Source: a virus | Lineage: Duplodnaviria > Caudoviricetes | Strand: one strand, 5' to 3' | Virus record (IMG/VR): IMGVR_UViG_3300033074_001484 | Span: 116,351-180,350 of that record | Length of the DNA: 64,000 nucleotides | Part shown: positions 1 to 64,000 of the stretch, one piece after another | Numbering within the stretch: the first letter of the stretch is position 1 | Layout of the letters: each line of letters opens with the position of its first letter | Position numbers and translations under genes: made by a program | The notes under the pieces: generated by a model | Database searches by the model: none | What the model was told of the DNA's origin: nothing | Seen by the model: the letters and a program-made list of their open reading frames with translations, nothing else

Positions 1-471
1 TCTATTAATGGCAGGTAGAATCACTGATCTGAAAGATTCAACGGCAAATATATCATCAGATTTCATTTCTGATACATTATTCAAAAATTTATGCACAAAT
101 TTATCAATAACCTCTACCCATTTACTAATTGGTATGATATTAACATCAAATGGAGTGTTGAATATAAATTGCTGTAAATCTGACACATAATCCTCAAATT
201 GTAAAGGCTTGCCAGTTATAACATACATTGTATATGCTGCAACATTCAAAGGTGAATAAACATCAATGATATACCCGGATATACGAGACAGTTCTACATC
301 TTCTCCGGAAATTGGAAGATCAGGATGCCTCACGTTATAAATGGTGCGCCGCTTTGACCACATATCAAACACATATATAAAGGATACCGCCCCATCATAT
401 AATTTAATGGGTATCAATAGTTTATTATTATCAATACCATGTAAATTAAATCCGGTCTCCAACAATGTCAT
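1..471 (-). CDS. N-terminal part of a gene running off the window; possibly a family A DNA polymerase-like protein
   Basis: Not in the ORF track. ATG at 471 overlaps the TAA of the upstream gene (TAATG). The frame is open to the window edge: MTLLETGFNLHGIDNNKLLIPIK...FDVNIIPISKWVE... The IIPISK segment resembles N-terminal regions of PolA-like proteins of large phages (from memory). No catalytic motifs lie in the window. Confidence 0.4.
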   Translation of the reverse strand, partial: MTLLETGFNLHGIDNNKLLIPIKLYDGAVSFIYVFDMWSKRRTIYNVRHPDLPISGEDVELSRISGYIIDVYSPLNVAAYTMYVITGKPLQFEDYVSDLQQFIFNTPFDVNIIPISKWVEVIDKFVHKFLNNVSEMKSDDIFAVESFRSVILPAINR

Positions 472-1037
472 TATTTGTAGAATTCAGTAGCGTCCCGCAA
501 ATATAGACCAATTCCTATAAAATCAGATTCTGCTTTGATTATTTTTTGTAAATTTACTTGGTATGCCGATTGTTTTTCGACCTTAGAAATCACCCACGGC
601 ACCACCAATGAATTATACATGACCCCGTTTATACCGGGTAATCCTTTAGTATTTATACTCATATATTGCGGTAAGTCGATTTCAATTATTGTCCGCGATG
701 GATTATTCCTTTTCTGCACAAAATACCTATATATTTCACCACGAACGTAATCTTCCATTGTAGGGATAACAGTATATGGTATCGGTGACATATACTGACT
801 AACATTCATTTGTTTAATTCTATTGTACTGTCTAACATCCTCAGATAACGTCACATTAAGTGGATATAAACGCTTACCATTTACACTCGGCTTAAATTCC
901 GTATACACCCATCCATTTTGTAATATATGATATGGCCCAATATATTCAGCACCATCTGGTAATACAAATTCACCACCGGGGGTATATTTTCCCGGAGATA
1001 TTTGGTGTGGTGGATAATATGGTTTCGTTATGGCCAT
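471..1037 (-). CDS. hypothetical phage protein at the end of the tail module
   Basis: 188-aa ORF with an upstream TATTTATA motif and a YIGPYH...RYFVQKRN signature. Confidence 0.6.
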   Translation of the reverse strand: MAITKPYYPPHQISPGKYTPGGEFVLPDGAEYIGPYHILQNGWVYTEFKPSVNGKRLYPLNVTLSEDVRQYNRIKQMNVSQYMSPIPYTVIPTMEDYVRGEIYRYFVQKRNNPSRTIIEIDLPQYMSINTKGLPGINGVMYNSLVVPWVISKVEKQSAYQVNLQKIIKAESDFIGIGLYLRDATEFYK

Positions 1038-1069
1038 GTTATATTACGTATTTAGTTCCACGGGTTACC

Positions 1070-1078
1070 TATAAATAT
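1070..1078 (-). promoter_or_regulatory. candidate late promoter ATATTTATA
   Basis: Recurrent intergenic motif upstream of start 1037. Confidence 0.6.
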
Positions 1079-1101
1079 AAAACTCACTGTACATTCAAAC
1101 G

Positions 1102-3111
1102 TTAATATAAACTCAACCCTTCACTATTTGTCGCCAAAATACCTTCTATATCGGTACTCCAATCTGAATTTGTTATAGTATGCGTCACCCGACGCACCAT
1201 AAAATATACATTCTTTGAATACCATGATTCTGGCACTTGTGTCGATGTGACTGCGCATCCCGGAATAATCCCCCATGCACCATTAATTGTAGCGTGTATA
1301 GATAATCCGGGATAGTGTACCGGTTCATATTTTCTGGCATCTTCACGTGCTTTATAATACGATGAGACCGCTGATACCAGCCCTTGCACTTGGGACGATC
1401 CAAAGTTATTTTCCCCAAGCAGTCCGGGGTCTTTCACTAATTCATACATTTTTTTAGCAGCTTCATACTGCGCCTTTATACGTTTTGTATTAACACTTGG
1501 CAAACATCCTCGTATTGCTGAAATGGCGTCTCCTTTTTTTGATGCCCCCGCAAACATCGCCACACGATATTCTTCAGAGCCAACATTGCTCTGTATATCA
1601 CATGATCGTGTTACATTGTCAGAGTTTATGGGGTCCAATTTCAAACAAGGTAATTTATTTGAAATCCCATAATTTTGATCCACAACCCACAAAACTTTTT
1701 TATCATCACCCCCCATATCTTCAACCAACCTGATAGCAATAAATCCCCCGGTGGCAACATTTATCGCATCTGAAATCGCATTAAAAAAATCAACTATATT
1801 AACAACTTCTTCTTTAGTATCTTTTACATCGGCATTGTCAGCAGCAGCCTCTCTCTTTTTACTCGCCTTTGCTAAACACCCGGACACTACATCTTTATGG
1901 ATTAAAATTTTACCCAAATCTACTATGCCATCTCCCGATATTGCTCTTACCGCTTCCAAATTGGTTGCGTCGTTCTCAAAATCTTTACCTTTCCCTGCAC
2001 TGTTTTTATAATCACCTGCACTATTACCCATCAACAGCACGGATAGGGGATCGCCCGATTTAAATGCTCTCGGTACCACCCCTTTGCTATAATCTTTATG
2101 AAATTTTATTTTGAGTTGCATAAATTCCGTATCATGTACCGCTTTGTGAAATTGACGCATTAATTGGTCATTGATAATTCTGTGAACTACATACCCAAGT
2201 GTTACATATATTTGATATGTATCTTGGGTGGCCTCATCATATGTACCCATAAATGTACCAATACCCCTACTAACCCACGCTCCTATATTTTGAAATACAT
2301 TTCGCAAATATTTCCCATCGTACATTACTAATGCAGCTTTTGAAAAATTAAAACCATCTACATTGGGAACATAATCACTAAAATCACCCGCCGTCCGAAC
2401 AGTACCATCAACAATGGAATTTAATGACATTGTACCATTTTGTTGAGTATCACATACAATCAATTGATCAACCCCAGATACTTTATCTCTTTGTTGTGCA
2501 GCGTGTTCACCGGCAACAATATATTCCAGCCCATTAGCCACCATCATCATTTGCATGTCGGCTGTTTTTAATGCTACCGCCGATGAAACAGCTGAACATC
2601 TACACAACCAAGTCCCCTCAGAATTAGCATTAAATTCAAATGTGGCAATTGTAAAATCTTTTAAACTAACTGAATCATTGACATCCCATACATTACCCCC
2701 GAATGAATAAGCAAGGTCTAATCGTAATTTGTTTCCGGGTATTAAAAATGATTCAAATATATCCTGAAAATCATCTTTGGTGTATGCTTCAATTTCAACA
2801 TTTATTCGTTGGGCAAGTCCCCAATCTCCCCCATAGTCAATGGTAACACTTTTCAATGTAGGTAACGGTTTAATAAGCCCACCACGATTATAATCCCCAT
2901 CCCATGTTGTAGGGTCTTTTGGAAGTGTATACGATTTTCCACCCTCACATGCCATAGGTGTTGCAGTAACTTTAACGATAGCTGGATTGCGGACTTGCGC
3001 CGATTTACCCCCTACAAATCTAACTTGATTGTTTAAACCTTTTCTACCACCAATAACCCCCATAAAACCTCCAATAGGGGCACGGCGGAATAAATTTATA
3101 GCATCTGCCAT
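1102..3111 (-). CDS. baseplate hub protein (T4 gp27 / P2 gpD-like)
   Basis: 669 aa. The C-terminal G-x-I-PG...YFMVRRVTHTI...WSTDIEG pattern is typical of hub proteins. Follows the TMP-initiator-LysM genes, the canonical order. Confidence 0.65.
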   Translation of the reverse strand: MADAINLFRRAPIGGFMGVIGGRKGLNNQVRFVGGKSAQVRNPAIVKVTATPMACEGGKSYTLPKDPTTWDGDYNRGGLIKPLPTLKSVTIDYGGDWGLAQRINVEIEAYTKDDFQDIFESFLIPGNKLRLDLAYSFGGNVWDVNDSVSLKDFTIATFEFNANSEGTWLCRCSAVSSAVALKTADMQMMMVANGLEYIVAGEHAAQQRDKVSGVDQLIVCDTQQNGTMSLNSIVDGTVRTAGDFSDYVPNVDGFNFSKAALVMYDGKYLRNVFQNIGAWVSRGIGTFMGTYDEATQDTYQIYVTLGYVVHRIINDQLMRQFHKAVHDTEFMQLKIKFHKDYSKGVVPRAFKSGDPLSVLLMGNSAGDYKNSAGKGKDFENDATNLEAVRAISGDGIVDLGKILIHKDVVSGCLAKASKKREAAADNADVKDTKEEVVNIVDFFNAISDAINVATGGFIAIRLVEDMGGDDKKVLWVVDQNYGISNKLPCLKLDPINSDNVTRSCDIQSNVGSEEYRVAMFAGASKKGDAISAIRGCLPSVNTKRIKAQYEAAKKMYELVKDPGLLGENNFGSSQVQGLVSAVSSYYKAREDARKYEPVHYPGLSIHATINGAWGIIPGCAVTSTQVPESWYSKNVYFMVRRVTHTITNSDWSTDIEGILATNSEGLSLY

Positions 3112-3113
3112 TG

Positions 3114-3419
3114 TTAATTCTGCATTTCAGTGAATATATCTTCAATCTCAAATCTATCAAGGGGATACGGTATGCGCAATTGTATTCCAACAGGAGGTTT
3201 TATAGTTGGAGCACTCAAATTATTAGCCCTTGCAATAAGAATCCAATATCGTGGATCGCCATAATATTCATTTGCCAACAAATCCATTCGATGATGGCTT
3301 TTGGTAATAATAAAAATATCAGTATCTTTCATTTCAAACCGTGGATAATACATAGTTGAATATCTATGCAGCGAAATTTTATCAATTATATCACCCGCGT
3401 ATTGTTTATATCGTTGCAT
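3114..3419 (-). CDS. LysM-like baseplate protein (T4 gp53 / P2 gpX-like)
   Basis: RMDLLANEYYGDPRYWILIARANNL...GIQLRIP LysM-type motif; synteny. Confidence 0.8.
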   Translation of the reverse strand: MQRYKQYAGDIIDKISLHRYSTMYYPRFEMKDTDIFIITKSHHRMDLLANEYYGDPRYWILIARANNLSAPTIKPPVGIQLRIPYPLDRFEIEDIFTEMQN

Positions 3420-3427
3420 TTAACCCC

Positions 3428-4003
3428 TTATGTTTTATTTGAATCCGGCTGTTGTCTATGAAAATATTTATACGTTCCATGTTTTTTCGCACCTATTTTG
3501 TAATCTGGACGATTACCAAGCCCATCTGTAAGATTTCTAATACTAATTGTGACTTGTGTGTATACTGGACGTTTGGCATCACCATCCCACGGATATTCCA
3601 ATTCCCAATTCAAACTCAGTGATGTTATATACCCAATCCCCTCAAGTAATTCCGCAATTTCATAATATACAAACGGTGCATTATATCCTTGATTGGGTCG
3701 TCTAAGCGGATATGTTAATAATGCCAATTTTCGCAATTTCGTATAATTTGCATCATGTTCATCTTTATTAGTTGCAATGGTCATAAATGAAAACCCAAGT
3801 GACCGCGAATGCCCAGTATACATCACTTTTGGGTCCGCACGTCCCATGTCAAAATGCTCTGACCATTGTGGGGAATTGTCATCTGAAATTGCTGATGTCA
3901 AAAAACAATCAAACAATAAATCCTCATCCGCTGGACCCTGTCCCGGTATCATTGGTCTAAACACCAATTTTCGCACATTTCCATTACGAGGATATTTACT
4001 CAT
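3428..4003 (-). CDS. tail tube initiator / baseplate tube cap (gp48/gp54, P2 gpU-like)
   Basis: W-x5-GRAD...YTG-x-SRSL-x-F-x-F...GYITSLSL-x-W tube-fold pattern directly after the tape measure gene. Confidence 0.65.
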   Translation of the reverse strand: MSKYPRNGNVRKLVFRPMIPGQGPADEDLLFDCFLTSAISDDNSPQWSEHFDMGRADPKVMYTGHSRSLGFSFMTIATNKDEHDANYTKLRKLALLTYPLRRPNQGYNAPFVYYEIAELLEGIGYITSLSLNWELEYPWDGDAKRPVYTQVTISIRNLTDGLGNRPDYKIGAKKHGTYKYFHRQQPDSNKT

Positions 4004-4005
4004 AT

Positions 4006-7000
4006 TTACCTATCATTTGACATTGGTTTTGACAGTCTATAAATTCTATTCGCATCATCTTTACCAACTGACACCACAACCGGTCTATTACTATAATCCT
4101 GAAATAAATCAACCAACCGTTTCAAATATACTTCCAGCCGTTCAAGGGTAAGTTCTTGTCCACTTGGCATATCAAAATCAACTTCATCGGGTGTATTTCC
4201 AACCGCACGGTCTTTCACCCCACGGCTTAAATCCGTTTTAGCAATGTTAACACCTTGGCCAGTGTATGATTCAGGTGGTGGCATTGCACTAATCATATTA
4301 GCATATTTTTCATTTACTTTTAAAGATGCTGATATATTCTGTGATGTTGATTTCAATGAAGTCAACATGTTCAGCTTTTCAATATTTACATCTTCAAGCG
4401 TGGCACTTAATTTGACTAAGGATGCTGCAAGCGCATTTATACTCAGGGATGTAGCATCAATTCCACCACCAATATCAGCAAATGTCGATAATGATTTACC
4501 AATCGAATCCGATGTTGCAACAGGATAATCATACAATCCCTTACCAAATGATATAAGTACACTTAAAACCGATTGTAAGGCATCTATATTCAAGTTACTA
4601 AACTTGGACAGGCTTGTTTCAAGAATCCCTGTCGATGTGCCTAATTTTTTTAAGCCATTTGCTAACGGAATTATAGCAACACCCATAACTGCTAACGCGG
4701 CAGCACCGGCCAAAATAGCGGCAGCACCAAATCCAGATAATACAAATGCACCAAGTGCTGTTAACGCAACAGTCAATCCCAACAGTGCAGTACCAGCAAT
4801 GCCAAGTGTAGACCATTTTACATCGGTTAACATATTTAATGCGTATGCCAATGGTATTAACGATGCCCCCATGATAGCCAACGCCACTGACCCTACAATA
4901 GCATTTGAGGCAACTTTACTTACTAACATAGCCATTGCAACCAACCCACCCATCGCCACTGTAGCTTTACCAATACTTGACCAATCCACTGATGCAAATT
5001 TGCCCATCGCCTCAGATATAATATACATAGATGAAGCTAATATCACCAAAGATGTTGCACCAATTAACGCCTTTGGCCCGAACGTGTTTAAACCCTTTCC
5101 AATCCCACTCAATAAATTTTCAATTCCCTCCCCGGCAGCATCTGTTAGTGATTTGAATACATCGCCAATAGTTGTAGTTAAAGTTTTCAGTACATCACCA
5201 ATTGAATTTATCATACTAATAAATCCATTCTTTAAGGTCGATCCTATGTTTTTCAGCCCATCTATCATCGATGCTCCAGTCTTTTTACTATCTGTCGCTG
5301 AATCGCCAAGAATTGATGAAAATATGGAACTGCCACCTGTCTTCGAGCTTGTAATACCTTTTATCTTATCAAATACACCACCAAGCATCCCTCCCACGGA
5401 TGGTATCATTTTTTTAAGTATTGAGAAAGATTTTGTAATTGGCCATAGCCCAAATTTTAAATATGACAATGGACTTTTTAATACCCACAGACCACCCATC
5501 AATCCACCAATCGAATATAGTAAAACTTCAAATCCACTCATCTGCTTGAAAACAGCAGTTATATTAGATTTTACATTATCAAACCCATTGGCAAATGATG
5601 TTACAACATCAACTCCCGATGAAATATTATCAACAACGCCCACCACCATATTACCAAGAACCTTAAATGGTGCAAGTATACCTTTGACAATGGTTAATAT
5701 ACCTTTTAATAACCATCCGGCAACTCTAAACAATCCAACTAAAATTTCAAATGCCGGGGATAATCCATCCAATAAATCTCCGAACGATTCTGCAAGTGGT
5801 AATATTGACTTAATCAGTATTGCCTTGAAGCGATCAAACATGTTATTTAGTCGATCTGCTGCATCTAATTCATGTAATTTCTGCTTAACTTGCGCATCAG
5901 TTAGCATAGACACATCGCCCAATTTATCTGCATATTTATTTGCCAAATCCACTTCATCCTTGGACATTGAAGCCATTTTCTCCTTTAAAACCAAACTTTT
6001 TGATATTTCCTCAACTGACATGCCAAGTGTATTTGCAAGTTTCATCCTCTGCAAATAATCCATATTAGACCATTCATTTAATGATCCTATCGAATCCATT
6101 ATTGCCTTGCTCATACCTTCGATGTCTCCGGCGATGCCCAAATCAAACGCTTTTGACAGATCAATACCCGACATTGCGTTTAATTCATACATGTCAGTCA
6201 TGAACCCTTCAATATTAAGCATTTTTTTAGCAACTTCACCCGCTTGTTTTAAGGTGACACCCAATTTACGTGTTGCTATTGCGGCTTTAGCAGCGTCTTC
6301 AGGATATCCTGCATAATATGTCTGTAACGTCTCGGCAGCATCCAATAAATCTTGTGTTATCATTTGTGGCGATAACCCATTCAACTCCGATAGATAATTT
6401 ATATTTCTAACTAACGTTTTTGACAACGTATCATCTGCTCCTAATTTTTGAAACTCATTATATAAACCAACTGCCTGTTTTTCAGAAATCCCAAACAACT
6501 TAACCGTTTCTCCCAAATTTTGGGAAGTTTTCAATGCAGTTTTGTCCATCAAGGTAAATGTCAATCCCCACGTCTCCGCAAATTCACCTTGTATTGCGGA
6601 TAATTCTCGCATGTTCAAAGTATATCTTGAAGATGCGGAAATCATATCTACCGTGTTTTTATGAATTTGTTTTGCCGTTGATAAACTAACTCCCAATGTT
6701 TTACTAAGCTCTTTCCAACGCTCAGATAACAATGATGATAATTTATACGCACCTGCGATGGCAATTACCAATGCACCAAAGCCAGACATGACTTTTGTAA
6801 CATTCCCGCCAAAGAAATTGATTGCGTCAGACATAGCTTCCGTTGACGTTTTCCCTTTCTTCACTCCATCTATAAATGTTTTGAATGTAGTATCTACAAT
6901 TGACTTGAAACGTACTGACGCTTCATTTAATCCTAAAAATTCAGCAATTGGTGTTGGTACTAATGATATCATATTTGATAATGCCACGGACGCATTGTCA

Positions 7001-8073
7001 AATAATTTATTCGTAGTTTTTAATGTGCCACCCAACGACTTTAGAAGCTCCATCCGTTCTTCATACGCTTCTATAACTACACGATCCCCGTGTAATTTAT
7101 CAGTAGCCTTTGCAATTGCAGCAATGTCTAATTCCGTTTTTCCAAGTTTTCGCAGCCGCTCTATTTGAGCATCCGTAAGATGTCCAATTGAATTATATTG
7201 ATTAGCCATCTCATCAAGCTCTGCATTCACCTTTTCGATAGCCTTCATGGTTTGAGTGTACGCAGCACCGGCCAATTTATCACCGGTAGAGATATTAACT
7301 AAAATCTCCTTTTCTGGGAACCATTTATACCCGTACATTTCAGCAGCATACAATTTAACTTTGTTTGCTAAGATTTTAGCTTCAAGCTCCATTGCTGATA
7401 CTGCATCTTTTGCAGATGCAGCCAATCGATTAAATCCTTCGTCCACTTCCACTGAATCAAATCCAATCTGAATTTTTTTAGATGAAAGCGTATCCATGAA
7501 ATTATCCATAGACGATATAATATCGTCTATACTTCGCTGATCTATTAATTCCGGTGCAAATATAGAGTCTACATCAACTGCTCGTAAAATTGCATTATGA
7601 ACAGCCTCCATCGATGATTCACCTACAATCCCGGCACTTCTATATTGTTTTTCAAGCCTTTTTATTTCATCCGTTAATCTATAAAATGCGTCAGTTAACG
7701 TTTCTGTAAAATAAATCTCGTCATCTATAAAATCTTGCCGAGTTTTTCTACTCTTTAGCTCGTCTTTGAATCGTTTATAACCTTTTTCGTCCAACTTGTC
7801 AAGCTCTTTGTACTTGTCAAGTAAGTAATCCGTATCCTTTTTATCAAGTTTTAAGTTCTTTAAAAATTTATTTATAGACCCTTCGTTTATACTTTTCAGT
7901 TTTTTGGCATTTTGGATCGCATCCTTTAATGTGTCAGATGAATTGATAATACCACTGTCCAACGCTTCAATTAATAAACGAAACGCCTTGGCATGTTCGT
8001 CCATTCGAGTCGCTGATTCAGCCAACTCATTATTTAAACGTATAATTAATTTGGGATCAATTTGCTTGGCCAT
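4006..8073 (-). CDS. tail tape measure protein
   Basis: 1355 aa, helical and Ala/Gly/Leu-rich with hydrophobic segments. Lies downstream of the tube and chaperone genes and upstream of the initiator/LysM/hub genes. Confidence 0.9.
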   Translation of the reverse strand: MAKQIDPKLIIRLNNELAESATRMDEHAKAFRLLIEALDSGIINSSDTLKDAIQNAKKLKSINEGSINKFLKNLKLDKKDTDYLLDKYKELDKLDEKGYKRFKDELKSRKTRQDFIDDEIYFTETLTDAFYRLTDEIKRLEKQYRSAGIVGESSMEAVHNAILRAVDVDSIFAPELIDQRSIDDIISSMDNFMDTLSSKKIQIGFDSVEVDEGFNRLAASAKDAVSAMELEAKILANKVKLYAAEMYGYKWFPEKEILVNISTGDKLAGAAYTQTMKAIEKVNAELDEMANQYNSIGHLTDAQIERLRKLGKTELDIAAIAKATDKLHGDRVVIEAYEERMELLKSLGGTLKTTNKLFDNASVALSNMISLVPTPIAEFLGLNEASVRFKSIVDTTFKTFIDGVKKGKTSTEAMSDAINFFGGNVTKVMSGFGALVIAIAGAYKLSSLLSERWKELSKTLGVSLSTAKQIHKNTVDMISASSRYTLNMRELSAIQGEFAETWGLTFTLMDKTALKTSQNLGETVKLFGISEKQAVGLYNEFQKLGADDTLSKTLVRNINYLSELNGLSPQMITQDLLDAAETLQTYYAGYPEDAAKAAIATRKLGVTLKQAGEVAKKMLNIEGFMTDMYELNAMSGIDLSKAFDLGIAGDIEGMSKAIMDSIGSLNEWSNMDYLQRMKLANTLGMSVEEISKSLVLKEKMASMSKDEVDLANKYADKLGDVSMLTDAQVKQKLHELDAADRLNNMFDRFKAILIKSILPLAESFGDLLDGLSPAFEILVGLFRVAGWLLKGILTIVKGILAPFKVLGNMVVGVVDNISSGVDVVTSFANGFDNVKSNITAVFKQMSGFEVLLYSIGGLMGGLWVLKSPLSYLKFGLWPITKSFSILKKMIPSVGGMLGGVFDKIKGITSSKTGGSSIFSSILGDSATDSKKTGASMIDGLKNIGSTLKNGFISMINSIGDVLKTLTTTIGDVFKSLTDAAGEGIENLLSGIGKGLNTFGPKALIGATSLVILASSMYIISEAMGKFASVDWSSIGKATVAMGGLVAMAMLVSKVASNAIVGSVALAIMGASLIPLAYALNMLTDVKWSTLGIAGTALLGLTVALTALGAFVLSGFGAAAILAGAAALAVMGVAIIPLANGLKKLGTSTGILETSLSKFSNLNIDALQSVLSVLISFGKGLYDYPVATSDSIGKSLSTFADIGGGIDATSLSINALAASLVKLSATLEDVNIEKLNMLTSLKSTSQNISASLKVNEKYANMISAMPPPESYTGQGVNIAKTDLSRGVKDRAVGNTPDEVDFDMPSGQELTLERLEVYLKRLVDLFQDYSNRPVVVSVGKDDANRIYRLSKPMSNDR

Positions 8074-8105
8074 TTACACTCCGACACACTTATAAGGTGT
8101 TAGGT

Positions 8106-8411
8106 TTATTCTGGTTTATAATCCGATGCCATTTTTCTATATTTCTCATGCTTTGAGCGTTTGTAATAAAAGTCCGGGTCTTTCCAAAACTCTTTACATG
8201 CCGGGTGGTGTGGGTCTTCATGGCATTTCTTAGCAAGTATTTCCGCCATCTTATCAAAAGCACTCCGATACGATGTGACAGCCTTATTAACTTCAGGGTC
8301 TTCATCTACCGCAGTAGCTAACTTTTTCAACGATTTTTTCACAAATGGATAAGCGAGAAGCCTTGCAATCTCAACCCATATATTTTCCGTAAACAAATAT
8401 TTTCTTGACAT
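8106..8411 (-). CDS. hypothetical protein
   Basis: 101 aa, perfect AAGGAGG SD, own TATTTAT motif. Confidence 0.75.
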   Translation of the reverse strand: MSRKYLFTENIWVEIARLLAYPFVKKSLKKLATAVDEDPEVNKAVTSYRSAFDKMAEILAKKCHEDPHHPACKEFWKDPDFYYKRSKHEKYRKMASDYKPE

Positions 8412-8424
8412 ATAATCCTCCTTA

Positions 8425-8433
8425 AATAAATAT
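8425..8433 (-). promoter_or_regulatory. candidate late promoter ATATTTATT
   Basis: Upstream of start 8411. Confidence 0.6.
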
Positions 8434-8457
8434 CCAACCCATATTAAAAATTGAAAA

Positions 8458-8683
8458 TCATCTACGCCGCATTCGTTTTGAACTATTAAGTTTGGATTTA
8501 TCTTCCTCGGCTTGCTTTATTCTGGTCTCAATAATATCATGCATCTTCATGTAATAATATGCCCTCACATTGACAGGCATTGCATGCACATCTGAATATG
8601 TAAAACCACCCTCCCCATAAAATACCAAATCAAATATTTGGTTATATACAGTCGTATTATAATCTACTGTCAGGCCAAAAAAA
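8458..8683 (-). CDS. tail assembly chaperone C-terminal extension (T4 gp51 / lambda gpT-like), probably reached by frameshift
   Basis: Overlaps the end of the upstream gene at a T7 run. The IFDLVFYGEGGFTYSDVHAMPVNVRAYY segment is gp51/gpT-like. The in-frame ATG at 8736 has no SD. Confidence 0.65.
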
Positions 8684-9490
8684 GTCCAATCCGATGGTAG
8701 GCGTTGTACGAAAGGGTTCCCCGGTGCCCTCATCAATTATTTCAATAGTCATGTCTATGTCCGGTTGTATTTCTGAAATATACTGCCGAAGTCTGCGACT
8801 ATCAAATGCCATTAAATCATTTTCAATGTACATTTTAATAAACCGTGGATCGGAATTATCATTAATTGATAATATCATATGTGACAGCCTAACCGTCATT
8901 TGGTGATCCGGTGAATCAGGACGTTTATATTTTTTAGCAGCAGCATCCATCGACTTTTGATCACCATTAGTCAGCAGTTTAAATTTAATAATGTCACCGC
9001 CTCTTGTGGTAAAGTTAAACTCGTTTACCCCCGGAGTATATTTTGATTCATCTAATTCTTTTGGTTTAAATTCTTCCAAATTTACTGTAACGGTCTGTTC
9101 TCCACCACTTGGGGTTTTAACCTTTGCAGTATACTCTGGACCATATCCATATACACGCGCAGCCAACATAATAGCAGTTTTATCGCCGAGCAACATACTA
9201 TCATAGTCAATATTAGAGATTATCAGAGATTGAAACAACCTGTCCAACACAATACCAGATCGGATATATTGTTCTGTTGTTAAAATATCTTCTTCTTTGG
9301 CTGTCATATATTTCATTTCAACCCGGCCAATTGATAATGGATTTTCTGGGGGATATACTATACCCCGCGATGGTAAATCAACCATTACCGTTGGATATTT
9401 AAGATCGCGAGCCGCGTTTGATATGTTCGCTTCATGATCTACGGTTTCAGTAACCGGTTTATTTGGATAATTTTCCACTACATTACTCAT
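8657..9490 (-). CDS. baseplate hub / tail assembly chaperone (T4 gp26-like)
   Basis: VDLPSRG...MKYMTAKEEDIL...GDKTAIMLAARVYGYG motifs, ends in FFWP; AAGGAG SD; sits between the tube and tape measure genes. Confidence 0.8.
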   Translation of the reverse strand: MSNVVENYPNKPVTETVDHEANISNAARDLKYPTVMVDLPSRGIVYPPENPLSIGRVEMKYMTAKEEDILTTEQYIRSGIVLDRLFQSLIISNIDYDSMLLGDKTAIMLAARVYGYGPEYTAKVKTPSGGEQTVTVNLEEFKPKELDESKYTPGVNEFNFTTRGGDIIKFKLLTNGDQKSMDAAAKKYKRPDSPDHQMTVRLSHMILSINDNSDPRFIKMYIENDLMAFDSRRLRQYISEIQPDIDMTIEIIDEGTGEPFRTTPTIGLDFFWPDSRL

Positions 9491-9502
9491 AACTTCTCCT
9501 TT

Positions 9503-9697
9503 TTATCGTAATAACCATTTTGAATTAATCCTATCTACCACCATTGTTATGAACGCGGTGAGTTCATGTTTAGGAATCCCTCGCTCATCAAGATATGTAT
9601 CAAAAATATTATCCCGATGGCCTATCTTCAATACATCAGATATAAACGCATCAACATCGTTCATTGTAATTTTGGTGGGATTTTTACTCATACTCAT
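9503..9697 (-). CDS. hypothetical protein
   Basis: 64-aa ORF filling the gap, preceded by a TATTTAT motif. Confidence 0.55.
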   Translation of the reverse strand: MSMSKNPTKITMNDVDAFISDVLKIGHRDNIFDTYLDERGIPKHELTAFITMVVDRINSKWLLR

Positions 9698-9714
9698 ATA
9701 ATCTCAATACTGTG

Positions 9715-9723
9715 AATAAATAT
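9715..9723 (-). promoter_or_regulatory. candidate late promoter ATATTTATT
   Basis: Upstream of start 9697. Confidence 0.6.
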
Positions 9724-9745
9724 AAAGAACTCGCGTGAAAATGTA

Positions 9746-10237
9746 TCACTGCTTTGTTAAAATTGCATAATCATATGCTATAACCAATGTAGCAGTTAAT
9801 ATATCGTCAGATGACCAATCCAACTGACCAAAATCGATGTTGGCTATTAATGGATTAACCAATTCAAACTTATAAACATTAGCATCCCAATCCAATTTCT
9901 TAACAAATATAGAAATACTTGTCGGCGAATAATCCGTTTTATACTTATCAACCCCCGATTCTATATCTTGATGTAACAATAACCAATCCCATAATTTCAT
10001 ATTTGAGGCAGGTTCCTCCAACTGATACAGTACCATTGAAATATCATTCCACCGGGTTTTACCCTTCACCTTTATGTATGTGTTCCCATAATCTACAGTA
10101 ATTGGCGTTTGTTCAAGGCTTGGTAATTGAGTAGATTTGGCGTTTGTCATAAAATCGCCAGTATCCAACGTTGAAAATTGTACCTTGAATTGGTATTGTA
10201 AAATGGGCTTATATGCAGATGGTTCAAGACGTGCCAT
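9746..10237 (-). CDS. tail tube protein paralogue 3 (gp19-like)
   Basis: P-x-LQYQF...KVKGKTRWNDI...W...FGQLDWSSDD...YDYA; AGGAG SD. Confidence 0.8.
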   Translation of the reverse strand: MARLEPSAYKPILQYQFKVQFSTLDTGDFMTNAKSTQLPSLEQTPITVDYGNTYIKVKGKTRWNDISMVLYQLEEPASNMKLWDWLLLHQDIESGVDKYKTDYSPTSISIFVKKLDWDANVYKFELVNPLIANIDFGQLDWSSDDILTATLVIAYDYAILTKQ

Positions 10238-10248
10238 ATATAATTCTC

Positions 10249-10734
10249 CTACACATTAAAATATTCCGCATAATCATACGTCAACGTTAAACTTAATTCA
10301 ATAATATCATCTGATCCATAATCCAAACTACCCCCTGATAAATCAGATATAAATGCGCCAATAAGTTTCCATCGTCCAATAGGTACTATTGTCATAGCAT
10401 TCATCATTAATAGATTTATATCCTCTTTATATTCATCCGCATACTTAATTTCTCCAGACGAAATTACCATATGTTTTTTATTAAAATAACTATAGACCTC
10501 TCGTGCAGTAATACCTTCAAATTGATAACATGTAAGTGTTATCGGTGCCCATTTCGGACGACCCATTATATTAATATATGTCGGACCATAATCCACTGAA
10601 ATAGGATTAGTGGCAACTTTTGGTTGTTCTGCCCCTCTCGCATATATAGCGGATGCCTTTATATTATTGGATATCAAAATATAGCGATGACTAAGTTGAG
10701 GATGAAATAATTCACTTTGGGCTACACGCGGCAT
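10249..10734 (-). CDS. tail tube protein paralogue 2 (gp19-like)
   Basis: GRPKWAPITLTCYQFEG...WKLIGAFI...LDYGSDD...YDYA; AAGGAG SD. Confidence 0.8.
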   Translation of the reverse strand: MPRVAQSELFHPQLSHRYILISNNIKASAIYARGAEQPKVATNPISVDYGPTYINIMGRPKWAPITLTCYQFEGITAREVYSYFNKKHMVISSGEIKYADEYKEDINLLMMNAMTIVPIGRWKLIGAFISDLSGGSLDYGSDDIIELSLTLTYDYAEYFNV

Positions 10735-10749
10735 TTGCTCCTTATTTCT

Positions 10750-10758
10750 AATAAATAG
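10750..10758 (-). promoter_or_regulatory. candidate late promoter CTATTTATT
   Basis: Upstream of tube paralogue 2, right after the terminator hairpin. Confidence 0.6.
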
Positions 10759-10792
10759 GAAAGGGGCATGATTTTTATTTCACGCCCCCTTC
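10752..10792 (-). terminator. intrinsic terminator-like hairpin after the sheath-tube1-membrane protein unit
   Basis: Minus strand GGGGCGTGA-AATAAAAA-TCATGCCCC followed by TTTCCTATTT (imperfect U tract). Confidence 0.6.
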
Positions 10793-10816
10793 TTCTACAG
10801 TCCCGAAAGCCATATT

Positions 10817-11023
10817 CTACACAGGATCAGGTGTCCTACCCTTTTTAAATCCAATAATTGTTGTTATGGCCCCCACTAATACAAATATGGCATCCCATAT
10901 GGCATCAAAATTTTGAATTAAATATTCATAGACGCCAAGCCATTTAGTCAAACCAAAAAAAACTAAAACAGAACCCAGTCCAGTAATTATGTGTCTGACA
11001 AGTGATTTTGTGTTTACATTCAT
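10817..11023 (-). CDS. small two-TM membrane protein, holin-like
   Basis: 68 aa, LVRHIITGLGSVLVFFG plus a second hydrophobic helix and a basic C-terminus. Confidence 0.5.
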   Translation of the reverse strand: MNVNTKSLVRHIITGLGSVLVFFGLTKWLGVYEYLIQNFDAIWDAIFVLVGAITTIIGFKKGRTPDPV

Positions 11024-11042
11024 GATAAATACCTTTTTTATG

Positions 11043-11522
11043 TTAGGAATATGTCATATAATCATATGATACAGTAATTTCGCATTGTACAACATCATCG
11101 GTTCCCCAGTCCAAAGGTCCCCAATCTGCTGATGCTATAAATGCACCAACTAATTTGAATGTACCTACTGGTGTTGAACCATCCGGGGCAAGAAGCATCA
11201 ACTGCATGTCATGCTTATACACAGGAGCATATTGATCAACCGCCCCTTCAACATTTTGATGATCATTGTTCAAATAATCCCACAATTCCTTCGCAGTAAT
11301 ACCTTCAAATTGATAACACGATAATGTAATATCATTCCACCGGGTTTTACCCTTCACCTTGAAATAATAATTAATATGTTCTACATTCACTGGTGCGTTA
11401 TCAAAAGACGGTTGCTGAGAACTTCGTGCGTATATACTCGCCCCCGGCAACTTAGATGTTTCCATTTTATATCTAAATTGCAATGTTGGGTGGTGAGCAT
11501 CAGGTATTACTATTCTTGGCAT
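11043..11522 (-). CDS. tail tube protein paralogue 1 (likely the major tube, gp19-like)
   Basis: Directly follows the sheath gene; TAAGGAG SD; KVKGKTRWNDITL...FKLVGAFI...LDW...YDY. Confidence 0.85.
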   Translation of the reverse strand: MPRIVIPDAHHPTLQFRYKMETSKLPGASIYARSSQQPSFDNAPVNVEHINYYFKVKGKTRWNDITLSCYQFEGITAKELWDYLNNDHQNVEGAVDQYAPVYKHDMQLMLLAPDGSTPVGTFKLVGAFIASADWGPLDWGTDDVVQCEITVSYDYMTYS

Positions 11523-11543
11523 TGTACATTCTCCTTATTTTTA

Positions 11544-11552
11544 TATAAATAG
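11544..11552 (-). promoter_or_regulatory. candidate late promoter CTATTTATA
   Basis: Upstream of tube paralogue 1. Confidence 0.65.
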
Positions 11553-11568
11553 TGTAACACCACGTTTT

Positions 11569-13392
11569 TTATTCCTGAGCGTCGAATGGGAACAATGCAC
11601 CAGTAGGTAATACAATGAAGTCAACGATCAAGTATTCAACCGTTTTTGCAGGTTTCAAGAATATTGACGCCCTCATTTCATTTCGGTCAATAACATCGGG
11701 TGTATTATTTCTTTCAGAAATTTCGATTCTATAATCATACAACCCTTGTTGGTTTTTAACCCTTCGGAAATATGGCTCAACAATCTCAATGAATCTTGCA
11801 CGTGTCTCCACTGTGTTGTTTTCAAACACAAGGGTTTTAGTTGCCCATGCCACAAATCGTTTTGCATCTATTAATAAACGACGAACATTAATACGGTCAA
11901 GTGCAGATGCTTTTTTCTGTAAGGTTTTTTGACCCCAAACTACCACCCCAGACCGTGGGAATGTTGCAATTGGATTGACACTACGTGTGTATAAATTATC
12001 ACGATCATTTTGTGTCATCAATCGTTCTGTTTGCACTACTGTGTCGAGAACACCACGATTCAATCCGGCAGGTGCATACCAAGGATGTGATACCCGGTCG
12101 TTGAATGAATACACTCCGGAAATCACAGAACTTGGTGGAACCCAACAGTTTCTACCCAAATCTGGATCAGGGATCATTACCCAAGGATAATACATAGCAG
12201 CATAATTTGTATTTCTGGCTTCTGCTGCTATCTGTGCCTGTCCAACTGTAGCACCTTTTAATGTAGGGTCGACAACTAAAAATATATCGCCGCGATCTTC
12301 GCACATATTAATGGCATATGAAACGATTTGCGATTGTTCGCTCGCCCCCTCAGTTATACCCGGTAAGAATAACAGATTAATATCGTATTGGTCTTTATTC
12401 GCAAGAATATCAATAGCATCTTCATACGCGGTTTTACCATACGATGCAGATGCAACATTAAATCCTTGTGTATTGTATGCCCAAATATTTTCATACATAG
12501 CGCGAGGGTGCGTCACATTACCATCACTACCTCCAGAGAATGCACCGGATGCTATTGCCGGTAATGAGCCGGATAACGCACCATCCCGAATTAGACCATT
12601 TGAATTCAAATAATTAAATGTAGAATTTATCCCCTCTACTCTCAAGAACCTTGATCTGTTAGGGTATGATCCAGACCGTTCAAGATATGGTTCACCACTC
12701 GAATCATAACGAAGTGTCCATGTCATATCACCAATAACCTTCGCAATATAATTATTTGACGTTGGGTCAAGTGATAGTTGTGAATATTGTTCAATTACGA
12801 TTCGACGATTACCAGTATCATCACCACGCCGGATAAGCAAATCAAACGTGCCGCGATTTGGATTAACCGCTGAAATCTCCCATCTTATGTTATGCTTCGA
12901 TCCACTGACAAGTAATCCCGATGCTCCTAAATCTGATGCAACATGAGACCCCGATATAGCACCTGCAACTTGTCCCGAATTATAAACTTCACCATCGGAT
13001 AATGATACTAATTTAAACGCCATATTTGCAGCAGTATATGGACCATCATCTTCCAACGATTTAGATGTTATTACATATGAGTAAGCAGGTTGGTAATTAC
13101 CGGCTAACACGCGAACAACGGTCATCACTTCCCCATATCTCAAATATTCCTGAACACAATATGATGTGAGATATTTGTACTCCTGTTCATACACTCCCGA
13201 CCCTGAAATGAAAACATCCCCAAACCAACGTTGATATTCGGAATATGTTGATACCATTGTCGGTACCATTGCCGGTCCCCGTACCGTTGGTCCAATTACA
13301 GCACCACCAACTTCTGGAATTTGTAAAGGCAGGTATGACAAGTCAACTTCTCGTGTATATACACCCGGAGATACAAACGTATTCTTACCCAT
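11569..13392 (-). CDS. tail sheath protein (gp18-like)
   Basis: SPGVYTREVD start, YAAMYYPW, WYAPAG-x-NRG, WGQKTL, DRINVRRL, VFENN motifs. Confidence 0.97.
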   Translation of the reverse strand: MGKNTFVSPGVYTREVDLSYLPLQIPEVGGAVIGPTVRGPAMVPTMVSTYSEYQRWFGDVFISGSGVYEQEYKYLTSYCVQEYLRYGEVMTVVRVLAGNYQPAYSYVITSKSLEDDGPYTAANMAFKLVSLSDGEVYNSGQVAGAISGSHVASDLGASGLLVSGSKHNIRWEISAVNPNRGTFDLLIRRGDDTGNRRIVIEQYSQLSLDPTSNNYIAKVIGDMTWTLRYDSSGEPYLERSGSYPNRSRFLRVEGINSTFNYLNSNGLIRDGALSGSLPAIASGAFSGGSDGNVTHPRAMYENIWAYNTQGFNVASASYGKTAYEDAIDILANKDQYDINLLFLPGITEGASEQSQIVSYAINMCEDRGDIFLVVDPTLKGATVGQAQIAAEARNTNYAAMYYPWVMIPDPDLGRNCWVPPSSVISGVYSFNDRVSHPWYAPAGLNRGVLDTVVQTERLMTQNDRDNLYTRSVNPIATFPRSGVVVWGQKTLQKKASALDRINVRRLLIDAKRFVAWATKTLVFENNTVETRARFIEIVEPYFRRVKNQQGLYDYRIEISERNNTPDVIDRNEMRASIFLKPAKTVEYLIVDFIVLPTGALFPFDAQE

Positions 13393-13409
13393 TAATCATC
13401 CTCTTTTCA

Positions 13410-13418
13410 TATAAATAT
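13410..13418 (-). promoter_or_regulatory. candidate late promoter ATATTTATA
   Basis: Upstream of the sheath gene. Confidence 0.65.
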
Positions 13419-13443
13419 GTAAAAAATAATTCAAAATACAAAT

Positions 13444-14319
13444 TCAATATCTAATATTTCTTCTTAGATTTTTTCGCAATACATGTGACGGTTCCTCTGT
13501 CATATGTCGCCGATCTGATCTCATTGAAGTGTCATTAATAAAAATATCATCTGCTTCGTTTTCACCTACAATCTTCACCGTTTTTATAGAGAACTTTTTT
13601 TGCATTGTTTGTCTACTATACTGAAACTCATCAAGTAAATAACCATCCACTGTTATTGGTATTGTAGCCTTTACAATTCTTTGTTCGCCGGGCAAAGATG
13701 TGACTTCATCCGTCAATGACCCCATGTAAACTCTAAATTTATAGTAATCGCCCCATAAATGATTATTGACTGAAAATAGCGATTGTGCTACTATATTTAA
13801 ATGTTCTACAAAGTCACACCATATAGTAATGTCGTAATCAACTTTTACAAATCTTGGTATATTCACCAAATAATATTCATACGAATGTTTCCGCAAAATT
13901 TGACCGGTCACCCGATCATATTGCATGTTCATTGACCGGTATGGGTATAATTTACGTGTTGGTGTATAATTATTAAGGTTTACATGCGGCAATCTATCAT
14001 CATCATTAACACCCATACGCTTCAACCCAATAACAGGTGATATAACCTTATTATTAAGGTCCCGCATAAACCCATTACGACGTATTTGATTGAATTTTTC
14101 ACCATCAAGATATATTACCGGAACTTTAACCGCATGACCATCTTCAACCACAGTAGGTTTAATTTGTGAGTTCAACCCATATAACACAGCATAATCAATA
14201 TCATATAATGTGACTGCCGGAACACGTACTATATCATCGTCCCGGCGCATTTCGTTTGCACGATTGACATCTTCAGATGTTCGCCCGGATTGGTATGGAA
14301 ATATTAATGGAGCGTTCAT
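13444..14319 (-). CDS. tail terminator / sheath stabiliser (gp15-like)
   Basis: Lies between neck and sheath; KVPVIY...P-x-I-x-L-x-R...P-x-FV-x-V-x-Y-x-I-x-IW pattern. Confidence 0.65.
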   Translation of the reverse strand: MNAPLIFPYQSGRTSEDVNRANEMRRDDDIVRVPAVTLYDIDYAVLYGLNSQIKPTVVEDGHAVKVPVIYLDGEKFNQIRRNGFMRDLNNKVISPVIGLKRMGVNDDDRLPHVNLNNYTPTRKLYPYRSMNMQYDRVTGQILRKHSYEYYLVNIPRFVKVDYDITIWCDFVEHLNIVAQSLFSVNNHLWGDYYKFRVYMGSLTDEVTSLPGEQRIVKATIPITVDGYLLDEFQYSRQTMQKKFSIKTVKIVGENEADDIFINDTSMRSDRRHMTEEPSHVLRKNLRRNIRY

Positions 14320-14322
14320 GCG

Positions 14323-15495
14323 TTACCTTACATATATTTTCAAAGGAACCCTCGACAATTTTTGTTTTAACATATCATCTTCAGCTTGCGACCTTTCCAA
14401 TAATGCTTGTCTGGAATAGGTGTCTAACATCTCCTTCAATTCTGTTAACAAAGATTCTTGCTCAGATTTACCATCAGACCGTAGTGTGTCTCCATCAAGT
14501 TGGACTTCACCGTCAGGAATTGGTATAGAGTTATATTTACTACGCACATTTCCCAACATTTCTTTAACCAATGCTAATGTATATTTTCGTATCCATTGGC
14601 GGGCAACATCATTTAGCCTACTATATTTCAGGTTGTAATATGGCATATTTGCATGTCCTGTTATTTTACCCGGACCATTCTCATCTGATAATTCTGAATT
14701 TGTACCTCCCGGTAATGTATCATCATCTAATGTGTATAAAAACCATACCTTGAATTCCTTATTTGGAATCGGTAATATTCTTAAACGATTATTAGTTAAT
14801 TGGAACCCATATCCAGACTTCCTAATTGTGTCGTTAAATTCAATAGCTTGTAATCGCAATGCATCCCACCACATTGGAACCATTGTAAAATTTATTGGTG
14901 GAGACATATTACCCCACCCAAACTGATCCATAAAATTGGCAGATGAAAGCCCAGTACCCATGAACGGATCATAATATTTAACAATTGATGGGGGTGTATC
15001 GTGGAAAATTCTTCTAATTGTAAATTGATTTACAGTAAAGTCACCCGCTTCAATATCAGCATTCATTAAATCATATATTTGCTGTCCGGGTTGAACGGTT
15101 ATACTACCTGAATAATAAGTTAAATATCCGCCCGTACCTGCTTCTGTACCATATTGCTTTGCCAATTTGAATACAGACCGCAGATTGGGTTGCACCACCA
15201 CATCTGAATAATTAATAGAACTCGTTGGGTATCCTATTAAATGGAGTATGTTATCTCTCGCCTGATATGTATTGACTTGGTTAGCGTATTCAGTAACAGC
15301 CTCTTCAAATGCTGTAAAAAAATTAATATCCTGTAATTCTATACTGACAATAGGGTAGCCCAATCGACGCGCACAGTATTCTGCTATCTTTTCAGCATGA
15401 TCAGCAAATACAGGGTCCGAATCATAAAACCCAAATGGGGTATCACCGGGGTAGAACGATGCTGAACCGGGCCATATTGGAACGTCTGTTGCCAT
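14323..15495 (-). CDS. neck / head-tail adaptor protein (gp13-like)
   Basis: RRLGYPIVSIEL...WIRKYTLALVKEMLG-x-VRSKY...VQLDG motif. Confidence 0.85.
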   Translation of the reverse strand: MATDVPIWPGSASFYPGDTPFGFYDSDPVFADHAEKIAEYCARRLGYPIVSIELQDINFFTAFEEAVTEYANQVNTYQARDNILHLIGYPTSSINYSDVVVQPNLRSVFKLAKQYGTEAGTGGYLTYYSGSITVQPGQQIYDLMNADIEAGDFTVNQFTIRRIFHDTPPSIVKYYDPFMGTGLSSANFMDQFGWGNMSPPINFTMVPMWWDALRLQAIEFNDTIRKSGYGFQLTNNRLRILPIPNKEFKVWFLYTLDDDTLPGGTNSELSDENGPGKITGHANMPYYNLKYSRLNDVARQWIRKYTLALVKEMLGNVRSKYNSIPIPDGEVQLDGDTLRSDGKSEQESLLTELKEMLDTYSRQALLERSQAEDDMLKQKLSRVPLKIYVR

Positions 15496-15509
15496 TCATA
15501 TCCTTTATC

Positions 15510-15518
15510 AATAAATAT
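15510..15518 (-). promoter_or_regulatory. candidate late promoter ATATTTATT
   Basis: Upstream of the neck gene. Confidence 0.6.
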
Positions 15519-15525
15519 AACCTTA

Positions 15526-15855
15526 TCACTCCAAATCAAGTATATTCTTTAAAGTGTCCAATGCTTGAGCATAAATTCCAATACCTAAATCTTCATTATA
15601 TTCAAACTCCACCGGAATATAATTTAATGGGTTTGCCCGATGTTCATAGGCCAGTTTATCCGGCCAAATTGATACGACAGCGGTTGAATGCTCTCTATTT
15701 TTCCATTCCAACCTAACATCACCATTATCATCAACATTTGCTGTATTTGGGATAAATTCATAATCAACATTTGCTGTAATGATTTTTTTAATTTTAAACA
15801 CAGCCTCTGGGTATTCAACATCTTCATGTACATACTTAGAAATCAATAAATTCAT
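15526..15855 (-). CDS. hypothetical protein
   Basis: 109 aa with AAGGGG SD. Confidence 0.65.
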   Translation of the reverse strand: MNLLISKYVHEDVEYPEAVFKIKKIITANVDYEFIPNTANVDDNGDVRLEWKNREHSTAVVSIWPDKLAYEHRANPLNYIPVEFEYNEDLGIGIYAQALDTLKNILDLE

Positions 15856-15874
15856 AACTTCCCCTTTTTTAATT

Positions 15875-17869
15875 TTATCCTATAAATGTGTATGAATGCT
15901 CACTACCGGGTGCAGAATACAGTGACACATTAAAATCTGTTGCAGCCACTCCTGTTTTTGAACGCCCCTTATATGTATTATCCTCATACACATCTACGTA
16001 ATAATCATTATGATCATCATACACTGCAAATAGATATGATCCATCACCAGTTCTATATGTTTTTTGGTACAATTCACCTGTGTCGGCTCTATATAAACTT
16101 GCAGTTATCACGCCACCGTTGGAATTGGATATTGTACCGGCCAACGACGATGTTAACGAATGATATCCAACATTCAATACCATGCCGGGTCGGGTTATTT
16201 GTTGATTGGCATAAAAGAAATAAGTTTGAGTTTCCAAATTAATTCTGGACTCATCCAAATCACCATAATGTCTTATAATGTTCTGAGTAATATCGCCAAA
16301 CAACCTATGCGTTTCATTTTCAGCATCTGTTAAAGGCGCAGAAAAAAACGATTGTACATAGCTACCACTATAATATCCCCCTTCATATTTGACACCTATC
16401 ATATATACGTTGGCTTGTGTTGAATTAAACACATACCCCTCAATACCAACATTGTGTATTTTATAATACGTGTTTGGGATATTTAATGACGCAGACATAA
16501 ATCTGATAGTATCACCAGTAGCCCCCGATTGCTCATATAGTGGGGTTACGACCATTCGAGATGTTAAATCAATTCCCCCAGATGGCACAGAGCTATGATA
16601 TAACAAATGCATTTGACCTGTTATACCATAGAAAGGTGTACTGGTCGAACCGTACAATGTCAATTTTATATCATTGCCACCGTGCACCAAAGATGCCTGT
16701 GATGACGTGTGTAACATGACACCCTGCCCGGCGTTAACAAAGCCGTCCATTTGATACCAAGACCAATGATCTGAAGTTTCCTCATTGAACGATGCCGTTA
16801 ATCTCGCAGATGCTAATGATGAACCATAAATCTCCGCAGCCACACATTTAGTTGTTATTGGATTAGGTTCCGGTATAGATACACGCTTAATTATAGGGAA
16901 ATTTAATCCAACCGATGATAATTGCGGCATTACATCAAATGGAATTCTGAGGTTATTCAATATTTTTGTAGTTGTAGTTGGATTGTATTCATATGTCACC
17001 CACAATCGCCCGAACATTCCACGATATCTGTTTGCTTTATCCACCCATACCTGAAATGTGTGTGCCGAATCATATGACCCGGTATACGGTATGGCATAAG
17101 TTTCCAACATATTTGTACCAAGAATTGCAACCCTTCTTGGTAGTGGTTGGATCGTCCCCATATCAAAACTACAACTTAAAAAAATAGTTTCTGATGTGTT
17201 AATAATATTATTATTTCCAATTAATTCAATGTATGAATTTTTAATACTTAAATCTCCATATCCTTCCAACCACCCATTAGAACCGGACAATTTAGGTATA
17301 TTTAACCATGTCTGTTGCGATAATGGTAATGCCGGGGACATTGATCCTGATGACATCAATGGTATACATACTGTATTCATTCGAGTGTCCGCAGATGACG
17401 AATATTCATATGTAATGTCTACCCACGAATACACCGCCGTCACCGGTACCCCTGTTTCATTTGTACCCTGTATTTTACCAACCAACTCAAAACTTTGTGA
17501 TTTTGCAGTCCCAAAACTTCCTGTGAAAATATTTACCACATTATGTGGACCAAAAATATGTGCAAAATTTTCATTGGAAGTGTTAAACGCGGTACCCATC
17601 CTAAACACATGTTGATATGCACCCCCACCCATACTACCACTAACAAATGTTGTACCCTGTGATATTGTTAGCCCTCCGGCAACACAAGAATCTGACAATG
17701 TCCAATACACATTTGCCGATCTAAATTTTACCGGCGTTGTAGGTGAATTTTCACCTATATAAATAGACCCAGAACCAAATACCCCTAAACTACCAATATC
17801 AATTGTTGCCGGGTTTTCGCTCGGATTTAATCCATATCTAATTGTACGTAAAAATACCGTATCCGCCAT
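15875..17869 (-). CDS. putative virion fibre / receptor-binding structural protein
   Basis: 664 aa, beta-rich, Ser/Gly/Thr-rich, within a fibre-like gene cluster; coupled to the upstream gene (TAATG). Confidence 0.55.
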   Translation of the reverse strand: MADTVFLRTIRYGLNPSENPATIDIGSLGVFGSGSIYIGENSPTTPVKFRSANVYWTLSDSCVAGGLTISQGTTFVSGSMGGGAYQHVFRMGTAFNTSNENFAHIFGPHNVVNIFTGSFGTAKSQSFELVGKIQGTNETGVPVTAVYSWVDITYEYSSSADTRMNTVCIPLMSSGSMSPALPLSQQTWLNIPKLSGSNGWLEGYGDLSIKNSYIELIGNNNIINTSETIFLSCSFDMGTIQPLPRRVAILGTNMLETYAIPYTGSYDSAHTFQVWVDKANRYRGMFGRLWVTYEYNPTTTTKILNNLRIPFDVMPQLSSVGLNFPIIKRVSIPEPNPITTKCVAAEIYGSSLASARLTASFNEETSDHWSWYQMDGFVNAGQGVMLHTSSQASLVHGGNDIKLTLYGSTSTPFYGITGQMHLLYHSSVPSGGIDLTSRMVVTPLYEQSGATGDTIRFMSASLNIPNTYYKIHNVGIEGYVFNSTQANVYMIGVKYEGGYYSGSYVQSFFSAPLTDAENETHRLFGDITQNIIRHYGDLDESRINLETQTYFFYANQQITRPGMVLNVGYHSLTSSLAGTISNSNGGVITASLYRADTGELYQKTYRTGDGSYLFAVYDDHNDYYVDVYEDNTYKGRSKTGVAATDFNVSLYSAPGSEHSYTFIG

Positions 17870-18489
17870 TAAGATGTTATTTTTATGACTAACGTTGCGC
17901 GTGTTATCGTTGACACAGAATCAACTCTAAACCTAAAAACATCCTCCGCATTTACACTTGTAGTCCATGATGTTAGTGTAGTATCATAATTAATCCTTGC
18001 ATTTGACAATGTGGGTTTTTCGGTACCTGTTATAGTATCTGCTACGGTGGGTGGATGATTAGCAATTGTATCTTTCCACACATCAATGACAATAGACCCT
18101 GATTGATCTGCTGTCAAATACCATCCATTAATTGTACCTGAAAAAGGCACTATAATTTCACCCTTGATCCCTGTTGTAATTTCAGAACCGCCACCATCCA
18201 CAGTTATACCAATTGATCGTATGGCGGATGCAACCACCCCAGATAAACCGCTACCATCTCCAATAAATGATCCCGAAAATGATCCTGTTAATTCTGCACC
18301 AGACCCAATATGGCCGGGTCCGACAAACGTACTACCAAATCCCAATCCTTGAAATGAATGCGCTTGTATTGATCCCGGCAAATCTACTACTATACTGCCG
18401 CCTTCAAGTGTTATACTACCAGAATTAACCGTTAAACTGTTAAGTGCGGCGTTGGACCCTGATAGTATTAATTTTTTCCACTTCGACAT
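17869..18489 (-). CDS. putative fibre protein
   Basis: N-terminus WKKLILSGS shared with 18901-20187; TGSFSGSF-x-GDGSGL fibre motif. Confidence 0.6.
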   Translation of the reverse strand: MSKWKKLILSGSNAALNSLTVNSGSITLEGGSIVVDLPGSIQAHSFQGLGFGSTFVGPGHIGSGAELTGSFSGSFIGDGSGLSGVVASAIRSIGITVDGGGSEITTGIKGEIIVPFSGTINGWYLTADQSGSIVIDVWKDTIANHPPTVADTITGTEKPTLSNARINYDTTLTSWTTSVNAEDVFRFRVDSVSTITRATLVIKITS

Positions 18490-18513
18490 ATATCAATTTT
18501 CTAACAAAAAATA

Positions 18514-18690
18514 TCAAGATTCAGTAGAAATCTTTTTATCAAAGTTTGTCTTTGCCGCGTACAACTTTGTTAAAATACCGGTAATAAATGGAGCATCAAT
18601 TCCATGTATTTGTATTCGATGTATGGCATCTGTCAAAAGTTGAAGCTCCTTTTCATTTAATGAAACCCTCACAGTACTATCAGTTGTCAT
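18514..18690 (-). CDS. small hypothetical protein (58 aa), paralogue of 18694-18885
   Basis: Not in the ORF track. Translates to MTTDSTVRVSLNEKELQLLTDAIHRIQIHGIDAPFITGILTKLYAAKTNFDKKISTES and fills the gap. Confidence 0.7.
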   Translation of the reverse strand: MTTDSTVRVSLNEKELQLLTDAIHRIQIHGIDAPFITGILTKLYAAKTNFDKKISTES

Positions 18691-18693
18691 ATG

Positions 18694-18885
18694 TTATTTT
18701 TTATAAAAATTTCGCATTGTTTCCAATTTATTAAATATATCATATACCAATTGCACATCTTTACCTTTGAACGCAGTCTCGCTCAATATTGCAATGATTA
18801 AGTCACACTCATCCTCAGTAAGTGGTGGTGGATATGATGATTTCAACGATTCAGTATTTGATGGTTTTGTAGTTAATAAGCCCAT
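18694..18885 (-). CDS. small hypothetical protein
   Basis: 63 aa, LTEDE-x2-LI...FKGKDV...NKL. Confidence 0.7.
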   Translation of the reverse strand: MGLLTTKPSNTESLKSSYPPPLTEDECDLIIAILSETAFKGKDVQLVYDIFNKLETMRNFYKK

Positions 18886-18900
18886 TATATATAGTTTGAA

Positions 18901-20187
18901 TTATGCATAAATATAAACATCCCCATTCTCAATACGAATATTACCATTTTTTTGATAAATAGCATTGTCGGCTTGGCCCCCGTCTACATCAACAACCGCT
19001 GCCAAATATGCGTCCGGGGCAATCGCAGTTGCTTCGCCACTTAATTTTGTAATGGTTTGTAATCCAAATCGTTCTGCTGAATCGTCCCACCCAAATCCAA
19101 CACCTGTAAAATCCGACTCTGTTTGAATTACAAAACCACCATCGCCAGATGCCGATCCTGAATTAAGTAATATGAATCTATCCTCAACCGCTATATTTGT
19201 AACATTTTGATTAATGACTGTACCCAACACAGTCAAGTTACCCCCAATAATAACATCATGGCCGAATTGAGAACCTGAAATTGTAAGCATATTAGTCGAT
19301 GAATTATATGTAAAATCTGCATCTGACGTTACAGTATCCCCATCGCTCCAAAATGTTACCCGTGTAGACGCCCCAGAACCATCTACTAATGAAGACCCCC
19401 ACACTCTCGAATCAATAGTACGTGTTCCCAAATCTCCCGCAGCAGACCATATCGCTACCGTATCCGTGGTTAGTGCCGGGGCTGCTGTTAAATTCAATCC
19501 AGAGCCTGTTATATGGCTTGTAGCGGTAAAATTACCTGTAAGTGAGAGCGTACTACCATCAAATGTTAAATTTGCTTCCCCATTTACACTTGTGGAATCA
19601 ACGGATGTTATAAGTCTATTGTTGGCTGCATTTGTATAGGATGTTATCGCACCCGTGGGCAATCCTGTCAAACCGCTCCCGTCACCTGTAAATGATCCTG
19701 TAAATGATCCTGTTAATCGGGTAGCAGCGACTGTACTACTGTTTACAATAGTACCTGTAAGTGTTAAATTTGTAAACTGTGGGCTATCACCAGTTCCAAG
19801 CCCCAATGATGTACGTGCTGTTGCTCCAGACTCAGCAACCCATGTTGTATTGTTACCAACAATTATATTACCATCTGTAGGAGTTAATAAACTAATATCA
19901 TTAAGACGAGACCCTGATGATATATTACCACCAATGTTAAGCGTAACACCAGTTCCAAGAATAGCACTTGTTCCACCAGCAACAATCACCTTCCCATCAC
20001 CCGAATCAGCTATATTACCACGTGCAACTGATGTTATAGCTGATGTACCAGCACCTAATAAAACCTGTCCAGATGATAAAGTAGCTACGCCGGTACCACC
20101 ACTACCAACCGGTAATGCAGTGTCTAACGATAACGATGATAGTTCCGCTGCTGATCCGGACATTATCACTTTTTTCCATTGTGGCAT
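18901..20187 (-). CDS. fibre protein (collar/tail fibre-like)
   Basis: LPV-x2-GGTG, GE-x-NLTFDG, GNLTVLGT...VEDRFILLN...GFGWDDS fibre motifs; AGGAG SD. Confidence 0.75.
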   Translation of the reverse strand: MPQWKKVIMSGSAAELSSLSLDTALPVGSGGTGVATLSSGQVLLGAGTSAITSVARGNIADSGDGKVIVAGGTSAILGTGVTLNIGGNISSGSRLNDISLLTPTDGNIIVGNNTTWVAESGATARTSLGLGTGDSPQFTNLTLTGTIVNSSTVAATRLTGSFTGSFTGDGSGLTGLPTGAITSYTNAANNRLITSVDSTSVNGEANLTFDGSTLSLTGNFTATSHITGSGLNLTAAPALTTDTVAIWSAAGDLGTRTIDSRVWGSSLVDGSGASTRVTFWSDGDTVTSDADFTYNSSTNMLTISGSQFGHDVIIGGNLTVLGTVINQNVTNIAVEDRFILLNSGSASGDGGFVIQTESDFTGVGFGWDDSAERFGLQTITKLSGEATAIAPDAYLAAVVDVDGGQADNAIYQKNGNIRIENGDVYIYA

Positions 20188-20206
20188 AAAAACTCCTATT
20201 ATTTAC

Positions 20207-20215
20207 AATAAATAG
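20207..20215 (-). promoter_or_regulatory. candidate late promoter CTATTTATT
   Basis: Upstream of fibre gene start 20187. Confidence 0.6.
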
Positions 20216-20227
20216 TTTATTAAGTAA

Positions 20228-20845
20228 CTAAACAGCCCCTATATATAAATTACTTCCACTATATACAAATGCCCCAAGTTCTACCGTTGGCAAGGTATCA
20301 AAACTATGTAACACAAGCAACCCTTCACCATTTATCTTGGCAATTAAAGTTGAACCACTATAAACTTCCAACGAATTAGTAAGAGGATCGTCATGGGTAA
20401 TAATTAAACTACCTGAAACCTGTACCCCTCCATTAACACCATATATGGTAGATAATATTGATCCGGTTGGAGATATAAATGAAACACCATCAACCCCAAC
20501 ATTTAATTTTTTCCAAGGTAAATTCGTTGTACCTAATGAAAACACGCTGGAACTGTACGGGGTTAGTGAGCTTGATATAGTATTAGTAAATGCAATTGAA
20601 TGTGAAGTTTCCCACACTAAAGATGATACTTGATAAAATGGTGTTAATAATTGACCCGTTATATCCCCAATAGGTCCCCTTATCCCCTGTATACCTCTTT
20701 CAATTACAGTAACAATTCTGTTAGGAGCTTCGATATATTGGGTATCACTTTGCTCATTTTGATATACGGTGACCTTACGTATCTCTGACGTTGTAGGCAC
20801 CACCGTTGATGGGGCTGAATATTCTGTAACAATGGTTGTACTCAC
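20228..20845 (-). CDS. putative structural protein with a short collagen-like G-X-Y stretch
   Basis: GIQGIRGPIG; SLG-x4-PWK fibre-like motif. Confidence 0.55.
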   Translation of the reverse strand: MSTTIVTEYSAPSTVVPTTSEIRKVTVYQNEQSDTQYIEAPNRIVTVIERGIQGIRGPIGDITGQLLTPFYQVSSLVWETSHSIAFTNTISSSLTPYSSSVFSLGTTNLPWKKLNVGVDGVSFISPTGSILSTIYGVNGGVQVSGSLIITHDDPLTNSLEVYSGSTLIAKINGEGLLVLHSFDTLPTVELGAFVYSGSNLYIGAV

Positions 20846-21240
20846 CGAGTGACATTCCTACTAATTTTAACCTTACCTTCAAGAACACGTACTACATATT
20901 CAGATACACCTGACCCACTATATAATTCAATATCATAATAACCGTCTTGGAACGTAAACAGGCTACTACTGTATGCACTTATTTGGATTGAAAACGACCC
21001 AGATGAGCGTGGTAATGTTACCGATTCACTTACAGGCGTCATATTGATTCCCGTACCATCTTCCGTAATAGTTGTTGTTAATCTGGCATATACTGTAGAT
21101 GACTCGATTTGCGGTCGAATATGCATACGCGCCTCATAACCTGTCAAATTTATAGGTGTACCATCCGCATTGGTATACAATATGCGGGTATTAAAGGTAC
21201 TACCTTGCTCAATTATAAATGTATGTCTACCTGCTGCCAT
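20842..21240 (-). CDS. fibre adaptor, beta-sandwich (BppU N-terminal-like)
   Basis: IEQGSTF...PINLTGYEARMHIR...YDIEL...RVLEGKV pattern. Confidence 0.65.
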   Translation of the reverse strand: MAAGRHTFIIEQGSTFNTRILYTNADGTPINLTGYEARMHIRPQIESSTVYARLTTTITEDGTGINMTPVSESVTLPRSSGSFSIQISAYSSSLFTFQDGYYDIELYSGSGVSEYVVRVLEGKVKISRNVTR

Positions 21241-21251
21241 ATTATATCCTA

Positions 21252-21917
21252 CTAACTATTATACAACAACCTCAATATTTCATCAATTGCCTCGTGTCTA
21301 TAATTTTGAGTTAATGTTGCAATATAAACATATGCAGAGTCTCTTAATTTGGGAATGTCATGTATAGCAGACGTATCTGTATATTTCAAATCTATTTGTC
21401 GATTATCACCACATAATATCATTAAACTATTTTTACCCAAACGACCCAATACCATTGTCAATTGCTGCTTAGTTAAATTTTGAACTTCGTCAATAATACA
21501 CACACTATTAGTGAATGTTCGGCCACGGAAATGACTCAATGACACCAATTCAATTAAACCTTTATCCTCACACTTCTTTAAGTATTCCGGATGATTGTAT
21601 ACCTGACGCATGTTATCTCTGATAGGTACTAACCAAGGCTCCATTTTTTCTTCCAATGAACCGGGCAAAAACCCATTATCCTCGGTACCCACAGTTGGTC
21701 TGGTTATTACAATCTTTTCAACCTCTCTTTTAAACAATTTATCCAATGCTATTTGAACTGCGAGCAGGGTTTTACCTGACCCTGCTTGTCCTAATATAAA
21801 TGATACAGGATGATTTAATATATGTCCCTTTGCAATTTTTTGTTCATCTGATAATTGGATATTATATGTTAATTCAGTTTTAGGTTTTCTCTTGTTTAAA
21901 TTACTTTCCATCTCCAT
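21252..21917 (-). CDS. phoH: PhoH-like ATPase
   Basis: GQAGSGKT Walker A, GFLPG, RGRTF, IIDEVQN, GD-x2-QID. Confidence 0.93.
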   Translation of the reverse strand: MEMESNLNKRKPKTELTYNIQLSDEQKIAKGHILNHPVSFILGQAGSGKTLLAVQIALDKLFKREVEKIVITRPTVGTEDNGFLPGSLEEKMEPWLVPIRDNMRQVYNHPEYLKKCEDKGLIELVSLSHFRGRTFTNSVCIIDEVQNLTKQQLTMVLGRLGKNSLMILCGDNRQIDLKYTDTSAIHDIPKLRDSAYVYIATLTQNYRHEAIDEILRLLYNS

Positions 21918-21929
21918 ACAAACTTTTTA

Positions 21930-21938
21930 TATAAATAG
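21930..21938 (-). promoter_or_regulatory. candidate late promoter CTATTTATA
   Basis: Upstream of phoH, after the capsid terminator. Confidence 0.65.
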
Positions 21939-21945
21939 TATTATA

Positions 21946-21977
21946 TAACACAAAGGCCACCCAAAATTTGGGCGGCC
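21946..21977 (-). terminator. intrinsic terminator after the major capsid gene
   Basis: Minus strand GGCCGCCCA-AATTT-TGGGTGGCC followed by TTTGTGTT. Confidence 0.7.
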
Positions 21978-22002
21978 CTCATGTAATTTACCATTAGTAG
22001 AT

Positions 22003-23664
22003 TTAGATTAAGTGCAATCCTTCTACATATAGTTTTGCGTAGAATTCCGGACGTGTTACTTTCTTTCCGTAACGTGTCATCACGCCCTTCCTTGGTGTGA
22101 AGTTATCCGGATCATACAGTAATGGTGTCATCATAAGCGGAATATATGGTGAATACACCGCACCTGTTTCAAGGTAATTACTTCCCCGGAATCCGACAAG
22201 GATCAGATTTTCGAGCATGTACGGGTTTTTATAAACATCCCATTGATTTTTGATACCACCAATCTTTTGTACTCCCATTGCAAATTTTGCCTGAGTCCCA
22301 TCCGTATCAGCAGCAAATCCCGGTATAGATTCCAAAATAGTTGCAATTGTCGGTGAAGTGACTATAAAGTTTGCACCGCCCCGAAGGGTTAATTGGTGAA
22401 TTTTATTAGACAACTTCTGCAATTTAGTACCAATTGTCTGGAACCATGTACCTTGATTATACGCTGTCACGTTTGCAGCAGATAATTCAAATGCAGACCC
22501 ATTGTGCTGATATCCAATGCGAGTTGACCAGTAGTCAACTGTCGGTGCTTCGGATATAATCATATCAAGAATTTCAAGATCAATTTCCATAGAAATGTAC
22601 TCACTTAAAATTCCAGTCAATTCCGCCTCGGCATCGATGTTCTGATACGCATTGATATCTTGTGCAAATTCTGGTGTCCATACAGCTTTCAACTTACGAG
22701 TTTTAGCCACAATAGGCTCACTACGCATTTGAAGATCGATTTCTGGAATATCAAGCTGTTCACGTGCGCTACCTGCTTGTGTTTTTCCTTCTTCAAAATC
22801 ACCCCGCGTTACGTCTGTCGGCTGCTTATGGTAATTAACAGTAATCGTCTGTGATCCAGTAGCAGCGGCAGAACCAGAAACTACAAAGGAAATCAGACCG
22901 GTTGTTGAATTATACTTAGTGAATGCCTGATACACATCGTGTACAAGTGTTCCACTCGCATTTGACAGTGTAAACGCACGAACACCATGTGGATCAAATC
23001 CAGAAATGGCATCCTTGTGAATTATCACTTTATGAATTCGTGATCCACCAACCAATAATGATTGCGAGAACGCGCTATCGTGGTTATAATCCGCACTCGC
23101 TAATGAACCAGTTGTCCATGTAGTTGAATTTGCAGACGATCCACCAACCAATGCTGATGACGAATAATCATTTATCGTGTATCCAAATCGACCTGCCCCA
23201 TACAGACCTTCGGTTGGAGTAGCATCCCCATATGATGCAGCAGTTCCCCGATTTGCATCGGTCACACCCATCAACGAATCGTTCTGTGAATCTTTACCAG
23301 CACCAGTGTTAAATCCGGGCTGCCCAGTAGAATACTTAAACTCAAGCCAAAACACAAGACCGGATGGTAAATTCATTGGCTGTACACTTACGAATTCTTT
23401 AGCTGAAATCTCGGCAAAAATTCTACGCACAAGCGGCAATGCTATACCAGACCACTCTTCACTATTTGCAGACGTACCAGTGCTATTCGCTTCTGTTACC
23501 AACTGCTTTGCTTGGTTTTCGAGCATGACGGCCATCATCATCTTGTCCCGAACCTTTAAATCTTCAAGAAGGCCAGTTTTTTCCCACTTTTTTGCAAGTG
23601 CAACGGCTCTGGCCCTTTGATTCGCATGATCGCCTTGCGGCAGTAAGCTATTTACATTAGACAT
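22003..23664 (-). CDS. major capsid protein (T4 gp23-like)
   Basis: LPLVRR, VSVQPM-x2-PSGLVF, AKTRKLKAVWTPE-x-AQD, YSPYIPL, FTPRKGVMTRY. Confidence 0.97.
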   Translation of the reverse strand: MSNVNSLLPQGDHANQRARAVALAKKWEKTGLLEDLKVRDKMMMAVMLENQAKQLVTEANSTGTSANSEEWSGIALPLVRRIFAEISAKEFVSVQPMNLPSGLVFWLEFKYSTGQPGFNTGAGKDSQNDSLMGVTDANRGTAASYGDATPTEGLYGAGRFGYTINDYSSSALVGGSSANSTTWTTGSLASADYNHDSAFSQSLLVGGSRIHKVIIHKDAISGFDPHGVRAFTLSNASGTLVHDVYQAFTKYNSTTGLISFVVSGSAAATGSQTITVNYHKQPTDVTRGDFEEGKTQAGSAREQLDIPEIDLQMRSEPIVAKTRKLKAVWTPEFAQDINAYQNIDAEAELTGILSEYISMEIDLEILDMIISEAPTVDYWSTRIGYQHNGSAFELSAANVTAYNQGTWFQTIGTKLQKLSNKIHQLTLRGGANFIVTSPTIATILESIPGFAADTDGTQAKFAMGVQKIGGIKNQWDVYKNPYMLENLILVGFRGSNYLETGAVYSPYIPLMMTPLLYDPDNFTPRKGVMTRYGKKVTRPEFYAKLYVEGLHLI

Positions 23665-23681
23665 TTTATCATCTCCATTTT

Positions 23682-24701
23682 TTATAATTCAGCAGCTTTT
23701 ATTCCTGCAATAACTTTCCATCTATCTGCAAAATCATATTGAGTTTTCACAGGAGCACGATTTTCAGTTATTGGACGTGTCGCAACCTTTTTAGGATTAG
23801 CAATAGATTTAGATTTGCTACGTGCTTTTGTACCGCTTGTAAATTGCCCTGAAAGGGTTTTGTAAATCATACTCGCATCATTTACAGTTTTAGAGCGATC
23901 AAATGCTTCCAATACTTTTTCTTGTTGTGACTGAGTTAGTTTATAGTTGCGAATTATTTTTGTCGCATACATCAACTTTGCATTCAGCAAGTTTACCTCG
24001 TTAATTGCTTTCCGCAGCACACTGTTCGCACGTGTTGCCTCTTGTAATTTACGAGTTAATTGTGCAACTTCCGATTGGGTAGATGGTTTAACTGGATGTC
24101 GTTTTTCAGTATTCTTTACTGTCTTACGATTATTAGAGTTTTCTCGCATTTCACGCTTCATACCCCTAATAAGACTTTCGATAACATCTTCATCTTCTTC
24201 ACCACCTAAATCCTCGCCTCCTAATTCTTCCTCGCCTCCTAAATCATCAAGTGGTTCTTCTTCACCACCTAAATCCTCGCCTCCTAAATCATCAAGTGGT
24301 TCTTCTTCACCACCTAAATCCTCGCCTCCTAATTCTTCCTCGCCTCCTAAATCTCCAAAGTCAAAATAATTAAAATCGAACTCACCATCTTCCTCACCCT
24401 CAAGTTCAGAAATCATTGAATCCAATTCCGTCTCACTTATTTGAAAATCATCATCAAGCTCTTCGGCACCTTCCTCCGATAAATTATCCGCAGGTGTGCC
24501 ATCTTGTCCATCATCCACATAATCTTCTTCGGATAGTTCCAAATCATCACCAGATAGTTCATCTTCCTCCGCAATTTTGGCGGACACCATCCTCTGAATT
24601 TGTGGTTGGAATGTTTCTGCTATAGCCGCCTTCGCATTTTCAATTGCAAGTGTTCGGACTCTGTTAGCATCTGCAATGGCTTCATCTAATAATTTACCCA
24701 T
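23682..24701 (-). CDS. prohead scaffolding / core protein (gp22-like)
   Basis: Directly upstream of the MCP gene; acidic linker and coiled coil; ends RWKVIAGI. Confidence 0.8.
   Translation of the reverse strand: MGKLLDEAIADANRVRTLAIENAKAAIAETFQPQIQRMVSAKIAEEDELSGDDLELSEEDYVDDGQDGTPADNLSEEGAEELDDDFQISETELDSMISELEGEEDGEFDFNYFDFGDLGGEEELGGEDLGGEEEPLDDLGGEDLGGEEEPLDDLGGEEELGGEDLGGEEDEDVIESLIRGMKREMRENSNNRKTVKNTEKRHPVKPSTQSEVAQLTRKLQEATRANSVLRKAINEVNLLNAKLMYATKIIRNYKLTQSQQEKVLEAFDRSKTVNDASMIYKTLSGQFTSGTKARSKSKSIANPKKVATRPITENRAPVKTQYDFADRWKVIAGIKAAEL
24197..24355. repeat. coding repeats encoding (D/E)LGGE(E/D) units in the scaffold protein
   Basis: Repeated cctcgcctcctaa and tcttcttcaccacctaaat units. 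Confidence 0.85.
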
Positions 24702-24717
24702 GTTGTTTTCTCCAAAA

Positions 24718-24776
24718 TAAGATTATTCAAATCTTAACCGTATTGTGTGATATCTTAATTAAGTATTTAACTTAAT
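24718..24776 (-). promoter_or_regulatory. two equal-sized hairpins in the scaffold-capsid operon leader
   Basis: taagatt-attca-aatctta (24718-24736) and attaagt-attta-acttaat (24758-24776). Confidence 0.5.
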
Positions 24777-24812
24777 ATTCTTTTTAATATATAGTTGAAA
24801 AATATGAAAAAC

Positions 24813-25190
24813 TCAATATCTCGCATTTATTTTTTTAATTATCATCCGCATCCGTCTTCCAAATTCACTATCAAAATCCATAAGCATTTTAGAAACTTGG
24901 GTTGATAACGCTTTTTTTATTAGATTATAATACGAATTTAATTGTAATTTCAACTCTTTTGCAGTAGGATCGTTATTCTTAACTGCCATGATATATGCAG
25001 ATTGTAGTTTGGCAATTTTATCTGGAAGTTTAATGGTATGCTTAACATTTGCACCGCCACCGTAAATGTTAACACTCAATGAAATAGTGCCGGGAGTACG
25101 ACCAGTTTCAATATCTACCCCATCTGAAAAACCCCCACTGAGATTTTTCATATCGTAACGTATCTTTTTTTCAACTAAATGTGACGACAT
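24813..25190 (-). CDS. hypothetical protein (possible internal head protein)
   Basis: 125 aa, N-terminal HLVE. Confidence 0.65.
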   Translation of the reverse strand: MSSHLVEKKIRYDMKNLSGGFSDGVDIETGRTPGTISLSVNIYGGGANVKHTIKLPDKIAKLQSAYIMAVKNNDPTAKELKLQLNSYYNLIKKALSTQVSKMLMDFDSEFGRRMRMIIKKINARY

Positions 25191-25192
25191 TT

Positions 25193-25417
25193 TTATTTAG
25201 ATTTACGTTGTTTATATATAGCATCCTGCACTTGTTTCCTTCGTCTGACACTACGTTTAACAAATTCTTTTCGAGAATGTAATTCATTTACAATTCCTGC
25301 CTCTTTATACATTCGTTTAAACACTGACAATGCTGCTGACAAACTATCACCAACTGTCACACCAACACCAGAACCGGGCAATATACAATTCAGGTAATGT
25401 TTATTCTTTTCAATCAT
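25193..25417 (-). CDS. rpsU: phage-encoded 30S ribosomal protein bS21
   Basis: V-x-VGDSLSAALSVFKR-x4-AGIVNEL-x2-RKEFVK-x-SVRRR...AIYKQ matches the bS21 pattern; basic, 74 aa. Confidence 0.85.
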   Translation of the reverse strand: MIEKNKHYLNCILPGSGVGVTVGDSLSAALSVFKRMYKEAGIVNELHSRKEFVKRSVRRRKQVQDAIYKQRKSK

Positions 25418-25420
25418 AAC

Positions 25421-25636
25421 TTATATATTTAAATTAATTAATTTTTCCCATTGATTACGTGATAACGTAATTTGACTTGAAATACTTCCATTAACATAAA
25501 CCCTAAGATATATCGTATCCTCTTCTGATTCTACATACACCTCATTATACATTGCAGCGTCTGGTGATTCTAATTTAATCTTGGCCTCATGCAACGCATT
25601 GTTTACAATTGATTCAAAATCCATACCCATTAACAC
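25421..25636 (-). CDS. hypothetical protein
   Basis: 71 aa in a tightly packed head cluster. Confidence 0.6.
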   Translation of the reverse strand: MLMGMDFESIVNNALHEAKIKLESPDAAMYNEVYVESEEDTIYLRVYVNGSISSQITLSRNQWEKLINLNI

Positions 25637-25945
25637 TTAATCTGTTAACTTAGATTTTCTCATCAATCTATCAAAATTTTCTTTTAACGTTGAATTTGCA
25701 AACGTTTTAGATACTTTCAATTTACCTTCTGGTAGTAATGATTTCAACTTTCGTTGTACAATGTCATCCTTGACATCCAACCACACTACTTGATTAGATT
25801 CCCGTATAGCCAATGATTGCACTGATGGATTCATTCTAAACAATGTACTCCCATCTGAATGTAATAAATCCCCAGTGGCTGATTGCCCTTTAGTGAATTT
25901 CAAAATGGCCAATAAATCTTTTTTACTATATTTCACCTTATTCAT
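25637..25945 (-). CDS. hypothetical protein
   Basis: 102 aa, AGGGGTG SD. Confidence 0.65.
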   Translation of the reverse strand: MNKVKYSKKDLLAILKFTKGQSATGDLLHSDGSTLFRMNPSVQSLAIRESNQVVWLDVKDDIVQRKLKSLLPEGKLKVSKTFANSTLKENFDRLMRKSKLTD

Positions 25946-25961
25946 AATACACCCCTATCAT

Positions 25962-26411
25962 TTAAATGTCATAATATCTCTTTAACAAATGTCCAATATC
26001 TTCATATGCCGCCTCTAATCGTTGTTGGCGTTGTATTATCTCAGCAGCTTCAGTTTTCATGACCTTGACAGCATCTTTCATTTGTTTTATATGTCGCGAT
26101 GCAGTGACTTTGTCAAACCATCCATCAGTTTCAGACAAAGTAACACTTTCGGCAGCATTCACCATTTTTTCAATTGCACCAACAGCCTCTTTAAATTTTC
26201 CACTGCGATAAATATCGGTGCCCATCTCTGAAAACTTTTTAATTGCATTCAAAAATTGCCGCTTATCGGGTATAGGAATAGATGGCTTTGCTTCATCCTC
26301 TGCTTCAAAGATAAATCGGTTAGCTTCGTATAAATCTGCTAATGTTCGCAATCGTCCAACTTTACGACCGATTCCATAGCTATTTTTATAAGACCGTTTC
26401 ATATACAACAT
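25962..26411 (-). CDS. hypothetical head-cluster protein
   Basis: 149 aa, helical; DGWFD...YEDIG-x2-L-x-RYY; overlaps the protease stop. Confidence 0.7.
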   Translation of the reverse strand: MLYMKRSYKNSYGIGRKVGRLRTLADLYEANRFIFEAEDEAKPSIPIPDKRQFLNAIKKFSEMGTDIYRSGKFKEAVGAIEKMVNAAESVTLSETDGWFDKVTASRHIKQMKDAVKVMKTEAAEIIQRQQRLEAAYEDIGHLLKRYYDI

Positions 26412-27019
26412 ACTCCGGATAATTCACATATTATATCTCTAATAAGTATTTCAGCAGTTACATTTCGTGATGTCAAATTTTCATTTACATTTTCCGACAT
26501 TGGCCGCATGAATGCCCCGTGCGTGGACGGGTTCGATACAAAATCAAACGTTACTAATTCAAAGTCAGATTGAACTTCTAATGTTTCAGAATCATCTTCA
26601 TGTAATGTTTTTACAGAACCCAACCCTCGTGATGAAATTCCAAGTGTAATTCCTGATTTAAATAATTCCTTCAAAATATTCCCTGACGGTGTGTTTAATA
26701 TTTCAACCACACCCACGACATCATCACCATCCCAATCAATCTCAATAATATTATGTGACACATTCTTTAAATTAACAATACCACTATCAGGATGATCCAG
26801 TTCACCCAGTGCGCGTTTATCCTTCACCTCATTGTTTTTATACCTTGCTATTTCTCGCTCCAAAATAGGTCTCGGATATACTCGACCATTTTCATTCTTA
26901 GCATTCGCACGTTGTAGTATACCTTTTACAATAAGACGGCCATTATTACGCTCCATAGATTCGACTATGGCGTTCCGATCAAATGTAAATGGTATATATT
27001 CAAGTAGTAATTTAGACAT
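26399..27019 (-). CDS. prohead core protease (T4 gp21-like)
   Basis: N-x-NGRVYP, ALGELDHP, VSH, LGISSRG-x-GS, DFVSNPST. Confidence 0.95.
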   Translation of the reverse strand: MSKLLLEYIPFTFDRNAIVESMERNNGRLIVKGILQRANAKNENGRVYPRPILEREIARYKNNEVKDKRALGELDHPDSGIVNLKNVSHNIIEIDWDGDDVVGVVEILNTPSGNILKELFKSGITLGISSRGLGSVKTLHEDDSETLEVQSDFELVTFDFVSNPSTHGAFMRPMSENVNENLTSRNVTAEILIRDIICELSGVCCI

Positions 27020-27020
27020 A

Positions 27021-28190
27021 TTATTTACTCATCTCCCTTACTATATTACTAATTTTCAATAATCTTTCTGATATCTTTTTCAGTTTAGGTAACGTTGATT
27101 TCCAATACACATCCTGTCCCATGCCTCCTTCACCCTTAAATTTATTAGCGCGTTTCACAGTCTGTTCAATTTCATACAACTTTCTATGAACTTCGTTAAT
27201 TACCGCATTTAACTTTTGCCGGGGGGTTTGCTTATCATCACTCGCCCATTCATCATAGGTGGCTTCGCTAAGTACTTTTTTTATTCGCCGTTTACCTAAA
27301 TCATATAGAGATTCGATAATTTCATATCCAGTGGATGTAGTAGAATTTTGATATTGTTTTCTCATATCTTCTTTTGAAGACGATGGCCGGTGAAATGCTC
27401 CGGGAGTTCTAATTTGCCCCTCACCACCATCCAAATTTGATGTAGTATTTTCACTTAAATGATTACCATTTTCATCTACTAACGTCAAACCACCATGATC
27501 ATCCTCAAACCATATATTAGGATAAAATTTGTGTTTATACATCCAAGTTTTAACCGCATTCCATGCGTCCTCATCTTCAGTAAATGTCCCTATATGCTTA
27601 CCGGAAGCACTCACTGATAACTTCCAACCATTTGACGATACAATTATATCATCCTCAGATGGTCCATCAGCCGACATATCCTCATCATCACTCGCCCATT
27701 CATCATAGGTGGCTTCGCTAAGTACTTTTTTTATTCGCCGTTTACCTAAATCATATAGAGATTCGATAATTTCATATCCAGTGGATGTAGTAGAATTTTG
27801 ATATTGTTTTCTCATATCTTCTTTTGAAGACGATGGCCGGTGAAATGCTCCGGGAGTTCTAATTTGCCCCTCACCACCATCCAAATTTGATGTAGTATTT
27901 TCACTTAAATGATTACCATTTTCATCTACTAACGTCAAACCACCATGATCATCCTCAAACCATATATTAGGATAAAATTTGTGTTTATACATCCAAGTTT
28001 TAACCGCATTCCATGCGTCCTCATCTTCAGTAAATGTCCCTATATGCTTACCGGAAGCACTCACTGATAACTTCCAACCATTTGACGATACAATTATATC
28101 ATCCTCAGATGGTCCATCAGCCGACATATCCTCATCATCCGAAATTTCATTATCAAATCTTTCCGAAAGCAGTTTTATTAAATTGTCCAT
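27021..28190 (-). CDS. hypothetical head-cluster protein with an exact 150-aa internal duplication
   Basis: 389 aa; two identical copies of DDEDMSADG...ATYDEWAS. Confidence 0.75.
   Translation of the reverse strand: MDNLIKLLSERFDNEISDDEDMSADGPSEDDIIVSSNGWKLSVSASGKHIGTFTEDEDAWNAVKTWMYKHKFYPNIWFEDDHGGLTLVDENGNHLSENTTSNLDGGEGQIRTPGAFHRPSSSKEDMRKQYQNSTTSTGYEIIESLYDLGKRRIKKVLSEATYDEWASDDEDMSADGPSEDDIIVSSNGWKLSVSASGKHIGTFTEDEDAWNAVKTWMYKHKFYPNIWFEDDHGGLTLVDENGNHLSENTTSNLDGGEGQIRTPGAFHRPSSSKEDMRKQYQNSTTSTGYEIIESLYDLGKRRIKKVLSEATYDEWASDDKQTPRQKLNAVINEVHRKLYEIEQTVKRANKFKGEGGMGQDVYWKSTLPKLKKISERLLKISNIVREMSK
27234..28139. repeat. perfect 450-bp tandem duplication
   Basis: 27234-27689 is identical to 27684-28139, with a 6-bp atcatc overlap at the junction. 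Confidence 0.95.
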
Positions 28191-28192
28191 AA

Positions 28193-28552
28193 TTAACCTG
28201 CCAATAATTTAGTTATAGTATTTTTAACATGTATTTTTAACACACTTTCAATAATTGCAGATTTTGACATTTTCGCAATTTTAACAGATTTACCATCCCA
28301 TTCAGAGCCATTCAAAAACAACGTATTATTATGTTCGACCAATGTTACGCCCGGTAATTTATTTAACACGTTTTGGAGTTTTGCATTTTTTAATACATTT
28401 TTACCATTAATAACCAAATGATTCCCCTCAACAATCTTTGCAACAACCACATCATCAACTACTAATGATTTATTTTTTGATTTAATACTACCAAATCTTC
28501 CATCTTTACCTGCGCAAAATTTTAATATCACCTTGTCATTTAATGGAATCAT
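28193..28552 (-). CDS. hypothetical protein
   Basis: 119 aa, basic. Confidence 0.6.
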   Translation of the reverse strand: MIPLNDKVILKFCAGKDGRFGSIKSKNKSLVVDDVVVAKIVEGNHLVINGKNVLKNAKLQNVLNKLPGVTLVEHNNTLFLNGSEWDGKSVKIAKMSKSAIIESVLKIHVKNTITKLLAG

Positions 28553-28560
28553 GCCAATCC

Positions 28561-29400
28561 TTATAATTTTGTATTTAATTCATAATATTTCAAAAGAGAT
28601 GTAAGGTGGTTATCTTGGATAGTTCGACTTGTTGTTATAATATCTATGAGTTTTATAGCCTCTGATAATTTTATTCGTAACACATTATCCGCCAAACCAT
28701 CCAATTTTTTTGTCAAAGAACTCTTCAATTGTTTACATTCTGTATAAACATAATCTCTAAATTCCGTAGATTTGACATCATCGTATATATATCTTCTAAG
28801 AAGTTCTCGTTGTTTTGGTTGTAAAACGCTATAAGTTTTATTGAATTTTTCCAACAGCATTTTAAATGACATAACTTGTAAATCAGGACTTAGCTCCCGC
28901 CATTTTTGAATGTCATCATTAATAGTATTTTCACTATTATTTTCACCAGTATCATGTTCAATTAACGTCTCCAAGGCTACCACAATATCATCTGGATATA
29001 TATCAGGCTTTCCAAATCCTTCAAATAATTTATATACCGATGCAAAAATTTTATAGTTTTGAACGCGATTTGCAAAAAAGTCATTTTCAGAATATTTTGC
29101 CTTCAACTCACCAATAAGTTTAAACTTTTCAAGATTCAACTTTTCAAGATTCAACCGATTTCGGCCTTTAATGGTTACATCAACCAACCGGTCAATTGGT
29201 ATTAATTTTTTAGTGCGATTTGTAATTGAGTGATAATAACTCAACTCTTTAAATAATTCTGTTTTTGGATTGAAATATTTGCGTATAAGTGAATACGCTG
29301 TCGGGTTTTTATTGTTCAATAATTCGGAAACTACCATTTTAGATAGTATCTCAAACAATAATCCAGTATTTTTATACTTATTATGTTTTATCCGCTTCAT
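28561..29400 (-). CDS. hypothetical head-assembly region protein next to the portal
   Basis: MKRIKHNKYKNTGLLFEIL start (ATG 29400 has AGGTG upstream); TATTTATA motif upstream. Confidence 0.75.
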   Translation of the reverse strand: MKRIKHNKYKNTGLLFEILSKMVVSELLNNKNPTAYSLIRKYFNPKTELFKELSYYHSITNRTKKLIPIDRLVDVTIKGRNRLNLEKLNLEKFKLIGELKAKYSENDFFANRVQNYKIFASVYKLFEGFGKPDIYPDDIVVALETLIEHDTGENNSENTINDDIQKWRELSPDLQVMSFKMLLEKFNKTYSVLQPKQRELLRRYIYDDVKSTEFRDYVYTECKQLKSSLTKKLDGLADNVLRIKLSEAIKLIDIITTSRTIQDNHLTSLLKYYELNTKL

Positions 29401-29417
29401 GCACACCTAATATTTAC

Positions 29418-29426
29418 TATAAATAT
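29418..29426 (-). promoter_or_regulatory. candidate late promoter ATATTTATA
   Basis: Upstream of start 29400 (head cluster including bS21). Confidence 0.65.
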
Positions 29427-29444
29427 GAAATTAGTGTATAAAAA

Positions 29445-31265
29445 TCAAATATCATCAATATCCATAAGTCGGTGCTCGTTAAGCATATCCAATTCTTTGT
29501 TAGCTTTAATAGATAACGACTTCTCAACATCTTTCCGGTTTTTCATAATATGATCTAAATTAATACTATATTCAGTATTTTTAGCCCCTTCCGCCGATTT
29601 TTTACCAGTGGGATCACGTCCAAAATCCACATCTTTATCCGACTCAAACGAACCGGGTTCTTCTGGCCTTCCCGGATTATCTTCTCGACCATCAGGTTGT
29701 GTCGTAAACATGGTTTTCACATCAGCACCATTTGATTGTATCTTAGATGCCAATTGCATGCTTGCAATATCATGTGTTGTACCAAACGTTTTTCCAGTAA
29801 TTTTTGGATCATTACCTTCCGACTTTATTTGTTCAAATCTAAATTCAGATTTCAAGTCTTCAACAATTTCATCTTGCATTGCTATGAATTCTTCTTCTGA
29901 CATATCAAATAATGTTTCATATATATGCCGTCTACTAAACAAAGATTTATCAAGCATTGATGTTGCCAATGTCATTTTTTCATTTAACAATTCAACTTGT
30001 TGTCTTTTGAAAATTATTGACGGGTTCGGAAGTTCTAACTCAAAATCAAGCAGTTTCTCTCTATCAACACCCTGTAAAAACAAATGTATGATTGCAATTT
30101 TATAGAGTTCACTAACAAACATTTTTTGAACCCGTTCAACGGTACGTGCAAATCGAATATCCATCGAAGCTAATGTTGCTTTACCATCAACACCCTCTTC
30201 ATATCCAAGCCACGCCTTGGGTATTTTAAATGATGCGAAAAATTTACCCAATATGTGATTAATATCTGCAAGCTGATCTCCCCCGGATAGTCCGGGCAAC
30301 GTCTCAATAGAAGTTCCACTTTCCGACCCACGTACCGGTAGAAAATAATCTTCCAACATGTTCTGTATGTTGAATTTCAAATTATAATCACCTGTTCGCT
30401 CATCAACATAAGGGACTTTTTTCATCGAATCTGCAATATCTTGTATGTACCCGTCGATTTCTTCCGGGGCAATATTCCCAATGTCAATTTTAAATAACCG
30501 TCGCTCTGGTGCCCTCATAATTCGTTGTAGCATCATTGCATCTTCTAACAGCATTAATTGTTTATACGTCTTTCTACCGGGTTCCAATATGGAACGACCA
30601 TACGGTAAATATATCGTATCCGTCAATAGTCTAAAATGGGCAACCTCATATTCTTCAAAGTCCTTACGAACCGAGCCAAATACTTCCTGTTCTATCATAT
30701 CCTCACTGAATGAAAACTTAGTTTTCCCATCACCATCCAAATCTTCCTCGCGATGTAATGCCAGTGGGTGGTAAGGCGCAACATTCACTACGCCGTAACG
30801 TTCCCTGATATCTAAAATCAAAAAGTAATCACCATATTTACAAGTGTTCCTAACCCATGAAAATATATTGAATTCAATATTAAGCACGTCATAAAACAGA
30901 TTATATAAAATTTTTTTTATCTGTTCATCACTTGTTTTTATGGTAAGTACATTACCCGCATGGTCTTTCACAGTTGACTCATCTGCATATATGTCCAACG
31001 CCGACGATACTATAGCGTCTCTATCCATAAGTTCGTAATCACGGTACAATTGTCGTCTGTACGCTTCTACATCTTCAATTGTACCAACAAATACAGATTC
31101 GCGATACGTATTGCGTTTCCAACGACCGCGACTATACACGGTACGTTCCTTTTCCGCCATCTGATGTAAATTAACATCAAATATCTTTAATTGATTACCC
31201 GGAACCTTAGTAATCACTAAGTGTCTACTGAATAATTTTGCTAATGAGTCTCTAAATGATGCCAT
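29445..31265 (-). CDS. portal protein (T4 gp20-like)
   Basis: YELMD-x-D, ALDIYADE, LLEDAM-x3-RIMRAPERR-x-FKID-x-GN, EDYFLPVRG, IETLPG. Confidence 0.96.
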   Translation of the reverse strand: MASFRDSLAKLFSRHLVITKVPGNQLKIFDVNLHQMAEKERTVYSRGRWKRNTYRESVFVGTIEDVEAYRRQLYRDYELMDRDAIVSSALDIYADESTVKDHAGNVLTIKTSDEQIKKILYNLFYDVLNIEFNIFSWVRNTCKYGDYFLILDIRERYGVVNVAPYHPLALHREEDLDGDGKTKFSFSEDMIEQEVFGSVRKDFEEYEVAHFRLLTDTIYLPYGRSILEPGRKTYKQLMLLEDAMMLQRIMRAPERRLFKIDIGNIAPEEIDGYIQDIADSMKKVPYVDERTGDYNLKFNIQNMLEDYFLPVRGSESGTSIETLPGLSGGDQLADINHILGKFFASFKIPKAWLGYEEGVDGKATLASMDIRFARTVERVQKMFVSELYKIAIIHLFLQGVDREKLLDFELELPNPSIIFKRQQVELLNEKMTLATSMLDKSLFSRRHIYETLFDMSEEEFIAMQDEIVEDLKSEFRFEQIKSEGNDPKITGKTFGTTHDIASMQLASKIQSNGADVKTMFTTQPDGREDNPGRPEEPGSFESDKDVDFGRDPTGKKSAEGAKNTEYSINLDHIMKNRKDVEKSLSIKANKELDMLNEHRLMDIDDI

Positions 31266-31268
31266 GCT

Positions 31269-32873
31269 TTATTTTTTTCTCACAACCCAAGAAATATCCT
31301 CATTCCCATGCTGTGTCGGATAATTATAGGGATTGCGATTTTGTGTTCCACCTCTATAAATAGTCTTATGTATGTTAGATACTGCATTTCTTGTCATGTC
31401 AACTCCCATCATTTTTAAACGTAATGAAGTATCTCTAACAAATAAGCCCATCCCCAATGCCATTGACATGTCATCATTGTAACCTTGCTGTGCTTGAACC
31501 TTGCCATCTATCCACATAAATGTAAATAATTCATTTACGGTTCTTCGACATTTAAGTATAACTTGTTTTTCTTTAACATACGTTTCTATTTTAGATATAA
31601 TGTTTAATCGAAGTTTTGTAGTTGTCGTAAATCCGGGAACCATATTCGATTTACTCTTTAAATCATAATTTTTCATAATATGAATATTCTTATCGAAAAA
31701 TGGATCGTTTCTATATGAGTAATACAAATTGGGATAATCCCGGTCTAATGCAACTTGAACGACATCCCATCCAATACCTTTATTATCAATGACCAATAGC
31801 GCATTATTCCATTCGGTAGCTACATTGACTAATAGGTGACCAAATTCAGTAGTGTCAATTTTACCCTTAAAAGATGCAACTTGTGTAAGAGATTCAATAT
31901 CAATAACATGGAATGCACTGTCATCCCTACCATCCCCACGTGCAACGTCAGCGACAACCATATAACTTCTGTTGTAATTAGGGTATTCCCACAGCCAATA
32001 AGCATCGAATGGGTATCGTTTGTCCAAAGGGTCTTCACACATGTTATCCAAATACCACTTCAATATTTCACCTTCTATCAATGTATGACCAGATGATATA
32101 AAGTCACATGCATGTTCTTGTGCAAAACCACGTGCGCCTAATTTTGCACGTTGTACATCAGCCCATCTCGCATCTCGTTCAGGATGTAAATACCAAGGCA
32201 ATTCAACGTAAAAAAATGGTTTGTTTGATTCAGAAAACGACCCTTCCTGAGCTTCAACACACATACGATGGAACAAATTACCAACCCCATTCGGTGAACT
32301 TAATACAATCGAATTTCCACCGGTGGCGAGTGTAGCTTGTGATGCTAACCAAATATTATCAAATTTATCTATAAATGCGGCCTCGTCAATGACCAGCAAC
32401 GATACTGCATGTGATCTGGCAGATTTTTCCGAACTACTCACCGCAACAATTGTTGACCCATTCTCTAATTTTAATGTAAGTTTATTGAAAACGATTTGCC
32501 GAGGTTTCAACCATGATGGAAGGTTATCATACATAAGCTGTACTTTTTCCACGATAGCCTTTGCGACATCCTGTGTAGTAGCAATTACAAGTACACTGTA
32601 ATTAGGATTAAAAATCATTTTCCATAATGCATATGCTGCAACCAATGTACTAATCCCAAGCTGTCTACCCTTATTAATTATTACATATTTATTATCTATA
32701 AAAGTTTGTAATGTTGTTTCTTGAAATGGGTACAGATTAAATTTAAGTTTACCATGTAATGGGTGGGCAATTGTAAAATGCTTCTTTACAGCATATACAA
32801 AATCCGTCGCACATTTAGAATATTCCTCTTTAATTCGCGCCCTTAATAGCTTTTCAATATCAACATCTGACAT
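31269..32873 (-). CDS. terminase large subunit (T4 gp17-like)
   Basis: LYPFQ, KGRQLGIST, LVIDEAAF, SSPNG, ADVARGDG-x-D, NDD nuclease motifs. Confidence 0.96.
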   Translation of the reverse strand: MSDVDIEKLLRARIKEEYSKCATDFVYAVKKHFTIAHPLHGKLKFNLYPFQETTLQTFIDNKYVIINKGRQLGISTLVAAYALWKMIFNPNYSVLVIATTQDVAKAIVEKVQLMYDNLPSWLKPRQIVFNKLTLKLENGSTIVAVSSSEKSARSHAVSLLVIDEAAFIDKFDNIWLASQATLATGGNSIVLSSPNGVGNLFHRMCVEAQEGSFSESNKPFFYVELPWYLHPERDARWADVQRAKLGARGFAQEHACDFISSGHTLIEGEILKWYLDNMCEDPLDKRYPFDAYWLWEYPNYNRSYMVVADVARGDGRDDSAFHVIDIESLTQVASFKGKIDTTEFGHLLVNVATEWNNALLVIDNKGIGWDVVQVALDRDYPNLYYSYRNDPFFDKNIHIMKNYDLKSKSNMVPGFTTTTKLRLNIISKIETYVKEKQVILKCRRTVNELFTFMWIDGKVQAQQGYNDDMSMALGMGLFVRDTSLRLKMMGVDMTRNAVSNIHKTIYRGGTQNRNPYNYPTQHGNEDISWVVRKK

Positions 32874-33103
32874 TAATACCCCCCAAGCGGCACATTATAC
32901 GTATATACATTTCCAAACGTTGTTGATATTTCATATTCATCAACTGATCGTGTAATATATGTCATATCCGACGTTTCTTTTGAAATACTATCAATTCTTT
33001 TGTTATACATATCACAAGATATTTTACATTGTTTGTTAATAAAGTACAACTGCACCATAAGTCTAACTGCAATTATAACAGCAACTATGACAATATAACT
33101 CAT
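32873..33103 (-). CDS. small protein with an N-terminal TM helix
   Basis: 76 aa, coupled to both neighbours. Confidence 0.55.
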   Translation of the reverse strand: MSYIVIVAVIIAVRLMVQLYFINKQCKISCDMYNKRIDSISKETSDMTYITRSVDEYEISTTFGNVYTYNVPLGGY

Positions 33104-33738
33104 TCAGATTCAACCTGACATGTTTTGGAATGTAATAAATTCAACCAATCATTCTTGAACTCTGTGTAATTTGCTTCAATCGTAGATAAAACAAGTTCCG
33201 GGTTTTCAACCTCCCACTGTTCAACCGTCCCATTTTCATTTGTAAACGATATCCCGGTAGCAGTCAATGACCTTTTCAATTCTTCCAATTGAATGTCCAT
33301 TTCTGCGAAAAATGCCACCGCATTATCATACATTTTTTTATTAGCATATTCAGTAAACGATCCGTCTATCTTTTTTCGAGTTTCAATATCTATCACACAT
33401 TCAGAACACATTCCAGTTTTTTTTCTGAATTTATGATCTAATCTTGTAGGAGAATTACATGTACATTCATCCTTTGGGCAATTGAAAAAGGTAGGTTGAG
33501 ATGCGTTTACACCAACAAAATTTGCAGGAACTTTAGATATATACCCGGCATGTTGCTCATACCTATATCTGCTATTTGTTGCCGGATCAATGTCATACCA
33601 CACCTCCCCCAACGTTCGTGTTTTATTTTTCTCGGCAACATCTTCGGCATCATAAAATGTAAAACTTTTACGAGTTTGAAACCGATGAGTTCCATCCAAA
33701 AATTGTTTAATAGATTTAACGTTTTGTAACTTTCCCAT
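33100..33738 (-). CDS. hypothetical protein with a Cys cluster (possible Zn-binding)
   Basis: CPKDECTC...GMCSEC. Confidence 0.7.
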   Translation of the reverse strand: MGKLQNVKSIKQFLDGTHRFQTRKSFTFYDAEDVAEKNKTRTLGEVWYDIDPATNSRYRYEQHAGYISKVPANFVGVNASQPTFFNCPKDECTCNSPTRLDHKFRKKTGMCSECVIDIETRKKIDGSFTEYANKKMYDNAVAFFAEMDIQLEELKRSLTATGISFTNENGTVEQWEVENPELVLSTIEANYTEFKNDWLNLLHSKTCQVESE

Positions 33739-33744
33739 ATGTTT

Positions 33745-34317
33745 TTATTTTTTCCTTTCTATTTCCTCTTCTGAATCGTCAGATTTGGTAACTTTAACAT
33801 CAGGTCTATTTGTGTCTGGCTGAGGTGTTTCTTTAGATTTTTTTGGATTTTTTACATCAGCCGCATCATTTGAATTCTCCGAATCCTCTGCGTTCGCATT
33901 ATCTCGCTTTGCAGCAATTCGACGAAAATTATCTATAATATCGGAAATCTTATTTGACGGAACCCCAACGATATTAGCAAATTTTATTATTGCATCCGCT
34001 TGGTCCAATACATTTGTGAATGATAAATATTTCATGAGACCACTTTTCTCAAGTTTCTCAAAAAATATCTTGACCATAATCCTTTCACTTTTTACGGCCT
34101 TGTCATCTTTTGCCTTTGGTTTTACCGGAACTACTTTATCTACAATATCATCTCCACCCACAGGAACCCCATCACGTTCCATTATATACTGTCGAGATAT
34201 ACGTTCAATAAGTCTTTGACGTTTTAAACTGTTGCTTACTGCGGCTTCACCATTCATGTTTTTAATAGCCTCGACTATGTATTTTTTAAGTCCCACTTCA
34301 AATTTGTCGCGTTTCAT
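33745..34317 (-). CDS. hypothetical protein (possible internal head protein)
   Basis: Start moved to MKRDKF (34317) because the upstream in-frame codons coincide with the TATTTATA motif and an AAGGA SD. Confidence 0.65.
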   Translation of the reverse strand: MKRDKFEVGLKKYIVEAIKNMNGEAAVSNSLKRQRLIERISRQYIMERDGVPVGGDDIVDKVVPVKPKAKDDKAVKSERIMVKIFFEKLEKSGLMKYLSFTNVLDQADAIIKFANIVGVPSNKISDIIDNFRRIAAKRDNANAEDSENSNDAADVKNPKKSKETPQPDTNRPDVKVTKSDDSEEEIERKK

Positions 34318-34333
34318 ACTTTTTTCCTTTTTA

Positions 34334-34342
34334 TATAAATAG
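34334..34342 (-). promoter_or_regulatory. candidate late promoter CTATTTATA
   Basis: Upstream of start 34317 (unit leading to terminase and portal). Confidence 0.6.
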
Positions 34343-34346
34343 TTAA

Positions 34347-35141
34347 TCATTGATTATCATCAATATTTTTAATTTCCCCACTTGGTGGCGGGTCACCGGA
34401 TTTATCTCTACTCATCCGTTCAATTATATCCAGAAACCCATTATCCTTCATTTTTTTCCCTATCTGCGCCACATTAAATGGTATAGTATACAAAACATTA
34501 TCCAAATGTTTACACACACTCCCACGCTTGCCCGGATTATTAATATCGGGTGGACGATTCTCTGGATATACTGCATAATCATCAACCGTTCCTATGTATT
34601 TAAACCCCCAATATACCCATGAGGGATCGGTGCAATGCACCAATATATCTCCAAAAATTGCCATCTTAATTATCTGATCAATAGGCTTACTATCCTTATG
34701 TTCCATATATATAGTTGGCAAATCAACTAATTTAACCAATTGCATATACACAATTTTATCTTTAGTGTAACTTGGAGTTCTATAAATAATCGTACCCTCT
34801 TTATCAACATTTACCAAATACGATCCTTTATTAGTCTTTGCTGACCTTTGTCTAAGTGTCTCCCCACTTTTATACACAAAACCGGGAGCCTTTGCCCGAA
34901 GTGTTTTGTAATCTGTTTCAGATAAATATTCTCTAATTATCTCAGCATTTGTATCCTCATACAACTCACATTCACGAATAAGATTGTCAATAGAACTCTC
35001 GGTAAAAAAAAGATACTCCAAATATTTTGGAATACCACCTTCAATTATCATATATTCCGGTAATACTGGTACATCTTCGACACTCTCTGTTAAGTGAATA
35101 CGAGTGTATTTGTCATTTGCTTTTAATTCAACTATATCCAT
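34347..35141 (-). CDS. SWIM-like Zn-finger protein
   Basis: VHCTDPSW-x-YWG...NP-x3-GSVCKHL (CxD...CxH variant). Confidence 0.55.
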   Translation of the reverse strand: MDIVELKANDKYTRIHLTESVEDVPVLPEYMIIEGGIPKYLEYLFFTESSIDNLIRECELYEDTNAEIIREYLSETDYKTLRAKAPGFVYKSGETLRQRSAKTNKGSYLVNVDKEGTIIYRTPSYTKDKIVYMQLVKLVDLPTIYMEHKDSKPIDQIIKMAIFGDILVHCTDPSWVYWGFKYIGTVDDYAVYPENRPPDINNPGKRGSVCKHLDNVLYTIPFNVAQIGKKMKDNGFLDIIERMSRDKSGDPPPSGEIKNIDDNQ

Positions 35142-35729
35142 TTACCAATCCCATGTTAATAAACAATTTACGTTAAATGTAGTCCCATAATACTCATAAA
35201 ACACTTGTGTATTTACGTGTCTACACACCCATTTATAATCAACAGTACCAATGGTGGTACTAAGTGCAATCACCAATTCTAACTTAAATGTTGTTGCCGC
35301 CGATGAATACAAATCAAGAATTGCAATCGGTGATGCCGCTGTTAATTCTTGCCAATCGCTATCCGGTGTAGTACTTAGGGTTTGTGCCAGTAAATTTGTC
35401 GTTGAAATCAATGCCCCCGAATCCTTCACTAATCGAACTAAAACTGAATGTGAGGTCACGTTTGTCGTGTTAACTGTCCAATATGATATACCTACCCTTA
35501 TTTGTGTTATCGCATCCGCATCCGGTGGGACTCCAAGACTGATCCAACTTAAATTTTCATCAGCGCGACGGCCACGTTCAAACACATTTGAAAGTGCTTG
35601 GGCCGTAGATGTAAATTGAAATACAGGTATAGTATTATATGACGATTCAGCAAATGTGATATCTGGGGTTGACCCTACATCAACCATACTCTGTGGAGCT
35701 TCAATTTGTCCGCTTACATCATAACTCAT
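35142..35729 (-). CDS. hypothetical protein, probably structural
   Basis: 195 aa, beta-rich. Confidence 0.55.
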   Translation of the reverse strand: MSYDVSGQIEAPQSMVDVGSTPDITFAESSYNTIPVFQFTSTAQALSNVFERGRRADENLSWISLGVPPDADAITQIRVGISYWTVNTTNVTSHSVLVRLVKDSGALISTTNLLAQTLSTTPDSDWQELTAASPIAILDLYSSAATTFKLELVIALSTTIGTVDYKWVCRHVNTQVFYEYYGTTFNVNCLLTWDW

Positions 35730-38092
35730 TACAATTTCCTTATTACCATTATCATTGTGGTTAATGTGTCCCTACCCGGTACCCACCCAGATGCACTCGC
35801 ATAAAAATTTAACACCTCCGCCCTATCATTGCCAACCGCTTTCCATGTTGATGTATCAAATGCAGATGCTGAGTATGATGCCGAACTTCTAACATACATT
35901 GACACACTCCCGGATGGTATAATTGACGATGACACATCATATACCGGTGAGAATGTATATATCGATCCTCGTTGAACATCAAAGGACGTGTCATATATAG
36001 AGCTTGACCCCGAAATCATTGTATAAAAATTTTCAACAGAACAGCTTACCGGAACATTAACTGACCCTAAATATCTCATCTGCCCCGCTTGCGCAGTTAA
36101 CATTCCCCTATAAGTAAGCGTTAAAGACCCAATTCTTAAATTATAATCCTTGTCTAATTCTGAAATGTTCAATTTATCAATATGACTTATCGCATTTGAT
36201 GGTATTGAACCCTCATTTTTATACATGATGTCTATTAACAAATCACCAACTTCAAAATCATTAGCACGAACATTTAATCTATAATGATTTGGTGAAAATC
36301 CAATATCAGTACGTGGTATTATTTCCACGTTTGATATATCATATTGCCCTTTTCTAATTGCAAATTTTGGAACCGTTACACCATCCGATAATGTTTTAAA
36401 ATACATAACAGATTTAGCACCACGTTCAACTTTATTTGAAATCGACCCAATATATACACCTAAATTTCTATCAACCAATGGATTATAATTAACAGACGGT
36501 AATTTATCAGTTAATATATCAGACCCCGACACATATACATCAAGTTGATGTTGAGTATTTGATGTTGAATTTATTGTTGTATAATCAAATGATAGTTGAT
36601 GTTGAGTATTTGATGTTGAATTTATTGTTGTATAATCAAATGATAGTTTATATTCAGTGTTTGCGTATAACTGTACGGCATATGTTGGCAACAATTCAAA
36701 TACAACAGGTGAATTAACTTCATCCATATCTCCTGTATACGTCACCCGTGCCGCATTTAACATCGTATCAGATATTGATGCAGTGGGTATTCGGTTTGAA
36801 TCCACGCAGGATGCGGTCCAATATGTATTCAATACCTGTTGTGTGAATTTACCCAACGGTCGTTCTATAATACCATCGGTGGGTGACAATAAAATATTGG
36901 ACGGGTCAATCAAAATATTGCGCTCAACAACATCATATTCACCCAAATTAACAAAGTCTCCAATATTATTTGACACTTTATATCTAATCCCTAATTTCTT
37001 AACCACGCCGCCCACAGGTTCCATGTTCTTAATATCAAATGTAATAAACGACGCTGTTGTAGGAGTGTCACTGTATGTAGGTGTGGAATAAAAACTACCG
37101 GTAAAATCAGTATGATTGATTAATTTAGTAAGGGTGTATACCCCCGAATTCCCATCCTCCTGTGTATATGATGTTGATATAATGAATGGCGTATCAAGTT
37201 GTACACTATTTTTATTGACAATATTAACTATACTTCCACTATATACAAATCCAGTTAACTGTGCAGCAGATGTTTTGACAATAGGAGGCACCCTTTCAGT
37301 GATATTAATATTATTCAATGTCACAGTACCACCTACCATCTGCTCTGTGAACTCAAACGTATCAGATGTGAGTGTTGTTAAATTTAAATGTTCTGGAAGA
37401 CGTGCTCGGTCAACTGTCGAATAACCATCGTCAACTTGTACATTATTTTTAGGAGCAATATTACTTGTTTCCTTAGTAACACCACCCCCACCATGTACAG
37501 ATGGCGTGATTCCGGTCTTTATCGTGAAATTTCCAGACGACGACATTATGAGAGTTTCAGATGACGTTAATAACGTTCGATACCTCTCATTTCTCTTTTT
37601 ATATGTAACAATTGGGTCTGTTATAAAAAAAACATCGGAACCGTTGCCTTTAGTAGTCACTATGTTTATATCTCTGCTCCAAATAACATTTGGAGTATTA
37701 ATATAATTCGGGGATGACATATCATCTATATACGGAATTTGTCGATGTGTGACCGGATCGATTGCCAATCTTCCACCTATATAAATTTTACCACGTCCCG
37801 GAGGTGTGTCAGCATAAATGTAAACCGATATAATTTTACTTTTTTCTTGGGTTACAATCGGAACCACTTCATAGTATATAGTATTTCCATTTGCATCAAA
37901 AATATCTATATACACCTTACTCTTTGGAACTAACTTATCAGCATCTCCCAAAATTCTAAACAGATTTTTTCCCACGTAAAATGTGTCCGGGAAATCTACC
38001 AATTTAAAATAATTATGGGAATATTCACTTATATCCCTATATGTGATTGGATAAGATAATAATCCTGATTGTGATTTTTTATATTGTATCAT
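35729..38092 (-). CDS. large putative structural protein
   Basis: 787 aa, beta-rich, many SGS/TAS motifs. Confidence 0.6.
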   Translation of the reverse strand: MIQYKKSQSGLLSYPITYRDISEYSHNYFKLVDFPDTFYVGKNLFRILGDADKLVPKSKVYIDIFDANGNTIYYEVVPIVTQEKSKIISVYIYADTPPGRGKIYIGGRLAIDPVTHRQIPYIDDMSSPNYINTPNVIWSRDINIVTTKGNGSDVFFITDPIVTYKKRNERYRTLLTSSETLIMSSSGNFTIKTGITPSVHGGGGVTKETSNIAPKNNVQVDDGYSTVDRARLPEHLNLTTLTSDTFEFTEQMVGGTVTLNNINITERVPPIVKTSAAQLTGFVYSGSIVNIVNKNSVQLDTPFIISTSYTQEDGNSGVYTLTKLINHTDFTGSFYSTPTYSDTPTTASFITFDIKNMEPVGGVVKKLGIRYKVSNNIGDFVNLGEYDVVERNILIDPSNILLSPTDGIIERPLGKFTQQVLNTYWTASCVDSNRIPTASISDTMLNAARVTYTGDMDEVNSPVVFELLPTYAVQLYANTEYKLSFDYTTINSTSNTQHQLSFDYTTINSTSNTQHQLDVYVSGSDILTDKLPSVNYNPLVDRNLGVYIGSISNKVERGAKSVMYFKTLSDGVTVPKFAIRKGQYDISNVEIIPRTDIGFSPNHYRLNVRANDFEVGDLLIDIMYKNEGSIPSNAISHIDKLNISELDKDYNLRIGSLTLTYRGMLTAQAGQMRYLGSVNVPVSCSVENFYTMISGSSSIYDTSFDVQRGSIYTFSPVYDVSSSIIPSGSVSMYVRSSASYSASAFDTSTWKAVGNDRAEVLNFYASASGWVPGRDTLTTMIMVIRKL
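36543..36648. repeat. exact 51-bp in-frame tandem duplication
   Basis: LSFDYTTINSTSNTQHQ encoded twice with identical DNA. Confidence 0.9.
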
Positions 38093-38104
38093 TTACAATA
38101 AGTA

Positions 38105-41100
38105 TCACTCCACATATAATCTACTATTTTCTCCTTGACGATCTATTGTAATGATATCGTCAACCATAGATTTAATACTATCAATATGTGAAATGCATAA
38201 CACCACCCTACAAAATGATAACATCTTAACAAACATATTATGAATTGGTGCCCAATGGTCCCCGTCCAATACACCAAACCCCTCATCAATTATAATGAAC
38301 AATGATTTTGGTAGAGTTGTTATACTCAACAATGCGGTCCGTATCGCCAATGACGCAACGAACGACTCCATCCCAGATGTTAATTCAATTGGCCATTCAT
38401 TATCATCAGAGTATTTAATATACATGTCAATATTCTCAGAATCACCTATCGTGAACCGTACTGTAAAAGGAACAACTCCTGACAATATCTCATTTGTACG
38501 GTGTTGAATTATTGGAAGATATTTTTTGATAATAAAGTATGGTACACCATTTCTATTACATAACGCAATGTATTCATTAAGAACATTTTGCATGTTCAAT
38601 GCGTTATGATATATGCGCTCATTACTCTTCAACATTTCAACATCCTGTGCAAGTTTTTTAAGTTCACTCTCCAATGCCCAATATCGACTGTTGAGGTCAT
38701 ACTGCTTTTTAGTGGTCGTTGATACCTCTCGTGTGATTTCTTCAATCTTTTGTTTATAAACATTATTATGTTTTAATATCTCCTGTATTTCAACAAATCG
38801 ATCACGTTTTGAAACGGCTTCCTTCAACAGCAATGTCAATGACATTTTATTAGATTGCAACCCATCTTCAGTCATTTTAATAGTGTTTGCATTAGACCGT
38901 GCCAATGCAATTTGATGTTCAACACTTTTATATTGTTCATGTAATTCATTGTAATTTTTAACACTTTCAAGTAATTCAGAACCATCTGCAAGTTCGCCAT
39001 CAATTCTATTCAATTCCTTTTCAAGTTCGGGAATGCGTGCAATATCCCGCATTGCCAATTTCACAAACTCATTATCCACACAGTACTTACAATTCGGATC
39101 GTATTTATGTACGTTCAATCGCTCTCTGGATTGTTCGCATTTATTCAAATCGACAACCACACCCTGACGTGTCGTTTTCAAATTAGCAAGCTCAGATACT
39201 AAAAATTGATGCTGCCGCATCCCATCCATAATCTCCTGCGCATTAAACGCACCTAAGTTTCCCGTCAATAAAGATATACATTCTTCAATCTTATCCTTTT
39301 CACTAAGAACATTAATCAGGCGAGTATCAATATCTTTTATCTGATTGGTATATTTTTCAATGTCCCGCTCAACCGCATGTATATCAATATTCTCAACATT
39401 TTCTATCCGCGCATTATATTCTTTGATGTTGTTGTTAAGCGTGTTCAACTGTTCAATTAGCATTTCCAATTCAACCCCACATGCTTTAAACTCAGTAGAC
39501 AACGTCTCAATTTTCGACTCCTTATCGGCAATCTCAGTAGTATAATCTTTTTTCAATTTGTAGATATCAAGTTCAACATTTTTTAATTGTGCCTTGCCAA
39601 GGTTCTCATAAGTTTCATATATTTCAGTATCTAAAAATCTATACAACAGCGTCTGCCTATTTGATTGTGTTTTGTCAATAAACGTTGACGAATTCTTTTG
39701 AGTTGAAATCGATGTTAATGTGATATCATCATATGTACCAATATATGAGCGTATTATTTTGTTGGTATGCTCGCGCTTCGTGCCAGTCAAATCTTTGATA
39801 ACATTGCCTTCATCATCTATTATATAAAAATACACGTCAACCGAAACTTTGCCAAGTTTAGACTTGCTACCATTCCTGACTATTTTATATCTAACACCCG
39901 ATATTCGTAAGATCAATTCACATGTGAAATAATCCGCATTACGATTCATAACATTAGCCGCCATAGATGTTTTACTACATTTATCATACATGCAAAATAA
40001 AATAGCATCTATTAGGGTGCTTTTACCTGTTGCATTTGGCGCGAACAATCCCACTAATCCGTTAAATCTACTAAAGTTGACAACATTACCGGGACCATAA
40101 CTAAACATATTATCAAATGCAAAATATTCAATATCCCAATCAACATTTCGCACCGAGTCGTCAACAACAGCTTTATTTTTTATTTCTGTGTGTAATGCAA
40201 TAATCGCTTCAACACTTTCAGATGATAATCCTTTGATGTCAAGATATTCTCTTAAAATTGAACTCTCATCTGCATGTTTGGTAGTTAAAACATGTAACAA
40301 TTCAGATGTAGATACGCTCCCGACATTTTCAATAGACGCTACATTAACTGTATATTTTTTGGACAACCTATCAATAAAAGATTTAATGCTTTTAGGGTCC
40401 TCATCATTATGCCTAATTCGGACTGTCAACCGTTTTGCATCATATTCCGGAATCTCTGTATTGATATCATTGATTGTAATATACAAATGCTCTTGTGGTA
40501 TTTTTACAAATTCACCCTTTTTTGTAGGTATGTCCCATACGATTATTCCATGATCTAACCCTTCGCCAAAATTTTGCTGGATCAATGATCCGGGATATGC
40601 CGCAGTTGGTGAAACATATTGAAACTTATGAATGTCTCCAAGCATCACAATGTCATACTCTGTAAACATTTCAACATCAACACTTGCATTATCAAATAAA
40701 TAACCATAATCATTAGATGCCCCGTTTACCGGGCCATGAAATAATGCAACCTTTGTTGAACATGAAGTATTAATTGTGAAAGGCCATTTTTCCTTCCCAT
40801 CTAAAATTGAAAATACGCCAAATGCAATATCCCCGATCTCGAACACCCCAGAATATGGTAAATAATAAAGATTCGGATGCCTCATAATATCACATATCGG
40901 AGTCAACACATCCAATCGAGATGAGTTAATTCCGTTAAAGTCATGGTTTCCGGGTATTACAATTGTCGGACATATATCAGCAAATTTTCTGAATAACGTT
41001 CCAATTAACATTGTCATTTCCGAGGACATGTCCACCTTTGAATGTGCAACATCACCAGTAATAACAATTACTGAATCTTTTGTTTTATGAGCCTCTATAT

Positions 41101-41203
41101 ACCCAATCAACTTATCGAAAATCTCTGAATATTCATCGTGCCTTTGAAGTATTCGCACATGAATATCCGATACATGAAATACTTTGTCAATTTTTGCAAT
41201 CAT
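38105..41203 (-). CDS. fused Mre11/SbcD nuclease - Rad50/SbcC ATPase (gp47-gp46)
   Basis: SDIH, GD, PGNHD, FHG, LGDIH phosphoesterase motifs; then APNATGKST Walker A, coiled coil with CKYC hook, SGME signature, IIDEGFG Walker B and ISH. Confidence 0.93.
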   Translation of the reverse strand: MIAKIDKVFHVSDIHVRILQRHDEYSEIFDKLIGYIEAHKTKDSVIVITGDVAHSKVDMSSEMTMLIGTLFRKFADICPTIVIPGNHDFNGINSSRLDVLTPICDIMRHPNLYYLPYSGVFEIGDIAFGVFSILDGKEKWPFTINTSCSTKVALFHGPVNGASNDYGYLFDNASVDVEMFTEYDIVMLGDIHKFQYVSPTAAYPGSLIQQNFGEGLDHGIIVWDIPTKKGEFVKIPQEHLYITINDINTEIPEYDAKRLTVRIRHNDEDPKSIKSFIDRLSKKYTVNVASIENVGSVSTSELLHVLTTKHADESSILREYLDIKGLSSESVEAIIALHTEIKNKAVVDDSVRNVDWDIEYFAFDNMFSYGPGNVVNFSRFNGLVGLFAPNATGKSTLIDAILFCMYDKCSKTSMAANVMNRNADYFTCELILRISGVRYKIVRNGSKSKLGKVSVDVYFYIIDDEGNVIKDLTGTKREHTNKIIRSYIGTYDDITLTSISTQKNSSTFIDKTQSNRQTLLYRFLDTEIYETYENLGKAQLKNVELDIYKLKKDYTTEIADKESKIETLSTEFKACGVELEMLIEQLNTLNNNIKEYNARIENVENIDIHAVERDIEKYTNQIKDIDTRLINVLSEKDKIEECISLLTGNLGAFNAQEIMDGMRQHQFLVSELANLKTTRQGVVVDLNKCEQSRERLNVHKYDPNCKYCVDNEFVKLAMRDIARIPELEKELNRIDGELADGSELLESVKNYNELHEQYKSVEHQIALARSNANTIKMTEDGLQSNKMSLTLLLKEAVSKRDRFVEIQEILKHNNVYKQKIEEITREVSTTTKKQYDLNSRYWALESELKKLAQDVEMLKSNERIYHNALNMQNVLNEYIALCNRNGVPYFIIKKYLPIIQHRTNEILSGVVPFTVRFTIGDSENIDMYIKYSDDNEWPIELTSGMESFVASLAIRTALLSITTLPKSLFIIIDEGFGVLDGDHWAPIHNMFVKMLSFCRVVLCISHIDSIKSMVDDIITIDRQGENSRLYVE

Positions 41204-42120
41204 TGTAACTGTATTTTAAGTAAATCCATATTAGTCACATAACCAGTTTTATCTACCAATTCCCACATTTTAGCATGTCCTACTGAATTTGGGTCTTGCC
41301 CATTCTCCAGCATCACCAGTTTACATGGAACTCCCATGTTTAAGAAATATTTCACGTCAACCAAACATTCTTTTATAGCATCTCCGTCGGGGCAAAAAAT
41401 CAATTCCGGCACATTTAACAATCGTTCTTTCAAACATTGTGATATAAATTTCCCATATTTAGGCACTGTATTGAATCGCATGGTTATTGCATCGAACGCA
41501 CCCTCAACTAAACACACCGGTAATTCAAAATTTATCATATTTTCAAAACCAACCACTCCGGATTTTGGAAGTTTTGGATTTCGCATTTTAACATGTACCA
41601 TTGATGAAAATGCCCGTGTAGTAAAATATGTTAACGCACCAGTTGTATTAAAATCTGGTATAATAACCATTCGATCATATACACCGGACTCCGCATATCC
41701 TATTTTATATCTGAAAATATCATATTCTGTAATCCCTCTGTTTTCCAAATATCGCAAGCACAAATCACGATATACACTTGGTGGAGCATTGTGTAATGGA
41801 ATATATTCTGTGGGAATTTTTATATCCCCTACAGCCGCAGATTTAATTATCGGTCTGGATGATTGATGTTCCGACTCATGATAATGGGGCTTCAATCTCC
41901 GAATCAACGCATCCGGTGCGTTTATCTTTTTCAATAGCCCAAATATATTGCGGCCTTTATTCGGGCATACCCAACATCTCCAAACTCCAGATGTGATTTT
42001 TACAGATAATTTTCGTTTACTATGTTTACAAAACGGGCAATGAAACATTACATTGTCATCATACGATAATGTATATGTCCCCAAAGCATCCTGAAGTATG
42101 GATAGCACAGCATCATTCAT
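41200..42120 (-). CDS. DNA primase (Zn finger + TOPRIM)
   Basis: CPFC...CWVC, YL-x2-RGI, LVEGAFDA, PDGD, DP. Confidence 0.9.
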   Translation of the reverse strand: MNDAVLSILQDALGTYTLSYDDNVMFHCPFCKHSKRKLSVKITSGVWRCWVCPNKGRNIFGLLKKINAPDALIRRLKPHYHESEHQSSRPIIKSAAVGDIKIPTEYIPLHNAPPSVYRDLCLRYLENRGITEYDIFRYKIGYAESGVYDRMVIIPDFNTTGALTYFTTRAFSSMVHVKMRNPKLPKSGVVGFENMINFELPVCLVEGAFDAITMRFNTVPKYGKFISQCLKERLLNVPELIFCPDGDAIKECLVDVKYFLNMGVPCKLVMLENGQDPNSVGHAKMWELVDKTGYVTNMDLLKIQLQ

Positions 42121-42124
42121 GCTG

Positions 42125-42132
42125 CAAATATA
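42125..42132 (-). promoter_or_regulatory. Bacteroidota-type -7 promoter element TAnnTTTG before primase
   Basis: Minus strand TATATTTG-CAGC-ATG; no clear -33 element at canonical spacing. Confidence 0.4.
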
Positions 42133-42146
42133 CTACCATATTTTAA

Positions 42147-42506
42147 TTATCTATGAAGTTTCAACCTTTTATTCAATTCAGCTTTTACAGCCTTTGCAAC
42201 AGGACCTCGCCATGTTGTCGCGTTGGCCAGAAAGTATCTAACGATTGAATCCGCACTGTCCATTCCATAATCATCATCCAAACTATCCAACGATGACATT
42301 GCACTTAAATATGGCCGTGCCCCAAAATATACATTCTGCCAGTCCCGGCGAATAACACTTGCCAATCCTGCAAGATTGTGTTTAGAGTAATCTATTATTT
42401 CATCACTTTCTTTTAATGCAACATTTTTGGATTCAGTCTTTATCAAATATTTGACATAATCCTTCAATACCGATCTAAGTTCGTCAAGATTTGCTTTTTT
42501 AGGCAT
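42147..42506 (-). CDS. hypothetical protein (leader + cargo-like domain)
   Basis: 119 aa; ALKE followed by a YFGARPYL-x-AM...YFLANATTWRG domain. Confidence 0.7.
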   Translation of the reverse strand: MPKKANLDELRSVLKDYVKYLIKTESKNVALKESDEIIDYSKHNLAGLASVIRRDWQNVYFGARPYLSAMSSLDSLDDDYGMDSADSIVRYFLANATTWRGPVAKAVKAELNKRLKLHR

Positions 42507-42897
42507 TTACACCCCCCATTTGTGTAGTTAACGTTTTTATATAATTTAACCCCGCAGACTTGAAATTTTCATATAATGCACGATCATTAAACTTGGAAGG
42601 GTCTAAATGATTGTCCATATATTCTTTAGTAATAAATGTGATAAAAAAATTGTTTTGGGACACGCCACCAATATACAGTACAGACGACTCTTCCGGATTC
42701 TGTATATTCAACTCCTTAGACTGTGTTAGTCTATTTTGGACACGGTTTGCATTTTTAATGGCCTCATCCATCGAATCATATGTACCTATAGTATTATAGT
42801 CGGTATCATAATATTCTACAATATAATAGTCACCAGACACTTCAAGCATCAATTTTACTGTATGTTTAATATATTCATCTAAATTATATCTGGTCAT
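42499..42897 (-). CDS. hypothetical protein
   Basis: 132 aa, overlaps both neighbours. Confidence 0.65.
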   Translation of the reverse strand: MTRYNLDEYIKHTVKLMLEVSGDYYIVEYYDTDYNTIGTYDSMDEAIKNANRVQNRLTQSKELNIQNPEESSVLYIGGVSQNNFFITFITKEYMDNHLDPSKFNDRALYENFKSAGLNYIKTLTTQMGGVNA

Positions 42898-43481
42898 TTC
42901 ACATCTTTACGTTGTATAAATAAATATGAATTACCATTATCAAACATATCCCATATTACTGTGAACAATTTTGAATATATATTTTTATGTTCATCGTGTG
43001 ATTGAAAGACACAATAATGCGGTTTATGTGTCGCGTCATGCTCAATTGGCACGGTAGACCAAACTATCCCACCATTATTCAAATGTGTGTACATATTTTT
43101 AATCACCAATTCAGGATCATAACAATGCTCCAACGTATGGCTAATAGACATAAGATCAAATTTAAATTCATATGGGAATGGTTCGTGGGCATCGTGTACC
43201 ATAAGATTATTATTAAATGCCACCAATGTTTCCCATTTTACACTCGCCCGTTCTCCTATATCAAATCCATAACTATGTTTGGTATAACCCAACATATATT
43301 CAACAGTCTTGGCAATACCCCGGCACCCTATATCTAAAAAATAAAAACTGGACGGTAATTGAGGAAACACAATATTCAAATATTGTGGCAATTTATTACT
43401 ATTGATAATTAAACCACTACGTTTATTCTGTTCATCATAATATTCACTATCGTATTGCTTTCGTATCATTACGTATCCCAT
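42894..43481 (-). CDS. class I SAM-dependent methyltransferase
   Basis: FLDIGC, YGFD, FDL-x3-SHTLEH-x2-DP, L-x2-GG motifs. Confidence 0.85.
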   Translation of the reverse strand: MGYVMIRKQYDSEYYDEQNKRSGLIINSNKLPQYLNIVFPQLPSSFYFLDIGCRGIAKTVEYMLGYTKHSYGFDIGERASVKWETLVAFNNNLMVHDAHEPFPYEFKFDLMSISHTLEHCYDPELVIKNMYTHLNNGGIVWSTVPIEHDATHKPHYCVFQSHDEHKNIYSKLFTVIWDMFDNGNSYLFIQRKDVK

Positions 43482-45136
43482 CGTATCAAAATGTTCATAT
43501 CAACGTCGTCACGCATTTGTAGTGGCTGACCCATTTTACCAACAGCAACCAAATCCCCCTGTGAATTGTATAATCCAACAGCGGTTACGTATGGTAGCAG
43601 TAAGGAACCGGTCATATCAGATATTAACAAATCCGACGTATGATGTATTCTTGCAGTGGGGTTATATGTTAAATTGAATGACCCCTTTTTTATTCTGCAC
43701 AAAACCTCATATTGATAAATTGTATGCGTTCCTTTATACATAAGTGACCACCCACCCTTCAACGTATCATTGTATTTTGGATTTAATGGTGAAATTACAA
43801 GTTTTCCCCCTTTATAAAATACATTACCAACAACTGCGGTTTGATACATGCTACCGCTGACATTATCCGCCAAGGTTTGAATTGTATCACTTGTATAACC
43901 TTCATTGTATATCCGAACTTCATCCAAACTACCCGAAAACCCCCTTTCCATTTCATGTGAATCCGCGCCAAAAACTAAATTATAATCATTTCCCGGATTC
44001 AATGTTGCATCCGAACCACTACTGTCTAACACACCATCAACATATAGTGACAACAAATTACCAACCTTTGTGACCGCAATATGATGATACGCATCGGTTA
44101 TTGCAGTTGATGATGTTAACACAGTCTGATGTATACCGTCACTTCGGGTAAATTTAATCTTACCAGAATTTGGCGATGTATGATTATATATCTCAAACCT
44201 GTATGGGTATCTATCAATTATACTGCTTTCTAATGAGGATGAAACATACTCATATGTTTGCATTATATCATTAGGAGACGGCTTTGTTAAAAACCCATGT
44301 ACCTGCTTAACTACCGACCCGTTTTTAGATATAATAGTATTTGTATCGGTTAACGTATTTGATTGTGTTGCCGGTGCATTTACCCAAAATGAAATTGTAA
44401 AATCCTCATATGTGTAAAAATTCAAATTCGGATAATTATATGTAAGCACATATGAATTTCCAAAAAATTCAGCATGCGTTCCAGATGATACGCCGTCAAT
44501 GGGTACCCCTTTATTAATTTTTATGTTATGTAATATAGCCGGACGATCTACTTGATATACATTTGATATGTAATGATACGTACTATGGTCCACTTGTCCA
44601 GATTGATATTTGGTTTTTCTAAATAGTTCATTGAATCCCCAATACCCAACTAATGCGTATCTATTTGTATAACTACCAGTGTCTATTGATACATCATAAA
44701 TATTACCATTTGCATCATCACTAAGATAATAGCCAGATTGTGTTATAAACACACTTCCCGGCTTTATTTCTTCACCATAGTCCATATATGGTACTGATAA
44801 AACACTGGCTGAATAATTTAAAAATTTAAATGTGTATCTACGATTTGAATGTTCACGTGTCGTCGTGGGATTATATGGATCACGATAATACATATGATCC
44901 AGAGATTTCCATATTATATGTTGATATGACCCATCAAAACTATTTGTAGGGTCATTTGCAGCTTTCTGTGTACCGATAGGTGTTTTTAATGAAGTATGTA
45001 CGGCATCATGTATCAAATATCCTGACGATGAATCTATAAGCGTTGCCCCATTAAACCTATAGGTTTTATGTACCCTTACCGGATTTAACGTAAAATCCTG
45101 CGGTTTTACAGGAGCGAATACAGTCGGAATGGCCAT
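43469..45136 (-). CDS. baseplate/fibre-associated protein with a LamG (concanavalin-like) domain
   Basis: FTISFWV, YHHIAVT, LYVDG, FSGSLDEVRIYN; C-terminal YVTAVGLYN...VAVGK-x2-QP shared with two paralogues. Confidence 0.75.
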   Translation of the reverse strand: MAIPTVFAPVKPQDFTLNPVRVHKTYRFNGATLIDSSSGYLIHDAVHTSLKTPIGTQKAANDPTNSFDGSYQHIIWKSLDHMYYRDPYNPTTTREHSNRRYTFKFLNYSASVLSVPYMDYGEEIKPGSVFITQSGYYLSDDANGNIYDVSIDTGSYTNRYALVGYWGFNELFRKTKYQSGQVDHSTYHYISNVYQVDRPAILHNIKINKGVPIDGVSSGTHAEFFGNSYVLTYNYPNLNFYTYEDFTISFWVNAPATQSNTLTDTNTIISKNGSVVKQVHGFLTKPSPNDIMQTYEYVSSSLESSIIDRYPYRFEIYNHTSPNSGKIKFTRSDGIHQTVLTSSTAITDAYHHIAVTKVGNLLSLYVDGVLDSSGSDATLNPGNDYNLVFGADSHEMERGFSGSLDEVRIYNEGYTSDTIQTLADNVSGSMYQTAVVGNVFYKGGKLVISPLNPKYNDTLKGGWSLMYKGTHTIYQYEVLCRIKKGSFNLTYNPTARIHHTSDLLISDMTGSLLLPYVTAVGLYNSQGDLVAVGKMGQPLQMRDDVDMNILIRWDT

Positions 45137-45148
45137 ACATGATTAATG

Positions 45149-45691
45149 TTATCTTCGATAATTTTGATATATTGTTGGGTCCGATAAATCGATTCGCTCA
45201 CGGTCGGGTGTATCTACCGGGACAACCCGTGATATATCATATCCAACCCATCGCTGAGATAATGCATTCAACCATTCTTTAGCCTCTTCTTCGGTTTCGT
45301 ATTCCATACCATTTCTCGACCAAACATCTTCTCCAACCGCACCGACTTCAGCCCTGAATTTACCTTCAGATATAATATCCACGCCACGAATTCTATTATA
45401 AATTTCCTTCAACGTACCATGTCTAAATGATTTCGTCATACCTTCACCAATTAATTCACCATATACATCTAATGAATCTATAATATCTTTCAATTTAGAT
45501 ATATTAAATTTTTTATCGAATGCGGATACCGTACCCCCCTGACCTGTGGTTTGTAAATATCGAATCGCTAATTCTAAAGAATTATAACCTCTCCACAATT
45601 CAACTACAGCCACCCCGATTAACCGCTTTAATTCCCTCTCGGAAAATTGAGTATTGTCCTCATATAAGAATTTTTTACTATTCGTCTTCAT
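45149..45691 (-). CDS. hypothetical protein (leader + cargo-like domain)
   Basis: 180 aa; IISE followed by WSRNG-x2-Y-x-TEEEA-x2-W-x3-L-x2-RW. Confidence 0.65.
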   Translation of the reverse strand: MKTNSKKFLYEDNTQFSERELKRLIGVAVVELWRGYNSLELAIRYLQTTGQGGTVSAFDKKFNISKLKDIIDSLDVYGELIGEGMTKSFRHGTLKEIYNRIRGVDIISEGKFRAEVGAVGEDVWSRNGMEYETEEEAKEWLNALSQRWVGYDISRVVPVDTPDRERIDLSDPTIYQNYRR

Positions 45692-45693
45692 AA

Positions 45694-47382
45694 TTATATT
45701 CCATATTTTAAATGTACCGATAATAACGCTTCCGACGTTGGGTTTTTTTGTATAGGTTTTGATATTTTACCTACTGCAAGCAACTCATAATTAGAATTGT
45801 ATAGTCCTACCGATGTTATGTATACTGACGGATTATATAAAAAATCGCTCTTAATAAGTGCATCTGATCCGGAAACAAATGTTGGATTGTTGGTGAAATT
45901 ATAATCATAATTATTCACCCTTAAATAATAATACCGATTGTATTCGACAACTTGTCGTCGCGCAGTAAATCCAAGCTCATCCCCTGTTGAATCTGTAAAT
46001 GCGGCTCCCCCCGAAATTGCTGTAAATAACTTTTTTGAATTATCACCTTCAACATCAACAGACCGAACTGTTGCAAATGACGCACTTGCATCCAATCTGG
46101 CAGCATCAAGCACAATTATTCCCAATCTTGGGTAGACCTGTCCGTAAACTTGTGGATAGGTTGGATTATATATGCCATCCTCAATAGACCCAGAAACGAT
46201 ATTATAAAATGGTCCGGCCTCACTTGATCTATTAGTTTGAAACGTTCGATATGTCTCAGATATATAATCCTCTGCCTTTGCGCCCTCGGATAACAAAGAA
46301 TAATCAATTCTCGAATCATCAATTAATCTGATAAATTTACCATTACCTGCCAATTGCACATTACTTCCGGTATGTGCGTTGGCGTTACCGCCACCAGCCA
46401 CAAATTCGGAACCGGAAAGTGCAGCGAGGGTAAGTTCTATATTACCAGCATCAATGGCATCACCATACCTATCACGTCGTATATTTATAACGTATATATC
46501 TTCCATTCGGTAATTACCAATCCTGAAGTATCTCTGTGTAGGTTCCACACATAAAAACAAATATTGGTAATAAATTGCCTTTGTTGGGGTCAACACATCA
46601 TTCAACCCAAGGTCCCTTGACCCACCTCCGGCAGCATTCCCATATGCAATATCAAATTGTGGTTCCGATCCACATGTACCATATTCCTTGTTATAAACGA
46701 CTATCCCATAGCTCTCTGACACCTGTGCGTTTGCAGATATATGGAAATTTCTAAGAGTTCCAACATTGTCAGACCACATCCCATATTCAACTAAAGTTGG
46801 AGTTAATTCAAGGACATCATCTGATGAAATTTGTGTGTACACTTTACCGGGAGATAGTTCTTCCGGACAATTAATACCATATTTGATACAATCGTCTACT
46901 GGAATGACCGGTCCAGACTTTTTACAATCAGGACCGCCCTCTGTTGGCCATTTCGATACCTTTATCCATTCGCCAGTTGTAGGTTCAAATGTTGTCCAAT
47001 ATTCAACATATCCCGGTATAAATGTCACAGGCTCAGAATGGTATGTATACCATCGCTGATGGCATTCATTCCAAACCCATTTAATATCCACTTTATCAAT
47101 AAAAGTTGGTGGAGGTGTTTCCTGTTGAACAGGTGGAAGTTTGTTTACAGGGTCTACTACATTTTTTATAGGAGGTTGTTCTTTACCCAATATTTTTATA
47201 TTAGAGTTGCCCCCCAATGGTATGTATTGGGAATCGCCCCCCCAATGCGAGGGTGGAATACCCGGTGGCACATAATTCTTATCAGTTGGTAAGGTGGGAA
47301 CCTTAACAAATGGAACATTACCATCCGGATTATTTTGTTGTTGCCCCGGTGATATTCCGTTATTCCCATTAGTTATTGCCAT
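45694..47382 (-). CDS. peripheral baseplate / fibre attachment protein, paralogue B
   Basis: Pro-rich N-terminus; core clearly homologous to 47389-48903; ends YITSVGLYN...AVGKISKPI-x-K. Confidence 0.65.
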   Translation of the reverse strand: MAITNGNNGISPGQQQNNPDGNVPFVKVPTLPTDKNYVPPGIPPSHWGGDSQYIPLGGNSNIKILGKEQPPIKNVVDPVNKLPPVQQETPPPTFIDKVDIKWVWNECHQRWYTYHSEPVTFIPGYVEYWTTFEPTTGEWIKVSKWPTEGGPDCKKSGPVIPVDDCIKYGINCPEELSPGKVYTQISSDDVLELTPTLVEYGMWSDNVGTLRNFHISANAQVSESYGIVVYNKEYGTCGSEPQFDIAYGNAAGGGSRDLGLNDVLTPTKAIYYQYLFLCVEPTQRYFRIGNYRMEDIYVINIRRDRYGDAIDAGNIELTLAALSGSEFVAGGGNANAHTGSNVQLAGNGKFIRLIDDSRIDYSLLSEGAKAEDYISETYRTFQTNRSSEAGPFYNIVSGSIEDGIYNPTYPQVYGQVYPRLGIIVLDAARLDASASFATVRSVDVEGDNSKKLFTAISGGAAFTDSTGDELGFTARRQVVEYNRYYYLRVNNYDYNFTNNPTFVSGSDALIKSDFLYNPSVYITSVGLYNSNYELLAVGKISKPIQKNPTSEALLSVHLKYGI

Positions 47383-47388
47383 AGAGTA

Positions 47389-48903
47389 TTAAAAATCCAA
47401 TTTAACTTTCAACAATAATTCTCGTGTAAATGATTTTTGTAATGGTTTTGATAGTTTAGCAACCGCCACACATTCCCGACGTTCATTAAACAGTCCAACA
47501 GTAGTTATATAAACTCTTGGATTTCCAATAAATGTTGGTTGGGCAATATCACCCCCTGATCCAGTAGCAAATGATGGGTTATTTGAAAAATTATACTCAC
47601 CATTACGAATCCTGCAAAAGAAGTGGGTTGATTTTACTTTCTCAGCACTGCGACCGGCAAATCCAAGTTGATCACCGCTGGCATCTGTATATAACGCCGA
47701 TCCTGACATAGACGTAAATAATTTATATGCATTATCTCCGCTAATTTCACTACCAGATACTGTGGCAAATGAACAACTCATGTTTAATATATTTCCATCA
47801 AGCACCACTATACCAAGCCGTCTATATAACTGTCCGTAAATATGTGGAGCACTTGAATTATACACCCCATCCTCTATGGAACCAGACACTATGTTATACA
47901 CTTCACCTGAATCAGTAATAGTAGCAGCATTTATTCTCGAATCATCCACTAACCGTATAACTTTACCATTACCTGCAAGTCTTACATTACTTCCGGTATG
48001 TGCGTTGGCGTTACCGCCACCCGCCACAAATTCGGAACCGGAAAGTGCAGCGAGATTTATTTCTAAATTACCCTCATCCAAATATTCCCGCATCCGAGCG
48101 CGGTTCACATTAACCACATAAATATTATCAGTACTATTACCACCAATAGTAAAGAATTCGTCTGACCCGTTTAAACATAATAGACGATATTGTCCATAGA
48201 TTGCGCGTGAAGGGGTGTCGTTTATTTGGCCACCCTCATCAGCCGACCCGCTACCATACTTATGCCCCCATGCGACAGAGAATTGTGGGGCTGCCCCGCA
48301 CGCATCAGATGCAGAGTTGTACACTTCATAATAATATCGCTTTTGATTTGCAGTCTGTACAGATGATGTATAAAACGTTGTAAGAATTCCAACATTATTC
48401 GACCACAGCGCACGAGTGACCGTTTCCTGTTGATTTGGCACCACGTCGCCCGGTTCAAACTTAGTATAAATTCTACCTGATCCTAAATTTGGTGGGGGTG
48501 GAGGTGTAAATGGTTGATTTGGATTACTCGGTGGTACAACTGGTGGTACAACTGGCCCATCCGGTACAAATGGCAATTGTCCACCGCCACCCACAACTTG
48601 TCCACCGCCACCCACAATATTTTGACCTTGAACTTTTGACGGTGTTACTACACTAACTTTATTTGTTTCGTCCACCACGTAAAAGTTACCGGCAATATCA
48701 GTGTATCCAGACACACCAACGCCCGGCATAACTTCCATTGTTGTAGGTGTTGTAGCTGACAACACAGCAGGGTCAGATGATACATAATTTGTATCATAAC
48801 CCATCTGTTTCAACTTATCAATTTGGCTTGAATCAACTGACGCTTTTTTTCCGGCATATGCTGGATTTTGCATCGATGATTTAATGTTAGTTAAAAATGC
48901 CAT
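47389..48903 (-). CDS. peripheral baseplate / fibre attachment protein, paralogue A
   Basis: Pro-rich linker; YNFSNNPSF...YITTVGLFN...AVAKLSKPL-x-K. Confidence 0.65.
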   Translation of the reverse strand: MAFLTNIKSSMQNPAYAGKKASVDSSQIDKLKQMGYDTNYVSSDPAVLSATTPTTMEVMPGVGVSGYTDIAGNFYVVDETNKVSVVTPSKVQGQNIVGGGGQVVGGGGQLPFVPDGPVVPPVVPPSNPNQPFTPPPPPNLGSGRIYTKFEPGDVVPNQQETVTRALWSNNVGILTTFYTSSVQTANQKRYYYEVYNSASDACGAAPQFSVAWGHKYGSGSADEGGQINDTPSRAIYGQYRLLCLNGSDEFFTIGGNSTDNIYVVNVNRARMREYLDEGNLEINLAALSGSEFVAGGGNANAHTGSNVRLAGNGKVIRLVDDSRINAATITDSGEVYNIVSGSIEDGVYNSSAPHIYGQLYRRLGIVVLDGNILNMSCSFATVSGSEISGDNAYKLFTSMSGSALYTDASGDQLGFAGRSAEKVKSTHFFCRIRNGEYNFSNNPSFATGSGGDIAQPTFIGNPRVYITTVGLFNERRECVAVAKLSKPLQKSFTRELLLKVKLDF

Positions 48904-48916
48904 GCCTATTTATCCT

Positions 48917-49615
48917 TTAGATTAAGCTAATTGGTGGTTGACCCGTCAGCGGAACACCCGGTGTTGTATTTGTAGTTACTTTTTGTACTGTAATATTCAC
49001 CACAACACGTCCACCGGTTTCAATACCAGTTATAACAAGCGTGGTTGTTTTTGCAGCAAGTTGTAGCATATTCGCAGTTATGACAACCGATTTACCTACA
49101 ACAGTAACCGATTGTGCCATTTCATTTTCTGCAATATATTTTGGTTTACCTGACGGGTCTCCATACATTTGAGATTTGGCATATTCCTGTAAGTACATTG
49201 TACAAACATCACTATCTGATAAGGTAAATGCGTAGCCAAACGTGGAATTGCCCTCCGCGTAATTTATAGTCTGTGGTGTAATCGTTACAGATTGACCGGC
49301 AGTTAATGTTACATTGGTTTGTGGAACTGATATAACTGGAATTCTAATAGTTTTACGAGGCAATGTAACAAGTTTGTATTTGAGATTTTGGGTTTCATCG
49401 GTGACCCCCTCTGTTATAGGTAAATTTTCCAAAATTGACCCATAATATGCTGATCCTAAAGGATGGTCAGGATTCCATAGCGAGTAATCTATTTCATCGT
49501 CAGCCAACGCAAAATGTGTAATGTTAAACTCATTCTGTCCGCGAGCAAGTAACTCGCGACCTTTCCGCGTTAAAATAGCATCAACAACAACTGATGAATT
49601 ATTCAAATATCCCAT
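48917..49615 (-). CDS. baseplate-associated structural protein
   Basis: MGYLNN...VDAILTRKGRELLA...ITHFALADDEIDY, resembling the start of tail-collar fibre domains. Confidence 0.6.
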   Translation of the reverse strand: MGYLNNSSVVVDAILTRKGRELLARGQNEFNITHFALADDEIDYSLWNPDHPLGSAYYGSILENLPITEGVTDETQNLKYKLVTLPRKTIRIPVISVPQTNVTLTAGQSVTITPQTINYAEGNSTFGYAFTLSDSDVCTMYLQEYAKSQMYGDPSGKPKYIAENEMAQSVTVVGKSVVITANMLQLAAKTTTLVITGIETGGRVVVNITVQKVTTNTTPGVPLTGQPPISLI

Positions 49616-49624
49616 ATGTTACCT

Positions 49625-50278
49625 TTAAAGTTTTGTACGTAAACCTGTTTGTTCTTCAAAAATTGATCTCAACTCATCTGCATACACTCGATCCTGTGTA
49701 TAAGTAACTTTATATTTAGACCCATGCACTTTTCCAAATTCAACATCGTAAAGGTCGTCGCCGGTTAATACAACTTTTAAATAATTTACCTTTCGACTTG
49801 CTGTAAATCTGATACTGATGCCTCCAAGTTTTTCATTCACAATATACATATGTTTAACACCTACCATAAATGCGAATCGCCTACCACCAAGTTGTTGATA
49901 AATAGTCTCAGCAACCTCTTTAGCAGATTCTCTAAGTAAAATTTTTAACGGTTTGGCTTTTAAACCCTCGCTAACCTTTTCCATTTTATCAGATGGTTCC
50001 TTTGTCGAGACTCTTGCATCTAAAATTTGGGCTAACACATTCTTTATATCAACATCATTTTTTACATCCGAATTATTAATTGTAACATCCCCATTACCAC
50101 TCACGGTGATCACACATTCCGGCGAATCCTTCAAATCTGTTAACACATTACAAAACATAGTTTTTTTACCATCAATTACCTTTTGTAGTATCATATCAAA
50201 TTTTCTATGAACCATTGGAACTATCATCCTATGGACCGATACCACAACATTTGCATAATTACTATTTTCACCGGCCAT
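49625..50278 (-). CDS. hypothetical protein (leader + cargo-like domain)
   Basis: LLRE followed by an AETIYQQLGG-x2-F-x2-M-x-G...DLYD-x-EF...FE-x2-TGL domain. Confidence 0.7.
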   Translation of the reverse strand: MAGENSNYANVVVSVHRMIVPMVHRKFDMILQKVIDGKKTMFCNVLTDLKDSPECVITVSGNGDVTINNSDVKNDVDIKNVLAQILDARVSTKEPSDKMEKVSEGLKAKPLKILLRESAKEVAETIYQQLGGRRFAFMVGVKHMYIVNEKLGGISIRFTASRKVNYLKVVLTGDDLYDVEFGKVHGSKYKVTYTQDRVYADELRSIFEEQTGLRTKL

Positions 50279-50294
50279 GTTTTAACCTTTTTTC

Positions 50295-50303
50295 AATAAA
50301 TAT
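50295..50303 (-). promoter_or_regulatory. candidate late promoter ATATTTATT
   Basis: Upstream of start 50278. Confidence 0.6.
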
Positions 50304-50319
50304 TAGGGAAGTATAAAAA

Positions 50320-53300
50320 CTACCCAACATATAATTCAGAATCCCCCCACGGACTGACATTAAGTGAATTTGGATTACTTTCATAAATTTCAACAATAGG
50401 ACCACCATCAACTGTATCGGGTGAATTCTGATTAAAGTCCGGGGCACTCATCTTACTCCCCAAAAATCTATGATTATTTTCCGGAGCATCTTCTTCATAT
50501 TGATACCCCCAATCTTCAAGGGATCGTGAATAATATAAATTATACGACATGGAGATTGCAGTATGCCACTGTTTCAAATATTGGCTGCCATATTCACCAA
50601 ACGCTCCATAATGATAAATGACTCTTTGATACCCACTTCGAGTTGATCCCCTCGCAATAACTGATTCTGTATGGCTTGTTGATCCTGAATAATTGTTAAG
50701 TTCAATTTCAATGACCCCACATATCTGCCGTGAATCTGCATTTTTATGTGATATTATGTCACATCCCACAGTAAACGGATCGGCTATCGATCCTGTATAA
50801 TATGAGTATAACATGCACAAGTTAAACGGATCGGCTATCGATCCTGTATAATATGTATACCCGATTTGTACCGCCATCGATGCAGTAAATGCAGCATCAT
50901 ATGTAGGAAATTCTCCCGACTGTGATAACTCATACGATAGTTCCTGTTCATATTGTGGATTCTCAATCGTAGGTCGTCGTGTTAATCGTACCTTTGACCT
51001 ATTAATAATATACGGTTCTATCAATATACCAACAATCAAATCAGCCTTTGCCGGTGTTAATTGTTTTACCTGTTCAAAAAATGTATAATCATATAATGAC
51101 AATAACCTTATCAATGAGTTTATATCATTTCTCTGTTGATATTTTTTCCAATATTCATTTGAAAACCGGGTTAATTCTAAATATTCTTCAGAAAATTCAT
51201 CTTCTGGGTCTGCAATTAGATAATCTAATTCACTGAAACCCATATGATTGAATATGTCTCGGTTGCTTTGATCCGCGACCGAAAATACAATAGCTAAACG
51301 ATTAGAATCATTTGTTGCATAGTCGTACTTTGCCTTAACACTTGTACCCGTTGGCGTTAAGTCCCGCAACAATCGGTTCTCATCCAACCGAACTTTTTCC
51401 GAATGTAAAGTATTACCCCCCAGTGTTGGAGTGTATATATAAAACGTTTCTTTAACTGCTGAATATTGTGCAGCTTGGCTACCACTAAAATTATAAAAAC
51501 TGGCAGTGGTATCAAACGAAGCTACTCTATTTGGATGTGACGATGATACCTGTGTATATGTAGAATGGTCCCACCGTTGAACATCTTGCCCAAATGGATA
51601 ATATCTAAACAATGTATAATATGATGACGTTGGGGCATTGCTATGATACGCCGCCGGATTCAATATATGCGAATGAAATGTACGTGCGTCAATGGGTTCA
51701 AAATATTCTTTATACCCATCCATTTTACCAATAAACCGATTAGAATTACTACCGGTAGTTCCTCCTATCAATATGATATTTGGAATATCCACTGACCCGC
51801 TTTCCGCACCCCACCCATACCGCATATCATTTGACGTAGTGAATGAAAAAGATTGCGTGTGTGAAATTCTCCCATATAATCCATCAATCACTTTTCCAAC
51901 ATCAAAACTAATTGACTGGCTATGATATGTATCCGTTATCGGTGATGTTGTTTGGATTTTTACAGTCCAATAATCCCTATCGTATAGTGGTAATAAACTA
52001 CTGCTAACTTGTTGATATACAGGAGAACTTCCACTAATTGTTGCCATCGTGAAACGTAAAAATCCATACGCACTTGATCCCGATATTTCCGAAATTCCCA
52101 ACGAGGCAGTGGCATGTACAATTTCCAAATTAGCTTTGACGATGGACCTATCAGCCCCATCTTCAATGGCCCACAATGACATTGAGACTGATGACGAATA
52201 TTGTGTATTAAATCTGAATATTACAGTATCCGGTACACGTGAAACGCCGCCCCAACTTCCAGATGATATATTAATTAATCGACGGGGAAGTTCAACATAC
52301 TGACTTCCTGATAAATTTAATGAATAAAAATATCTATCCTCAATAAGAGTTGGTTTATCAGTTTCTACTGATGGACCCCCATATTCTTTAACTGAAATTA
52401 ATGTTTGCGGTACCCCATAAATTGATAATAGTGCTCTGACAGATCGTATGGTACCCTTAGTTTTGTACAGGTATGGTAAGTTGTTGACGATTCTACGCCA
52501 CACCATTTTCGTTTGAAGCTCATGTGGTAAATATTCAGAACTTCCAGTGTTTAAAACCTTTCCATCCGACTGAGTTCCAAGTTTATATAAAAATATATTT
52601 GATAATTGTCGAACATTTTGTAATCTCCACCCATATGATTTTGCAACATGGTATAATAAATCATTGCTCATACCACGTTCATAATGTTCGTCTCTCTCGT
52701 GTATTTGTGTTAATGCTCTGACATATGAATATATGTTGTCAAAGTGCTGGCCAACCATATGCACAAATGATACATATTCACTACTCTCCTCATCCATTAA
52801 CACATGTTCCGGAATGGACCATACCAACATGTTCATGTTTCCTTGGTCATAATTCTGTGCATAGGCCAAACTGCTACTTGACCATGTTTGTGCAATTGAA
52901 CTTGTTAAATGATGTAGTACATATTCGCTATTTTGAAGGTATTTTGGATACGGCTGCATTGATCCGCTGAAATCATGTGTAAATATGCTTCCAGTGGTAT
53001 GGTAATACATCCATTTTTCAAACCAATCAAATGAAGTTTTCAGGGTATTGATACGGCCCTGATGTATTCCAATTGACTGTGATACATGCGCAGTATTTGA
53101 AGCGGTTGAGTCAGTTAAAATTGAAATTTTATTTTCATAATCCTCTATCATGGATAATTTGTAAATAAAATTATTTATACGCTCATATGCACTTGAATAA
53201 AACACATAATTTGAAAAATCGGAAAAATCTATATTCAATGTAGCGGTACCGCTACCAGACACACTACTATCAAGTATTTGTTGTGTTATAGGGAGATTTG

Positions 53301-54084
53301 TATCTAAAATATCATCCCACGATTTGTACGTTGTCGAATTACTATTGAAATAGGTGGTATCAATATCAAAATTTGGCCCACGCATGGTATTGGCCACACC
53401 ATCGGATGTATCCGATACCAAAATTACTGTATCAGAATACGTATCAGCACATTCATAATTAAACCACGCAGTATCATAATCTGATATGTCATCTGATAGT
53501 GGATTTATGAATTTGACATAAAATATGTCTGGATTGAATTTATCAATCTTAAAATTACTAATATGAAATAATCTATTGTATCCAAAATTGAGAACAACAT
53601 TGTGAAGGGTCTCATTTGATTGATACGCAGATATTGCAGACACAAATGTAGAATACTCCCCACTTGATATCACTGAGGGGGTCAACTTAAATTTCGCTTC
53701 AGTACGATCAGGACTGGTTTCAAGTAATACAAACGGAGGCGATGTCACATCCCCGAATACAGGTGATAAAAGATTTATATTGACTACATAACTCCCTCGA
53801 ACAATATTTGCAGATTTAAATACCGATGCTAAATCACATAATAAACTATTCGATTTTTTATCCCATCGTATAAAATTTGCACCGACATGATTTCCAGTTA
53901 AATAATCACCATAAAAGGAATATATATGTATCTCAGGATAAAGTTTTGACTCTATATTTGGGTCATCAAAATGGTATTTACCATTGACAAGAAGTAATAA
54001 GTCTTCATTAGACAATACTTGCCCATATTGAGGTATCCTCAATGCTAAAATCGATTCCTTATTTATGAACCTATTTAAACTCAT
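50320..54084 (-). CDS. large baseplate wedge protein (gp7 / P2 gpI-like)
   Basis: 1254 aa; GQHFD, WRRI-x-NNLPYLYKTKGT-x2-S motif; baseplate cluster. Confidence 0.7.
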   Translation of the reverse strand: MSLNRFINKESILALRIPQYGQVLSNEDLLLLVNGKYHFDDPNIESKLYPEIHIYSFYGDYLTGNHVGANFIRWDKKSNSLLCDLASVFKSANIVRGSYVVNINLLSPVFGDVTSPPFVLLETSPDRTEAKFKLTPSVISSGEYSTFVSAISAYQSNETLHNVVLNFGYNRLFHISNFKIDKFNPDIFYVKFINPLSDDISDYDTAWFNYECADTYSDTVILVSDTSDGVANTMRGPNFDIDTTYFNSNSTTYKSWDDILDTNLPITQQILDSSVSGSGTATLNIDFSDFSNYVFYSSAYERINNFIYKLSMIEDYENKISILTDSTASNTAHVSQSIGIHQGRINTLKTSFDWFEKWMYYHTTGSIFTHDFSGSMQPYPKYLQNSEYVLHHLTSSIAQTWSSSSLAYAQNYDQGNMNMLVWSIPEHVLMDEESSEYVSFVHMVGQHFDNIYSYVRALTQIHERDEHYERGMSNDLLYHVAKSYGWRLQNVRQLSNIFLYKLGTQSDGKVLNTGSSEYLPHELQTKMVWRRIVNNLPYLYKTKGTIRSVRALLSIYGVPQTLISVKEYGGPSVETDKPTLIEDRYFYSLNLSGSQYVELPRRLINISSGSWGGVSRVPDTVIFRFNTQYSSSVSMSLWAIEDGADRSIVKANLEIVHATASLGISEISGSSAYGFLRFTMATISGSSPVYQQVSSSLLPLYDRDYWTVKIQTTSPITDTYHSQSISFDVGKVIDGLYGRISHTQSFSFTTSNDMRYGWGAESGSVDIPNIILIGGTTGSNSNRFIGKMDGYKEYFEPIDARTFHSHILNPAAYHSNAPTSSYYTLFRYYPFGQDVQRWDHSTYTQVSSSHPNRVASFDTTASFYNFSGSQAAQYSAVKETFYIYTPTLGGNTLHSEKVRLDENRLLRDLTPTGTSVKAKYDYATNDSNRLAIVFSVADQSNRDIFNHMGFSELDYLIADPEDEFSEEYLELTRFSNEYWKKYQQRNDINSLIRLLSLYDYTFFEQVKQLTPAKADLIVGILIEPYIINRSKVRLTRRPTIENPQYEQELSYELSQSGEFPTYDAAFTASMAVQIGYTYYTGSIADPFNLCMLYSYYTGSIADPFTVGCDIISHKNADSRQICGVIEIELNNYSGSTSHTESVIARGSTRSGYQRVIYHYGAFGEYGSQYLKQWHTAISMSYNLYYSRSLEDWGYQYEEDAPENNHRFLGSKMSAPDFNQNSPDTVDGGPIVEIYESNPNSLNVSPWGDSELYVG
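50772..50855. repeat. 33-bp direct repeat with 51-bp period
   Basis: taaacggatcggctatcgatcctgtataatatg at 50772-50804 and 50823-50855 (YYTGSIADPF twice). Confidence 0.85.
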
Positions 54085-54911
54085 TCTTTACTTTCATATT
54101 CAGCCTTTGCTGCTTCTGCTTCCGCCTTTGCCGCCTCAGCTTGTGCTTTAACAGCTTCTGCTTCCGCAATTGCAGCGGCAGATGCAGCGGCGGCTGCTTC
54201 TGCTTCCGCCTTTGCCGCCTCAGCTTGTGCTAATACCATATTCACCTGTTGTGTCATATTTTCAGATGCAGCAGCTAATAATTCATTTGCACTTTGCGCA
54301 TTTGCATTCAATTCTTCAAGAATTTCAGCGTTGGTTTTATCCTTGTACGCCTCTATCCATGCAGATGATTTATCGGCAATTGCACCTTCTTTTTGTATAT
54401 CGTTACACAATGTATCTGATAATACCCTAACTGATAATAGTGTTTCATTACGCTCGGCAAGCATCACTTCAAGCGTTTTATAGTTCGGTATCTGCCGGGC
54501 TATACCATTACTTACAATGTAATACGTATAATTTTCTTTTGATTTGGGTAAACTATCTTCGGATACACATCTAAAAATAATACCGTCCATCAATGTAAAC
54601 GGTTCAGGCTGTGCCGGGATCGACTCAACATAATACTCAAAATCTATTCTGTTGTTATTTTTTAATGAGGTACTATCTACCACAGTCTTTTCCGGTATAA
54701 AATTAAGATATACCCTGTCCATATTAACATTTACAATGTAAGCATTTGCACCATTGCGATTTGACATGGGATACGTTTCAGAATTTATTTGATATTGCGA
54801 TTTGGAATCAATAGTTTGTCCTTCAATATCCAAACGATTTACCACTAAATCTGACGTGGATTTATTACGTGAAATATATATTATATTATTTAATATTAAT
54901 TCATCTGTCAT
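54081..54911 (-). CDS. hypothetical protein with an Ala/Glu-rich C-terminal coiled coil
   Basis: 276 aa; AQAEAAKAEAEA repeated (39-bp DNA repeat at 54109-54147 and 54193-54231). Confidence 0.7.
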   Translation of the reverse strand: MTDELILNNIIYISRNKSTSDLVVNRLDIEGQTIDSKSQYQINSETYPMSNRNGANAYIVNVNMDRVYLNFIPEKTVVDSTSLKNNNRIDFEYYVESIPAQPEPFTLMDGIIFRCVSEDSLPKSKENYTYYIVSNGIARQIPNYKTLEVMLAERNETLLSVRVLSDTLCNDIQKEGAIADKSSAWIEAYKDKTNAEILEELNANAQSANELLAAASENMTQQVNMVLAQAEAAKAEAEAAAAASAAAIAEAEAVKAQAEAAKAEAEAAKAEYESKE

Positions 54912-56032
54912 ACTCTAACAACCTTAAATTGCATTTCTTGCGTGAAATAATTAATCGATCCAGAATTTTCAACACGAACTGCTATGCGATAATATCTTTC
55001 AGGCATAAACGATGACATGTCCAATGTTATATAATTTCCCCTACTATCGGATGAAATCTTTGTACCTATTATGTCATATTTCAACACCTCAACATCTGTC
55101 GCAGTATCATATATTGCAAGATATGATGTTTCTGGAAGTTTGTATGTTGTAGAATAATGATGTTGCGTTGTATATTGTCTGGTCGGAAATACCGGCCTGA
55201 CTGCTAAATAAATTTTTGCAATTTCTGACCGATTGTACGTGTGCTTTAAATTTACTGGATATACGAGATAATCATAATTATCTATTACATCTATTGCATT
55301 ACTTTGTGTAAACGTGTTCCAATACGCATCTATTTTTGGGATGAATATTGTGTGACTTTCCCGTGAGAAAAATTGTATTTTCCCCATTTGCGATGAGTTG
55401 GTTTCCAACAACGACGGGTATTTTATTATAAAACCATTATTGGGAATTTCCTCTGATATCCATTTATTCACAATGTCCGTCACATCCATTCTGACATCAG
55501 AAGTGTCCAATGAAAATGATTGTGAGCATTCAAAACCACTACCGGTATACCAAACACCACCACCTTGTATTGAATTGTATTCCAGAGCCGCATTACTGCC
55601 ACTTGGGGGAAGTGCCCACTGAGTTTTTTGATATCCGTTGTCCGAATATTTCCAACTCACCCCATCCTGTATATTTGGCCTACTATTTGAAAATCCTGTC
55701 CCATTGACCCAACTACTTGAAAGGGGATATGCCTTTATTTCATAATCGGTAGTATTATTATACGCATAAGTTGCATATAAATTTAAATAATATCTAACAC
55801 TTCCTGAAATTTCCCCGGAAGTTATTTTTTGTTTTATATCTGTAAAATCAAATTGAATTAATATTCGACTATTAGTAGTTGCTTCATTTGAAACAAACGC
55901 ATCCACAATAGATTCTATTTGTGATCCCGATGTAATTTTCCACAATTCAATTATTTGATCAGTTCCAGTATTCATAAGTGGGAACTGTTCATATACAGTG
56001 GCATCCTTACTTGGGTAAATTGATTTATACAT
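54908..56032 (-). CDS. structural protein with a DNRLRE/CBM-like beta domain
   Basis: KDATVYE...NTG...SRILIQFD...W-x2-GTG...DVTDIV-x2-W...NNGFIIK...FFSRE. Confidence 0.6.
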   Translation of the reverse strand: MYKSIYPSKDATVYEQFPLMNTGTDQIIELWKITSGSQIESIVDAFVSNEATTNSRILIQFDFTDIKQKITSGEISGSVRYYLNLYATYAYNNTTDYEIKAYPLSSSWVNGTGFSNSRPNIQDGVSWKYSDNGYQKTQWALPPSGSNAALEYNSIQGGGVWYTGSGFECSQSFSLDTSDVRMDVTDIVNKWISEEIPNNGFIIKYPSLLETNSSQMGKIQFFSRESHTIFIPKIDAYWNTFTQSNAIDVIDNYDYLVYPVNLKHTYNRSEIAKIYLAVRPVFPTRQYTTQHHYSTTYKLPETSYLAIYDTATDVEVLKYDIIGTKISSDSRGNYITLDMSSFMPERYYRIAVRVENSGSINYFTQEMQFKVVRV

Positions 56033-56043
56033 ACGAGTTTTTA

Positions 56044-56052
56044 AATAAATAG
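56044..56052 (-). promoter_or_regulatory. candidate late promoter CTATTTATT
   Basis: Upstream of start 56032. Confidence 0.6.
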
Positions 56053-56060
56053 GACGCCGA

Positions 56061-56312
56061 CTATTTTTTAATCCGCCGGAGCTTCAACGTTTTACACACC
56101 ACAAATTCATTAGAACGTTTTGGGTCAAACACAGCAGACTCGCCATTAAATGGATTTGTAATTTTAAAATGAGGATTTTTAATGTCTCCACTTGGAACCT
56201 TACTATACACCAATTTATATTTGCGAATTATAGACCTAATGCGTTTTTCATATTTAGACCATTCACGCCTATTCTCACCCAAAACATCTTGCATTAGCTC
56301 TTTCAATTTCAT
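56061..56312 (-). CDS. small basic hypothetical protein
   Basis: 83 aa, MKLKEL...VLGE. Confidence 0.6.
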   Translation of the reverse strand: MKLKELMQDVLGENRREWSKYEKRIRSIIRKYKLVYSKVPSGDIKNPHFKITNPFNGESAVFDPKRSNEFVVCKTLKLRRIKK

Positions 56313-56389
56313 TTAAAAATCTTTTATCTGTTGTCCACCACCCTTTGCTATCTTCGTCCCAAATAAATTTAATATTGATTATCAATGTT

Positions 56390-58258
56390 TTATATGTCGT
56401 TGACCCTCCCAACAATATCTCTATTTGGAAAGCGCACTTCAAATATGCACGGGTCTACACTTGGATATAGAATACCATTACGTGTTGCAGTGTCAATATT
56501 ATAAACATTACCGGAATACCCTCTATTAACATCAAAAAGGTTCACGAATTTTATCTTTTGAACAGTTTGAACACCGTCCAATTTATCCAATTCGGTGTAC
56601 AATTTAGATAATATAATCGGCCCATTTATTTCCATTTTATCATTATGGGTCAATTCCTTCATTCTATTTATGCAACGCAACAGAACTTCTCCTGAATTTT
56701 CCTCTGGACGAGTGATAATGTCAAATTCGATACCAATATTAATAATAAAAGGATCGATAATATTAATGGCATCTGTCATTAATCTATATTGACGCAAATA
56801 TTGCCGTAGATTTTCTTTTATGGCCGGGTTTGCATGTACAAACCGGCCATTATTATCATACGTTAATATGTAAAGATTAATCCCATGCGGGTTTAATTGT
56901 CTCTCCGCATTCCAAGGAGAGACTTGTGTATCTTGTTCAACATACGCCTTTGCCACACCTCCAAATTTAGGTGGCATTGTAAAACAGCGTAAAATATAAT
57001 CCTCTTTGGTCACCGCACGATTCTGTGCTGCAAAATGTGCCATAGCCTCATGACGCACAACGTCCATAGGACGACGATCCATTCCGCCAAATGCCGGATA
57101 AGGATTATTAACTCCAATACTGGATCGTATTACATTTAATATAGAGGCATCTGTATCTTCAAGAGGATTTACGATATCAATTGAATTGATTGTGGTAATT
57201 GTGTTTGAATTAACATTATCACTCATACCATTAACCTTAGCATACCTAACAGTAAGCGTTGTATTGTACGGAACTTGCCCATACGTGCGAGTGTATAAAA
57301 AATTCATAGGATCAACCGATACATCAGTGCTCCGTTCAAAATAATTCATACCAATTCCAATATTCATAGGATTTGGTATTATTTCCTCGTCCGATTCACC
57401 ACCAATTCCACTTCCAAATTGAATTTCTATACGATCATCCCGGCGCAAACGAGTGACGTACCGTCTGTCGACTTTCTGATATGTAAGTAGGTATGGTACA
57501 CTGCTTCTATAATTTGATAAATACGGATCAGTATATGGAACATTTCGTATTGGTATAGGAATCATGTCCTGTGCCATAAATTGTACTTCATGCCATTTAT
57601 TTCCGCTTGAATCGTAAATATCTACCACTTCAGACACATCTGTGTCATTTATAACAATCTTATCATGCAATTTTGGGTCTGTAAATGTATATTCGGCTGT
57701 AAAAATCTGTCCGGAAATCGCTTTAACTGTTTTTCGCAACAGATAATATTCAATACTACCATCATCCGTAACTGAATGTACAGATATATGTGTCGGATCG
57801 AATGAAGATGAGAACCTAAAATCTACCGGATCAACTGTCCGAAAATAATGTTCATTGTCGGCACTAACGACCATATTAGGTTCAATTAGTAAAGCATACG
57901 TATAATCGGGGCGAGTATCATTTCCCTCACCAATTGAAGGTATTAATTGATACACATCAAGTTCAACAGATGATGGTACATAAGTTTTTATTTTATACCC
58001 CATAGCTTGGGATATATTATACAAGTTTATTTTTTCCTCAACTGTTGATAATAGAGACTCTTGCAATTGAATATCGCCATATGCAGACAAAACATCCCCA
58101 ACATATGCCGCCATTTCAATAAACATCATACCGGGATCAGATTCATTAAAATCTGAATATGTGCGGGGAAAATAGTTTTTCGCATAATTGATAAGGGCAT
58201 CTCTGTACTCAGCGAAGTCCTTATTGAGATATCGTATGTCACGTTTTAACTTAGCCAT
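56390..58258 (-). CDS. baseplate wedge subunit (T4 gp6 / BplJ-like)
   Basis: YLNKDF, DFNESDPGMMFIEMAAYVGD, FG-x-G, QNRAVT-x2-DY. Confidence 0.9.
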   Translation of the reverse strand: MAKLKRDIRYLNKDFAEYRDALINYAKNYFPRTYSDFNESDPGMMFIEMAAYVGDVLSAYGDIQLQESLLSTVEEKINLYNISQAMGYKIKTYVPSSVELDVYQLIPSIGEGNDTRPDYTYALLIEPNMVVSADNEHYFRTVDPVDFRFSSSFDPTHISVHSVTDDGSIEYYLLRKTVKAISGQIFTAEYTFTDPKLHDKIVINDTDVSEVVDIYDSSGNKWHEVQFMAQDMIPIPIRNVPYTDPYLSNYRSSVPYLLTYQKVDRRYVTRLRRDDRIEIQFGSGIGGESDEEIIPNPMNIGIGMNYFERSTDVSVDPMNFLYTRTYGQVPYNTTLTVRYAKVNGMSDNVNSNTITTINSIDIVNPLEDTDASILNVIRSSIGVNNPYPAFGGMDRRPMDVVRHEAMAHFAAQNRAVTKEDYILRCFTMPPKFGGVAKAYVEQDTQVSPWNAERQLNPHGINLYILTYDNNGRFVHANPAIKENLRQYLRQYRLMTDAINIIDPFIINIGIEFDIITRPEENSGEVLLRCINRMKELTHNDKMEINGPIILSKLYTELDKLDGVQTVQKIKFVNLFDVNRGYSGNVYNIDTATRNGILYPSVDPCIFEVRFPNRDIVGRVNDI

Positions 58259-58261
58259 TTA

Positions 58262-58732
58262 TCATGTTACCCCATATGATATAACACCATTATCGCCAAA
58301 AAATGTAATTGTTCTATTTGCACCATGCTCATATACCCTAAATTGTATTGTAATATGAACGGTGTTACTCTTTTCAACAGGCGACACTCTGTCAACCAAT
58401 TCTGAGTTTATTGATATAGAATCGTTTATAATATACGGCAACCACCGCGCCGACTGTGTCATTATCTCATACTCAATTCTACTATGTAATTGTGGGGTAT
58501 CATTTTCAAATAACTTTTCCTGAATTCCTATACCATATTGCGGCTGCATATATCGCTCACCACGACGGGTAAGTAATAAATTTATATAGTTACTAACTGC
58601 TTGATCCTCAGTAGTATGTGACATATTAAATATTCCCGATGCTGCATTTGTACGCAAAGCATTCATAGGAAGTTTTATACCCAACGTCGCATATGCACGT
58701 TGTGTGTCCGCTGGATAATATTTAATATTCAC
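58262..58732 (-). CDS. baseplate wedge / sheath initiator (T4 gp25-like)
   Basis: NLLLTRRGERYMQPQYG-x-G-x4-LFE motif. Confidence 0.9.
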   Translation of the reverse strand: MNIKYYPADTQRAYATLGIKLPMNALRTNAASGIFNMSHTTEDQAVSNYINLLLTRRGERYMQPQYGIGIQEKLFENDTPQLHSRIEYEIMTQSARWLPYIINDSISINSELVDRVSPVEKSNTVHITIQFRVYEHGANRTITFFGDNGVISYGVT

Positions 58733-59240
58733 CCATATCCCCCTTCGCTAATTCTGGATTGTTTCTAAATTTTTCAGCCTTTTCATCCGCCAATTTCAAT
58801 AGTGGTCTATAATCCTTCATAAAATTAGACATAACAGCCTTGACCGTTTTATCTACTTTTACAAGTTTACCCTCGACACCCTCAACATACCCTTCGGGTA
58901 CAACAGAAACTTCATCCAATGTTTCTGTTTCTGAAAATCCCTCAGTATTTAACAATACCTCTTTAAGTATTGGATTTTTAATACCATCAAATTTTACAGA
59001 TGTGGCTTTTTTTGAATACAAATCCTTCAAATCATTTATCGTTCTGTTCCCTGCCTCAGATATAGGTTTGGAAGTTATAGAAGGACTATCGGGTACTACT
59101 TGTGTATTTCTCATCTTCAGAGAATACTCCAACAACTCAATTTTCAAATCCTTATACACTTCAGCCATAATGCGTGGTAGTTGTCGGTTCACTTCGGAAC
59201 GAATCAATTTACGAAGTAATTTAACTGTTGAACTTTCCAT
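58722..59240 (-). CDS. hypothetical protein
   Basis: 172 aa, KLIRSEV leader, own TATTTAT motif. Confidence 0.65.
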   Translation of the reverse strand: MESSTVKLLRKLIRSEVNRQLPRIMAEVYKDLKIELLEYSLKMRNTQVVPDSPSITSKPISEAGNRTINDLKDLYSKKATSVKFDGIKNPILKEVLLNTEGFSETETLDEVSVVPEGYVEGVEGKLVKVDKTVKAVMSNFMKDYRPLLKLADEKAEKFRNNPELAKGDMGEY

Positions 59241-59253
59241 ATAATGTGTTTTT

Positions 59254-59262
59254 AATAAATAT
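59254..59262 (-). promoter_or_regulatory. candidate late promoter ATATTTATT
   Basis: Upstream of start 59240. Confidence 0.6.
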
Positions 59263-59264
59263 AA

Positions 59265-60311
59265 TCAACCTAAAAATTGTGAAAATTTGACCTTATGACC
59301 GCTGAAACTGCCCATATTGGTAGATGTTGCAGTTGGTCCCGCACTCGTCATATATTGTGCTTGGGCTGATACTAATGCAAACTGTAAATCAAACCATGCT
59401 TTTAACCAGTCCATCAACGTATCCAAATCAACTTTATATTTAGCACTTTGAAATACAACGGTCTGGCCGGTTACCACCGCCCCACTATTCCCAATTAAAA
59501 ATGCTTTGTTTTTCTTAGCATTCAAAATTACACGATCTGAATCTATTACAACTTGGGCACCGGCCCATGATGGTGCTGAAATGGCGTCTGGATGTTTCTT
59601 AAATCCAACATTTAATTTTGGTAATTTTTGCGTAGATGTTATGTATATACTACTTTCATCACTACTTAAATCTTCAATGGTATATCTACTGTTTCCGGTT
59701 TGTAAATAATTTACAACCCCACCTGTTGGTTTTTTTACACGTAAAATAGTAATAGGGTCAGTATTTGCGCCACCGGACCATGTGGGGGTTTTATCATAAA
59801 TAGACATATCACCCTGTACAGTTGACCCAAATCGAAGACTTTGCCCAAACCTACCCTCATGGATATCATCCCCCTCAAAAGGTTGAATGTTATGTGTTTT
59901 TTTTGGCTGTTTTGGAAAAGTATAACCGGGTTCGTGAAAATCCACCTTGCGCTTACCCTTTGGTGGGTCCATTTTTGAAAATCCACGTGTCCATGACATC
60001 GGAATCATATGCAATACCAAATCATCAGTGGCATTTATAGGATTCCAGTAAATGTATCCGGTATCTTTGGTAAGGTCATTTTTAACGTCACTAATTGGCG
60101 CGTTCATGCATACCACATGCTCGCCAATCAGAGGAATTCTCCGATTCCATGCTGCCGGTCTTGCATAATCATTTCTAACATTTCCAAAATGTGAATGTTC
60201 GCCACCAAATCGTATTTCAACGCTGCCCAGTGGAAGTGGGTTCCCAAAATCATCTGTCTGATTTGGTTTAAAGGCTTTTTTGGTTTCAACAACCTCGGCA
60301 AAAAATATCAT
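59265..60311 (-). CDS. baseplate central spike / hub (gp5 OB-fold-like)
   Basis: PLIGEHV OB-fold motif; EGD-x3-EGRFGQSLRFGST; QVVIDSDRVILNAK; lies upstream of gp25. Confidence 0.65.
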   Translation of the reverse strand: MIFFAEVVETKKAFKPNQTDDFGNPLPLGSVEIRFGGEHSHFGNVRNDYARPAAWNRRIPLIGEHVVCMNAPISDVKNDLTKDTGYIYWNPINATDDLVLHMIPMSWTRGFSKMDPPKGKRKVDFHEPGYTFPKQPKKTHNIQPFEGDDIHEGRFGQSLRFGSTVQGDMSIYDKTPTWSGGANTDPITILRVKKPTGGVVNYLQTGNSRYTIEDLSSDESSIYITSTQKLPKLNVGFKKHPDAISAPSWAGAQVVIDSDRVILNAKKNKAFLIGNSGAVVTGQTVVFQSAKYKVDLDTLMDWLKAWFDLQFALVSAQAQYMTSAGPTATSTNMGSFSGHKVKFSQFLG

Positions 60312-60733
60312 TACACAACCTTATCCGCTTTGGGTAAATCCTCGGTTAATAAATCATCAACGGAACTCAATTTATCAGACGATGCAGGTAGTGCCTTTAA
60401 TTCCTTCAACAAATCAGCTTTTTCTTCCTCAGTAAGTAATAGTGGACCATCTGTTGGTGATGTTTGTGCTTTCATGTACACCCGGCTAATAATCGATGCT
60501 AATTTTACCAATGAATCATCATTAAACACTGCCGTGGATAAAAATTCTGAAATCAATGGAACGATCACGGCGGCATCATTAGGCGTGTTAATAAATGACA
60601 TTAATTTATCTGTCAATACCTGTAATGCTTCTCTCTTTTCGGCGGCATTTGAATGTATCTCCTTGAATAAATCTTCAAGGTTATACTCGGCACCATTATC
60701 AGTATCGAATAATTTTAAGTCATTGAATCCCAT
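60311..60733 (-). CDS. hypothetical helical protein
   Basis: 140 aa, coupled to the downstream gene. Confidence 0.65.
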   Translation of the reverse strand: MGFNDLKLFDTDNGAEYNLEDLFKEIHSNAAEKREALQVLTDKLMSFINTPNDAAVIVPLISEFLSTAVFNDDSLVKLASIISRVYMKAQTSPTDGPLLLTEEEKADLLKELKALPASSDKLSSVDDLLTEDLPKADKVV

Positions 60734-60736
60734 GTA

Positions 60737-61462
60737 CTAATCCCTTTTATATACATATTGTATAAAATCAAAATCTGCGTCGTTTAGAAAATTTGTATAC
60801 ATTTCAACGTACATATGTTTTAACAATTTTACCACTTTAGTTATACTTGACGTTTTGTTTATTTTTGTTTGCTCACGGATAAGTACATACAACGCTTTTT
60901 TGTTAAATATATCTATATCATCAGAATCTCTAAACAATACAAAAATAGACTCTGCTATTGTTTTATTTGTTGCATTATTGAACAAATCATTTAAATTGGT
61001 CAATCCCCATTCAACCCAAAGAGTTATAAACTCATGTGATTCGGATTGTAATCCAGAATAATCGTCAATATCAACATAGTAAATATCATCAACTATAAGC
61101 AAATCATCTCTATCAACTTTTGACTTATATATCTCTTTATTTTTCTGTATTAAATAATTTCGAGCAACGATTGTAAAATACGAAAATGCTTTTCCACGAT
61201 CACCGTTGAATTTATGTAAACGTTCATGTATATATGATATTGTTTCCAATTTCAAATCATCATACACTGTATCGTAATGATAAAATTTATAAGTATGTAT
61301 TACATTTTCAACCAGTTTATCCAATGCCGGATAAATGGATGCGTGATATAAAAAATCTCTATCCGGGCCGGGGGGTAATGTTAAGTATTCGCATATTTTA
61401 TGTTCTGTATCTATTGTAAAGTAATTACGACTTGTTCTCCGTCGTTTCATCTGCACCCCCAT
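60737..61462 (-). CDS. phage late-transcription sigma factor (T4 gp55-like)
   Basis: NYF, KL-x-EN-x-I, HKFN-x3-GKAFSYFT-x2-ARNYLI region-2-like motif. Confidence 0.7.
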   Translation of the reverse strand: MGVQMKRRRTSRNYFTIDTEHKICEYLTLPPGPDRDFLYHASIYPALDKLVENVIHTYKFYHYDTVYDDLKLETISYIHERLHKFNGDRGKAFSYFTIVARNYLIQKNKEIYKSKVDRDDLLIVDDIYYVDIDDYSGLQSESHEFITLWVEWGLTNLNDLFNNATNKTIAESIFVLFRDSDDIDIFNKKALYVLIREQTKINKTSSITKVVKLLKHMYVEMYTNFLNDADFDFIQYVYKRD

Positions 61463-61778
61463 TTATCAATTCATTTACCTTGTCCAATTGAAATGATACA
61501 TGGTGTATTGCCTCGTTTATTGTTGTAAAAGCAAATCCTACTTCATCGTCGGATGAAAATGAACCATTTTTATCAACCCTATCCATCTCCATTTTAGCCT
61601 GTCCAAACAATTTTTTGAAAAATGTGAGTGCTTTCAATACTCGTTTTTCAATCAACTCCTGATTTTTCACTAATTTGTTATATTCAGATTCAAAATAAAG
61701 ATACTTTCGGTACGTGTTAATACACACATATAACAATATACAAATACCAATAATCAATCCAACTATTATATATTCCAT
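61425..61778 (-). CDS. membrane-anchored hypothetical protein
   Basis: N-terminal TM helix, coiled coil, FSSDDEVG motif. Confidence 0.65.
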   Translation of the reverse strand: MEYIIVGLIIGICILLYVCINTYRKYLYFESEYNKLVKNQELIEKRVLKALTFFKKLFGQAKMEMDRVDKNGSFSSDDEVGFAFTTINEAIHHVSFQLDKVNELINGGADETTENKS

Positions 61779-62464
61779 TCTATCGATGTGAATTTTCGTT
61801 GTTTAAAGGTTGCCATTCTATCAAATTCAAATTGCGATGCCATCAAATCTGCTTGATGTACTATATACGGTAATTTAGTCCGTAATCTTGAATAATGTTT
61901 AGAAGATTTATAGTATGGAATATTCACTTCATCATATAATCCATCATGTATTTTTATACTCAAAAATTCATTCTCAGTGAGTGTAATTCCAAATTTTTGA
62001 AGAATAAATAATGACCGATCTTGGATTAGCATAAATGGTAACTTTTCATTTTTTCTATAATTGTTACCCTGATTAACATGCCATTCAGAAGTCTCAACAA
62101 CATACACTTCACCGTCCTCTGTGGGATAACCCAATTTACCTAAATCGTGATGGTATGCTACCATTAACAATTCGAGATAGGTGAATCCGGATACATCCAT
62201 TCCATTCTGCACATAAAACTGGTACAATGCTTTGGTATATCGTACCACATTTCGTATGTGGTCAACGTACCCTCCAATAAATGAGTTGTGAAAATATTCA
62301 TTACCGGATGCCGGTGCTACTGGCCAAATATCGCCAAAAACATCATAAATCTGGCGTATTTTTGAAAAGCATTGATGTTGTTGTAGATCACCTTCAAGTT
62401 CAGTAATAAACGCATGTGCGTTTGAAATTACCTCATCCTGAGATAATATTTCCAAATGTCCCAT
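61766..62464 (-). CDS. HD-domain phosphohydrolase (YhaM-like)
   Basis: APAS-x4-FH, GG-x2-DH, HHDLGK, HDG, HQAD. Confidence 0.85.
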   Translation of the reverse strand: MGHLEILSQDEVISNAHAFITELEGDLQQHQCFSKIRQIYDVFGDIWPVAPASGNEYFHNSFIGGYVDHIRNVVRYTKALYQFYVQNGMDVSGFTYLELLMVAYHHDLGKLGYPTEDGEVYVVETSEWHVNQGNNYRKNEKLPFMLIQDRSLFILQKFGITLTENEFLSIKIHDGLYDEVNIPYYKSSKHYSRLRTKLPYIVHQADLMASQFEFDRMATFKQRKFTSIEWNI

Positions 62465-62475
62465 ACTTAAAACAA

Positions 62476-63597
62476 TTACCTTTTTAAATTTTGATGGGGG
62501 GCGTTTTTAACCTCTGATGGACTTAATCGCTTGGGTATTAATGAGGTTAACCTGTCTATTAACGTCCTTGGAAGATCGGACTCTGTTGACACTATCTTAC
62601 CTCCGATGGTCCCACTGCGCATATCCGAATTGGCTTCACTATCCCCCCATCGATCTTCTTTTTGGGTCTGGTCTTGGTCTGGCTCTGAATTGTTTTGGGT
62701 CTGGTCTTGGTCTGGCTCTGAATTGTTTTGGGTCTGGTCTTGGTCTGGTCTTGGTCTATCTTGATTTTTTATATATAGTTCAGGTTTACGTGAAACGTTA
62801 TTTTTTTTAGTAAAAAATGTAATATTGGCAGTAAATACTAACGCTAACGCTAACGGATCGAAAACAATAATCAACAAAAGTAAAAAATAGTTCACAATTA
62901 CGTCCATTTTTTTTCCGGTCAGGCGACTAAGATATTTTAAAGGGCCTAATTCCGAAGTAATGGTTGATGCTGTGGACGCTTCTAAAATCATTGATTCTAA
63001 ATGTAATACGCTATCGGTCAACGTTTCAATCTGCAAAGATATATTATCCCGGCGATTTATTGCATCTGCCAATTGAGTTTCGTATGATTTTCTATTTGCT
63101 GACGAAGTTGTAGTGACGGTTTTACCAGTTTTTTTATCTACTGAGGTGAGTGTATTTGACGTTAATGCCTGTCGTAAATTATTGATTGTCAATATTATAC
63201 TTGTATATTCATTTTCATACTGTGCTTTTCGCTGCGCGAATCCAGCTTTTTTATTTTCTAAAATTGCAATTCGTGATGTTTCTAACTTATCCTGAGCGGA
63301 TGTCATCTCAAAGGCATTTGATAAAAATCCATAGATTCCCATACTGGTTATAACTACCAACACCACCAAGGCAAAAATCAAATACGATTTTAACCACACA
63401 CTTAAAATTTTCCAGTAATGGTGTAGTGCTGAGGCTATTATGAGTTTTGAACACTCTAATGATGTCGCCATGACTATGACTTCGGAGGCTGCGCCGCCGA
63501 ATAACTTTGACAGCCCGATAATGGAATAGAATGCTGCACTACCTGATACCGATAGTGCCGCAAAAAAAATTATAACCGGAAAAATTTTAGATCGCAT
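62476..63597 (-). CDS. multi-pass membrane protein with a coiled coil
   Basis: Three N-terminal TM helices (AAFYSIIGL, TSMGIYGFLS), coiled coil, ELGPLKY, and a TM helix with VFDPLA. Confidence 0.8.
   Translation of the reverse strand: MRSKIFPVIIFFAALSVSGSAAFYSIIGLSKLFGGAASEVIVMATSLECSKLIIASALHHYWKILSVWLKSYLIFALVVLVVITSMGIYGFLSNAFEMTSAQDKLETSRIAILENKKAGFAQRKAQYENEYTSIILTINNLRQALTSNTLTSVDKKTGKTVTTTSSANRKSYETQLADAINRRDNISLQIETLTDSVLHLESMILEASTASTITSELGPLKYLSRLTGKKMDVIVNYFLLLLIIVFDPLALALVFTANITFFTKKNNVSRKPELYIKNQDRPRPDQDQTQNNSEPDQDQTQNNSEPDQDQTQKEDRWGDSEANSDMRSGTIGGKIVSTESDLPRTLIDRLTSLIPKRLSPSEVKNAPHQNLKR
62659..62757. repeat. 33-bp coding tandem repeat (PDQDQTQNNSE)
   Basis: About 2.5-3 copies of tttgggtctggtcttggtctggctctgaattgt. 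Confidence 0.85.
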
Positions 63598-63606
63598 TTT
63601 TACTAT

Positions 63607-63672
63607 AACTATCAGTTAATAACTATCAGTTACGCGACACATAGTTTAACTATCAGTTAAAACTGACAGTTT
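63607..63672. repeat. degenerate AACT-N3-AGTT palindrome cluster
   Basis: aactatcagtt x3, aactgacagtt, and a cgcgacacatagtt fragment of the downstream repeat unit. Confidence 0.75.
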
Positions 63673-63775
63673 ATTATTTATTCAAATTTTATAAATCATT
63701 GATATATAGTATATTATAATGTAATGCGTTAGCATTACATTTATATAGTTAATTAATAGATATTATATATATCCA

Positions 63776-64000
63776 CAGTTCGCGCGTGTGCGCGACACAT
63801 AGTTAAAACTGTCAGTTCGCGCGTGTGCGCGACACATAGTTAAAACTGTCAGTTCGCGCGTGTGCGCGACACATAGTTAAAACTGTCAGTTCGCGCGTGT
63901 GCGCGACACATAGTTAAAACTGTCAGTTCGCGCGTGTGCGCGACACATAGTTAAAACTGTCAGTTCGCGCGTGTGCGCGACACATAGTTAAAACTGTCAG
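63776..64000. repeat. perfect 37-bp tandem array, at least 6 copies, truncated by the window end
   Basis: Unit cagttcgcgcgtgtgcgcgacacatagttaaaactgt starting at 63776, 63813, 63850, 63887, 63924 and 63961; no spacers. Confidence 0.95.

Follow-up and report, generated by a model that had tools for sequence, protein, structure and literature searches.

An over-represented [Ser/Thr]-Gly-Ser motif in virion proteins of an aquatic myovirus clade, a putative O-glycosylation sequon

The tripeptide [Ser/Thr]-Gly-Ser ([ST]GS) is present in large excess in a set of virion proteins encoded by the DNA analysed here (64 kb of a large aquatic phage, hereafter the window). Across its 62 minus-strand ORFs the motif was observed 75 times, against about 19-21 occurrences expected. 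The best reading, to which we give roughly an even chance, is that [ST]GS may serve as an O-glycosylation sequon, the attachment signal for a phage-made sugar coat. The proposal in its widest form would have an abundant aquatic clade of T4-distant myoviruses use a three-residue code, hydrophobic-[S/T]-[G/A/S]-S, whose readers would be three conserved, soluble glycosyltransferases (GTs), to coat every outward surface with a phage-made glycan; its chances we put slightly below even.

The excess was evaluated against several controls. The expectation from the composition of each protein is 19.3, and shuffling within blocks of 10-50 residues gives about 21 +/- 4.5 occurrences with a maximum of 36. 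SGS is the most over-represented tripeptide in the window (54 vs 10.6 expected, z 13.3) and exceeds its anagrams SSG (15) and GSS (9; binomial P 1e-10). TGS, with 21 occurrences, likewise exceeds each of its five anagrams (5-13; P 3e-4). Counted together with a preceding hydrophobic residue, the motif occurs 47 times against 3.8 +/- 2.0 expected. The signal noticed by eye in a preliminary description of this DNA was thus shown to persist after correction for composition, local composition and anagrams, and the counts given there for individual proteins were all reproduced exactly by recount. That description also listed accompanying variants; [ST]AS was found to be enriched (18 vs 7.5 expected) and [ST]SS weakly so (23 vs 15 expected). 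No enrichment was found in the window for SGT, AGS, SGN, SGD or NGS. The motif had been set apart from the Bacteroidota O-glycosylation sequon, rightly so: in the motif-bearing proteins D[ST][AILVMT] is at background level (29 vs 26.6 +/- 5.1 expected), and N-x-[ST] is not enriched either (69 vs 76.5 +/- 7.2 expected).

Thirteen sheath, capsid-insertion, baseplate-periphery and fibre-like proteins carry 73 of the sites, and the remaining 49 ORFs carry two. All genes named here are on the minus strand. Five SGS are found in the tail sheath (11569..13392; 607 aa, PHROG 23) and one site in a neck or head-tail adaptor-like protein (14323..15495; 390 aa, PHROG 211). The head-proximal, fibre-like gene block includes a 664-aa protein of unassigned family (15875..17869; 7 sites, 1.4 expected). 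It is followed by four fibre-like ORFs that the preliminary description had not counted one by one: a 206-aa virion structural protein (17869..18489; PHROG 10330, 5 sites), a 428-aa fibre-like protein (18901..20187; 7 sites), a 205-aa protein (20228..20845; 4 sites) and a 132-aa protein (20842..21240; PHROG 1084, 2 sites). The first two share their N-terminus and an internal TGSFxGSFxGDGSGL stretch. The gp23-like major capsid protein (MCP; 22003..23664; 553 aa, PHROG 138) has 3 sites, a 787-aa fibre-like protein (35729..38092) has 5, and so does a 555-aa protein with a Laminin_G_3/concanavalin-like domain (43469..45136; Pfam PF13385). Two paralogous baseplate-distal proteins, of 562 aa (45694..47382) and 504 aa (47389..48903), carry 4 and 7 sites; orthologues of the latter in four relatives have 7 as well. 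The highest count is that of a 1254-aa protein (50320..54084; 14 sites, 1.7 expected), which had no family match in the PHROG search and is called wedge-like from synteny only, following the gp6-like gene. A 374-aa baseplate protein (54908..56032) has 5 sites. The motif-bearing proteins are also richer in Ser, Gly and Thr.

Other virion components are free of the motif. No site is found in the 1355-aa tape measure protein (4006..8073; PHROG 4372, 1.5 expected), which serves as an internal control, the three tail-tube paralogues (9746..11522; PHROG 4542), the 606-aa portal protein (29445..31265; PHROG 213) or the gp6-like and gp25-like inner baseplate wedge proteins (56390..58732; PHROGs 219, 261, 43). 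The list of motif-free proteins drawn up from the sequence (tape measure, portal, three tube proteins, hub, gp6- and gp25-like proteins, terminase, primase and an SbcC/Rad50-like protein) holds with zero sites in each, and the identities of these proteins were confirmed through PHROGs or orthologues. The replication and metabolism regions of four relatives, pooled, show no excess (32 sites vs about 45 expected).

Within the sheath and the capsid protein the sites are restricted to variable regions. The product of 11569..13392 is a contractile tail sheath of the T4 gp18 type by sequence family (PHROG 23 at E 2e-70; precomputed domains Pfam PF04984/PF17482) and by fold, its AF2 model matching T4 gp18 (Foldseek E 6e-19) and pyocin sheaths, with VIA Z scores of 13.8-15.1. 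Its SGS are at residues 63, 147, 163, 240 and 274, all within the variable region (about residues 60-290); the conserved C-terminal half is free of them. The 120 closest sheath homologues carry 4-8 sites apiece, all within residues 40-340, and all sheath sites fall in some 220 residues that are absent from minimal sheaths. In the MCP the sites are at residues 185, 263 and 269 of 553, internal to the variable central insertion. This placement, claimed earlier for the one protein, is borne out by 71 distinct MCPs, in which 122 of 122 sites correspond to residues 120-269 of the window's MCP, within the variable insertion. The further claim that unrelated folds converge on the motif is correct as regards sheath, MCP insertion and the proteins of baseplate and fibres. 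The claim that it is confined according to exposure stands for virion proteins and for the variable, non-core regions of MCP and sheath; exposure itself is predicted at the level of domains, the two AF2 models being only moderate (pLDDT 59.5 and 61.5).

The motif has been retained among relatives. Of the orthologue comparisons, 44% preserve it, whereas other tripeptides are preserved in 12.7% and its anagrams in 6.5%. Position by position, conservation is highest at the third Ser (64% vs 36% for background Ser), and the motif Gly is conserved at 57% vs 56% for background Gly, its substitutes being mainly Ser or Ala. Judged from these alignments, the motif is under purifying selection centred on the third Ser. 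The excess is common to Flavobacterium phage immuto, Microcystis phage Mel-JY01 and six long IMG/VR contigs, with SGS/SSG/GSS counts over the whole genome or contig of 64/24/19 in immuto, 63/30/32 in Mel-JY01, 46/15/14 in G001, 116/30/20 in G002, 53/19/16 in G006, 56/19/20 in G007 and 37/18/15 in G008. The structural genes of phage T4 have no excess (SGS 11 vs 8.8 expected, TGS 2 vs 8.2), and the excess is clade-wide, not universal. The clade has thousands of metagenomic members, and its hosts include Flavobacterium and Microcystis. An apparent split into motif-poor and motif-rich relatives proved to be an artefact of using 20-kb neighbourhoods around the MCP gene. Whole contigs are all enriched, and the first comparison of motif density with GT2 presence or absence was therefore uninformative. 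The TGS count of two relatives (L030/L031) comes from a collagen-like Gly-X-Y protein and is to be excluded from the pooled TGS figure.

In the sister megaphage LR756508 these proteins recur in unchanged order, with an MCP 51% identical and a syntenic baseplate. Over 150 kb it shows no SGS excess (SGS 18 vs SSG 14, GSS 20). Its three sheath paralogues have no site, its orthologue of the 54908..56032 protein has none, and its wedge-like orthologue has two, against 11-20 in clade members. Where sites are conserved in the clade, LR756508 has often kept the Gly and not the serines; two sites of the 47389..48903 family are retained even there.

The preliminary description stated that no glycosyltransferase is visible in the window, which is correct for the whole 64 kb, and pointed to the rest of the genome for sugar genes. 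GT and amino-sugar genes were indeed found in relatives of the clade. Immuto, Mel-JY01, G001, G002, G003 and G006 share, at 45-52% identity, a cassette for two GTs, the first of about 480-496 aa and the second of about 436-475 aa, together with a small protein and a GT2 (about 207-258 aa); its gene order is identical in the relative L137. Among 50,697 phage records the first GT turned up in 7 only, and these are the phages with the nearest MCPs. With regard to a GT-B (GT4-like) assignment of the two large GTs, GT480 of immuto matches Glycos_transf_1 (PF00534) at 30.1 bits (cut-off 26.4) over residues 285-354 only; GT436 scores 20.8 bits, under that cut-off. The best PDB match of the first GT, 3oy2, is weak (E 0.0016 over about 120 residues). 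No transmembrane segment or signal peptide was found in the cassette proteins. Neighbouring genes encode DegT/WecE aminotransferases, a PglD-like acetyltransferase, 4,6-dehydratase/epimerase-family enzymes and methyltransferases. The window has no exact match among viral contigs, JGI metagenome contigs or GenBank phages. For its own genome the cassette is placed by synteny: L133, a 49-kb Logan contig of this genome, ends 8.9 kb left of the window, and its gene order (gp32, RecA, DnaB, RNR, metallophosphoesterase) is the one that leads to the cassette in L137, so that the cassette would lie about 15-16 kb left of the window. The GT family search brought up no orthologue from this genome itself; the candidate P0126 was rejected, as it belongs to another relative.

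Neither the second GT of the cassette nor the 207-aa GT2 is encoded in LR756508 or RM378, both of which were searched as complete genomes. LR756508 thus lacks two of the three soluble GTs that are conserved in motif-rich genomes. The co-occurrence envisaged earlier stands as far as motif and two GTs are jointly absent from LR756508; no independent lineage was found in its favour. A search for the second GT outside the clade yielded nothing but contigs of the clade itself and fragments lacking an MCP, and of ten long GT-bearing contigs the two that hold an MCP are both of the same clade. No GT was found on the motif-rich G007 and G008, whose contigs are incomplete (58% and 49% complete). What links GTs and motif is a correlation inside a single clade; the cassette could instead act in DNA modification or on another acceptor.

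Several other explanations of the motif have to be weighed. Ser/Gly/Thr-rich composition, duplicated modules or a DNA signal such as GATC in GGA-TCN codon pairs could have produced the excess artificially, but the chance of this is negligible. The motif-bearing proteins are indeed rich in these residues, the 45694..47382 and 47389..48903 proteins are paralogous and GATC falls within 28% of the sites. However, a 3.5-5-fold excess remains in the anagram and 10-residue block-shuffle controls, and paralogy accounts for only about 6-7 of the 75 sites. The four Gly codons and the two families of Ser codons all occur at the sites with near-background frequency, and the signal is therefore at the protein level; codon usage alone predicts GATC in 22% of them, and across the window GATC is under-represented (152 vs 208). 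These shuffle, anagram, paralogue and codon controls refute composition, paralogy and DNA-level GATC as causes of the excess.

An unlikely alternative that still deserves serious weight is a lineage-specific structural idiom, in which an unmodified, Ser-capped glycine turn at strand ends stabilises beta-rich outer domains or assembly interfaces. It would account for the hydrophobic residue at position -1 in 65% of the sites, for the location of sites at strand/loop junctions in the MCP model and for the peak of site-to-site spacing at 15-17 residues (9 pairs vs 1.8 expected). The Gly is often ancestral at motif positions, the two sites of the 47389..48903 family are universal, LR756508 included, and the N-terminal SGS of two fibre-like proteins is part of a conserved peptide that probably serves in docking. 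Yet the same folds occur in LR756508 and T4 without the motif, the motif is common to unrelated folds and the usual turn variants SGT, SGN, SGD, NGS and AGS are not in excess. Conservation of the Gly equals background and that of the third Ser is far above background Ser, and in the sheath model the local context varies from site to site (disordered loop, helix end, coil, strand end, short helix). A different trans-acting reader (phosphorylation, acylation, a phospho-sugar, a phage chaperone or assembly factor, or a surface ligand-binding role) seems improbable. Such a reader would fit equally well with a motif that is selected, specific to the lineage, restricted to surfaces and marked by a conserved Ser. 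No other enzyme with a motif-like distribution came up in an unsystematic search, though, and of the enzymes specific to the clade it is the cassette of GTs and sugar-pathway genes that stands out, with two members missing where the motif is missing.

Under the glycosylation reading, hydrophobic-[Ser/Thr]-[Gly, less often Ala/Ser]-Ser would be the recognition site on outward-facing parts of virion proteins. Its reader would be a soluble phage-encoded glycosyltransferase acting in the host cytoplasm, for which the clade-conserved GTs of the cassette are the candidates. The first sugar may then be extended by further transferases with phage-made amino-, deoxy- and methyl-sugars, and the product would be a glycan coat on the capsid insertion domain, the outer domain of the sheath, the baseplate periphery and the fibres. 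As regards the earlier suggestion of a recognition site for a modifying enzyme, the surface-restricted, selected motif and the GTs of the clade support it in part; from these sequence data we infer that the motif undergoes modification, that a sugar may be added to one of its Ser/Thr residues and that the resulting coat may serve in shielding, colloidal stability or adhesion.

To our knowledge, phage-encoded virion glycosylation has been established experimentally in only a few phages, and we know of no sequon for it; the present motif, if the reading is true, would be the first to be defined. Literature searches for an S-G-S sequon or glycosylated virions in this clade found no report. With a sequon, one could predict glycosylated sites from sequence throughout a phage group that is very large and ecologically abundant, and identify surface-exposed regions of uncharacterised virion proteins. 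A compact O-glycosylation system that is soluble, works in the cytoplasm and needs a tag of three residues would also be of interest for glycoengineering, and it would bear on the resistance of aquatic phages to proteases, to non-specific adsorption or to host recognition. Immuto and Mel-JY01 are both cultured, and the hypothesis is therefore directly testable.

The proposed system can be compared with known ones. In the TibC/TibA and Aah/AIDA-I systems, a soluble cytoplasmic heptosyltransferase decorates many Ser in short loops that connect the beta-strands of an autotransporter, a beta-rich surface protein. This offers a likeness of mechanism for a hydrophobic-SGS site at a strand end; it probably differs in enzyme family, and it has one dedicated substrate. 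The Bacteroidota sequon D-(S/T)-(A/I/L/V/M/T) and N-x-(S/T) are likewise short sequons on many surface proteins, but neither is enriched here. Moreover, Bacteroidota O-glycosylation acts in the periplasm, and virions assemble in the cytoplasm. In chloroviruses and giant viruses, capsids or fibrils are glycosylated by virus-encoded soluble GTs with rare-sugar pathways, without the host ER or periplasm; on the capsids of chloroviruses the glycans have N-linkages, at atypical positions. The likeness lies in a virus using its own soluble GTs on its own particle, and the best solved-structure match of the first cassette GT, 3oy2, is GT B736L of chlorovirus NY-2A; this match is weak, however, and the hosts are eukaryotic. 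Mycobacteriophages encode glycosyltransferases that glycosylate the virion (Freeman et al., 2023, as described in PMC12619734), and the glycans are described there on C-terminal extensions of capsid and tail-tube subunits. As far as that description goes, they share with the present proposal a tailed phage with its own GTs, cytoplasmic addition of glycans to structural proteins and a surface shield, all of which are here predictions from sequence, the GT genes having been read in relatives and placed by synteny in the window's own genome. The candidate sites of the clade are instead an internal tripeptide in insertions and outer domains of many proteins, and its tube has none. PMC12619734 describes the "Moraphages", large phages of aquatic habitats whose hosts are predicted to be Bacteroidota and whose core genes include four glycosyltransferase orthogroups; that account mentions neither immuto nor RM378 and describes no protein motif. 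Compared by description only, they resemble the present clade in being large and aquatic, in their probable Bacteroidota hosts and in their core GTs.

The tripeptide Ser/Thr-Gly-Ser ([ST]GS) is strongly over-represented in the window: it occurs 75 times, where the composition of the individual proteins would give 19.3. No other tripeptide comes near the excess of SGS, which was counted 54 times against 10.6 expected (z 13.3; about 7 for the runner-up). When the sequences were shuffled in blocks of 10-50 residues, keeping local composition, about 21 +/- 4.5 occurrences of [ST]GS were obtained. The cleanest control is the comparison with anagrams, which requires no composition model: SSG and GSS occur 15 and 9 times, and the five anagrams of TGS (itself found 21 times) occur 5-13 times each. 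SGT, AGS, SGN, SGD and NGS are not enriched in the window. The residue preceding the motif is hydrophobic at 65% of the window's sites, and hydrophobic-[ST]GS was found 47 times against 3.8 +/- 2.0 expected. Of the 75 sites, 73 belong to thirteen proteins (6,831 aa); the remaining 49 ORFs (13,520 aa) contain 2 vs 7.5 expected. The preliminary description had proposed, from counts by eye, that this motif marks the outward-facing virion proteins. All its counts were reproduced, the excess persisted through the composition, block-shuffling and anagram controls, and the observation proved stronger than its author could know.

The 62 sizeable ORFs of the window all lie on the minus strand, and their content identifies it as the predicted late-gene block of a large myovirus. 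PHROG and Pfam matches together with orthologues identify the sheath (11569-13392), three tube paralogues, tape measure, hub, portal, gp23-like major capsid protein (MCP; 22003-23664), neck protein, gp6-like and gp25-like wedge proteins and an SbcC/Rad50-like nuclease; the terminase and primase were identified via orthologues in immuto, a phage of Flavobacterium sp. LMO8. Among cultured phages, the MCP is closest to that of the Microcystis phage Mel-JY01 (54.5% identical) and those of the Flavobacterium immuto phages (52.5%); that of the uncultured 484-kb phage LR756508 is 51% identical and, more distantly, that of Rhodothermus phage RM378 35%. Related MCP stretches in IMG/VR number at least 226, and relatives of the sheath and of the glycosyltransferases discussed below number thousands among 5.8 billion database proteins, Tara ocean records included. 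The three tail-tube genes stand in tandem (9746-11522; mutual identity 31-39%), and immuto and Mel-JY01 have only one apiece. LR756508.1 carries three sheath-like genes (824, 824 and 779 aa) at ~202.5-212.7 kb (L141:3463-13652), and the window's clade has one. A 93%-complete clade member (IMGVR_UViG_3300017917_005384, 155 kb) is classed by IMG/VR as a provirus, which is unexpected for a T4-like lytic lineage.

The 71 distinct MCPs compared contain 122 [ST]GS sites, all of them in the central insertion, which is poorly conserved and spans residues 120-269 in window numbering, and none in the conserved core (~73% of the protein). The 120 closest sheath homologues carry 4-8 sites apiece, every one within residues 40-340. 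Matches of the sheath model (pLDDT 61.5) include T4 gp18 as well as minimal sheaths of the pyocin type, and about 270 residues of the pyocin-type chains (~385 aa) align to it. The poorly conserved residues ~60-290, which hold all five sites of the window's sheath, may be read from this model as extra domains that minimal sheaths lack. The insertions of T4 gp18 face outward, and by analogy those of the window's sheath would do so too. In the sheath model the local contexts of the five sites differ. In the MCP model, which is poor overall (pLDDT 59.5) and usable in the insertion, the three sites lie at strand/loop junctions. Between neighbouring sites in the window's motif-bearing proteins, distances of 15-17 residues are over-represented (9 pairs vs 1.8 expected), which fits sites on alternate beta-meander turns; no clear peak of this kind is seen in relatives. 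Two fibre-like proteins (17869-18489 and 18901-20187) have in common the N-terminal peptide W-K-K-[LV]-I-[LM]-S-G-S-x-A-x-L-x-S-L and, internally, a TGSFxGSFxGDGSGL stretch. Fibre and tailspike genes of immuto have starts that match the N-terminal peptide (67% over 30 residues), which is probably a common virion-docking module.

The motif excess is specific to the window's clade and not general to myoviruses. The structural genes of T4 lack it (SGS 11 vs 8.8 expected; TGS 2 vs 8.2). In immuto and Mel-JY01, and likewise in five of the six long IMG/VR contigs that were analysed in full, SGS occurs at 2-6 times the level of its anagrams, and the excess is concentrated in proteins of the sheath, distal baseplate and fibres. 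The sixth contig (SGS/SSG/GSS 13/8/8) is enriched only in the sheath and an adjacent 555-aa protein. The replication and metabolism regions of four relatives, pooled, show no excess and perhaps a slight deficit (32 sites vs ~45 expected). An early impression of motif-poor relatives was an artefact of a view restricted to the 20 kb surrounding the capsid gene. In one subclade, a 1516-aa collagen-like Gly-X-Y repeat protein (GTQ/GTT/GSQ and others) is encoded downstream of the MCP (L030:14622-19172; also L031). These repeats inflate the TGS counts of the two loci for a reason unrelated to the motif.

What might maintain such a motif? Artefacts of composition, paralogy or DNA sequence were excluded by shuffle, anagram and codon controls: paralogy covers about 6-7 window sites, and codons are mixed, GATC within GGA-TCN failing to account for the signal. 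Across the whole window, GATC is under-represented (152 vs 208 expected from base composition). The best-supported explanation, predicted from sequence, is that [ST]GS is a glycosylation sequon, to which we give roughly even chances. A Ser-capped structural turn is a distinctly weaker candidate. It would predict that Gly is the most conserved position, and a comparison of the window's motif-bearing proteins with orthologues from eight relatives found otherwise. The motif is retained as [ST]GS in 44% of orthologue comparisons vs 12.7% for other tripeptides, 12.2% for S/G/T-rich tripeptides and 6.5% for anagrams. The third Ser is best kept (64% vs 36% for other serines of the same proteins), Ser or Thr is kept at position 1 in 68%, and Gly is conserved no better than other glycines (57% vs 56%). 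Gly is replaced chiefly by Ser or Ala, in agreement with a modest excess of [ST]AS in the window.

The sister phage LR756508 also speaks against a structural turn. Its MCP resembles the window's as closely as the immuto and Mel-JY01 MCPs do, and its baseplate module is syntenic. Its three sheath paralogues have no motif sites, nor does its orthologue of the baseplate protein at 54908-56032, and its orthologue of the wedge-like protein (50320-54084) has 2 vs 11-20 in the clade. Over 150 kb it shows no SGS excess (18 vs anagrams 14 and 20). LR756508 thus has the same proteins without the motif, and therefore the folds do not require it. At columns with clade-conserved SGS, LR756508 and other exceptions often retain Gly without the serines, and the motif serines look like an addition onto pre-existing turns. 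Another kind of trans-acting recognition of the motif is less likely still than a structural turn.

A glycosylation sequon would call for glycosyltransferases (GTs). As the preliminary description had noted, none is encoded in the window. Relatives carry a syntenic cassette consisting, in order, of a PD-(D/E)XK nuclease, a first GT (~480-496 aa), a second GT (~436-475 aa), a small protein and a GT2 (~207-258 aa), with another GT2 (~396 aa) and an epimerase nearby. It is as conserved as the MCP (45-52% identity) and is surrounded by DegT/WecE aminotransferases, a PglD-like acetyltransferase, dehydratase/epimerase-family enzymes and methyltransferases; no membrane segments or signal peptides were found in the cassette proteins. 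In Mel-JY01 the first-GT orthologue (PP395634.1 83438-84929; L004:33438-34929) is annotated as two separate CDS, and the match contains one in-frame TGA; gene breakage, read-through or a sequencing error could account for this. A 180-kb contig is on record for the window's sheath, and the left end of the window is found on a Logan contig of 49 kb (L133). To the left of the window, L133 encodes gp32-like, RecA, 5'-3' exonuclease, DnaB, class II RNR and metallophosphoesterase proteins (L133:9599-18968). A relative (L137) has the same gene order, then PolB, then the cassette. By this synteny, the genome's own cassette would lie ~15-16 kb left of the window.

The GTs are conserved in clade relatives. 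Neither the second GT nor the 207-aa GT2 occurs in the complete genome of LR756508, which lacks the motif, or in that of RM378, where it is only weakly present (SGS 11 vs 5 and 5). No structurally unrelated lineage carrying the GT pair was found when one was looked for. Because it is based on one clade and three outgroups, the association between GTs and motif is near a single evolutionary event. A literature search found no report of the motif or of glycosylated virions in the window's clade. A search of 50,697 phage records for the first GT gave only immuto, Mel-JY01, LR756508 and RM378; the best solved-structure match of this GT, a weak one, is the chlorovirus GT B736L. The moraphages, which may or may not be the window's clade, are described as large Bacteroidota phages from aquatic environments whose core genes include four GT orthogroups of unassigned target (PMC12619734).
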